Of a DNA stretch of 64,000 bases, positions 1 to 64,000 are shown piece by piece. The DNA lies in contig JAUCBJ010006818.1 in the NCBI GenBank assembly GCA_032718475.1, positions 46,453-110,452 of the forward strand, written 5' to 3'. Both the position numbers and the translations under genes were made by a program. The notes beneath the pieces are model-generated. The model was given only the letters and a program-made list of their open reading frames with translations. It ran no database searches and was not told where the DNA came from. The DNA is from Nemertoderma westbladi (lineage: Eukaryota; Animalia; Xenacoelomorpha). Every line of letters begins with the position of its first letter. Position 1 is the stretch's first letter.

Positions 1-3000
1 CGTGTTGAATTCCTTGGAGTTAGTCCAGGTCCAGCAACTACTAACCGTGTTGAATTCCTTGGAGTTAGTCCAGGTCCAGTAACTACTAACCGTGTTGAAT
101 TCCTTGATGGAGTTAGTCCAGGTCCAGTAACTACTAACCGAGTTGAATTCCTTGGAGTTAGTCCAGGTCCAGTAACTACTAACCGAGTTGAATTCCTTGG
201 AGTTAGTCCAGGTCCAGTAACTACTAACCGAGTTGAATTCCTTGGAGTTAGTCCAGGTCCAGTAACTACTAACCGAGTTGAATTCCTTGGAGTTAGTCCA
301 GGTCCAGTAACTACTAACCGAGTTGAATTCCTTGGAGTTAGTCCAGGTCCAGTAAATACTAACCGAGTTGAATTCCTTGATGGAGTTAGTCCAGGTCCAG
401 TAACTACTAACCGAGTTGAATTCCTTGATGGAGTTAGTCCAGGTCCAGTAACTACTAACCGAGTTGAATTCCTTGATGGAGTTAGTCCAGGTCCAGTAAC
501 TACTAACCGAGTTGAATTCCTTGGAGTTAGTCCAGGTCCAGTAAATACTAACCGAGTTGAATTCCTTGATGGAGTTAGTCCAGGTCCAGTAACTACTAAC
601 CGAGTTGAATTCCTTGATGGAGTTAGTCCAGGTCCAGTAACTACTAACCGAGTTGAATTCCTTGATGGAGTTAGTCCAGGTCCAGTAACTACTAACCGAG
701 TTGAATTCCTTGGAGTTAGTCCAGGTCCAGTAACTACTAACCGAGTTGAATTCCTTGGAGTTAGTCCAGGTCCAGTAACTACTAACCGAGTTGAATTCCT
801 TGGAGTTAGTCCAGGTCCAGTAAATACTAACCGAGTTGAATTCCTTGATGGAGTTAGTCCAGGTCCAGTAACTACTAACCGAGTTGAATTCCTTGATGGA
901 GTTAGTCCAGGTCCAGTAACTACTAACCGTGTTGAATACCTTGGTGGAGTTCGTCCACGTCCAGTAACTACTAACCGTGTTGAATTCTTTGGAGTTAGTC
1001 CAGGTCCAGTAACTACTAACCGAGTTGAATTCCTTGGAGTTAGTCCAGGTCCAGTAACTACTAACCGTGTTGAATTCCTTGGAGTTAGTCCAGGTCCAGT
1101 AACTACTAACCGTGCTGAATACCTTGATGGAGTTAGTCCAGGTCCAGTAACTACTAACCGAGTTGAATTCCTTGGAGTTAGTCCAGGTCCAGTAACTACT
1201 AACCGAGTTGAATTCCTTGGTGGAGTTCGTCCACGTCCAGTAACTACTAACCGTGTTGAATTCCTTGATGGAGTTAGTCCAGGTCCAGTAACTACTAACC
1301 GAGTTGAATTCCTTGATGGAGTTAGTCCAGGTCCAGTAACTACTAACCGAGTTGAATTCCTTGATGGAGTTAGTCCAGGTCCAGTAACTACTAACCGAGT
1401 TGAATTCCTTGATGGAGTTAGTCCAGGTCCAGTAACTACTAACCGAGTTGAATTCCTTGATGGAGTTAGTCCAGGTCCAGTAACTACTAACCGAGTTGAA
1501 TTCCTTGATGGAGTTAGTCCAGGTCCAGTAACTACTAACCGAGTTGAATTACTTGGAGATAGTCCAGGTCCAGTAACTACTAACCGTGTTGAATTCCTTG
1601 ATGGAGTTAGTCCAGGTCCAGTAACTACTAACCGAGTTGAATTCCTTGATGGAGTTAGTCCAGGTCCAGTAACTACTAACCGAGTTGAATTCCTTGATGG
1701 AGTTAGTCCAGGTCCAGTAACTACTAACCGTGTTGAATACCTTGGTGGAGTTCGTCCACGTCCAGTAACTACTAACCGTGTTGAATTCTTTGGAGTTAGT
1801 CCAGGTCCAGTAACTACTAACCGAGTTGAATTCCTTGGAGTTAGTCCAGGTCCAGTAACTACTAACCGAGTTGAATTCCTTGGAGTTAGTCCAGGTCCAG
1901 TAACTACTAACCGTGTTGAATTCCTTGGAGTTAGTCCAGGTCCAGTAACTACTAACCGAGTTGAATTCCTTGGTGGAGTTCGTCCACGTCCAGTAACTAC
2001 TAACCGTGTTGAATTCCTTGATGGAGTTAGTCCAGGTCCAGTAACTACTAACCGAGTTGAATTCCTTGGAGTTAGTCCAGGTCCAGTAACTACTAACCGA
2101 GTTGAATTCCTTGATGGAGTTAGTCCAGGTTCAGTAACTACTAACCGAGTTGAATTCCTTGATGGAGTTAGTCCAGGTCCAGTAACTACTAACCGAGTTG
2201 AATTCCTTGATGGAGTTAGTCCAGGTCCAGTAACTACTAACAGTGTTGAATTCCTTGATGGAGTTAGTCCAGGTCCAGTAACTACTAACCGAGTTGAATT
2301 CCTTGGAGTTAGTCCAGGTCCAGCAACTACTAACCGTGTTGAATTCCTTGGAGTTAGTCCAGGTCCAGTAACTACTAACCGTGTTGAATTCCTTGATGGA
2401 GTTAGTCCAGGTCCAGTAACTACTAACCGAGTTGAATTCCTTGATGGAGTTAGTCCAGGTCCAGTAACTACTAACCGAGTTGAATTCCTTGATGGAGTTA
2501 GTCCAGGTCCAGTAACTACTAACCGTGTTGAATACCTTGGTGGAGTTCGTCCAGGTCCAGTAACTACTAACCGAGTTGAATTCCTTGATGGAGTTAGTCC
2601 AGGTCCAGTAACTACTAACCGAGTTGAATTACTTGGAGATAGTCCAGGTCCAGTAACTACTAACCGTGTTGAATACCTTGGTGGAGTTCGTCCACGTCCA
2701 GTAACTACTAACCGAGTTGAATTACTTGGAGATAGTCCAGGTCCAGTAACTACTAACCGTGTTGAATTCTTTGGAGTTAGTCCAGGTCCAGTAACTACTA
2801 ACCGAGTTGAATTACTTGGAGATAGTCCAGGTCCAGTAACTACTAACCGTGTTGAATTCTTTGGAGTTAGTCCAGGTCCAGTAACTACTAACCGAGTTGA
2901 ATTCCTTGATGGAGTTAGTCCAGGTCCAGTAACTACTAACCGAGTTGAATTCTTTGGAGTTAGTCCAGGTCCAGTAACTACTAACCGAGTTGAATTCCTT

Positions 3001-6000
3001 GACGGAGTTAGTCCAGGTCCAGTAACTACTAACCGAGTTGAATTACTTGGAGATAGTCCAGGTCCAGTAACTACTAACCGTGTTGAATTCTTTGGAGTTA
3101 GTCCAGGTCCAGTAACTACTAACCGAGTTGAATTCCTTGATGGAGTTAGTCCAGGTCCAGTAACTACTAACCGTGTTGAATTCCTTGATGGAGTTAGTCC
3201 AGGTCCAGTAACTACTAACCGAGTTGAATTCCTTGATGGAGTTAGTCCAGGTCCAGTAACTACTAACCGAGTTGAATTCCTTGATGGAGTTAGTCCAGGT
3301 CCAGTAACTACTAACCGAGTTGAATTCCTTGATGGAGTTAGTCCAGGTCCAGTAACTACTAACCGAGTTGAATTCCTTGGAGTTAGTCCAGGTCCAGTAA
3401 CTACTAACCGAGTTGAATTCCTTGGAGTTAGTCCAGGTCCAGTAACTACTAACCGAGTTGAATTCCTTGATGGAGTTAGTCCAGGTCCAGTAACTACTAA
3501 CCGAGTTGAATTCCTTGGAGTTAGTCCAGGTCCAGTAACTACTAACCGAGTGGAATTCCTTGGAGTTAGTCCAGGTCCAGTAACTACTAACCGAGTTGAA
3601 TTCCTTGATGGAGTTAGTCCAGGTCCAGTAACTACTAACCGTGTTGAATTCCTTGATGGAGTTAGTCCAGGTCCAGTAACTACTAACCGAGTTGAATTCC
3701 TTGATGGAGTTAGTCCAGGTCCAGTAACTACTAACCGAGTTGAATTCCTTGGAGTTAGTCCAGGTCCAGTAACTACTAACCGAGTTGAATTCCTTGGAGT
3801 TAGTCCAGGTCCAGTAACTACTAACCGAGTTGAATTCCTTGGTGGAGTTCGTCCACGTCCAGTAACTACTAACCGTGTTGAATTCCTTGGAGTTAGTCCA
3901 GGTCCAGTAACTACTAACCGAGTTGAATTCCTTGATGGAGTTAGTCCAGGTCCAGTAACTACTAACCGAGTTGAATTCCTTGGTGGAGTTAGTCCAGGTC
4001 CAGTAACTACTAACCGAGTTGAATTCCTTGATGGAGTTAGTCCAGGTCCAGTAACTACTAACCGAGTTGAATTCCTTGATGGAGTTAGTCCAGGTCCAGT
4101 AACTACTAACCGAGTTGAATTCCTTGATGGAGTTAGTCCAGGTCCAGTAACTACTAACCGAGTTGAATTCCTTGGTGGAGTTAGTCCAGGTCCAGTAACT
4201 ACTAACCGAGTTGAATTCCTTGGAGTTAGTCCAGGCCCAGTAACTACTAACCGAGTTGAATTCCTTGGAGTTAGTCCAGGTCCAGTAACTACTAACCGTG
4301 TTGAATTCCTTGGTGGAGTTAGTCCAGGTCCAGTAACTACTAACCGAGTTGAATTCCTTGGAGTTAGTCCAGGTCCAGTAACTACTAACCGTGTTGAATT
4401 CCTTGGTGGAGTTAGTCCAGGTCCAGTAACTACTAACCGTGTTGAATTCCTTGGTGGAGTTAGTCCAGGTCCAGTAACTACTAACCGAGTTGAATTCCTT
4501 GGAGTTAGTCCAGGTCCAGTAACTACTAACCGTGTTGAATTACTTGATGGAGTTAGTCCAGGCCCAGTAACTACTAACCGAGTTGAATTCCTTGGAGTTA
4601 GTCCAGGTCCAGTAACTACTAACCGTGTTGAATTCCTTGGTGGAGTTCGTCCAGGTCCAGTAACTACTAACCGAGTTGAATTCCTTGGAGTTAGTCCAGG
4701 CCCAGTAACTACTAACCGAGTTGAATTCCTTGATGGAGTTAGTCCAGGTCCAGTAACTACTAACTGAGTTGAATTCCTTGATGGAGTTAGTCCAGGTCCA
4801 GTAACTACTAACCGAGTTGAATTCCTTGGAGTTAGTCCAGGCCCAGTAACTACTAACCGAGTTGAATTCCTTGATGGAGTTAGTCCAGGTCCAGTAACTA
4901 CTAACCGAGTTGAATTCCTTGGTGGAGTTCGTCCAGGTCCAGTAACTACTAACCGAGTTGAATTCCTTGGAGTTAGTCCAGGCCCAGTAACTACTAACCG
5001 AGTTGAATTCCTTGATGGAGTTAGTCCAGGTCCAGTAACTACTAACCGAGTTGAATTCCTTGATGGAGTTAGTCCAGGTCCAGTAACTACTAACCGAGTT
5101 GAATTCCTTGGAGTTAGTCCAGGCCCAGTAACTACTAACCGAGTTGAATTCCTTGGAGTTAGTCCAGGTCCAGTAACTACTAACCGTGTTGAATTCCTTG
5201 GTGGAGTTCGTCCACGTCCAGTAACTACTAACCGAGTTGAATTCCTTGGAGTTAGTCCAGGTCCAGTAACTACTAACCGAGTTGAATTCCTTGATGGAGT
5301 TAGTCCAGGTCCAGTAACTACTAACCGTGTTGAATTCCTTGGAGTTAGTCCAGGTCCAGTAACTACTAACCGTGTTGAATACCTTGGTGGAGTTCGTCCA
5401 GGTCCAGTAACTACTAACCGAGTTGAATTCCTTGGAGTTAGTCCAGGTCCAGTAACTACTAACCGAGTTGAATTCCTTGGAGTTAGTCCAGGTCCAGTAA
5501 CTACTAACCGTGTTGAATTCCTTGATGGAGTTAGTCCAGGTCCAGTAACTACCAACCGTGTTGAATTCCTTGGAGTTAGTCCAGGTCCAGTAACTACTAA
5601 CCGTGTTGAATTCCTTGATGGAGTTAGTCCAGGTCCAGTAACTACTAACCGAGTTGAATTCCTTGATGGAGTTAGTCCAGGTCCAGTAACTACTAACCGA
5701 GTTGAATTCCTTGATGGAGTTAGTCCAGGTCCAGTAACTACTAACCGAGTTGAATTCCTTGGAGTTAGTCCAGGTCCAGTAACTACTAACCGAGTTGCAT
5801 TCCCGATGGAGTTAGTCCAGGTCCAGTAACTACTAACCGAGTTGAATTCCTTGATGGAGTTAGTCCAGGTCCAGTAACTACTAACCGAGTTGAATTCCTT
5901 GATGGAGTTAGTCCAGGTCCAGTAACTACTAACCGAGTGGAATTCCTTGGAGTTAGTCCAGGTCCAGTAACTACTAACCGTGTTGAATTCCTTGATGGAG

Positions 6001-9000
6001 TTAGTCCAGGTCCAGTAACTACTAACCGTGTTGAATTCCTTGATGGAGTTAGTCCAGGTCCAGTAACTACTAACCGAGTTGAATTCCTTGGAGTTAGTCC
6101 AGGTCCAGTAACTACTAACCGAGTTGAATTCCTTGATGGAGTTAGTCCAGGTCCAGTAACTACTAACCGTGTTGAATTCCTTGATGGAGTTAGTCCAGGT
6201 CCAGTAACTACTAACCGAGTTGAATTCCTTGGAGTTAGTCCAGGTCCAGTAACTACTAACCGAGTTGAATTCCTTGATGGAGTTAGTCCAGGTCCAGTAA
6301 CTACTAACCGAGTTGAATTCCTTGGAGTTAGTCCACGTCCAGTAACTACTAACCGTGTTGAATACCTTGGTGGAGTTCGTCCACGTCCAGTAACTACTAA
6401 CCGTGTTGAATTCTTTGGAGTTAGTCCAGGTCCAGTAACTACTAACCGTGTTGAATTACTTGATGGAGTTAGTCCAGGTCCAGTAACTACTAACCGAGTT
6501 GAATTCCTTGATGGAGTTAGTCCAGGTCCAGTAACTACTAACCGAGTTGAATTCCTTGATGGAGTTAGTCCAGGTCCAGTAACTACTAACCGAGTTGAAT
6601 TCCTTGGAGTTAGTCCAGGTCCAGTAACTACTAACCGAGTTGAATTCCTTGATGGAGTTAGTCCAGGTCCAGTAACTACTAACCGAGTTGAATTCCTTGA
6701 TGGAGTTAGTCCAGGTCCAGTAACTACTAACCGAGTTGAATTCCTTGATGGAGTTAGTCCAGGTCCAGTAACTACTAACCGTGTTGAATTCCTTGATGGA
6801 GTTAGTCCAGGTCCAGTAACTACTAACCGAGTTGAATTCCTTGATGGAGTTAGTCCAGGTCCAGTAACTACTAACCGAGTTGAATTCCTTGATGGAGTTA
6901 GTCCAGGTCCAGTAACTACTAACCGAGTTGAATTCCTTGATGGAGTTAGTCCAGGTCCAGTAACTACTAACCGTGTTGAATTCCTTGATGGAGTTAGTCC
7001 AGGTCCAGTAACTACTAACCGAGTTGAATTCCTTGGAGTTAGTCCAGGTCCAGTAACTACTAACCGAGTTGAATTCCTTGATGGAGTTAGTCCAGGTCCA
7101 GTAACTACTAACCGAGTTGAATTCCTTGGAGTTAGTCCAGGTCCAGTAACTACTAACCGAGTTGAATTCCTTGATGGAGTTAGTCCACGTCCAGTAACTA
7201 CTAACCGTGTTGAATACCTTGGTGGAGTTCGTCCACGTCCAGTAACTACTAACCGTGTTGAATTCCTTGATGGAGTTAGTCCAGGTCCAGTAACTACTAA
7301 CCGAGTTGAATTCCTTGATGGAGTTAGTCCAGGTCCAGTAACTACTAACCGAGTTGAATTCCTTGGAGTTAGTCCAGGTCCAGTAACTACTAACCGAGTT
7401 GAATTCCTTGATGGAGTTAGTCCAGGTCCAGTAACTACTAACCGAGTTGAATTCCTTGATGGAGTTAGTCCAGGTCCAGTAACTACTAACCGAGTTGAAT
7501 TCCTTGGAGTTAGTCCAGGTCCAGTAACTACTAACCGAGTTGAATTCCTTGATGGAGTTAGTCCAGGTCCAGTAACTACTAACCGAGTTGAATTCCTTGA
7601 TGGAGTTAGTCCAGGTCCAGTAACTACTAACCGAGTTGAATTCCTTGGAGTTAGTCCAGGTCCAGTAACTACTAACCGAGTTGAATTCCTTGATGGAGTT
7701 AGTCCAGGTCCAGTAACTACTAACCGAGTTTAATTCCTTGGTGGAGTTCGTCCACGTCCAGTAACTACTAACCGTGTTGAATTCTTTGGAGTTAGTCCAG
7801 GTCCAGTAACTACTAACCGAGTTGAATTCCTTGATGGAGTTAGTCCAGGTCCAGTAACTACTAACCGAGTTGAATTCCTTGGAGTTAGTCCAGGTCCAGT
7901 AACTACTAACCGTGTTGAATTACTTGATGGAGTTAGTCCAGGTCCAGTAACTACTAACCGTGTTGAATTACTTGACGGAGTTAGTCCAGGTCCAGTAACT
8001 ACTAACCGTGTTGAATACCTTGGTGGAGTTCGTCCACGTCCAGTAACTACTAACCGTGTTGAATTCTTTGGAGTTAGTCCAGGTCCAGTAACTACTAACC
8101 GAGTTGAATTCCTTGATGGAGTTAGTCCAGGTCCAGTAACTACTAACCGAGTTGAATTCCTTGGAGTTAGTCCACGTCCAGTAACTACTAACCGTGTTGA
8201 ATACCTTGGTGGAGTTCGTCCACGTCCAGTAACTACTAACCGTGTTGAATTCTTTGGAGTTAGTCCAGGTCCAGTAACTACTAACCGAGTTGAATTCCTT
8301 GATGGAGTTAGTCCAGGTCCAGTAACTACTAACCGAGTTGAATTCCTTGGAGTTAGTCCAGGTCCAGTAACTACTAACCGAGTTGAATTCCTTGATGGAG
8401 TTAGTCCAGGTCCAGTAACTACTAACCGAGTTGAATTCCTTGATGGAGTTAGTCCAGGTCCAGTAACTACTAACCGAGTTGAATTCCTTGATGGAGTTAG
8501 TCCAGGTCCAGTAACTACTAACCGTGTTGAATTCCTTGATGGAGTTAGTCCAGGTCCAGTAACTACTAACCGAGTTGAATTCCTTGATGGAGTTAGTCCA
8601 GGTCCAGTAACTACTAACCGAGTTGAATTCCTTGATGGAGTTAGTCCAGGTCCAGTAACTACTAACCGAGTTGAATTCCTTGATGGAGTTAGTCCAGGTC
8701 CAGTAACTACTAACCGTGTTGAATTCCTTGATGGAGTTAGTCCAGGTCCAGTAACTACTAACCGAGTTGAATTCCTTGGAGTTAGTCCAGGTCCAGTAAC
8801 TACTAACCGAGTTGAATTCCTTGATGGAGTTAGTCCACGTCCAGTAACTACTAACCGTGTTGAATACCTTGGTGGAGTTCGTCCACGTCCAGTAACTACT
8901 AACCGTGTTGAATTCCTTGATGGAGTTAGTCCAGGTCCAGTAACTACTAACCGAGTTGAATTCCTTGATGGAGTTAGTCCAGGTCCAGTAACTACTAACC

Positions 9001-12000
9001 GAGTTGAATTCCTTGATGGAGTTAGTCCAGGTCCAGTAACTACTAACCGAGTTGAATTCCTTGATGGAGTTAGTCCAGGTCCAGTAACTACTAACCGTGT
9101 TGAATTCCTTGATGGAGTTAGTCCAGGTCCAGTAACTACTAACCGAGTTGAATTCCTTGGAGTTAGTCCAGGTCCAGTAACTACTAACCGAGTTGAATTC
9201 CTTGATGGAGTTAGTCCAGGTCCAGTAACTACTAACCGAGTTTAATTCCTTGATGGAGTTAGTCCAGGTCCAGTAACTACTAACCGTGTTGAATTCCTTG
9301 ATGGAGTTAGTCCAGGTCCAGTAACTACTAACCGAGTTGAATTCCTTGGAGTTAGTCCAGGTCCAGTAACTACTAACCGAGTTGAATTCCTTGATGGAGT
9401 TAGTCCACGTCCAGTAACTACTAACCGTGTTGAATACCTTGGTGGAGTTCGTCCACGTCCAGTAACTACTAACCGTGTTGAATTCCTTGATGGAGTTAGT
9501 CCAGGTCCAGTAACTACTAACCGAGTTGAATTCCTTGGAGTTAGTCCAGGACCAGTAACTACTAACCGAGTTGAATTCCTTGGAGTTAGTCCAGGTCCAG
9601 TAACTACTAACCGTGTTGAATACCTTGGTGGAGTTCGTCCAGGTCCAGTAACTACTAACCGTGTTGAATTCCTTGATGGAGTTAGTCCAGGTCCAGTAAC
9701 TACTAACCGTGTTGAATTCCTTGATGGAGTTAGTCCAGGTCCAGTAACTACTAACCGTGTTGAATTCCTTGATGGAGTTAGTCCAGGTCCAGTAACTACT
9801 AACCGAGTTGAATTCCTTGATGGAGTTAGTCCAGGTCCAGTAACTACTAACCGTGTTGAATTCCTTGGAGTTAGTCCAGGTCCAGTAACTACTAACCGAG
9901 TTGAATTCCTTGATGGAGTTAGTCCAGGTCCAGTAACTACTAACCGAGTTGAATTCCTTGATGGAGTTAGTCCAGGTCCAGTAACTACTAACCGTGTTGA
10001 ATTCCTTGGAGTTAGTCCAGGTCCAGTAACTACTAACCGAGTTGAATTCCTTGATGGAGTTAGTCCAGGTCCAGTAACTACTAACCGTGTTGAATTCCTT
10101 GGAGTTAGTCCAGGTCCAGTAACTACTAACCGTGTTGAATTCCTTGGTGGAGTTAGTCCAGGTCCAGTAACTACTAACCGAGTTGAATTCCTTGGTGGAG
10201 TTCGTCCACGTCCAGTAACTACTAACCGAGTTGAATTCCTTGATGGAGTTAGTCCAGGTCCAGTAACTACTAACCGAGTTGAATTCCTTGATGGAGTTAG
10301 TCCAGGTCCAGTAACTACTAACCGTGTTGAATTCCTTGATGGAGTTAGTCCAGGTCCAGTAACTACTAACCGTGTTGAATTCCTTGGAGTTAGTCCAGGT
10401 CCAGTAACTACTAACCGTGTTGAATTCCTTGATGGAGTTAGTCCAGGTCCAGTAACTACTAACCGAGTTGAATTCCTTGATGGAGTTAGTCCAGGTCCAG
10501 TAACTACTAACCGAGTTGAATTCCTTGGAGTTAGTCCAGGTCCAGTAACTACTAACCGAGTTGAATTACTTGATGGAGTTAGTCCAGGTCCAGTAACTAC
10601 TAACCGAGTTGAATTCCTTGGAGTTAGTCCAGGTCCAGTAACTACTAACCGAGTTGAATTACTTGACGGAGTTAGTCCAGGTCCAGTAACTATTAACCGA
10701 GTTGAATTCCTTGGAGTTAGTCCAGGTCCAGTAACTACTAACCGTGTTGAATACCTTGGTGGAGTTCGTCCAGGTCCAGTAACTACTAACCGAGTTGAAT
10801 TCCTTGGAGTTAGTCCAGGTCCAGTAACTACTAACCGTGTTGAATTCCTTGATGGAGTTAGTCCAGGTCCAGTAACTACTAACCGAGTTGAATTCCTTGA
10901 TGGAGTTAGTCCAGGTCCAGTAACTACTAACCGAGTTGAATTCCTTGGAGTTAGTCCAGGTCCAGTAACTACTAACCGAGTTGAATTACTTGATGGAGTT
11001 AGTCCAGGTCCAGTAACTACTAACCGAGTTGAATTCCTTGGAGTTAGTCCAGGTCCAGTAACTACTAACCGAGTTGAATTACTTGACGGAGTTAGTCCAG
11101 GTCCAGTAACTACTAACCGTGTTGAATACCTTGGTGGAGTTAGTCCAGGTCCAGTAACTACTAACCGAGTTGAATTACTTGACGGAGTTAGTCCAGGTCC
11201 AGTAACTACTAACCGAGTTGAATTACTTGACGGAGTTAGTCCAGGTCCAGTAACTACTAAACGGTTGAATTCCTTGATGGAGTTAGTCCAGGTCCAGTAA
11301 CTACTAACCGAGTTGAATTACTTGACGGAGTTAGTCCAGGTCCAGTAACTACTAACCGAGTTGAATTACTTGACGGAGTTAGTCCAGGTCCAGTAACTAC
11401 TAACCGAGTTGAATTCCTTGATGGAGTTAGTCCAGGTCCAGTAACTACTAACCGTGTTGAATACCTTGGTGGAGTTCGTCCAGGTCCAGTAACTACTAAC
11501 CGAGTTGAATTACTTGACGGAGTTAGTCCAGGTCCAGTAACTACTAACCGAGTTGAATTCCTTGGAGTTAGTCCAGGTCCAGTAACTACTAACCGAGTTG
11601 AATTCCTTGGAGTTAGTCCAGGTCCAGTAACTACTAACCGAGTTGAATTACTTGACGGAGTTAGTCCAGGTCCAGTAACTACTAACGTGTTGAATTCCTT
11701 GGAGTTAGTCCAGGTCCAGTAACTACTAACCGAGTTGAATTCCTTGGAGTTAGTCCAGGTCCAGTAACTACTAACCGTGTTGAATACCTTGGTGGAGTTC
11801 GTCCAGGTCCAGTAACTACTAACCGAGTTGAATTCCTTGGAGTTAGTCCAGGTCCAGTAACTACTAACCGAGTTGAATTCCTTGATGGAGTTAGTCCAGG
11901 TCCAGTAACTACTAACGTGTTGAATTCCTTGGAGTTAGTCCAGGTCCAGTAACTACTAACCGAGTTGAATTCCTTGGAGTTAGTCCAGGTCCAGTAACTA

Positions 12001-15000
12001 CTAACGTGTTGAATTCCTTGGAGTTAGTCCAGGTCCAGTAACTACTAACCGAGTTGAATTCCTTGGAGTTAGTCCAGGTCCAGTAACTACTAACCGTGTT
12101 GAATTCCTTGGAGTTAGTCCAGGTCCAGTAACTACTAACCGTGTTGAATACCTTGGTGGAGTTCGTCCAGGTCCAGTAACTACTAACCGTGTTGAATACC
12201 TTGGTGGAGTTAGTCCACGTCCAGTAACTACTAACCGTGTTGAATTCCTTGATGGAGTTAGTCCAGGTCCAGTAACTACTAACCGAGTTGAATTCCTTGG
12301 AGTTAGTCCAGGTCCAGTAACTACTAACCGTGTTGAATACCTTGGTGGAGTTCGTCCAGGTCCAGTAACTACTAACCGAGTTGAATTCCTTGGAGTTAGT
12401 CCAGGTCCAGTAACTACTAACCGAGTTGAATTCCTTGGAGTTAGTCCAGGTCCAGTAACTACTAACCGTGTTGAATACCTTGGTGGAGTTCGTCCAGGTC
12501 CAGTAACTACTAACCGAGTTGAATTCCTTGGAGTTAGTCCAGGTCCAGTAACTACTAACCGAGTTGAATTCCTTGGAGTTAGTCCAGGTCCAGTAACTAC
12601 TAACCGAGTTGAATTCCTTGATGGAGTTAGTCCAGGTCCAGTAACTACTAACCGAGTTGAATTACTTGACGGAGTTAGTCCAGGTCCAGTAACTACTAAC
12701 GTGTTGAATTCCTTGGAGTTAGTCCAGGTCCAGTAACTACTAACCGAGTTGAATTCCTTGGAGTTAGTCCAGGTCCAGTAACTACTAACCGAGTTGAATT
12801 CCTTGGAGTTAGTCCAGGTCCAGTAACTACTAACCGAGTTGAATTCCTTGGAGTTAGTCCAGGTCCAGTAACTACTAACCGTGTTGAATTCCTTGATGGA
12901 GTTAGTCCAGGTCCAGTAACTACTAACCGAGTTGAATTCCTTGGAGTTAGTCCAGGTCCAGTAACTACTAACCGAGTTGAATTCCTTGGAGTTAGTCCAG
13001 GTCCAGTAACTACTAACCGAGTTGAATTCCTTGGAGTTAGTCCAGGTCCAGTAACTACTAACCGTGTTGAATTCCTTGATGGAGTTAGTCCAGGTCCAGT
13101 AACTACTAACCGAGTTGAATTCCTTGGAGTTAGTCCAGGTCCAGTAACTACTAACCGTGTTGAATACCTTGGTGGAGTTCGTCCAGGTCCAGTAACTACT
13201 AACCGAGTTGAATTCCTTGGAGTTAGTCCAGGTCCAGTAACTACTAACCGTGTTGAATACCTTGGTGGAGTTCGTCCAGGTCCAGTAACTACTAACCGAG
13301 TTGAATTCCTTGATGGAGTTAGTCCAGGTCCAGTAACTACTAACCGAGTTGAATTCCTTGGAGTTAGTCCAGGTCCAGTAACTACTAACCGAGTTGAATT
13401 ACTTGACGGAGTTAGTCCAGGTCCAGTAACTACTAACCGAGTTGAATTCCTTGGAGTTAGTCCAGGTCCAGTAACTACTAACCGAGTTGAATTACTTGAC
13501 GGAGTTAGTCCAGGTCCAGTAACTACTAACCGAGTTGAATTCCTTGGAGTTAGTCCAGGTCCAGTAACTACTAACCGAGTTGAATTCCTTGATGGAGTTA
13601 GTCCAGGTCCAGTAACTACTAACCGTGTTGAATACCTTGGTGGAGTTAGTCCACGTCCAGTAACTACTAACCGTGTTGAATTCCTTGATGGAGTTAGTCC
13701 AGGTCCAGTAACTACTAACCGAGTTGAATTACTTGACGGAGTTAGTCCAGGTCCAGTAACTACTAACCGAGTTGAATTCCTTGGAGTTAGTCCAGGTCCA
13801 GTAACTACTAACCGAGTTGAATTCCTTGATGGAGTTAGTCCAGGTCCAGTAACTACTAACCGAGTTGAATACCTTGGTGGAGTTCGTCCAGGTCCAGTAA
13901 CTACTAACCGAGTTGAATTACTTGACGGAGTTAGTCCAGGTCCAGTAACTACTAACCGAGTTGAATTCCTTGGAGTTAGTCCAGGTCCAGTAACTACTAA
14001 CCGTGTTGAATTCCTTGATGGAGTTAGTCCAGGTCCAGTAACTACTAACCGAGTTGAATTACTTGACGGAGTTAGTCCAGGTCCAGTAACTACTAACCGA
14101 GTTGAATTCCTTGGAGTTAGTCCAGGTCCAGTAACTACTAACCGAGTTGAATTCCTTGATGGAGTTAGTCCAGGTCCAGTAACTACTAACCGAGTTGAAT
14201 ACCTTGGTGGAGTTCGTCCAGGTCCAGTAACTACTAACCGAGTTGAATTCCTTGGAGTTAGTCCAGGTCCAGTAACTACTAACCGTGTTGAATTCCTTGA
14301 TGGAGTTAGTCCAGGTCCAGTAACTACTAACCGAGTTGAATTCCTTGACGGAGTTAGTCCAGGTCCAGTAACTACTAACCGAGTTGAATTCCTTGGAGTT
14401 CGTCCAGGTCCAGTAACTACTAACCGAGTTGAATTACTTGATGGAGTTAGTCCAGGTCCAGTAACTACTAACCGAGTTGAATTCCTTGGAGTTAGTCCAG
14501 GTCCAGTAACTACTAACCGTGTTGAATACCTTGGTGGAGTTCGTCCAGGTCCAGTAACTACTAACCGAGTTGAATTCCTTGGAGTTAGTCTAGGTCCAGT
14601 AACTACTAACCGTGTTGAATACCTTGGTGGAGTTCGTCCAGGTCCAGTAACTACTAACCGAGTTGAATTCCTTGGAGTTAGTCTAGGTCCAGTAACTACT
14701 AACCGTGTTGAATACCTTGGTGGAGTTAGTCCCGGTTCAGTAACTACTGACGTGTTGAATTCCTTGGAGTTAGTCCAGGTCCAGTAACTACTAACCGAGT
14801 TGAATTCCTTGGAGTTAGTCCAGGTCCAGTAACTACTAACCGAGTTGAATTCCTTGGAGTTAGTCTAGGTCCAGTAACTACTAACCGTGTTGAATTCCTT
14901 GATGGAGTTAGTCCAGGTCCAGTAACTACTAACCGAGTTGAATTCCTTGGAGTTAGTCCAGGTCCAGTAACTACTAACCGTGTTGAATACCTTGGTGGAG

Positions 15001-18000
15001 TTCGTCCAGGTCCAGTAACTACTAACCGAGTTGAATTCCTTGATGGAGTTAGTCCAGGTCCAGTAACTACTAACCGAGTTGAATTACTTGACGGAGTTAG
15101 TCCAGGTCCAGTAACTACTAACCGAGTTGAATTCCTTGGAGTTAGTCCAGGTCCAGTAACTACTAACCGTGTTGAATACCTTGGTGGAGTTCGTCCAGGT
15201 CCAGTAACTACTAACCGAGTTGAATTCCTTGATGGAGTTAGTCCAGGACCAGTAACTACTAACCGAGTTGAATTCCTTGATGGAGTTAGTCCAGGTCCAG
15301 TAACTACTAACCGAGTTGAATTCCTTGATGGAGTTAGTCCAGGACCAGTAACTACTAACCGAGTTGAATTCCTTGATGGAGTTAGTCCAGGTCCAGTAAC
15401 TACTAACCGAGTTGAATTCCTTGATGGAGTTAGTCCAGGTCCAGTAACTACTAACCGAGTTGAATTACTTGACGGAGTTAGTCCAGGTCCAGTAACTACT
15501 AACCGAGTTGAATTCCTTGGAGTTAGTCCAGGTCCAGTAACTACTAACCGAGTTGAATTACTTGACGGAGTTAGTCCAGGTCCAGTAACTACTAACCGTG
15601 TTGAATACCTTGGTGGAGTTAGTCCAGGTCCAGTAACTACTAACCGAGTTGAATTACTTGACGGAGTTAGTCCAGGTCCAGTAACTACTAACCGAGTTGA
15701 ATTACTTGACGGAGTTAGTCCAGGTCCAGTAACTACTAACCGTGTTGAATACCTTGGTGGAGTTCGTCCAGGTCCAGTAACTACTAACCGAGTTGAATTC
15801 CTTGGAGTTAGTCCAGGTCCAGTAACTACTAACCGAGTTGAATTCCTTGGAGTTAGTCCAGGTCCAGTAACTACTAACCGAGTTGAATTCCTTGGAGTTA
15901 GTCCAGGTCCAGTAACTACTAACCGAGTTGAATTACTTGACGGAGTTAGTCCAGGTCCAGTAACTACTAACGTGTTGAATTCCTTGGAGTTAGTCCAGGT
16001 CCAGTAACTACTAACCGAGTTGAATTCCTTGGAGTTAGTCCAGGTCCAGTAACTACTAACCGAGTTGAATACCTTGGTGGAGTTCGTCCAGGTCCAGTAA
16101 CTACTAACCGAGTTGAATTCCTTGGAGTTAGTCCAGGTCCAGTAACTACTAACCGAGTTGAATTCCTTGATGGAGTTAGTCCAGGTCCAGTAACTACTAA
16201 CGTGTTGAATTCCTTGGAGTTAGTCCAGGTCCAGTAACTACTAACCGAGTTGAATTCCTTGGAGTTAGTCCAGGTCCAGTAACTACTAACGTGTTGAATT
16301 CCTTGGAGTTAGTCCAGGTCCAGTAACTACTAACCGAGTTGAATTCCTTGGAGTTAGTCCAGGTCCAGTAACTACTAACCGTGTTGAATACCTTGGTGGA
16401 GTTCGTCCAGGTCCAGTAACTACTAACCGAGTTGAATTCCTTGGAGTTAGTCCAGGTCCAGTAACTACTAACCGAGTTGAATTCCTTGATGGAGTTAGTC
16501 CAGGTCCAGTAACTACTAACCGAGTTGAATTACTTGACGGAGTTAGTCCAGGTCCAGTAACTACTAACCGTGTTGAATACCTTGGTGGAGTTCGTCCAGG
16601 TCCAGTAACTACTAAACGGTTGAATTCCTTGATGGAGTTAGTCCAGGTCCAGTAACTACTAACCGAGTTGAATTCCTTGGAGTTAGTCCAGGTCCAGTAA
16701 CTACTAACCGTGTTGAATACCTTGGTGGAGTTCGTCCAGGTCCAGTAACTACTAACCGAGTTGAATTCCTTGGAGTTAGTCCAGGTCCAGTAACTACTAA
16801 CCGAGTTGAATTCCTTGATGGAGTTCGTCCAGGTCCAGTAACTACTAACCGAGTTGAATTCCTTGGAGTTAGTCCAGGTCCAGTAACTACTAACCGAGTT
16901 GAATTCCTTGATGGAGTTAGTCCAGGTCCAGTAACTACTAACCGAGTTGAATTACTTGACGGAGTTAGTCCAGGTCCAGTAACTACTAACGTGTTGAATT
17001 CCTTGGAGTTAGTCCAGGTCCAGTAACTACTAACCGTGTTGAATACCTTGGTGGAGTTCGTCCAGGTCCAGTAACTACTAACCGAGTTGAATTCCTTGGA
17101 GTTAGTCCAGGTCCAGTAACTACTAACCGAGTTGAATTCCTTGATGGAGTTAGTCCAGGTCCAGTAACTACTAACCGTGTTGAATACCTTGGTGGAGTTC
17201 GTCCAGGTCCAGTAACTACTAACCGAGTTGAATTCCTTGATGGAGTTAGTCCAGGTCCAGTAACTACTAACCGTGTTGAATACCTTGGTGGAGTTAGTCC
17301 AGGTCCAGTAACTACTAACCGAGTTGAATTCCTTGGAGTTAGTCCAGGTCCAGTAACTACTAACCGAGTTGAATTCCTTGATGGAGTTAGTCCAGGTCCA
17401 GTAACTACTAACCGTGTTGAATACCTTGGTGGAGTTAGTCCAGGTCCAGTAACTACTAACCGAGTTGAATTCCTTGATGGAGTTAGTCCAGGTCCAGTAA
17501 CTACTAACCGTGTTGAATACCTTGGTGGAGTTCGTCCAGGTCCAGTAACTACTAACCGAGTTGAATTCCTTGGAGTTAGTCCAGGTCCAGTAACTACTAA
17601 CCGAGTTGAATTCCTTGATGGAGTTAGTCCAGGTCCAGTAACTACTAACCGAGTTGAATTACTTGACGGAGTTAGTCCAGGTCCAGTAACTACTAACCGT
17701 GTTGAATACCTTGGTGGAGTTCGTCCAGGTCCAGTAACTACTAACCGAGTTGAATTCCTTGGAGTTCGTCCAGGTCCAGTAACTACTAACCGAGTTGAAT
17801 TCCTTGATGGAGTTAGTCCAGGTCCAGTAACTACTAACCGAGTTGAATTACTTGACGGAGTTAGTCCAGGTCCAGTAACTACTAACCGTGTTGAATACCT
17901 TGGTGGAGTTCGTCCAGGTCCAGTAACTACTAACCGAGTTGAATTCCTTGGAGTTAGTCCAGGTCCAGTAACTACTAACCGAGTTGAATTCCTTGGAGTT

Positions 18001-21000
18001 AGTCCAGGTCCAGTAACTACTAACCGAGTTGAATTCCTTGGAGTTAGTCCAGGTCCAGTAACTACTAACCGAGTTGAATTCCTTGGAGTTAGTCCAGGTC
18101 CAGTAACTACTAACCGAGTTGAATTCCTTGGAGTTAGTCCAGGTCCAGTAACTACTAACCGAGTTGAATTACTTGACGGAGTTAGTCCAGGTCCAGTAAC
18201 TACTAACCGAGTTGAATTCCTTGGAGTTAGTCCAGGTCCAGTAACTACTAATCGAGTTGAATTCCTTGGAGTTAGTCCAGGTCCAGTAACTACTAACCGA
18301 GTTGAATTCCTTGGAGTTAGTCCAGGTCCAGTAACTACTAACCGAGTTGAATTCCTTGGAGTTAGTCCAGGTCCAGTAACTACTAACCGAGTTGAATTAC
18401 TTGACGGAGTTAGTCCAGGTCCAGTAACTACTAACCGTGTTGAATACCTTGGTGGAGTTCGTCCAGGTCCAGTAACTACTAACCGAGTTGAATTCCTTGG
18501 AGTTAGTCCAGGTCCAGTAACTACTAACCGAGTTGAATTCCTTGGAGTTAGTCCAGGTCCAGTAACTACTAACCGAGTTGAATTACTTGACGGAGTTAGT
18601 CCAGGTCCAGTAACTACTAACCGAGTTGAATTCCTTGGAGTTAGTCCAGGTCCAGTAACTACTAACCGAGTTGAATTCCTTGGAGTTAGTCCAGGTCCAG
18701 TAACTACTAACCGAGTTGAATTACTTGACGGAGTTAGTCCAGGTCCAGTAACTACTAAACGAGTTGAATTCCTTGGAGTTAGTCCAGGTCCAGTAACTAC
18801 TAACCGAGTTGAATTCCTTGGAGTTAGTCCAGGTCCAGTAACTACTAACCGAGTTGAATTCCTTGGAGTTAGTCCAGGTCCAGTAACTACTAACCAAGTT
18901 GAATTCCTTGGAGTTAGTCCAGGTCCAGTAACTACTAACCGAGTTGAATTCCTTGGAGTTAGTCCAGGTCCAGTAACTACTAACCGTGTTGAATACCTTG
19001 GTGGAGTTCGTCCAGGTCCAGTAACTACTAACCGAGTTGAATTCCTTGGAGTTAGTCCAGGTCCAGTAACTACTAACCGAGTTGAATTCCTTGGAGTTAG
19101 TCCAGGTCCAGTAACTACTAACCGAGTTGAATTCCTTGGAGTTAGTCCAGGTCCAGTAACTACTAACCGAGTTGAATTACTTGACGGAGTTAGTCCAGGT
19201 CCAGTAACTACTAACCGAGTTGAATTCCTTGGAGTTAGTCTAGGTCCAGTAACTACTAACCGTGTTGAATTCCTTGATGGAGTTAGTCCAGGTCCAGTAA
19301 CTACTAACCGAGTTGAATTCCTTGGAGTTAGTCCAGGTCCAGTAACTACTAACCGTGTTGAATACCTTGGTGGAGTTCGTCCAGGTCCAGTAACTACTAA
19401 CCGAGTTGAATTCCTTGATGGAGTTAGTCCAGGTCCAGTAACTACTAACCGTGTTGAATACCTTGGAGTTAGTCCAGGTCCAGTAACTACTAACCGAGTT
19501 GAATTCCTTGGAGTTAGTCCAGGTCCAGTAACTACTAACCGTGTTGAATACCTTGGTGGAGTTAGTCCAGGTCCAGTAACTACTAACCGAGTTGAATTCC
19601 TTGGAGTTAGTCCAGGTCCAGTAACTACTAACCGTGTTGAATACCTTGGTGGAGTTCGTCCAGGTCCAGTAACTACTAACCGAGTTGAATTCCTTGATGG
19701 AGTTCGTCCAGGTCCAGTAACTACTAACCAAGTTGAATTCCTTGGAGTTAGTCCAGGTCCAGTAACTACTAACCGAGTTGAATTCCTTGATGGAGTTAGT
19801 CCAGGTCCAGTAACTACTAACCGAGTTGAATTACTTGACGGAGTTAGTCCAGGTCCAGTAACTACTAACCGAGTTGAATTACTTGACGGAGTTAGTCCAG
19901 GTCCAGTAACTACTAACCGAGTTGAATTCCTTGGAGTTAGTCCAGGTCCAGTAACTACTAACCGAGTTGAATTACTTGACGGAGTTAGTCCAGGTCCAGT
20001 AACTACTAACCGAGTTGAATTCCTTGATGGAGTTAGTCCAGGTCCAGTAACTACTAACCGAGTTGAATTCCTTGATGGAGTTAGTCCAGGTCCAGTAACT
20101 ACTAACCGAGTTGAATTCCTTGATGGAGTTAGTCCAGGTCCAGTAACTACTAACCGAGTTGAATTCCTTGATGGAGTTAGTCCAGGTCCAGTAACTACTA
20201 ACCGAGTTGAATTCCTTGATGGAGTTAGTCCAGGTCCAGTAACTACTAACCGAGTTGAATTCCTTGATGGAGTTAGTCCAGGTCCAGTAACTACTAACCG
20301 AGTTGAATTCCTTGATGGAGTTAGTCCAGGTCCAGTAACTACTAACCGAGTTGAATTCCTTGATGGAGTTAGTCCAGGTCCAGTAACTACTAACCGAGTT
20401 GAATTACTTGACGGAGTTAGTCCAGGTCCAGTAACTACTAACCGAGTTGAATTCCTTGGAGTTAGTCCAGGTCCAGTAACTACTAACCGAGTTGAATTCC
20501 TTGATGGAGTTAGTCCAGGTCCAGTAACTACTAACCGAGTTGAATTACTTGACGGAGTTAGTCCAGGTCCAGTAACTACTAACCGAGTTGAATTCCTTGG
20601 AGTTAGTCCAGGTCCAGTAACTACTAACCGAGTTGAATTACTTGACGGAGTTAGTCCAGGTCCAGTAACTACTAACCGAGTTGAATTCCTTGATGGAGTT
20701 AGTCCAGGTCCAGTAACTACTAACCGAGTTGAATTCCTTGATGGAGTTAGTCCAGGTCCAGTAACTACTAACCGAGTTGAATTCCTTGATGGAGTTAGTC
20801 CAGGTCCAGTAACTACTAACCGAGTTGAATTACTTGACGGAGTTAGTCCAGGTCCAGTAACTACTAACCGAGTTGAATTCCTTGGAGTTAGTCCAGGTCC
20901 AGTAACTACTAACCGAGTTGAATTCCTTGATGGAGTTAGTCCAGGTCCAGTAACTACTAACCGAGTTGAATTCCTTGGAGTTAGTCCAGGTCCAGTAACT

Positions 21001-24000
21001 ACTAACCGTGTTGAATTCCTTGATGGAGTTAGTCCAGGTCCAGTAACTACTAACCGAGTTGAATTCCTTGATGGAGTTAGTCCAGGTCCAGTAACTACTA
21101 ACCGAGTTGAATTCCTTGATGGAGTTAGTCCAGGTCCAGTAACTACTAACCGAGTTGAATTACTTGACGGAGTTAGTCCAGGTCCAGTAACTACTAACCG
21201 AGTTGAATTACTTGATGGAGTTAGTCCAGGTCCAGTAACTACTAACCGAGTTGAATTACTTGACGGAGTTAGTCCAGGTCCAGTAACCGTGTTGAATTAC
21301 TTGACGGAGTTAGTCCAGGTCCAGTAACTACTAACCGAGTTGAATACCTTGGAGTTAGTCCAGGTCCAGTAACTACTAACCGAGTTGAATACCTTGGTGG
21401 AGTTCGTCCAGGTCCAGTAACTACTAACCGAGTTGAATTCCTTGATGGAGTTAGTCCAGGTCCAGTAACTACTAACCGAGTTGAATTACTTGACGGAGTT
21501 AGTCCAGGTCCAGTAACTACTAACCGAGTTGAATTCCTTGATGGAGTTAGTCCAGGTCCAGTAACTACTAACCGAGTTGAATTACTTGACGGAGTTAGTC
21601 CAGGTCCAGTAACTACTAACCGAGTTGAATTCCTTGGAGTTAGTCCAGGTCCAGTAACTACTAACCGAGTTGAATTACTTGACGGAGTTAGTCCAGGTCC
21701 AGTAACTACTAACCGTGTTGAATACCTTGGTGGAGTTCGTCCAGGTCCAGTAACTACTAACCGAGTTGAATTCCTTGACGGAGTTAGTCCAGGTCCAGTA
21801 ACTACTAACCGAGTTGAATTCCTTGATGGAGTTAGTCCAGGTCCAGTAACTACTAACCGAGTTGAATTACTTGACGGAGTTAGTCCAGGTCCAGTAACTA
21901 CTAACCGAGTTGAATTCCTTGGAGTTAGTCCAGGTCCAGTAACTACTAACCGAGTTGAATTACTTGACGGAGTTAGTCCAGGTCCAGTAACTACTAACCG
22001 AGTTGAATTACTTGACGGAGTTAGTCCAGGTCCAGTAACTACTAACCGAGTTGAATTACTTGACGGAGTTAGTCCAGGTCCAGTAACTACTAACCGTGTT
22101 GAATTACTTGATGGAGTTAGTCCAGGTCCAGTAACTACTAACCGAGTTGAATTCCTTGATGGAGTTAGTCCAGGTCCAGTAACTACTAACCGAGTTGAAT
22201 TACTTGACGGAGTTAGTCCAGGTCCAGTAACTACTAACCGAGTTGAATTCCTTGGAGTTAGTCCAGGTCCAGTAACTACTAACCGAGTTGAATTACTTGA
22301 CGGAGTTAGTCCAGGTCCAGTAACTACTAACCGAGTTGAATTACTTGACGGAGTTAGTCCAGGTCCAGTAACTACTAACCGAGTTGAATTCCTTGGAGTT
22401 AGTCCAGGTCCAGTAACTACTAACCGAGTTGAATTCCTTGATGGAGTTAGTCCAGGTCCAGTAACTACTAACCGTGTTGAATACCTTGGTGGAGTTCGTC
22501 CAGGTCCAGTAACTACTAACCGTGTTGAATACCTTGGTGGAGTTCGTCCAGGTCCAGTAACTACTAACCGAGTTGAATTACTTGACGGAGTTAGTCCAGG
22601 TCCAGTAACTACTAACCGAGTTGAATTACTTGACGGAGTTAGTCCAGGTCCAGTAACTACTAACCGTGTTGAATACCTTGGTGGAGTTCGTCCAGGTCCA
22701 GTAACTACTAACCGAGTTGAATTCCTTGATGGAGTTAGTCCAGGTCCAGTAACTACTAACCGAGTTGAATTCCTTGATGGAGTTAGTCCAGGTCCAGTAA
22801 CTACTAACCGAGTTGAATTACTTGACGGAGTTAGTCCAGGTCCAGTAACTACTAACCGAGTTGAATTACTTGACGGAGTTAGTCCAGGTCCAGTAACTAC
22901 TAACCGAGTTGAATTCCTTGGAGTTAGTCCAGGTCCAGTAACTACTAACCGAGTTGAATTACTTGACGGAGTTAGTCCAGGTCCAGTAACTACTAACCGT
23001 GTTGAATACCTTGGTGGAGTTCGTCCAGGTCCAGTAACTACTAACCGAGTTGAATTACTTGACGGAGTTAGTCCAGGTCCAGTAACTACTAACCGTGTTG
23101 AATTCCTTGGAGTTAGTCCAGGTCCAGTAACTACTAACCGAGTGGAATTCCTTGGAGTTAGTCCAGGTCCAGTAACTACTAACCGAGTTGAATTACTTGA
23201 CGGAGTTAGTCCAGGTCCAGTAACTACTAACCGTGTTGAATACCTTGGTGGAGTTAGTCCAGGTCCAGTAACTACTAACCGTGTTGAATTCCTTGGAGTT
23301 AGTCCAGGTCCAGTAACTACTAACCGAGTTGAATTACTTGACGGAGTTAGTCCAGGTCCAGTAACTACTAACCGTGTTGAATACCTTGGTGGAGTTCGTC
23401 CAGGTCCAGTAACTACTAACCGAGTTGAATTCCTTGGAGTTAGTCCAGGTCCAGTAACTACTAACCGAGTGGAATTCCTTGGAGTTAGTCCAGGTCCAGT
23501 AACTACTAACCGAGTTGAATTACTTGACGGAGTTAGTCCAGGTCCAGTAACTACTAACCGTGTTGAATACCTTGGTGGAGTTAGTCCAGGTCCAGTAACT
23601 ACTAACCGAGTTGAATTACTTGACGGAGTTAGTCCAGGTCCAGTAACTACTAACCGTGTTGAATTCCTTGGAGTTAGTCCAGGTCCAGTAACTACTAACC
23701 GAGTGGAATTCCTTGGAGTTAGTCCAGGTCCAGTAACTACTAACCGAGTTGAATTACTTGACGGAGTTAGTCCAGGTCCAGTAACTACTAACCGTGTTGA
23801 ATACCTTGGTGGAGTTAGTCCAGGTCCAGTAACTATTAACCGTGTTGAATTCCTTGGAGTTAGTCCAGGTCCAGTAACTACTAACCGAGTTGAATTACTT
23901 GACGGAGTTAGTCCAGGTCCAGTAACTACTAACCGAGTTGAATTCCTTGGAGTTAGTCCAGGTCCAGTAACTACTAACCGTGTTGAATACCTTGGTGGAG

Positions 24001-27000
24001 TTCGTCCAGGTCCAGTAACTACTAACCGAGTTGAATTACTTGACGGAGTTAGTCCAGGTCCAGTAACTACTAACCGTGTTGAATTCCTTGATGGAGTTAG
24101 TCCAGGTCCAGTAACTACTAACCGTGTTGAATACCTTGGTGGAGTTCGTCCAGGTCCAGTAACTACTAACCGAGTTGAATTACTTGACGGAGTTAGTCCA
24201 GGTCCAGTAACTACTAACCGTGTTGAATTCCTTGGAGTTCGTCCAGGTCCAGTAACTACTAACCGAGTTGAATTACTTGACGGAGTTAGTCCAGGCCCAG
24301 TAACTACTAACCGAGTTGTATTCCTTGGAGTTAGTCCAGGTCCAGTAACTACTAACCGTGTTGAATACCTTGGTGGAGTTCGTCCAGGCCCAGTAACTAC
24401 GAACTGAGTTGAATTCCTTGGAGTTAGTCCAGGTCCAGTAACTACTAACCGTGTTGAATTCCTTGGAGTTAGTCCAGGTCCAGTAACTACTAACCGAGTT
24501 GAATTCCTTGATGGAGTTAGTCCAGGTCCAGTAACTACTAACCGAGTTGAATTACTTGACGGAGTTAGTCCAGGTCCAGTAACTACTAACCGTGTTGAAT
24601 TCCTTGGAGTTAGTCCAGGTCCAGTAACTACTAACCGAGTTGAATTCCTTGATGGAGTTAGTCCAGGTCCAGTAACTACTAACCGAGTTGAATTACTTGA
24701 CGGAGTTAGTCCAGGTCCAGTAACTACTAACCGAGTTGAATTCCTTGGAGTTAGTCCAGGTCCAGTAACTACTAACCGAGTTGAATTACTTGACGGAGTT
24801 AGTCCAGGTCCAGTAACTACTAACCGAGTTGAATTCCTTGATGGAGTTAGTCCAGGTCCAGTAACTACCAACCGTGTTGAATTCCTTGGAGTTAGTCCAG
24901 GTCCAGTAACTACTAACCGTGTTGAATACCTTGGTGGAGTTCGTCCAGGTCCAGTAACTACTAACCGAGTTGAATTCCTTGATGGAGTTAGTCCAGGTCC
25001 AGTAACTACTAACCGAGTTGAATTCCTTGATGGAGTTAGTCCAGGTCCAGTAACTACTAACCGAGTTGAATTCCTTGATGGAGTTAGTCCAGGTCCAGTA
25101 ACTACTAACCGTGTTGAATTCCTTGATGGAGTTAGTCCAGGCCCAGTAACTACTAACCGTGTTGAATACCTTGGTGGAGTTCGTCCAGGTCCAGTAACTA
25201 CTAACCGAGTTGAATTCCTTGATGGAGTTAGTCCAGGTCCAGTAACTACTAACCGTGTTGAATTCCTTGATGGAGTTAGTCCAGGTCCAGTAACTACTAA
25301 CCGAGTTGAATTCCTTGATGGAGTTAGTCCAGGTCCAGTAACTACTAACCGAGTTGAATTCCTTGATGGAGTTAGTCCAGGTCCAGTAACTACTAACCGA
25401 GTTGAATTCCTTGATGGAGTTAGTCCAGGTCCAGTAACTACTAACCGAGTTGAATTCCTTGGAGTTAGTCCAGGTCCAGTAACTACTAACCGAGTTGAAT
25501 TACTTGATGGAGTTAGTCCAGGTCCAGTAACTACTAACCGAGTTGAATTCCTTGGAGTTAGTCCAGGTCCAGTAACTACTAACCGAGTTGAATTACTTGA
25601 CGGAGTTAGTCCAGGTCCAGTAACTACTAACCGAGTTGAATTACTTGATGGAGTTAGTCCAGGTCCAGTAACTACTAACCGAGTTGAATTCCTTGGAGTT
25701 AGTCCAGGTCCAGTAACTACTAACCGAGTTGAATTACTTGACGGAGTTAGTCCAGGTCCAGTAACTACTAACCGAGTTGAATTACTTGATGGAGTTAGTC
25801 CAGGTCCAGTAACTACTAACCGAGTTGAATTCCTTGATGGAGTTAGTCCAGGTCCAGTAACTACTAACCGAGTTGAATTCCTTGGAGTTAGTCCAGGTCC
25901 AGTAACTACTAACCGAGTTGAATTACTTGACGGAGTTAGTCCAGGTCCAGTAACTACTAACCGAGTTGAATTACTTGATGGAGTTAGTCCAGGTCCAGTA
26001 ACTACTAACCGAGTTGAATTCCTTGGAGTTAGTCCAGGTCCAGTAACTACTAACCGAGTTGAATTACTTGACGGAGTTAGTCCAGGTCCAGTAACTACTA
26101 ACCGAGTTGAATTACTTGATGGAGTTAGTCCAGGTCCAGTAACTACTAACCGAGTTGAATTCCTTGGAGTTAGTCCAGGTCCAGTAACTACTAACCGAGT
26201 TGAATTACTTGATGGAGTTAGTCCAGGTCCAGTAACTACTAACCGAGTTGAATTCCTTGGAGTTAGTCCAGGTCCAGTAACTACTAACCGAGTTGAATTA
26301 CTTGACGGAGTTAGTCCAGGTCCAGTAACTACTAACCGAGTTGAATTACTTGATGGAGTTAGTCCAGGTCCAGTAACTACTAACCGAGTTGAATTCCTTG
26401 GAGTTAGTCCAGGTCCAGTAACTACTAACCGAGTTGAATTACTTGACGGAGTTAGTCCAGGTCCAGTAACTACTAACCGAGTTGAATTACTTGACGGAGT
26501 TAGTCCAGGTCCAGTAACTACTAACCGAGTTTAATTCCTTGGAGTTAGTCCAGGTCCAGTAACCACTAACCGTGTTGAATACCTTGGTGGAGTTCGTCCA
26601 GGTCCAGTAACTACTAACCGAGTTGAATTCCTTGATGGAGTTAGTCCAGGTCCAGTAACTACTAACCGAGTTGAATTCCTTGGAGTTAGTCCAGGTCCAG
26701 TAACTACTAACCGTGTTGAATACCTTGGTGGAGTTCGTCCAGGTCCAGTAACTACTAACCGAGTTGAATTCCTTGATGGAGTTAGTCCAGGTCCAGTAAC
26801 TACTAACCGAGTTGAATTACTTGACGGAGTTAGTCCAGGTCCAGTAACTACTAACCGAGTTGAATTACTTGACGGAGTTAGTCCAGGTCCAGTAACTACT
26901 AACCGAGTTGAATTACTTGACGGAGTTAGTCCAGGTCCAGTAACTACTAACCGTGTTGAATACCTTGGTGGAGTTCGTCCAGGTCCAGTAACTACTAACC

Positions 27001-30000
27001 GAGTTGAATTACTTGACGGAGTTAGTCCAGGTCCAGTAACTACTAACCGTGTTGAATACCTTGGTGGAGTTCGTCCAGGTCCAGTAACTACTAACCGAGT
27101 TGAATTCCTTGGAGTTAGTCCAGGTCCAGTAACTACTAACCGAGTTGAATTACTTGACGGAGTTAGTCCAGGTCCAGTAACTACTAACCGAGTTGAATTC
27201 CTTGATGGAGTTAGTCCAGGTCCAGTAACTACTAACCGAGTTGAATTCCTTGATGGAGTTAGTCCAGGTCCAGTAACTACTAACCGAGTTGAATTACTTG
27301 ACGGAGTTAGTCCAGGTCCAGTAACTACTAACCGAGTTGAATTCCTTGATGGAGTTAGTCCAGGTCCAGTAACTACTAACCGAGTTGAATTCCTTGATGG
27401 AGTTAGTCCAGGTCCAGTAACTACTAACCGAGTTGAATTACTTGACGGAGTTAGTCCAGGTCCAGTAACTACTAACCGAGTTGAATTCCTTGGAGTTAGT
27501 CCAGGTCCAGTAACTACTAACCGTGTTGAATACCTTGGTGGAGTTCGTCCAGGTCCAGTAACTACTAACCGAGTTGAATTCCTTGGAGTTAGTCCAGGTC
27601 CAGTAACTACTAACCGAGTTGAATTCCTTGATGGAGTTAGTCCAGGTCCAGTAACTACTAACCGTGTTGAATTCCTTGGAGTTAGTCCAGGTCCAGTAAC
27701 TACTAACCGAGTTGAATTCCTTGGAGTTAGTCCAGGTCCAGTAACTACTAACCGAGTTGAATTCCTTGGAGTTAGTCCAGGTCCAGTAACTACTAACCGA
27801 GTTGAATTCCTTGATGGAGTTAGTCCAGGTCCAGTAACTACTAACCGTGTTGAATTCCTTGATGGAGTTAGTCCAGGTCCAGTAACTACTAACCGAGTTG
27901 AATTCCTTGGAGTTAGTCCAGGTCCAGTAACTACTAACCGAGTTGAATTCCTTGGAGTTAGTCCAGGTCCAGTAACTACTAACCGAGTTGAATTCCTTGA
28001 TGGAGTTAGTCCAGGTCCAGTAACTACTAACCGAGTTGAATTACTTGACGGAGTTAGTCCAGGTCCAGTAACTACTAACGTGTTGAATTCCTTGGAGTTA
28101 GTCCAGGTCCAGTAACTACTAACCGAGTTGAATTCCTTGGAGTTAGTCCAGGTCCAGTAACTACTAACCGTGTTGAATACCTTGGTGGAGTTCGTCCAGG
28201 TCCAGTAACTACTAACCGAGTTGAATTCCTTGGAGTTAGTCCAGGTCCAGTAACTACTAACCGAGTTGAATTCCTTGATGGAGTTAGTCCAGGTCCAGTA
28301 ACTACTAACCGAGTTGAATTACTTGACGGAGTTAGTCCAGGTCCAGTAACTACTAACCGTGTTGAATACCTTGGTGGAGTTCGTCCAGGTCCAGTAACTA
28401 CTAACCGAGTTGAATTCCTTGGAGTTAGTCCAGGTCCAGTAACTACTAACCGAGTTGAATTCCTTGGAGTTAGTCCAGGTCCAGTAACTACTAACCGAGT
28501 TGAATTCCTTGGAGTTAGTCCAGGTCCAGTAACTACTAACCGAGTTGAATTCCTTGGAGTTAGTCCAGGTCCAGTAACTACTAACCGAGTTGAATTACTT
28601 GACGGAGTTAGTCCAGGTCCAGTAACTACTAACCGAGTTGAATTCCTTGGAGTTAGTCCAGGTCCAGTAACTACTAATCGAGTTGAATTCCTTGGAGTTA
28701 GTCCAGGTCCAGTAACTACTAACCGAGTTGAATTCCTTGGAGTTAGTCCAGGTCCAGTAACTACTAACCGAGTTGAATTCCTTGGAGTTAGTCCAGGTCC
28801 AGTAACTACTAACCGAGTTGAATTACTTGACGGAGTTAGTCCAGGTCCAGTAACTACTAACCGTGTTGAATACCTTGGTGGAGTTCGTCCAGGTCCAGTA
28901 ACTACTAACCGAGTTGAATTCCTTGGAGTTAGTCCAGGTCCAGTAACTACTAACCGAGTTGAATTCCTTGATGGAGTTAGTCCAGGTCCAGTAACTACTA
29001 ACCGTGTTGAATTCCTTGATGGAGTTAGTCCAGGTTCAGTAACTACTAACCGAGTTGAATTCCTTGGAGTTAGTCCAGGTCCAGTAACTACTAACCGAGT
29101 TGAATTACTTGACGGAGTTAGTCCAGGTCCAGTAACTACTAACCGAGTTGAATTCCTTGGAGTTAGTCCAGGTCCAGTAACTACTAATCGAGTTGAATTC
29201 CTTGGAGTTAGTCCAGGTCCAGTAACTACTAACCGAGTTGAATTCCTTGGAGTTAGTCCAGGTCCAGTAACTACTAACCGAGTTGAATTCCTTGGAGTTA
29301 GTCCAGGTCCAGTAACTACTAACCGAGTTGAATTACTTGACGGAGTTAGTCCAGGTCCAGTAACTACTAACCGTGTTGAATACCTTGGTGGAGTTCGTCC
29401 AGGTCCAGTAACTACTAACCGAGTTGAATTCCTTGGAGTTAGTCCAGGTTCAGTAACTACTAACCGAGTTGAATTCCTTGGAGTTAGTCCAGGTCCAGTA
29501 ACTACTAACCGAGTTGAATTCTTTGGAGTTAGTCCAGGTCCAGTAACTACTAATCGAGTTGAATTCCTTGGAGTTAGTCCAGGTCCAGTAACTACTAACC
29601 GAGTTGAATTCCTTGGAGTTAGTCCAGGTCCAGTAACTACTAACCGAGTTGAATTACTTGACGGAGTTAGTCCAGGTCCAGTAACTACTAACCGAGTTGA
29701 ATTCCTTGGAGTTAGTCTAGGTCCAGTAACTACTAACCGTGTTGAATTCCTTGATGGAGTTAGTCCAGGTCCAGTAACTACTAACCGAGTTGAATTCCTT
29801 GGAGTTAGTCCAGGTCCAGTAACTACTAACCGTGTTGAATACCTTGGTGGAGTTAGTCCAGGTTCAGTAACTACTAACCGAGTTGAATTCCTTGGAGTTA
29901 GTCCAGGTCCAGTAACTACTAACCGAGTTGAATACCTTGGTGGAGTTCGTCCAGGTCCAGTAACTACTAACCGAGTTGAATTCCTTGATGGAGTTAGTCC

Positions 30001-31559
30001 AGGTCCAGTAACTACTAACCGAGTTGAATTACTTGACGGAGTTAGTCCAGGTCCAGTAACTACTAACCGAGTTGAATTCCTTGATGGAGTTAGTCCAGGT
30101 CCAGTAACTACTAAACGGTTGAATTCCTTGATGGAGTTAGTCCAGGTCCAGTAACTACTAACCGAGTTGAATTACTTGACGGAGTTAGTCCAGGTCCAGT
30201 AACTACTAAACGGTTGAATTCCTTGATGGAGTTAGTCCAGGTCCAGTAACTACTAACCGAGTTGAATTACTTGACGGAGTTAGTCCAGGTCCAGTAACTA
30301 CTAACCGAGTTGAATTCCTTGATGGAGTTAGTCCAGGTCCAGTAACTACTAACCGAGTTGAATTACTTGACGGAGTTAGTCCAGGTCCAGTAACTACTAA
30401 CCGAGTTGAATTCCTTGGAGTTAGTCCAGGTCCAGTAACTACTAACCGAGTTGAATACCTTGGTGGAGTTAGTCCAGGTCCAGTAACTACTAACCGAGTT
30501 GAATTACTTGACGGAGTTAGTCCAGGTCCAGTAACTACTAACCGAGTTGAATTCCTTGGAGTTAGTCCAGGTCCAGTAACTACTAACCGTGTTGAATTCC
30601 TTGGAGTTAGTCCAGGTCCAGTAACTACTAACCGAGTTGAATTCCTTGGAGTTAGTCCAGGTCCAGTAACTACTAACCGAGTTGAATTCCTTGGAGTTAG
30701 TCCAGGTCCAGTAACTACTAACCGTGTTGAATTCCTTGATGGAGTTAGTCCAGGTCCAGTAACTACTAACCGTGTTGAATTCCTTGATGGAGTTAGTCCA
30801 GGTCCAGTAACTACTAACCGAGTTGAATTCCTTGGAGTTAGTCCAGGTCCAGTAACTACTAACCGAGTTGAATTCCTTGGAGTTAGTCCAGGTCCAGTAA
30901 CTACTAACCGAGTTGAATTCCTTGGAGTTAGTCCAGGTCCAGTAACTACTAACCGAGTTGAATTCTTTGGAGTTAGTCCAGGTCCAGTAACTACTAACCG
31001 AGTTGAATTCCTTGATGGAGTTAGTCCAGGTCCAGTAACTACTAACCGAGTTGAATTCCTTGATGGAGTTAGTCCAGGTCCAGTAACTACTAACCGTGTT
31101 GAATACCTTGGTGGAGTTCGTCCAGGTCCAGTAACTACTAACCGAGTTGAATTCCTTGATGGAGTTAGTCCAGGTCCAGTAACTACTAACCGAGTTGAAT
31201 TACTTGACGGAGTTAGTCCAGGTCCAGTAACTACTAACCGAGTTGAATTCCTTGGAGTTAGTCCAGGTCCAGTAACTACTAACCGTGTTGAATTCCTTGG
31301 AGTTAGTCCAGGTCCAGTAACTACTAACCGAGTTGAATTCCTTGATGGAGTTAGTCCAGGTCCAGTAACTACTAACCGAGTTGAATTCCTTGGAGTTAGT
31401 CCAGGTCCAGTAACTACTAACCGAGTTGAATTCCTTGATGGAGTTAGTCCAGGTCCAGTAACTACTAACCGAGTTGAATTCCTTGATGGAGTTAGTCCAG
31501 GTCCAGTAACTACTAACCGAGTTGAATTACTTGACGGAGTTAGTCCAGGTCCAGTAACT

Positions 31560-33170
31560 ACTAACCGAGTTGAATTACTTGACGGAGTTAGTCCAGGTCC
31601 AGTAACTACTAACCGAGTTGAATTCCTTGATGGAGTTAGTCCAGGTCCAGTAACTACTAACCGAGTTGAATTCCTTGGAGTTAGTCCAGGTCCAGTAACT
31701 ACTAACCGAGTTGAATTCCTTGATGGAGTTAGTCCAGGTCCAGTAACTACTAACCGAGTTGAATTCCTTGGAGTTAGTCCAGGTCCAGTAACTACTAACC
31801 GAGTTGAATTCCTTGATGGAGTTAGTCCAGGTCCAGTAACTACTAACCGAGTTGAATTCCTTGGAGTTAGTCCAGGTCCAGTAACTACTAACCGAGTTGA
31901 ATTCCTTGATGGAGTTAGTCCACGTCCAGTAACTACTAACCGTGTTGAATACCTTGGTGGAGTTCGTCCAGGTCCAGTAACTACTAACCGAGTTGAATTC
32001 CTTGATGGAGTTAGTCCAGGTCTAGTAACTACTAACCGAGTTGAATTCCTTGATGGAGTTAGTCCAGGTCCAGTAACTACTAACCGAGTTGAATTCCTTG
32101 ATGGAGTTAGTCCAGGTCCAGTAACTACTAACCGAGTTGAATTCCTTGATGGAGTTAGTCCAGGTCTAGTAACTACTAACCGAGTTGAATTCCTTGATGG
32201 AGTTAGTCCAGGTCCAGTAACTACTAACCGAGTTGAATTACTTGACGGAGTTAGTCCAGGTCCAGTAACTACTAACCGTGTTGAATACCTTGGTGGAGTT
32301 CGTCCAGGTCCAGTAACTACTAACCGTGTTGAATACCTTGGAGTTAGTCCAGGTCCAGTAACTACTAACCGAGTTGAATTACTTGACGGAGTTAGTCCAG
32401 GTCCAGTAACTACTAACCGAGTTGAATTCCTTGATGGAGTTAGTCCAGGTCCAGTAACTACTAACCGAGTTGAATTCCTTGGAGTTAGTCCAGGTCCAGT
32501 AACTACTAACCGAGTTGAATTCCTTGATGGAGTTAGTCCAGGTCCAGTAACTACTAACCGAGTTGAATTCCTTGGAGTTAGTCCAGGTCCAGTAACTACT
32601 AACCGAGTTGAATTCCTTGATGGAGTTAGTCCAGGTCCAGTAACTACTAACCGAGTTGAATTCCTTGGAGTTAGTCCAGGTCCAGTAACTACTAACCGAG
32701 TTGAATTCCTTGATGGAGTTAGTCCACGTCCAGTAACTACTAACCGTGTTGAATACCTTGGTGGAGTTCGTCCAGGTCCAGTAACTACTAACCGAGTTGA
32801 ATTCCTTGATGGAGTTAGTCCAGGTCTAGTAACTACTAACCGAGTTGAATTCCTTGATGGAGTTAGTCCAGGTCCAGTAACTACTAACCGAGTTGAATTC
32901 CTTGATGGAGTTAGTCCAGGTCCAGTAACTACTAACCGAGTTGAATTCCTTGATGGAGTTAGTCCAGGTCTAGTAACTACTAACCGAGTTGAATTCCTTG
33001 ATGGAGTTAGTCCAGGTCCAGTAACTACTAACCGAGTTGAATTACTTGACGGAGTTAGTCCAGGTCCAGTAACTACTAACCGTGTTGAATACCTTGGTGG
33101 AGTTCGTCCAGGTCCAGTAACTACTAACCGTGTTGAATACCTTGGAGTTAGTCCAGGTCCAGTAACTACT
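31560..33170. repeat. Higher-order tandem duplication, period 804 bp (17 units)
   Basis: Diagnostic variants recur at +804: CCACGT at 31921/32725 and GGTCTAG at 32021/32825. 804 = 13x48 + 4x45. Confidence 0.85.
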
Positions 33171-36100
33171 AACCGTGTTGAATTCCTTGGAGTTAGTCCA
33201 GGTCCAGTAACTACTAACTGAGTTGAATTCCTTGATGGAGTTAGTCCAGGTCCAGTAACTACTAACCGAGTGGAATTCCTTGGAGTTAGTCCAGGTCCAG
33301 TAACTACTAACTGAGTTGAATTACTTGACGGAGTTAGTCCAGGTCCAGTAACTACTAACCGAGTTGAATTCCTTGGAGTTAGTCCAGGTCCAGTAACTAC
33401 TAACCGTGTTGAATTCCTTGATGGAGTTAGTCCAGGTCCAGTAACTACTAACCGAGTTGAATACCTTGGTGGAGTTAGTCCAGGTCCAGTAACTACTAAC
33501 CGAGTTGAATACCTTGGTGGAGTTCGTCCAGGTCCAGTAACTACTAACTGAGTTGAATTACTTGACGGAGTTAGTCCAGGTCCAGTAACTACTAACCGAG
33601 TTGAATTCCTTGGAGTTAGTCCAGGTCCAGTAACTACTAACCGTGTTGAATTCCTTGATGGAGTTAGTCCAGGTCCAGTAACTACTAACCGAGTTGAATA
33701 CCTTGGTGGAGTTAGTCCAGGTCCAGTAACTACTAACCGAGTTGAATACCTTGGTGGAGTTCGTCCAGGTCCAGTAACTACTAACCGTGTTGAATACCTT
33801 GGTGGAGTTCGTCCAGGTCCAGTAACTACTAACCGAGTTGAATTCCTTGGAGTTAGTCCAGGTCCAGTAACTACTAACCGAGTTGAATTCCTTGATGGAG
33901 TTAGTCCAGGTCCAGTAACTACTAACCGAGTTGAATTCCTTGGAGTTAGTCCAGGTCCAGTAACTACTAACCGAGTTGAATTCCTTGGAGTTAGTCCAGG
34001 TCCAGTAACTGCTAACCGAGTTGAATTCCTTGGAGTTAGTCCAGGTCCAGTAACTACTAACCGAGTTGAATTCCTTGATGGAGTTAGTCCAGGTCCAGTA
34101 ACTACTAACCGAGTTTAATTCCTTGGAGTTAGTCCAGGTCCAGTAACCGTGTTGAATTCCTTGATGGAGTTAGTCCAGGTCCAGTAACTACTAACCGAGT
34201 TTAATTCCTTGGAGTTAGTCCAGGTCCAGTAACTACTAACCGAGTTGAATTCCTTGATGGAGTTAGTCCAGGTCCAGTAACTACTAACCGAGTTGAATTC
34301 CTTGATGGAGTTAGTCCAGGTCCAGTAACTACTAACCGTGTTGAATACCTTGGTGGAGTTCGTCCACGTCCAGTAACTACTAACCGAGTTGAATTACTTG
34401 ATGGAGTTAGTCCAGGTCTAGTAACTACTAACCGAGTTGAATTCCTTGATGGAGTTAGTCCAGGTCCAGTAACTACTAACCGAGTTGAATTACTTGACGG
34501 AGTTAGTCCAGGTCCAGTAACTACTAACCGAGTTGAATACCTTGGTGGAGTTCGTCCAGGTCCAGTAACTACTAACCGAGTTGAATTCCTTGGAGTTCGT
34601 CCACGTCCAGTAACTACTAACCGAGTTGAATTCCTTGATGGAGTTAGTCCAGGTCTAGTAACTACTAACCGAGTTGAATTCCTTGATGGAGTTAGTCCAG
34701 GTCTAGTAACTACTAACCGAGTTGAATTCCTTGATGGAGTTAGTCCAGGTCCAGTAACTACTAACCGAGTTGAATTACTTGACGGAGTTAGTCCAGGTCC
34801 AGTAACTACTAACCGAGTTGAATTACTTGACGGAGTTAGTCCAGGTCCAGTAACTACTAACCGAGTTGAATTCCTTGGAGTTAGTCCAGGTCCAGTAACT
34901 ACTAACCGAGTTGAATTACTTGACGGAGTTAGTCCAGGTCCAGTAACTACTAACCGTGTTGAATACCTTGGTGGAGTTCGTCCAGGTCCAGTAACTACTA
35001 ACCGAGTTGAATTACTTGACGGAGTTCGTCCAGGTCCAGTAACTACTAACCGTGTTGAATACCTTGGTGGAGTTCGTCCAGGTCCAGTAACTACTAACCG
35101 AGTTGAATTCCTTGATGGAGTTAGTCCAGGTCCAGTAACTACTAACCGAGTTGAATTCCTTGATGGAGTTAGTCCAGGTCTAGTAACTACTAACCGAGTT
35201 GAATTCCTTGATGGAGTTAGTCCAGGTCCAGTAACTACTAACCGAGTTGAATTACTTGACGGAGTTAGTCCAGGTCCAGTAACTACTAACCGAGTTGAAT
35301 TACTTGACGGAGTTAGTCCAGGTCCAGTAACTACTAACCGTGTTGAATACCTTGGTGGAGTTAGTCCAGGTCCAGTAACTACTAACCGAGTTGAATTCCT
35401 TGGAGTTAGTCCAGGTCCAGTAACTACTAACCGTGTTGAATACCTTGGTGGAGTTCGTCCAGGTCCAGTAACTACTAACCGAGTTGAATTCCTTGATGGA
35501 GTTCGTCCAGGTCCAGTAACTACTAACCGAGTTGAATTACTTGACGGAGTTAGTCCAGGTCCAGTAACTACTAACCGAGTAGAATTCCTTGATGGAGTTA
35601 GTCCAGGTCCAGTAACTACTAACCGAGTTGAATTCCTTGATGGAGTTAGTCCAGGTCCAGTAACTACTAACCGAGTTGAATTACTTGACGGAGTTAGTCC
35701 AGGTCCAGTAACTACTAACCGTGTTGAATACCTTGGTGGAGTTCGTCCAGGTCCAGTAACTACTAACCGAGTTGAATTCCTTGATGGAGTTAGTCCAGGT
35801 CTAGTAACTACTAACCGAGTTGAATTCCTTGATGGAGTTAGTCCAGGTCCAGTAACTACTAACCGAGTTGAATTACTTGACGGAGTTAGTCCAGGTCCAG
35901 TAACTACTAACCGTGTTGAATTCCTTGGAGTTAGTCCAGGTCCAGTAACTGCTAACCGTGTTGAATTCCTTGGAGTTAGTCCAGGTCCAGTAACTACTAA
36001 CCGAGTTGAATTCCTTGATGGAGTTAGTCCAGGTCCAGTAACTACTAACCGTGTTGAATTCCTTGATGGAGTTAGTCCAGGACCAGTAACTACTAACCGA

Positions 36101-39100
36101 GTTGAATTCCTTGATGGAGTTAGTCCAGGTCCAGTAACTACTAACCGAGTTGAATTCCTTGATGGAGTTAGTCCAGGTCCAGTAACTACTAACCGAGTTG
36201 AATTACTTGACGGAGTTAGTCCAGGTCCAGTAACTACTAACCGTGTTGAATTCCTTGGACTTAGTCCAGGTCCAGTAACTACTAACCGAGTTGAATTCCT
36301 TGGAGTTAGTCCAGGTCCAGTAACTACTAACCGAGTTGAATACCTTGGTGGAGTTCGTCCAGGTCCAGTAACTACTAACCGAGTTGAATACCTTGGAGTT
36401 AGTCCAGGTCCAGTAACTACTAACCGAGTTGAATTCCTTGATGGAGTTAGTCCAGGTCCAGTAACTACTAACCGTGTTGAATTCCTTGATGGAGTTAGTC
36501 CAGGACCAGTAACTACTAACCGAGTTGAATTCCTTGATGGAGTTAGTCCAGGTCCAGTAACTACTAACCGAGTTGAATTCCTTGATGGAGTTAGTCCAGG
36601 TCCAGTAACTACTAACCGAGTTGAATTACTTGACGGAGTTAGTCCAGGTCCAGTAACTACTAACCGTGTTGAATTCCTTGATGGAGTTAGTCCAGGTCCA
36701 GTAACTACTAACCGTGTTGAATTCCTTGATGGAGTTAGTCCAGGTCCAGTAACTACTAACCGAGTTGAATTACTTGACGGAGTTAGTCCAGGTCCAGTAA
36801 CTACTAACCGTGTTGAATTCCTTGATGGAGTTAGTCCAGGTCCAGTAACTACTAACCGAGTTGAATTACTTGACGGAGTTAGTCCAGGTCCAGTAACTAC
36901 TAACCGTGTTGAATTCCTTGATGGAGTTAGTCCAGGTCCAGTAACTACTAACCGTGTTGAATTCCTTGATGGAGTTAGTCCAGGTCCAGTAACTACTAAC
37001 CGAGTTGAATTACTTGACGGAGTTAGTCCAGGTCCAGTAACTACTAACCGTGTTGAATTCCTTGATGGAGTTAGTCCAGGTCCAGTAACTACTAACCGTG
37101 TTGAATTCCTTGATGGAGTTAGTCCAGGTCCAGTAACTACTAACCGAGTTGAATTACTTGACGGAGTTAGTCCAGGTCCAGTAACTACTAACCGTGTTGA
37201 ATTCCTTGATGGAGTTAGTCCAGGTCCAGTAACTACTAACCGAGTTGAATTACTTGACGGAGTTAGTCCAGGTCCAGTAACTACTAACCGTGTTGAATTC
37301 CTTGATGGAGTTAGTCCAGGTCCAGTAACTACTAACCGTGTTGAATTCCTTGATGGAGTTAGTCCAGGTCCAGTAACTACTAACCGAGTTGAATTACTTG
37401 ACGGAGTTAGTCCAGGTCCAGTAACTACTAACCGTGTTGAATTCCTTGATGGAGTTAGTCCAGGTCCAGTAACTACTAACCGAGTTGAATTCCTTGATGG
37501 AGTTAGTCTAGGTCCAGTAACTACTAACCGAGTTGAATACCTTGGTGGAGTTCGTCCAGGTCCAGTAACTACTAACCGAGTTGAATACCTTGGTGGAGTT
37601 AGTCCAGGTCCAGTAACTACTAACCGAGTTGAATTCCTTGGAGTTAGTCCAGGTCCAGTAACTACTAACCGTGTTGAATACCTTGGTGGAGTTCGTCCAG
37701 GTCCAGTAACTACTAACCGAGTTGAATACCTTGGTGGAGTTAGTCCAGGTCCAGTAACTACTAACCGAGTTGAATTCCTTGATGGAGTTAGTCCAGGTCC
37801 AGTAACTACTAACCGAGTTGAATTACTTGACGGAGTTAGTCCAGGTCCAGTAACTACTAACCGAGTTGAATTCCTTGGAGTTAGTCCAGGTCCAGTAACT
37901 ACTAACCGTGTTGAATACCTTGGTGGAGTTCGTCCAGGTCCAGTAACTACTAACCGAGTTGAATTACTTGACGGAGTTAGTCCAGGTCCAGTAACTACTA
38001 ACCGAGTTGAATTCCTTGGAGTTAGTCCAGGTCCAGTAACTACTAACCGTGTTGAATTCCTTGATGGAGTTAGTCCAGGTCCAGTAACTACTAACCGAGT
38101 TGAATTCCTTGATGGAGTTAGTCCAGGTCCAGTAACTACTAACCGAGTTGAATTCCTTGATGGAGTTAGTCCAGGTCCAGTAACTACTAACCGTGTTGAA
38201 TTCCTTGGAGTTAGTCCAGGTCCAGTAACTACTAACCGAGTTGAATTACTTGACGGAGTTAGTCCAGGTCCAGTAACTACTAACCGAGTTGAATTACTTG
38301 ACGGAGTTAGTCCAGGTCCAGTAACTACTAACCGTGTTGAATACCTTGGTGGAGTTCGTCCAGGTCCAGTAACTACTAACCGAGTTGAATTCCTTGGAGT
38401 TAGTCCAGGTTCAGTAACTACAAACGTGTTGAATTCCTTGGAGTTAGTCCAGGTCCAGTAACTACTAACCGAGTTGAATTCCTTGATGGAGTTAGTCCAG
38501 GTCCAGTAACTACTAACCGAGTTGAATTCCTTGGAGTTAGTCCAGGTTCAGTAACTACAAACGTGTTGAATTCCTTGGAGTTAGTCCAGGTCCAGTAACT
38601 ACTAACCGAGTTGAATTCCTTGATGGAGTTAGTCCAGGTCCAGTAACTACTAACCGAGTTGAATTCCTTGGAGTTAGTCCAGGTCCAGTAACTACTAACC
38701 GAGTTGAATTACTTGACGGAGTTAGTCCAGGTCCAGTAACTACTAACCGAGTTGAATTCCTTGGAGTTAGTCCAGGTCCAGTAACTACTAACCGAGTTGA
38801 ATTACTTGACGGAGTTAGTCCAGGTCCAGTAACTACTAACCGAGTTGAATTCCTTGGAGTTAGTCCAGGTCCAGTAACTACTAACCGAGTTGAATTACTT
38901 GACGGAGTTAGTCCAGGTCCAGTAACTACTAACCGAGTTGAATTCCTTGGAGTTAGTCCAGGTCCAGTAACTACTAACCGAGTTGAATACCTTGGTGGAG
39001 TTCGTCCAGGTCCAGTAACTACTAACCGAGTTGAATTCCTTGGAGTTAGTCCAGGTCCAGTAACTACTAACCGAGTTGAATTCCTTGGAGTTAGTCCAGG

Positions 39101-42100
39101 TCCAGTAACTACTAACCGAGTTGAATTACTTGACGGAGTTAGTCCAGGTCCAGTAACTACTAACCGAGTTGAATACCTTGGTGGAGTTCGTCCAGGTCCA
39201 GTAACTACTAACCGAGTTGAATTCCTTGGAGTTAGTCCAGGTCCAGTAACTACTAACCGAGTTGAATACCTTGGTGGAGTTCGTCCAGGTCCAGTAACTA
39301 CTAACCGAGTTGAATTCCTTGGAGTTAGTCCAGGTCCAGTAACTACTAACCGAGTTGAATACCTTGGTGGAGTTCGTCCAGGTCCAGTAACTACTAACCG
39401 AGTTGAATTCCTTGGAGTTAGTCCAGGTCCAGTAACTACTAACCGTGTTGAATTCCTTGGAGTTAGTCCAGGTCCAGTAACTACTAACCGAGTTGAATTA
39501 CTTGACGGAGTTAGTCCAGGTCCAGTAACTACTAACCGAGTTGAATTCCTTGGAGTTAGTCTAGGTCCAGTAACTACTAACAGTGTTGAATTCCTTGGTG
39601 GAGTTCGTCCAGGTCCAGTAACTACTAACCGAGTTGAATTACTTGACGGAGTTAGTCCAGGTCCAGTAACTACTAACCGAGTTGAATTCCTTGGAGTTAG
39701 TCCAGGTCCAGTAACTACTAACCGAGTTGAATACCTTGGTGGAGTTCGTCCAGGTCCAGTAACTACTAACCGAGTTGAATTCCTTGGAGTTAGTCCAGGT
39801 CCAGTAACTACTAACCGAGTTGAATTACTTGACGGAGTTAGTCCAGGTCCAGTAACTACTAACCGAGTTGAATTCCTTGGAGTTAGTCTAGGTCCAGTAA
39901 CTACTAACAGTGTTGAATTCCTTGGTGGAGTTCGTCCAGGTCCAGTAACTACTAACCGAGTTGAATTACTTGACGGAGTTAGTCCAGGTCCAGTAACTAC
40001 TAACCGTGTTGAATACCTTGGTGGAGTTCGTCCAGGTCCAGTAACTACTAACCGAGTTGAATTACTTGACGGAGTTAGTCCAGGTCCAGTAACTACTAAC
40101 CGAGTTGAATTCCTTGGAGTTAGTCCAGGTCCAGTAACTACTAACCGTGTTGAATTCCTTGATGGAGTTAGTCCAGGTCCAGTAACTACTAACCGAGTTG
40201 AATTCCTTGATGGAGTTAGTCCAGGTCCAGTAACTACTAACCGAGTTGAATTCCTTGATGGAGTTAGTCCAGGTCCAGTAACTACTAACCGTGTTGAATT
40301 CCTTGGAGTTAGTCCAGGTCCAGTAACTACTAACCGAGTTGAATTACTTGACGGAGTTAGTCCAGGTCCAGTAACTACTAACCGAGTTGAATTACTTGAC
40401 GGAGTTAGTCCAGGTCCAGTAACTACTAACCGTGTTGAATTCCTTGGAGTTAGTCCAGGTCTAGTAACTACTAACCGAGTTGAATTACTTGACGGAGTTA
40501 GTCCAGGTCCAGTAACTACTAACCGAGTTGAATTACTTGACGGAGTTAGTCCAGGTCCAGTAACTACTAACCGTGTTGAATTCCTTGGAGTTAGTCCAGG
40601 TCCAGTAACTACTAACCGAGTTGAATTACTTGACGGAGTTAGTCCAGGTCCAGTAACTACTAACCGTGTTGAATTCCTTGGAGTTAGTCCAGGTCTAGTA
40701 ACTACTAACCGAGTTGAATTACTTGACGGAGTTAGTCCAGGTCCAGTAACTACTAACCGAGTTGAATTACTTGACGGAGTTAGTCCAGGTCCAGTAACTA
40801 CTAACCGTGTTGAATTCCTTGGAGTTAGTCCAGGTCCAGTAACTACTAACCGAGTTGAATTCCTTGATGGAGTTAGTCCAGGTCCAGTAACTACTAACCG
40901 AGTTGAATTACTTGATGGAGTTAGTCCAGGTCCAGTAACTACTAACCGTGTTGAATACCTTGGTGGAGTTCGTCCACGTCCAGTAACTACTAACCGTGTT
41001 GAATACCTTGACGGAGTTAGTCCAGGTCCAGTAACTACTAACCGTGTTGAATTCCTTGGAGTTAGTCCAGGTCCAGTAACTACTAACCGAGTTGAATTCC
41101 TTGATGGAGTTAGTCCAGGTCCAGTAACTACTAACCGAGTTGAATTACTTGACGGAGTTAGTCCAGGTCCAGTAACTACTAACCGAGTTGAATTACTTGA
41201 CGGAGTTAGTCCAGGTCCAGTAACTACTAACCGTGTTGAATTCCTTGGAGTTAGTCCAGGTCCAGTAACTACTAACCGAGTTGAATTCCTTGATGGAGTT
41301 AGTCCAGGTCCAGTAACTACTAACCGAGTTGAATTACTTGATGGAGTTAGTCCAGGTCCAGTAACTACTAACCGAGTTGAATTCCTTGGAGTTAGTCCAG
41401 GTCCAGTAACTACTAACCGTGTTGAATACCTTGGTGGAGTTCGTCCACGTCCAGTAACTACTAACCGTGTTGAATACCTTGGAGTTAGTCCAGGTCCAGT
41501 AACTACTAACCGTGTTGAATTCCTTGGAGTTAGTCCAGGTCCAGTAACTACTAACCGTGTTGAATACCTTGGTGGAGTTCGTCCAGGTCCAGTAACTACT
41601 AACCGTGTTGAATTCCTTGGTGGAGTTCGTCCAGGTCCAGTAACTACTAACCGTGTTGAATTCCTTGGAGTTAGTCCAGGTCCAGTAACTACTAACCGTG
41701 TTGAATACCTTGGTGGAGTTCGTCCAGGTCCAGTAACTACTAACCGTGTTGAATTCCTTGGAGTTAGTCCAGGTCCAGTAACTACTAACCGTGTTGAATA
41801 CCTTGGTGGAGTTCGTCCAGGTCCAGTAACTACTAACCGAGTTGAATTCCTTGATGGAGTTAGTCCAGGTCCAGTAACTACTAACCGAGTTGAATTCCTT
41901 GGAGTTAGTCCAGGTCCAGTAACTACTAACCGAGTTGAATACCTTGGTGGAGTTCGTCCAGGTCCAGTAACTACTAACCGAGTTGAATTCCTTGATGGAG
42001 TTAGTCCAGGTCCAGTAACTACTAACCGTGTTGAATACCTTGGTGGAGTTCGTCCAGGTCCAGTAACTACTAACCGTGTTGAATTCCTTGATGGAGTTAG

Positions 42101-45100
42101 TCCAGGTCCAGTAACTACTAACCGAGTTGAATTCCTTGGAGTTAGTCCAGGTCCAGTAACTACTAACCGTGTTGAATACCTTGGTGGAGTTCGTCCAGGT
42201 CCAGTAACTACTAACCGAGTTGAATTCCTTGGAGTTAGTCCAGGTCCAGTAACTACTAACCGAGTTGAATTCCTTGGAGTTAGTCCAGGTCCAGTAACTA
42301 CTAACCGAGTTGAATTCCTTGGAGTTAGTCCAGGTCCAGTAACTACTAACCGAGTTGAATTCCTTGGAGTTAGTCCAGGTCCAGTAACTACTAACCGAGT
42401 TGAATTCCTTGGAGTTAGTCCAGGTCCAGTAACTACTAACCGAGTTGAATTCCTTGGAGTTAGTCCAGGTCCAGTAACTACTAACCGAGTTGAATTCCTT
42501 GGAGTTAGTCCAGGTCCAGTAACTACTAACCGAGTTGAATTCCTTGGAGTTAGTCCAGGTCCAGTAACTACTAACCGAGTTGAATTCCTTGGAGTTAGTC
42601 CAGGTCCAGTAACTACTAACCGAGTTGAATTCCTTGGAGTTAGTCCAGGTCCAGTAACTACTAACCGTGTTGAATACCTTGGTGGAGTTCGTCCAGGTCC
42701 AGTAACTACTAACCGTGTTGAATACCTTGGTGGAGTTCGTCCAGGTCCAGTAACTACTAACCGAGTTGAATTCCTTGATGGAGTTAGTCCAGGTCCAGTA
42801 ACTACTAACCGAGTTGAATTCCTTGGAGTTCGTCCAGGTCCAGTAACTACTAACCGAGTTGAATTCCTTGATGGAGTTAGTCCAGGTCCAGTAACTACTA
42901 ACCGAGTTGAATTCCTTGGAGTTAGTCCAGGTCCAGTAACTACTAACCGAGTTGAATTCCTTGGAGTTAGTCCAGGTCCAGTAACTACTAACCGTGTTGA
43001 ATTCCTTGGTGGAGTTCGTCCAGGTCCAGTAACTACTAACCGAGTTGAATTACTTGACGGAGTTAGTCCAGGTCCAGTAACTACTAACCGTGTTGAATAC
43101 CTTGGTGGAGTTCGTCCAGGTCCAGTAACTACTAACCGTGTTGAATTCCTTGATGGAGTTCGTCCAGGTCCAGTAACTACTAACCGAGTTGAATTCCTTG
43201 ATGGCGTTAGTCCAGGTCCAGTAACTACTAACCGTGTTGAATTCCTTGGAGTTAGTCCAGGTCCAGTAACTACTAACCGTGTTGAATACCTTGGTGGAGT
43301 TCGTCCAGGTCCAGTAACTACTAACCGTGTTGAATACCTTGGTGGAGTTCGTCCAGGTCCAGTAACTACTAACCGAGTTGAATTCCTTGATGGAGTTAGT
43401 CCAGGTCCAGTAACTACTAACCGAGTTGAATTCCTTGGAGTTAGTCCAGGTCCAGTAACTACTAACCGAGTTGAATACCTTGGTGGAGTTCGTCCAGGTC
43501 CAGTAACTACTAACCGAGTTGAATTCCTTGATGGAGTTAGTCCAGGTCCAGTAACTACTAACCGTGTTGAATACCTTGGTGGAGTTCGTCCAGGTCCAGT
43601 AACTACTAACCGTGTTGAATTCCTTGATGGAGTTAGTCCAGGTCCAGTAACTACTAACCGAGTTGAATTCCTTGGAGTTAGTCCAGGTCCAGTAACTACT
43701 AACCGAGTTGAATTCCTTGGAGTTCGTCCAGGTCCAGTAACTACTAACCGAGTTGAATTCCTTGATGGAGTTAGTCCAGGTCCAGTAACTACTAACCGAG
43801 TTGAATTCCTTGATGGAGTTAGTCCAGGTCCAGTAACTACTAACCGAGTTGAATTCCTTGATGGAGTTAGTCCAGGTCCAGTAACTACTAACCGAGTTGA
43901 ATTCCTTGGAGTTAGTCCAGGTCCAGTAACTACTAACCGAGTTGAATTCCTTGGAGTTAGTCCAGGTCCAGTAACTACTAACCGAGTTGAATTACTTGAC
44001 GGAGTTAGTCCAGGTCCAGTAACTACTAACCGAGTTGAATTCCTTGGAGTTAGTCCAGGTCCAGTAACTACTAACCGAGTTGAATTACTTGACGGAGTTA
44101 GTCCAGGTCCAGTAACTACTAACCGAGTTGAATTCCTTGGAGTTAGTCCAGGTCCAGTAACTACTAACCGAGTTGAATTACTTGACGGAGTTAGTCCAGG
44201 TCCAGTAACTACTAACCGAGTTGAATTCCTTGGAGTTAGTCCAGGTCCAGTAACTACTAACCGAGTTGAATTACTTGACGGAGTTAGTCCAGGTCCAGTA
44301 ACTACTAACCGAGTTGAATACCTTGGTGGAGTTCGTCCAGGTCCAGTAACTACTAACCGTGTTGAATTCCTTGATGGAGTTAGTCCAGGTCCAGTAACTA
44401 CTAACCGAGTTGAATTCCTTGATGGAGTTAGTCCAGGTCCAGTAACTACTAACCGAGTTGAATTCCTTGATGGAGTTAGTCCAGGTCCAGTAACTACTAA
44501 CCGTGTTGAATTCCTTGGAGTTAGTCCAGGTCCAGTAACTACTAACCGAGTTGAATTCCTTGATGGAGTTAGTCCAGGTCCAGTAACTACTAACCGTGTT
44601 GAATTCCTTGGAGTTAGTCCAGGTCCAGTAACTACTAACCGAGTTGAATTCCTTGATGGAGTTAGTCCAGGTCCAGTAACTACTAACCGAGTTGAATTCC
44701 TTGATGGAGTTAGTCCAGGTCCAGTAACTACTAACCGTGTTGAATTCCTTGGAGTTAGTCCAGGTCCAGTAACTACTAACCGAGTTGAATTCCTTGGAGT
44801 TAGTCCAGGTCCAGTAACTACTAACCGAGTTGAATTACTTGACGGAGTTAGTCCAGGTCCAGTAACTACTAACCGAGTTGAATTCCTTGATGGAGTTAGT
44901 CCAGGTCCAGTAACTACTAACCGAGTTGAATTCCTTGATGGAGTTAGTCCAGGTCCAGTAACTACTAACCGAGTTGAATTCCTTGATGGAGTTAGTCCAG
45001 GTCCAGTAACTACTAACCGTGTTGAATTCCTTGGAGTTAGTCCAGGTCCAGTAACTACTAACCGAGTTGAATTCCTTGGAGTTAGTCCAGGTCCAGTAAC

Positions 45101-48100
45101 TACTAACTGAGTTGAATTCCTTGATGGAGTTAGTCCAGGTCCAGTAACTACTAACCGTGTTGAATTCCTTGGAGTTAGTCCAGGTCCAGTAACTACTAAC
45201 CGAGTTGAATTCCTTGATGGAGTTAGTCCAGGTCCAGTAACTACTAACCGAGTTGAATTCCTTGATGGAGTTAGTCCAGGTCCAGTAACTACTAACCGAG
45301 TTGAATTCCTTGGAGTTAGTCCAGGTCCAGTAACTACTAACCGAGTTGAATTACTTGACGGAGTTAGTCCAGGTCCAGTAACTACTAACCGAGTTGAATT
45401 CCTTGGAGTTAGTCCAGGTCCAGTAACTACTAACCGAGTTGAATTACTTGACGGAGTTAGTCCAGGTCCAGTAACTACTAACCGTGTTGAATTCCTTGAT
45501 GGAGTTAGTCCAGGTCCAGTAACTACTAACCGAGTTGAATTCCTTGGAGTTAGTCCAGGTCCAGTAACTACTAACCGAGTTGAATTCCTTGACGGAGTTC
45601 GTCCAGGTCCAGTAACTACTAACCGTGTTGAATACCTTGGTGGAGTTCGTCCAGGTCCAGTAACTACTAACCGAGTTGAATTCCTTGACGGAGTTCGTCC
45701 AGGTCCAGTAACTACTAACCGTGTTGAATACCTTGGTGGAGTTCGTCCAGGTCCAGTAACTACTAACCGTGTTGAATACCTTGGTGGAGTTCGTCCAGGT
45801 CCAGTAACTACTAACCGTGTTGAATACCTTGGTGGAGTTCGTCCAGGTCCAGTAACTACTAACCGTGTTGAATTCCTTGGAGTTCGTCCAGGTCCAGTAA
45901 CTACTAACCGTGTTGAATACCTTGGTGGAGTTCGTCCAGGTCCAGTAACTACTAACCGTGTTGAATACCTTGGTGGAGTTAGTCCAGGTCCAGTAACTAC
46001 TAACCGAGTTGAATTCCTTGACGGAGTTCGTCCAGGTCCAGTAACTACTAACCGTGTTGAATACCTTGGTGGAGTTCGTCCAGGTCCAGTAACTACTAAC
46101 CGTGTTGAATACCTTGGTGGAGTTCGTCCAGGTCCAGTAACTACTAACCGTGTTGAATTCCTTGGAGTTAGTCCAGGTCCAGTAACTACTAACCGAGTTG
46201 AATTACTTGATGGAGTTAGTCCAGGTCCAGTAACTACTAACCGAGTTGAATTACTTGACGGAGTTAGTCCAGGTCCAGTAACTACTAACCGAGTTGAATT
46301 CCTTGGAGTTAGTCCAGGTCCAGTAACTACTAACCGAGTTGAATTACTTGACGGAGTTAGTCCAGGTCCAGTAACTACTAACCGTGTTGAATTCCTTGGA
46401 GTTAGTCCAGGTCCAGTAACTACTAACCGAGTTGAATTCCTTGGAGTTAGTCCAGGTCCAGTAACTACTAACCGAGTTGAATTACTTGACGGAGTTAGTC
46501 CAGGTCCAGTAACTACTAACCGAGTTGAATTCCTTGGAGTTAGTCCAGGTCCAGTAACTACTAACCGTGTTGAATACCTTGGTGGAGTTCGTCCAGGTCC
46601 AGTAACTACTAACCGAGTTGAATTCCTTGGAGTTAGTCCAGGTCCAGTAACTACTAACCGAGTTGAATTACTTGACGGAGTTAGTCCAGGTCCAGTAACT
46701 ACTAACCGAGTTGAATTCCTTGGAGTTAGTCCAGGTCCAGTAACTACTAACCGAGTTGAATTACTTGACGGAGTTAGTCCAGGTCCAGTAACTACTAACC
46801 GTGTTGAATACCTTGGTGGAGTTCGTCCAGGTCCAGTAACTACTAACCGTGTTGAATTCCTTGGAGTTCGTCCAGGTCCAGTAACTACTAACCGAGTTGA
46901 ATTACTTGACGGAGTTAGTCCAGGTCCAGTAACTACTAACCGAGTTGAATTCCTTGGAGTTAGTCCAGGTCCAGTAACTACTAACCGAGTTGAATTACTT
47001 GACGGAGTTAGTCCAGGTCCAGTAACTACTAACCGAGTTGAATTACTTGACGGAGTTAGTCCAGGTCCAGTAACTACTAACCGAGTTGAATTCCTTGGAG
47101 TTAGTCCAGGTCCAGTAACTACTAACCGTGTTGAATTCCTTGGAGTTAGTCCAGGTCCAGTAACTACTAACCGAGTTGAATTCCTTGGAGTTAGTCCAGG
47201 TCCAGTAACTACTAACCGTGTTGAATACCTTGGTGGAGTTCGTCCAGGTCCAGTAACTACTAACCGAGTTGAATTCCTTGGAGTTAGTCCAGGTCCAGTA
47301 ACTACTAACCGTGTTGAATACCTTGGTGGAGTTCGTCCAGGTCCAGTAACTACTAACCGTGTTGAATTCCTTGATGGAGTTAGTCCAGGTCCAGTAACTA
47401 CTAACCGAGTTGAATTCCTTGGAGTTAGTCCAGGTCCAGTAACTACTAACCGAGTTGAATTACTTGACGGAGTTAGTCCAGGTCCAGTAACTACTAACCG
47501 AGTTGAATTCCTTGGAGTTAGTCCAGGTCCAGTAACTACTAACCGTGTTGAATACCTTGGTGGAGTTCGTCCAGGTCCAGTAACTACTAACCGTGTTGAA
47601 TTCCTTGATGGAGTTAGTCCAGGTCCAGTAACTACTAACCGTGTTGAATTCCTTGGAGTTAGTCCAGGTCCAGTAACTACTAACCGAGTTGAATTACTTG
47701 ACGGAGTTAGTCCAGGTCCAGTAACTACTAACCGAGTTGAATTCCTTGGAGTTAGTCCAGGTCCAGTAACTACTAACCGTGTTGAATACCTTGGTGGAGT
47801 TCGTCCAGGTCCAGTAACTACTAACCGTGTTGAATTCCTTGATGGAGTTAGTCCAGGTCCAGTAACTACTAACCGAGTTGAATTCCTTGGAGTTAGTCCA
47901 GGTCCAGTAACTACTAACCGAGTTGAATTACTTGACGGAGTTAGTCCAGGTCCAGTAACTACTAACCGTGTTGAATACCTTGGTGGAGTTCGTCCAGGTC
48001 CAGTAACTACTAACCGAGTTGAATTACTTGACGGAGTTAGTCCAGGTCCAGTAACTACTAACCGTGTTGAATTACTTGATGGAGTTAGTCCAGGTCCAGT

Positions 48101-50809
48101 AACTACTAACCGAGTTTAATTCCTTGGAGTTAGTCCAGGTCCAGTAACTACTAACCGTGTTGAATTACTTGATGGAGTTAGTCCAGGTCCAGTAACTACT
48201 AACCGAGTTTAATTCCTTGGAGTTAGTCCAGGTCCAGTAACTACTAACCGAGTTGAATTACTTGACGGAGTTAGTCCAGGTCCAGTAACTACTAACCGAG
48301 TTGAATTCCTTGGAGTTAGTCCAGGTCCAGTAACTACTAACCGTGTTGAATTACTTGATGGAGTTAGTCCAGGTCCAGTAACTACTAACCGAGTTTAATT
48401 CCTTGGAGTTAGTCCAGGTCCAGTAACTACTAACCGAGTTGAATTCCTTGATGGAGTTAGTCCAGGTCCAGTAACTACTAACCGTGTTGAATACCTTGGT
48501 GGAGTTCGTCCAGGTCCAGTAACTACTAACCGTGTTGAATTCCTTGATGGAGTTAGTCCAGGTCCAGTAACTACTAACCGAGTTGAATTCCTTGGAGTTA
48601 GTCCAGGTCCAGTAACTACTAACCGAGTTGAATTACTTGACGGAGTTAGTCCAGGTCCAGTAACTACTAACCGTGTTGAATACCTTGGTGGAGTTCGTCC
48701 AGGTCCAGTAACTACTAACCGAGTTGAATTACTTGACGGAGTTAGTCCAGGTCCAGTAACTACTAACCGTGTTGAATACCTTGGTGGAGTTCGTCCAGGT
48801 CCAGTAACTACTAACCGAGTTGAATTCCTTGGAGTTAGTCCAGGTCCAGTAACTACTAACCGTGTTGAATTACTTGATGGAGTTAGTCCAGGTCCAGTAA
48901 CTACTAACCGAGTTTAATTCCTTGGAGTTAGTCCAGGTCCAGTAACTACTAACCGAGTTGAATTCCTTGATGGAGTTCGTCCAGGTCCAGTAACTACTAA
49001 CCGAGTTGAATTACTTGACGGAGTTAGTCCAGGTCCAGTAACTACTAACCGTGTTGAATTCCTTGGAGTTAGTCCAGGTCCAGTAACTACTAACCGTGTT
49101 GAATACCTTGGTGGAGTTCGTCCAGGTCCAGTAACTACTAACCGAGTTGAATTACTTGACGGAGTTAGTCCAGGTCCAGTAACTACTAACCGTGTTGAAT
49201 ACCTTGGTGGAGTTCGTCCAGGTCCAGTAACTACTAACCGTGTTGAATACCTTGATGGAGTTAGTCCAGGTCCAGTAACTACTAACCGAGTTTAATTCCT
49301 TGGAGTTAGTCCAGGTCCAGTAACTACTAACCGAGTTGAATTACTTGACGGAGTTAGTCCAGGTCCAGTAACTACTAACCGAGTTTAATTCCTTGGAGTT
49401 AGTCCAGGTCCAGTAACTACTAACCGTGTTGAATTACTTGATGGAGTTAGTCCAGGTCCAGTAACTACTAACCGAGTTTAATTCCTTGGAGTTAGTCCAG
49501 GTCCAGTAACTACTAACCGAGTTGAATTACTTGACGGAGTTAGTCCAGGTCCAGTAACTACTAACCGAGTTTAATTCCTTGGAGTTAGTCCAGGTCCAGT
49601 AACTACTAACCGTGTTGAATTCCTTGATGGAGTTAGTCCAGGTCCAGTAACTACTAACCGAGTTGAATTCCTTGGAGTTAGTCCAGGTCCAGTAACTACT
49701 AACCGAGTTGAATTACTTGACGGAGTTAGTCCAGGTCCAGTAACTACTAACCGTGTTGAATACCTTGGTGGAGTTCGTCCAGGTCCAGTAACTACTAACC
49801 GAGTTGAATTACTTGACGGAGTTAGTCCAGGTCCAGTAACTACTAACCGTGTTGAATTACTTGATGGAGTTAGTCCAGGTCCAGTAACTACTAACCGAGT
49901 TTAATTCCTTGGAGTTAGTCCAGGTCCAGTAACTACTAACCGTGTTGAATTACTTGATGGAGTTAGTCCAGGTCCAGTAACTACTAACCGAGTTTAATTC
50001 CTTGGAGTTAGTCCAGGTCCAGTAACTACTAACCGAGTTGAATTACTTGACGGAGTTAGTCCAGGTCCAGTAACTACTAACCGAGTTGAATTCCTTGGAG
50101 TTAGTCCAGGTCCAGTAACTACTAACCGTGTTGAATTACTTGATGGAGTTAGTCCAGGTCCAGTAACTACTAACCGTGTTGAATTCCTTGGAGTTAGTCC
50201 AGGTCCAGTAACTACTAACCGTGTTGAATTCCTTGGAGTTAGTCCAGGTCCAGTAACTACTAACCGTGTTGAATTACTTGATGGAGTTAGTCCAGGTCCA
50301 GTAACTACTAACCGAGTTTAATTCCTTGGAGTTAGTCCAGGTCCAGTAACTACTAACCGTGTTGAATTACTTGATGGAGTTAGTCCAGGTCCAGTAACTA
50401 CTAACCGAGTTTAATTCCTTGGAGTTAGTCCAGGTCCAGTAACTACTAACCGTGTTGAATTACTTGATGGAGTTAGTCCAGGTCCAGTAACTACTAACCG
50501 AGTTTAATTCCTTGGAGTTAGTCCAGGTCCAGTAACTACTAACCGAGTTGAATTACTTGACGGAGTTAGTCCAGGTCCAGTAACTACTAACCGAGTTGAA
50601 TTCCTTGGAGTTAGTCCAGGTCCAGTAACTACTAACCGTGTTGAATTACTTGATGGAGTTAGTCCAGGTCCAGTAACTACTAACCGTGTTGAATTCCTTG
50701 GAGTTAGTCCAGGTCCAGTAACTACTAACCGAGTTGAATTCCTTGATGGAGTTAGTCCAGGTCCAGTAACTACTAACCGTGTTGAATACCTTGGTGGAGT
50801 TCGTCCAGG

Positions 50810-50823
50810 TCCAGTAACTACTA
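50810..50823. repeat. Target-site duplication of LINE copy 2 (partner at 51357-51370)
   Basis: TCCAGTAACTACTA occurs on both sides, and removing the element plus one copy restores an intact unit. It is consensus array sequence, so it is less diagnostic than the copy 1 TSD. Confidence 0.75.
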
Positions 50824-51356
50824 CTAGGATCGGCATGCTGCATTGCAGCTGCATTTTTAAGAATGCTGTGCCGGCTTGTCAACAAAATTGCACCGCCACA
50901 ACTCCCTATCACCCATGACATTTGCTAGATCATCCGCATCTTTAAGGCCAGTGTCCTTTAAAATGCGTCTCAAGAAAGTCATGGGCTGTCCACCATGCTT
51001 ATTCACTCCATGAGGCTGCCAAAGTACAAGATTATGCACTGGCTGGTCCTCACGGCGAAAGCAATGTCCTGCAAAGCGGAGGCGATTTTGTTCTAGTGTC
51101 AAGCTTGGGGGAACCAATGAGACACCTCCAATGTTATATAGTGTCTGGTTGGAGATGTGTGCATTGTACTTGACACAATGTACCCGGCGTAGCATTCTTG
51201 TGAATGTGCCATCCAGAGATTTGGTGTCCTCAGCAGTTAGAGCCCAGCATGGACTCCCGTAGAGGAGTACTGGAACTACTGCTGCTCTGAATAATCGGAC
51301 CTTAAGTTTCCGATTAATTCTAGGTGACTTCCAAATCCTGGAAAGCCTATTCCTAT
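50824..51356 (-). mobile_element. 5'-truncated copy 2 of the same LINE, about 533 bp (C-terminal coding region, 3' UTR and TAG tail)
   Basis: It matches 61269-61797 except for 5 substitutions found by manual comparison. The apparent 14-bp TSD is TCCAGTAACTACTA (50810-50823 and 51357-51370). Confidence 0.93.
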
Positions 51357-54300
51357 TCCAGTAACTACTAACCGTGTTGAATACCTTGGTGGAGTTCGTC
51401 CAGGTCCAGTAACTACTAACCGTGTTGAATTACTTGATGGAGTTAGTCCAGGTCCAGTAACTACTAACCGTGTTGAATTCCTTGGAGTTAGTCCAGGTCC
51501 AGTAACTACTAACCGTGTTGAATTCATTGATGGCGTTAGTCCAGGTTCAGTAACTACTAACCGAGTTGAATACCTTGGTGGAGTTCGTCCAGGTCCAGTA
51601 ACTACTAACCGTGTTGAATTCCTTGGAGTTAGTCCAGGTCCAGTAACTACTAACCGTGTTGAATTCCTTGACGGAGTTAGTCCAGGTCCAGTAACTACTA
51701 ACCGAGTTGAATACCTTGGTGGAGTTCGTCCAGGTCCAGTAACTACTAACCGTGTTGAATTCCTTGGAGTTAGTCCAGGTCCAGTAACTACTAACCGTGT
51801 TGAATTCCTTGACGGAGTTAGTCCAGGTCCAGTAACTACTAACCGAGTTGAATACCTTGATGGAGTTAGTCCAGGTCCAGTAACTACTAACCGAGTTGAA
51901 TTCCTTGGAGTTAGTCCAGGTCCAGTAACTACTAACCGAGTTTAATTCCTTGATGGAGTTAGTCCAGGTCCAGTAACTACTAACCGAGTTGAATACCTTG
52001 ATGGAGTTAGTCCAGGTCCAGTAACTACCAACCGTGTTGAATTCCTTGGAGTTAGTCCAGGTCCAGTAACTACTAACCGAGTTTAATTCCTTGATGGAGT
52101 TAGTCCAGGTCCAGTAACTACTAACCGTGTTGAATACCTTGGTGGAGTTCGTCCAGGTCCAGTAACTACTAACCGAGTTGAATTCCTTGATGGAGTTAGT
52201 CCAGGTCCAGTAACTACTAACCGTGTTGAATTACTTGATGGAGTTAGTCCAGGTCCAGTAACTACTAACCGAGTTGAATTACTTGACGGAGTTAGTCCAG
52301 GTCCAGTAACTACTAACCGAGTTGAATACCTTGATGGAGTTAGTCCAGGTCCAGTAACTACTAACCGAGTTGAATTCCTTGGAGTTAGTCCAGGTCCAGT
52401 AACTACTAACCGAGTTGAATTCCTTGGAGTTAGTCCAGGTCCAGTAACTACTAACCGAGTTGAATTACTTGACGGAGTTAGTCCAGGTCCAGTAACTACT
52501 AACCGAGTTGAATACCTTGATGGAGTTAGTCCAGGTCCAGTAACTACTAACCGAGTTGAATTCCTTGGAGTTAGTCCAGGTCCAGTAACTACTAACCGAG
52601 TTGAATTCCTTGGAGTTAGTCCAGGTCCAGTAACTACTAACCGAGTTGAATTACTTGACGGAGTTAGTCCAGGTCCAGTAACTACTAACCGAGTTGAATA
52701 CCTTGATGGAGTTAGTCCAGGTCCAGTAACTACTAACCGAGTTGAATTCCTTGGAGTTAGTCCAGGTCCAGTAACTACTAACCGAGTTGAATTCCTTGGA
52801 GTTAGTCCAGGTCCAGTAACTACTAACCGAGTTGAATTACTTGACGGAGTTAGTCCAGGTCCAGTAACTACTAACCGAGTTGAATACCTTGATGGAGTTA
52901 GTCCAGGTCCAGTAACTACTAACCGTGTTGAATACCTTGGTGGAGTTCGTCCAGGTCCAGTAACTACTAACCGAGTTGAATTCCTTGATGGAGTTAGTCC
53001 AGGTCCAGTAACTACTAACCGTGTTGAATTACTTGATGGAGTTAGTCCAGGTCCAGTAACTACTAACCGAGTTTAATTCCTTGATGGAGTTAGTCCAGGT
53101 CCAGTAACTACTAACCGTGTTGAATTACTTGATGGAGTTAGTCCAGGTCCAGTAACTACTAACCGAGTTTAATTCCTTGGAGTTAGTCCAGGTCCAGTAA
53201 CTACTAACCGTGTTGAATTACTTGATGGAGTTAGTCCAGGTCCAGTAACTACTAACCGTGTTGAATTCCTTGGAGTTAGTCCAGGTCCAGTAACTACTAA
53301 CCGTGTTGAATTCCTTGGAGTTAGTCCAGGTCCAGTAACTACTAACCGAGTTGAATTCCTTGGAGTTAGTCCAGGTCCAGTAACTACTAACCGAGTTGAA
53401 TTACTTGACGGAGTTAGTCCAGGTCCAGTAACTACTAACCGAGTTGAATACCTTGATGGAGTTAGTCCAGGTCCAGTAACTACTAACCGTGTTGAATACC
53501 TTGGTGGAGTTCGTCCAGGTCCAGTAACTACTAACCGAGTTGAATTCCTTGGAGTTAGTCCAGGTCCAGTAACTACTAACCGAGTTGAATTACTTGACGG
53601 AGTTAGTCCAGGTCCAGTAACTACTAACCGAGTTGAATTCCTTGGAGTTAGTCCAGGTCCAGTAACTACTAACCGTGTTGAATACCTTGGTGGAGTTCGT
53701 CCAGGTCCAGTAACTACTAACCGTGTTGAATTCCTTGATGGAGTTAGTCCAGGTCCAGTAACTACTAACCGAGTTGAATTCCTTGGAGTTAGTCCAGGTC
53801 CAGTAACTACTAACCGAGTTGAATTACTTGACGGAGTTAGTCCAGGTCCAGTAACTACTAACCGTGTTGAATACCTTGGTGGAGTTCGTCCAGGTCCAGT
53901 AACTACTAACCGAGTTTAATTCCTTGGAGTTAGTCCAGGTCCAGTAACTACTAACCGTGTTGAATACCTTGGTGGAGTTAGTCCAGGTCCAGTAACTACT
54001 AACCGAGTTGAATTCCTTGGAGTTAGTCCAGGTCCAGTAACTACTAACCGAGTTGAATTCCTTGATGGAGTTAGTCCAGGTCCAGTAACTACTAACCGAG
54101 TTGAATTCCTTGATGGAGTTAGTCCAGGTCCAGTAACTACTAACCGAGTTGAATTCCTTGGAGTTAGTCCAGGTCCAGTAACTACTAACCGAGTTGAATT
54201 CCTTGGAGTTAGTCCAGGTCCAGTAACTACTAACCGAGTTGAATTACTTGACGGAGTTAGTCCAGGTCCAGTAACTACTAACCGTGTTGAATTACTTGAT

Positions 54301-57300
54301 GGAGTTAGTCCAGGTCCAGTAACTACTAACCGAGTTTAATTCCTTGGAGTTAGTCCAGGTCCAGTAACTACTAACCGTGTTGAATTACTTGATGGAGTTA
54401 GTCCAGGTCCAGTAACTACTAACCGAGTTTAATTCCTTGGAGTTAGTCCAGGTCCAGTAACTACTAACCGTGTTGAATACCTTGGTGGAGTTAGTCCAGG
54501 TCCAGTAACTACTAACCGAGTTGAATTCCTTGGAGTTAGTCCAGGTCCAGTAACTACTAACCGAGTTGAATTACTTGACGGAGTTAGTCCAGGTCCAGTA
54601 ACTACTAACCGAGTTGAATTCCTTGGAGTTAGTCCAGGTCCAGTAACTACTAACCGAGTTGAATTACTTGACGGAGTTAGTCCAGGTCCAGTAACTACTA
54701 ACCGTGTTGAATTACTTGATGGAGTTAGTCCAGGTCCAGTAACTACTAACCGAGTTTAATTCCTTGGAGTTAGTCCAGGTCCAGTAACTACTAACCGTGT
54801 TGAATTACTTGATGGAGTTAGTCCAGGTCCAGTAACTACTAACCGAGTTTAATTCCTTGGAGTTAGTCCAGGTCCAGTAACTACTAACCGTGTTGAATAC
54901 CTTGGTGGAGTTAGTCCAGGTCCAGTAACTACTAACCGAGTTGAATTCCTTGGAGTTAGTCCAGGTCCAGTAACTACTAACCGAGTTGAATTACTTGATG
55001 GAGTTAGTCCAGGTCCAGTAACTACTAACCGAGTTTAATTCCTTGGAGTTAGTCCAGGTCCAGTAACTACTAACCGTGTTGAATACCTTGGTGGAGTTAG
55101 TCCAGGTCCAGTAACTACTAACCGAGTTGAATTCCTTGGAGTTAGTCCAGGTCCAGTAACTACTAACCGAGTTGAATTCCTTGGAGTTAGTCCAGGTCCA
55201 GTAACTACTAACCGAGTTGAATTACTTGACGGAGTTAGTCCAGGTCCAGTAACTACTAACCGTGTTGAATACCTTGGTGGAGTTAGTCCAGGTCCAGTAA
55301 CTACTAACCGAGTTGAATTACTTGACGGAGTTAGTCCAGGTCCAGTAACTACTAACCGTGTTGAATACCTTGGTGGAGTTAGTCCAGGTCCAGTAACTAC
55401 TAACCGAGTTGAATTCCTTGGAGTTAGTCCAGGTCCAGTAACTACTAACCGAGTTGAATTACTTGACGGAGTTAGTCCAGGTCCAGTAACTACTAACCGA
55501 GTTGAATTCCTTGGAGTTAGTCCAGGTCCAGTAACTACTAACCGAGTTGAATTACTTGACGGAGTTAGTCCAGGTCCAGTAACTACTAACCGTGTTGAAT
55601 ACCTTGGTGGAGTTCGTCCAGGTCCAGTAACTACTAACCGAGTTTAATTCCTTGGAGTTAGTCCAGGTCCAGTAACTACTAACCGTGTTGAATACCTTGG
55701 TGGAGTTCGTCCAGGTCCAGTAACTACTAACCGAGTTTAATTCCTTGGAGTTAGTCCAGGTCCAGTAACTACTAACCGTGTTGAATTCCTTGATGGAGTT
55801 AGTCCAGGTCCAGTAACTACTAACCGTGTTGAATTCCTTGATGGAGTTAGTCCAGGTCCAGTAACTACTAACCGAGTTGAATTCCTTGGAGTTAGTCCAG
55901 GTCCAGTAACTACTAACCGTGTTGAATTACTTGATGGAGTTAGTCCAGGTCCAGTAACTACTAACCGAGTTGAATTCCTTGGAGTTAGTCCAGGTCCAGT
56001 AACTACTAACCGAGTTGAATTCCTTGGAGTTAGTCCAGGTCCAGTAACTACTAACCGAGTTGAATTCCTTGGAGTTAGTCCAGGTCCAGTAACTACTAAC
56101 CGAGTTGAATTCCTTGGAGTTAGTCCAGGTCCAGTAACTACTAACCGTGTTGAATTCTTTGGAGTTAGTCCAGGTCCAGTAACTACTAACCGTGTTGAAT
56201 ACCTTGGTGGAGTTCGTCCAGGTCCAGTAACTACTAACCGAGTTGAATTCCTTGGAGTTAGTCCAGGTCCAGTAACTACTAACCGTGTTGAATTCCTTGA
56301 TGGAGTTAGTCCAGGTCCAGTAACTACTAACCGAGTTGAATTCCTTGGAGTTAGTCCAGGTCCAGTAACTACTAACCGAGTTGAATTACTTGACGGAGTT
56401 AGTCCAGGTCCAGTAACTACTAACCGTGTTGAATACCTTGGTGGAGTTCGTCCAGGTCCAGTAACTACTAACCGTGTTGAATTCCTTGATGGAGTTAGTC
56501 CAGGTCCAGTAACTACTAACCGAGTTCAATTCCTTGGAGTTAGTCCAGGTCCAGTAACTACTAACCGAGTTGAATTCCTTGATGGAGTTAGTCCAGGCCC
56601 AGTAACTACTAACCGAGTTGAATTCCTTGGAGTTAGTCCAGGTCCAGTAACTACTAACCGAGTTGAATTACTTGACGGAGTTAGTCCAGGTCCAGTAACT
56701 ACTAACCGAGTTGAATTCCTTGGAGTTAGTCCAGGTCCAGTAACTACTAACCGAGTTGAATTACTTGACGGAGTTAGTCCAGGTCCAGTAACTACTAACC
56801 GTGTTGAATACCTTGGTGGAGTTCGTCCAGGTCCAGTAACTACTAACCGTGTTGAATACCTTGGTGGAGTTAGTCCAGGTCCAGTAACTACTAACCGAGT
56901 TGAATTACTTGACGGAGTTAGTCCAGGTCCAGTAACTACTAACCGTGTTGAATACCTTGGTGGAGTTCGTCCAGGTCCAGTAACTACTAACCGTGTTGAA
57001 TTCCTTGATGGAGTTAGTCCAGGTCCAGTAACTACTAACCGAGTTGAATTCCTTGGAGTTAGTCCAGGTCCAGTAACTACTAACCGAGTTGAATTCCTTG
57101 ATGGAGTTAGTCCAGGCCCAGTAACTACTAACCGAGTTGAATTCCTTGGAGTTAGTCCAGGTCCAGTAACTACTAACCGAGTTGAATTACTTGACGGAGT
57201 TAGTCCAGGTCCAGTAACTACTAACCGAGTTGAATTCCTTGGAGTTAGTCCAGGTCCAGTAACTACTAACCGTGTTGAATACCTTGGTGGAGTTAGTCCA

Positions 57301-60300
57301 GGTCCAGTAACTACTAACCGAGTTGAATTCCTTGGAGTTAGTCCAGGTCCAGTAACTACTAACCGAGTTGAATTACTTGACGGAGTTAGTCCAGGTCCAG
57401 TAACTACTAACCGTGTTGAATACCTTGGTGGAGTTAGTCCAGGTCCAGTAACTACTAACCGAGTTGAATTACTTGACGGAGTTAGTCCAGGTCCAGTAAC
57501 TACTAACCGTGTTGAATACCTTGGTGGAGTTAGTCCAGGTCCAGTAACTACTAACCGAGTTGAATTCCTTGGAGTTAGTCCAGGTCCAGTAACTACTAAC
57601 CGAGTTGAATTACTTGACGGAGTTAGTCCAGGTCCAGTAACTACTAACCGAGTTGAATTCCTTGGAGTTAGTCCAGGTCCAGTAACTACTAACCGAGTTG
57701 AATTACTTGACGGAGTTAGTCCAGGTCCAGTAACTACTAACCGTGTTGAATTCCTTGATGGAGTTAGTCCAGGTCCAGTAACTACTAACCGTGTTGAATA
57801 CCTTGGTGGAGTTCGTCCAGGTCCAGTAACTACTAACCGTGTTGAATTCCTTGATGGAGTTAGTCCAGGTCCAGTAACTACTAACCGAGTTGAATTCCTT
57901 GATGGAGTTAGTCCAGGTCCAGTAACTACTAACCGTGTTGAATTCCTTGGAGTTAGTCCAGGTCCAGTAACTACTAACCGAGTTGAATTCCTTGATGGAG
58001 TTAGTCCAGGTCCAGTAACTACTAACCGAGTTGAATTCCTTGATGGAGTTAGTCCAGGTCCAGTAACTACTAACCGTGTTGAATTCCTTGGAGTTAGTCC
58101 AGGTCCAGTAACTACTAACCGAGTTGAATTCCTTGATGGAGTTAGTCCAGGTCCAGTAACTACTAACCGTGTTGAATTCCTTGGAGTTAGTCCAGGTCCA
58201 GTAACTACTAACCGTGTTGAATTCCTTGGTGGAGTTAGTCCAGGTCCAGTAACTACTAACGTGTTGAATTCCTTGGAGTTAGTCCAGGTCCAGTAACTAC
58301 TAACCGTGTTGAATTCCTTGGTGGAGTTAGTCCAGGTCCAGTAACTACTAACCGAGTTGAATTCCTTGGTGGAGTTCGTCCACGTCCAGTAACTACTAAC
58401 CGTGTTGAATTCCTTGGAGTTAGTCCAGGTCCAGTAACTACTAACCGTGTTGAATTCCTTGGTGGAGTTAGTCCAGGTCCAGTAACTACTAACCGAGTTG
58501 AATTCCTTGATGGAGTTAGTCCAGGTCCAGTAACTACTAACCGAGTAGAATTCCTTGGAGTTAGTCCAGGTCCAGTAACTACTAACCGAGTTGAATTCCT
58601 TGATGGAGTTAGTCCAGGTCCAGTAACTACTAACCGTGTTGAATTCCTTGGAGTTAGTCCAGGTCCAGTAACTACTAACCGAGTTGAATTCCTTGATGGA
58701 GTTAGTCCAGGTCCAGTAACTACTAACCGAGTTGAATTCCTTGGAGTTAGTCCAGGTCCAGTAACTACTAACCGTGTTGAATTCCTTGATGGAGTTAGTC
58801 CAGGTCCAGTAACTACTAACCGTGTTGAATTCCTTGGAGTTAGTCCAGGTCCAGTAACTACTAACCGAGTTGAATTCCTTGATGGAGTTAGTCCAGGTCC
58901 AGTAACTACTAACCGAGTTGAATTCCTTGGAGTTAGTCCAGGTCCAGTAACTACTAACCGTGTTGAATTCCTTGATGGAGTTAGTCCAGGTCCAGTAACT
59001 ACTAACCGAGTTGAATTCCTTGGAGTTAGTCCAGGTCCAGTAACTACTAACCGAGTTGAATTCCTTGGAGTTAGTCCAGGTCCAGTAACTACTAACCGTG
59101 TTGAATTCCTTGGAGTTAGTCCAGGTCCAGTAACTACTAACCGTGTTGAATTCCTTGATGGAGTTAGTCCAGGTCCAGTAACTACTAACCGAGTTGAATT
59201 CCTTGGAGTTAGTCCAGGTCCAGTAACTACTAACCGTGTTGAATTCCTTGATGGAGTTAGTCCAGGTCCAGTAACTACTAACCGAGTTGAATTCCTTGGA
59301 GTTAGTCCAGGTCCAGTAACTACTAACCGAGTTGAATTCCTTGGAGTTAGTCCAGGTCCAGTAACTACTAACCGTGTTGAATTCCTTGATGGAGTTAGTC
59401 CAGGTCCAGTAACTACTAACCGAGTTGAATTCCTTGGAGTTAGTCCAGGTCCAGTAACTACTAACCGAGTTGAATTCCTTGGAGTTAGTCCAGGTCCAGT
59501 AACTACTAACCGTGTTGAATTCCTTGATGGAGTTAGTCCAGGTCCAGTAACTACTAACCGAGTTGAATTCCTTGGAGTTAGTCCAGGTCCAGTAACTACT
59601 AACCGAGTTGAATTCCTTGATGGAGTTAGTCCAGGTCCAGCCAGTAACTACTAACCGTGTTGAATTCCTTGGAGTTAGTCCAGGTCCAGTAACTACTAAC
59701 CGAGTTGAATTCCTTGGTGGAGTTCGTCCAGGTCCAGTAACTACTAACCGAGTTGAATTCCTTGGAGTTAGTCCAGGTCCAGTAACTACTAACCGTGTTG
59801 AATTCCTTGGAGTTAGTCCAGGTCCAGTAACTACTAACCGTGTTGAATTCCTTGATGGAGTTAGTCCAGGTCCAGTAACTACTAACCGAGTTGAATTCCT
59901 TGGAGTTAGTCCAGGTCCAGTAACTACTAACCGTGTTGAATACCTTGATGGAGTTAGTCCAGGTCCAGTAACTACTAACCGAGTAGAATTCCTTGGAGTT
60001 AGTCCAGGTTCAGTAACTACTAACCGAGTTGAATTCCTTGGAGTTAGTCCAGGTCCAGTAACTACCAACCGTGTTGAATTCCTTGATGGAGTTAGTCCAG
60101 GTCCAGTAACTACTAACCGTATTAAATTCATTGATGGCGTTAGTCCAGGTTTAGTAACTACTGACGTGTTGAATTCCTTGGAGTTAGTCCAGGTCCAGTA
60201 ACTACTAATCGAGTTGAATTCCTTGGAGTTAGTCCAGGTCCAGTAACTACTAACCGAGTTGAATTCCTTGATGGAGTTAGTCCAGGTCCAGTAACTACCA

Positions 60301-61262
60301 ACCGTGTTGAATTCCTTGGAGTTAGTCCAGGTCCAGTAACTACTAACCGAGTTGAATTCCTTGATGGAGTTAGTCCAGGTCCAGTAACTACTAACCGTGT
60401 TGAATTCATTGATGGAGTTAGTCCAGGTCCAGTAACTACTAACGTGTTGAATTCCTTGGAGTTAGTCCAGGTCCAGTAACTACTAACCGAGTTGAATTCC
60501 TTGATGGAGTTAGTCCAGGTCCAGTAACTACTAACCGAGTTGAATTCCTTGATGGAGTTAGTCCAGGTCCAGTAACTACTAACCGAGTTGAATTCCTTGA
60601 TGGAGTTAGTCCAGGTCCAGTAACTACTAACCGAGTAGAATTCCTTGGAGTTAGTCCAGGTTCAGTAACTACTAACCGAGTTGAATTCCTTGGAGTTAGT
60701 CCAGGTCCAGTAACTACCAACTGTGTTGAATTCCTTGATGGAGTTAGTCCAGGTCCAGTAACTACTAACCGTATTAAATTCATTGATGGCGTTAGTCCAG
60801 GTTCAGTAACTACTAACCGTGTTGAATTCCTTGGAGTTAGTCCAGGTCCAGTAACTACTAACCGAGTTGAATTCCTTGATGGAGTTAGTCCAGGTCCAGT
60901 AACTACTAACCGAGTTGAATTCCTTGATGGAGTTAGTCCAGGTCCAGTAACTACTAACCGAGTAGAATTCCTTGGAGTTAGTCCAGGTCCAGTAACTACT
61001 AACCGTGTTGAATTCCTTGATGGAGTTAGTCCAGGTCCAGTAACTACCAACCGTGTTGAATTCCTTGGAGTTAGTCCAGGTCCAGTAACTACTAACCGGG
61101 TTGAATTCCTTGATGGAGTTAGTCCAGGTCCAGTAACTACCAACCGTGTTGAATTCCTTGGAGTTAGTCCAGGTCCAGTAACTACTAACCGAGTTGAATT
61201 CCTTGATGGAATTAGTCCAGGTCCAGTAACTACTAACCGTGTTGAATTCATTGATGGCGTTA
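51357..61262. repeat. 48/45-bp tandem array, middle segment between the two LINE copies
   Basis: Same unit and same orientation as the distal segment. Confidence 0.99.
61251..61262. repeat. Target-site duplication of LINE copy 1 (partner at 62331-62342)
   Basis: TTGATGGCGTTA occurs on both sides. It carries the rare GGCG variant of the unit (normally GGAG), so it is not a trivial array match. Confidence 0.92.
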
Positions 61263-62330
61263 CTACTACTAGGATCGGCATGCTGCATTGCAGCTGCATT
61301 TTTAAGAATGCTGTGCCGGCTTGTCAACAAAATTGCACCGCCACAACTCCCTATCACCCATGACATTTGCTAGATCATCCGCATCTTTAAGGCCAGTGTC
61401 CTTTAAGATGCGTCTCAAGAAAGTCATGGGCTGTCCACCATGCTTATTCACTCCATGAGGCTGCCAAAGTACAAGATTATGCACTGGCTGGTCCTCACGG
61501 CTAAAGCAATGTCCTGCAAAGCGGAGGCGATTTTGTTCTAGTGTCAAGCTTGGGGGAACCAATGAGACACCTCCAATGTTATATAGTGTCTGGTTGGAGA
61601 TGTGTGCATTGTACTTGACACAATGAACCCGGCGTAGCATTCTTGTGAATGTGCCATCCAGAGATTTGGTGTCCTCAGCAGTTAGAGCCCAGCATGGACT
61701 CCCGTAGAGGAGTACTGGAACTACTGCTGCTCTAAATAATCGGACCTTAAGTTTCCGATTAATTCTCGGTGACTTCCAAATCCTGGAAAGCCTATTCAAG
61801 GCTGCCCATGCCTTTCCCTTACGTATTCGAAGGTCCTCACCTGACTTCCGGATCCATGATCCCAGGTAACAGAAGTCGTCCACATGCTCAAGCATACCAT
61901 CCTTTGAGCTTATGCTCATCCGATCAGAGACTTGCTGAGCACTTTCAAAGTTAACTGTCAGAATTTTGGTCTTTCTGGAGTTAATAAAAAGACCAACACT
62001 AGAAGCAGCATGTTCTAATGAGCTGAGGAGCCGTTGGGCTCCCTCTAATGATTCTGAGAGTACTCCTAAGTCATCAGCAAAGTCTAGATCAGTTAGGTAC
62101 TTGGCAGGATTTCCTCGACTTCTGGAGCCAGTAGGTGGAGTTATCATCACCCCATCATCATTATAATGATCTAAGGACATGCGTAGAACATAGTCAACCA
62201 CAATAATGAACAAGAATGGTGCAAGTGTGTCTCCTTGGAGGACGCCCTATAACACTTCAAATGGTTCTGTGACACCATCAACAGTAGACACAAATGTTGT
62301 CGAACCATCGTATACTGATCTGATCTGATC
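61263..62330 (-). mobile_element. 5'-truncated non-LTR retrotransposon (RTE-clade-like LINE), copy 1, 1068 bp
   Basis: RT motifs GVLQGDTLAPFLFIIVVDY, DLDFADD and FCYLGSWI, then C-terminal LLYGS and RLRFAGHC. It has a very short 3' UTR ending in (TAG)3 and a 12-bp TSD, TTGATGGCGTTA (61251-61262 and 62331-62342). The clade call is from motif recognition and tail type only. Confidence 0.93.
61302..62324 (-). pseudogene. Truncated reverse transcriptase ORF of LINE copy 1 (3' part of RT plus C-terminal domain)
   Basis: The frame of ORF 61302-62213 continues upstream as IRSVYDGSTTFVSTVDGVTEPFEVL*GVLQGDTLAPF, with a single in-frame TAG at 62249-62247. There is no endonuclease domain or N-terminal RT. 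Confidence 0.88.
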
Positions 62331-63628
62331 TTGATGGCGTTAGTCCAGGTTCAGTAACTACTATCGTGTTGAATTCCTTGGAGTTAGTCCAGGTCCAGTA
62401 ACTACTAATCGAGTTGAATTCGTTGGAGTTAGTCCAGGTCCAGTAACTACTAACCGAGTTGAATTCCTTGATGGAGTTAGTCCAGGACCAGTAACTACTA
62501 ACCGAGTTGAATTCCTTGATGGAGTTAGTCCAGGTCCAGTAACTACTAACCGAGTGGAATTCATTGATGGAGTTAGTCCAGGTCCAGTAACTACTAACCG
62601 AGTTGAATTCCTTGATGGAGTTAGTCCAGGTCCAGTAACTACTAACCGAGTGGAATTCCTTGATGGAGTTAGTCCAGGTCCAGTAACTACTAACCGAATT
62701 GAATTCCTTGGAGTTAGTCCAGGTCCAGTAACTACTAACCGTGTTGAATTCCTTGATGGAGTTAGTCCAGGTCCAGTAACTACTAACCGTGTTGAATTCC
62801 TTGATGGAGTTAGTCCAGGTCCAGTAACTACTAACCGAGTTGAATTCCTTGGAGTTAGTCCAGGTCCAGTAACTACTAACCGTGTTGAATTCCTTGATGG
62901 AGTTAGTCCAGGTCCAGTAACTACTAACCGTGTTGAATTCCTTGATGGAGTTAGTCCAGGTCCAGTAACTACTAACCGAGTTGAATTCCTTGGAGTTAGT
63001 CCAGGTCCAGTAACTACTAACCGAGTTGAATTCCTTGGAGTTAGTCCAGGTCCAGTAACTACTAACCGTGTTGAATTCCTTGATGGAGTTAGTCCAGGTC
63101 CAGTAACTACTAACCGAGTTGAATTCCTTGATGGAGTTAGTCCAAGTCCAGTAACTACTAACCGTGTTGAATTCCTTGGAGTTAGTCCAGGTCCAGTAAC
63201 TGCTAACCGTGTTGAATTCCTTGATGGAGTTAGTCCAGGTCCAGTAACTACTAACCGTGTTGAATTCCTTGATGGAGTTAGTCCAGGTCCAGTAACTACT
63301 AACCGTGTTGAATTCCTTGATGGAGTTAGTCCAGGTCCAGTAACTACTAACCGTGTTGAATTCCTTGGAGTTAGTCCAGGTCCAGTAACTACTAACCGTG
63401 TTGAATTCCTTGATGGAGTTAGTCCAGGTCCAGTAACTACTAACCGTGTTGAATTCCTTGATGGAGTTAGTCCAGGTCCAGTAACTACTAACCGTGTTGA
63501 ATTCCTTGATGCAGTTAGTCCAGGTCCAGTAACTACTAACCGTGTTGAATTCCTTGATGGAGTTAGTCCAGGTCCAGTAACTACTAACCGTGTTGAATTC
63601 CTTGATGGAGTTAGTCCAGGTCCAGTAA
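62331..63628. repeat. 48/45-bp tandem array, exon-proximal segment (about 27-28 units); the last unit overlaps the 3' 39-40 nt of the exon
   Basis: Periodicity ends at ...ggtccagtaa|tgagctttg (63628), inside the His-Tyr codons of KAHYWTW. Confidence 0.98.
63583..63591 (-). promoter_or_regulatory. First (presumed native) 5' splice donor of the GALNS exon, ACG|GTTAGT
   Basis: GT is at 63588-63587, immediately after codon T of KEFNT. Homology to GALNS stops here, and the position matches the recalled human exon end after WENFRQ. Confidence 0.8.
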
Positions 63629-63831
63629 TGAGCTTTGTATATTCCAACACGAACAGCCATCAACTCGTTGCCACGGTAATAGAATATAGGTCGGTTATTA
63701 TCAGTGTTTCCGTGTAGGAGTAGCGGTAGAAGGGATTGTCCGTCGATCTGTCTGTCGGTCGGTTTCGGTACCTTACCGATATCCAGAACCGTGGTGAACA
63801 GATCCATCACAGTCGACGGCTGATGGGTCAC
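63589..63831 (-). CDS. GALNS: Internal coding exon (243 bp, 81 codons, phase 0/0) of an N-acetylgalactosamine-6-sulfatase (GALNS) orthologue
   Basis: It translates to VTHQPSTVMDLFTTVLDIGKVPKPTDRQIDGQSLLPLLLHGNTDNNRPIFYYRGNELMAVRVGIYKAHYWTWTNSIKEFNT. This aligns by eye to the human GALNS segment as I recall it (VSHQLGSIMDLFTT...IDG.NLLP.LL...RPIFYYRGDTLMA...KAHFWTWTNSWENFRQ). The exon is flanked by an acceptor (TTTCTAACAACAG|GTG) and a donor (ACG|GTTAGT). The start M in the ORF track is really GTG (Val) after the AG. Confidence 0.92.
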
Positions 63832-63860
63832 CTGTTGTTAGAAACCAATGACAAAAACAT
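63832..63860 (-). promoter_or_regulatory. 3' splice acceptor and pyrimidine-rich tract of the upstream GALNS intron
   Basis: The minus strand reads ATGTTTTTGTCATTGGTTTCTAACAACAG|GTGACC, with AG at 63833-63832. AT-rich non-coding sequence continues to 64000. Confidence 0.85.
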
Positions 63861-64000
63861 TTAATGGATATCAGGAATACACTAATTATAAATTATTATT
63901 AATTTTTGATTCCTATATCATGAACAATTATTATTACAGAAATGAATCTAATTTATAAACAATTTTGTCAGCTTTTTTTTAATGTTTTTTCAGATGGTCC

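Follow-up and report, generated by a model that had tools for sequence, protein, structure and literature searches.

Which donor is chosen when the 5' splice site of a gene is present in more than a thousand tandem copies? This question was raised in an earlier note on a stretch of DNA from Nemertoderma westbladi (GenBank assembly GCA_032718475.1, contig JAUCBJ010006818.1), of which we analysed the whole 64,000 nucleotides (further called the window). The premise of the question holds, since more than 1,000 donors are indeed present in the intron of a GALNS gene, but the arrangement as such is already known and the choice of donor has been published for F7 (as described in PMC1557585). The features on which our analysis is based are collected in Table 1.

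Table 1. Features of the GALNS locus (positions are those of the window)
Feature	Position	Strand	Remarks
Upstream intron	63832..64000	-	169 nt, AT-rich, ends in AG; covered by contigs of runs X1-X3, without cover in run X4
GALNS coding exon	63589..63831	-	243 nt, both ends in phase 0, equivalent to human residues 335-414; phmmer, Sulfatase_C
Unit 1	63580..63627	-	39 nt of exon end followed by 9 nt of intron start; the GT at 63588-63587 is the authentic donor
Proximal array block	62331..63579	-	units 2-27 and the start of unit 28
LINE copy 1	61263..62330	-	5'-truncated, assigned to the non-LTR retrotransposons; sense to GALNS
Main array	1..61262	-	about 1,296 units, mixed variants; continues beyond the window
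LINE copy 2	about 50818..51357	-	5'-truncated, sense to GALNS, (TAG)3 tail
45-nt TTA/TCG variant, example (unit 758)	26517..26561	-	joined to the next exon in run X4

The GALNS exon and its donor

The 81-aa product of the exon matches human GALNS (4fdi_A) with E=4.5e-23 in a phmmer search, the score being 84 bits against 28 for steryl-sulfatase among the solved-structure matches. A Sulfatase_C domain match is found as well, and among the homologue matches listed, those bearing a function name are all named GALNS. Judged by sequence similarity, the exon is that of GALNS, as the match is far beyond chance and far above those to other sulfatases. In a tree (35 rows, 83 columns) it falls outside the vertebrate clade, with no closer named group. 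The same stretch comprises two exons in human GALNS and a single exon here; a literature look-up yielded no human boundary that splits it.

Residue 79 of the query pairs with chain residue 386 of 4fdi, which is human Phe412, and the human codons assigned to the exon in Table 1 (335-414) follow from this alignment together with the residue numbering given for His398, Lys399 and Asn407 in PMC9291100. Both exon ends coincide with the human boundaries stated there (c.1002/1003 and c.1242/1243), and the donor GT lies at the position of human c.1242+1. The first unit of the array is thus the true end of the exon and human GALNS has an intron at the same position, as was proposed beforehand.

The WTWTNS motif of the exon end is present in 115 of the 120 homologues retrieved and is continued by G-x-(D/N)-F-C in 105 of these. 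Five of the other ten turn unrelated at exactly the donor codon, with Val as the first residue, as expected of intron read-through. These are gene models of a lizard, a sponge, two salmonids and a sparrow (rows P0011, P0016, P0034, P0039 and P0050); the public models run into the intron at the GALNS donor and are therefore likely mis-annotated at that point.

Composition of the array and its presence in other runs

A tandem array with a period of 48 is detected by TRF over 4-63628, and parsing the minus strand from 63627 to the window start yields 1,324 segments, in agreement with the roughly 1,300 copies counted in the earlier note and with its description of the monomer (39 nt of the exon end plus 9 nt of the intron start). 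Most segments are 48 nt (826) or 45 nt long (471, by a 3-nt deletion of the Ile codon), while 24 segments of 41-52 nt shift the frame; the remaining three are a partial end unit and two units interrupted by insertions. As the array runs off the window, its size is a lower bound of at least 1,324 units or 63.6 kb. The array of more than 63 kb that had been described does extend from 63627 to the window start, but two LINE fragments which were missed at the time interrupt it.

The donor context (A/T)CG/GTTAGT is kept in 1,267 of the 1,322 scored units (TCG/GTTAGT in 895 and ACG/GTTAGT in 372), so that the donors are near-identical as stated before; nonetheless, the unit quoted at that time is not the commonest one, with exact copies of unit 1 found in only 93 of 1,322 units (mean of 1.6 mismatches per unit). 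All of units 1-10 are of the ancestral ACG type (10/10, against 30% beyond unit 27), and units 2-26 are in frame and without stops. For the array as a whole we see no sign of coding (an in-frame stop in 274 of 1,322 units, a frame shift in 24). Neither is there a sign that downstream donors have been inactivated: position +1 is changed in 7 of 1,297 units and +2 in none, like other positions.

In total, 112 segment types are present. The longest exact repeated block counts 17 units (against 6-7 in five shuffles), only three blocks reach 12, and the few variants recombine freely along the array. No long higher-order repeat was found, the best lag autocorrelation being 0.21 against a baseline of 0.12. 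From this variant pattern we infer growth by many short duplications and exchanges. The repeat would have been seeded at the GALNS junction by slippage and would be neutral, after which local duplication of short blocks and unequal exchange would have enlarged the array while its copies drifted.

Some further properties of the units can be mentioned. Each unit has a branch-point-like CTAAC at positions 14-18, located 27-30 nt ahead of two AGs (43-44 and 46-47) without a pyrimidine tract; no use of these acceptors is seen in the contigs of X4. CTAAC moreover reads as the reverse complement of the donor hexamer, which allows units to fold back on their donors. Rarer and more diverged units are located at 60808-60109, 51552 and about 5800. 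Among the diverged units is the stop-bearing type into which LINE copy 1 has inserted, and they appear again near 60.8-60.1 kb as well as shortly before LINE copy 2. Stop-bearing GTC/TAA units occur only beyond unit 66 and become scarce once more below about 9 kb.

Both insertions are, on sequence features, copies of a non-LTR retrotransposon (LINE), as shown by an RT domain, 5' truncation, a simple-repeat 3' tail and a target-site duplication. Copy 1 holds an open frame of 314 aa covering the RT and C-terminal part (RVT_1, E=1.1e-9), ends in a (TAG)3 tail and is flanked by a 12-bp target-site duplication (62331-62342 and 61251-61262). Copy 2 is identical to copy 1 at 531 of 536 bases and has a target duplication of at least 7 bp; junctions and duplications were read by eye from the sequence. 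Given the open frame and the 99% identity, the family is likely still active. A search with the LINE returned mostly unnamed matches (best 52% identity), and the copies may resemble the RTE clade. At the second insertion the LINE tail coincides with the array's TAGTAG spacer, at the first with two bases; the 5' junctions bear short additions in tandem, namely a 5-mer in three copies and a 6-mer in two.

The GALNS flank was found in four public runs (X1-X4), which stem from one organism, three samples and three studies; the best DNA run with the flank may stem from the source of the window itself. Contigs of X1-X3 run from the intron into the exon and hence behave as DNA, which places the array in DNA runs of two samples. 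Repeat contigs in these runs have about 50 to more than 1,000 times the depth of the flank. In X1 the 48-nt TCG cycle reaches 48 times the flank depth, where the array of the window would give 460, whereas the summed repeat depth in X3 is 57,000 times that of the flank (the overcount being no more than about 17). The ratios of repeat to flank depth thus differ between samples S1 and S2, depth being no copy number. Array length may therefore differ tenfold or more between animals, though depth is a hint only and library bias is possible. A search for the variant units in contigs of X8 gave no match, which is not proof of absence.

It might be argued that the length of the array is an artefact of assembly, given that the depth in S1 suggests about one tenth of the length in the window. 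We consider this extremely unlikely. The order of the variants is non-repeating and two distinct LINE insertions are present, the short repeated blocks and freely mixed variants count against an assembly loop, and the depth in X3 implies, as a rough estimate, at least as many copies.

Two observations concern the flanks of the array. The upstream intron is polymorphic at 63960-63967 and 63875: X1 shows two substitutions and a 1-base deletion in a heterozygous-like manner, X3 a single substitution. In addition, one DNA contig of X2 exits a unit at 63589, right after the last exon codon and without GT, into 46 bases of AT-rich sequence absent from the window. This exit, which was not listed when the runs were compared with three variant units, is a candidate for the far edge of the array, another insertion or a dispersed copy.

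Splicing observed in run X4

X4 is a single run, available as contigs only and labelled 'DNA?', and its RNA status is read from the contigs themselves. Cover over the upstream intron is zero and the exon contig (411 nt, depth 108) leaves at 63835 into the upstream exon. The loose end on the upstream side translates by hand to AWWPGTIKPGQ and those on the downstream side to GIDFCPGQV, both as in homologues. We infer that X4 behaves as RNA. Since the exon is joined to both of its neighbours, the GALNS gene is live, and the first donor gives normally spliced mRNA; the expected splicing at the donor behind YWTWTNS is thereby found.

Three junctions lead into the next exon in X4. The coding ACG unit is joined to it at a depth of 88.2 (61 nt), a one-base TCG variant at 27.2 (57 nt) and a 45-nt TTA/TCG variant at 85.6 (61 nt), the last into the same next exon with 38 of 38 letters identical. 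This corresponds to shares of 44%, 14% and 43%, which are rough figures, as contig depth reflects level poorly (and RNA starts are invisible in contigs). The junction of the TTA variant was predicted before it was seen: the 57-nt length of the second contig implied a merge with a further variant, which was subsequently found when the runs were compared with three variant units. The junction with a depth of 27 may be an allele or a downstream unit.

The TTA/TCG variant differs from the coding unit by a 3-nt deletion and two substitutions. Within the window 25 identical copies are present, the first being unit 146 (55767) at 7.8 kb from the exon, and by depth it accounts for 40 of 5,640 units at that base in X2 and for none in X3. 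It is ten times rarer than the common 45-nt unit with the identical nine donor bases. In the X4 graph the variant follows a 45-nt TCG unit, an order found for none of its 25 copies in the window; no DNA of X4's animal is listed and its array may be arranged differently, possibly being shorter. In predicted RNA folds neither the first donor nor that of the variant is particularly accessible (unpaired probability of the donor 0.165 in the TTA variant, 0.204 in the common 45-nt unit). Position, for instance last in the array, is our guess for the simplest explanation of its choice.

A total of 30 TTA-variant units is found, mostly at 55767-48146, and most of these alternate with other units in clusters. 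The hexamer ATTAAA, a poly(A) signal, occurs on the sense strand of the array in this variant only (30 of 30 occurrences), which may be chance.

To interpret the contigs, five models were simulated as unpruned 31-mer graphs with a random stand-in for the next exon; the contigs of Logan come from Minia, which prunes graph paths (PMC12424806). Only one of the five models reproduced all five contigs (the exon ending at 63592, and those of 75, 61, 57 and 61), namely the one where repeat units, and not the exon, feed into the variant. Consequently, an internal donor is likely used and the RNAs concerned likely begin within a few repeats of the variant donor. The depth of the exon (108) fits the two 48-nt junctions (115) and not all three (201). 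The repeat-cycle contig is only 115 deep, against 86 at the variant junction, so that the repeat portion of these RNAs is likely one to a few units long and does not extend over kilobases. No path of entry into the repeat cycle is seen in the X4 contigs. A model in which unit 1 is spliced to an acceptor inside the array (H4) was rejected, as it shortens the repeat cycle to 74 and does not fit the contigs.

The variant junction could also originate at the level of DNA, as an allele or a partial second copy in X4's animal that has the variant unit at the exon end or fused to the next exon. Only first donors would then be used, as in F7, which agrees with the published upstream-first rule; no DNA run is listed for X4's sample, and the junction with a depth of 27 is well explained as an allele. 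Nonetheless we regard this explanation as unlikely. When three alleles of unit 1 are simulated (H1), the exon contig breaks at 63606 with doubled depth, against the observed end at 63592 and depth of 108. Moreover, the residue deleted in the 45-nt unit is missing in none of the 105 homologues of standard spacing, and X1-X3 list no loose end running from a unit to the next exon (which is not proof of absence).

A second alternative, to which we give a slightly lower probability still, is an error of donor choice on the full-length pre-mRNA, where an internal or last donor is used and the exon is kept together with many units, likely leading to NMD. The donor is kept in nearly all units, units 2-26 are in frame, and use of downstream donors is described for CBS and IFI6 in PMC1557585, all of which would allow such an error. 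The graphs speak against it: when read-through starts at unit 1 or at a TCG allele (H2, H2b), the junction contigs are split, whereas they are whole in X4. A long retained stretch would furthermore raise the repeat depth far above 115 (at 0.38 cycle counts per unit), and the depth of the exon contig shows no decay over its 411 nt.

Finally, the long allele of the window might be dead or truncated, with the spliced RNA of X4 derived from short-array alleles. The hint of a length difference of about tenfold or more between samples points in this direction, as do the little repeat sequence in X4 and the lack of RNA from the window's own animal. We find this very unlikely, given that the exon is intact, in frame and has both splice sites, that the units adjacent to it are ancestral in type, and that Drosophila splices satellite introns of far greater size (PMC6508621).

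Overall, the reading that we hold to be probable is that of a piece of 48 bp, containing the exon end and its donor, which is repeated more than 1,300 times, where the first donor functions normally and a variant donor, likely inside the array, is joined as well, likely from RNAs that start nearby. On full-length pre-mRNA the first donor would win by the upstream-first rule described for F7. A second class of RNAs would start, or be cut, inside the array, and the same rule would then pick a nearby donor. Such array-started RNAs would contain no catalytic N-terminal part, and we would regard them as by-products rather than as a regulated isoform.

A stronger claim is possible, though we advance it tentatively and think it unlikely to hold: that donors inside the array, above all one rare variant, account for about half of all joins to the next GALNS exon, the array being a satellite born from the gene's own junction. 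The output of this housekeeping gene would depend on the length of the satellite and on its variants. With similar reserve it might be said that upstream-first choice would then coexist with, or break down into, satellite-initiated splicing, and that large differences in length would exist between individuals.

Comparison with known systems and meaning

Exon-intron minisatellites in which the first monomer holds the donor are described for several human genes in PMC1557585: F7 IVS7 (37 bp, 5-9 copies), CBS IVS13 (15-20), IFI6/6-16 (25 pseudo-sites), LMNB2 (100 bp, 10-15) and PDGF intron 4 (81 bp, 16-18). In the cases described there, the first one to three donors are used, with the upstream-first rule for F7. 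The GALNS array is of the same kind in that its first monomer contains the authentic donor (X4 joins 63589 to the next exon, and human has c.1242+1), the donor is reiterated down the intron and the first donor gives normal mRNA. It differs by its size (no fewer than 1,324 units over at least 63.6 kb, where the human genes have 5-25 copies), by a monomer which is 81% exon (39 of 48 nt) and keeps the frame, whereas that of F7 is exonic for 4 of 37, and by LINE insertions inside. Furthermore, a rare variant outside the first three donors of this haplotype is joined to the next exon with a depth close to that of the authentic junction.

Giant introns filled with satellites, up to megabases, are described for the Drosophila Y genes kl-3 and kl-5 (PMC6508621, PMC11207136). 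GALNS resembles these genes in that it codes for a protein and has an intron enlarged by tandem repeats; unlike them, it encodes a housekeeping enzyme and only 63.6 kb of array are seen in the window. A splice junction of the gene itself is not known to be the source of the satellites in kl-3 and kl-5. In the mostly open-access literature searched, no junction-seeded array of such size was found. The kind of array is therefore known, and what is new is its size (at least 50 times the human cases), the mostly exonic and in-frame monomer, and the sign that an internal donor is used.

If only first donors were used after all, this would be an extreme but ordinary repeat. Nonetheless, the ancestral monomer is known and is held by protein coding, so that every change in the 1,300 copies has a direction and the array forms a clean record of the birth and spread of a satellite. 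The choice between 5' splice sites is also put to a natural test here, in an array 50 times the size of the human cases behind the upstream-first rule. The unit variants serve as barcodes that reveal which donor was used and, on our preferred reading, X4 alone already shows a donor other than the first in use.
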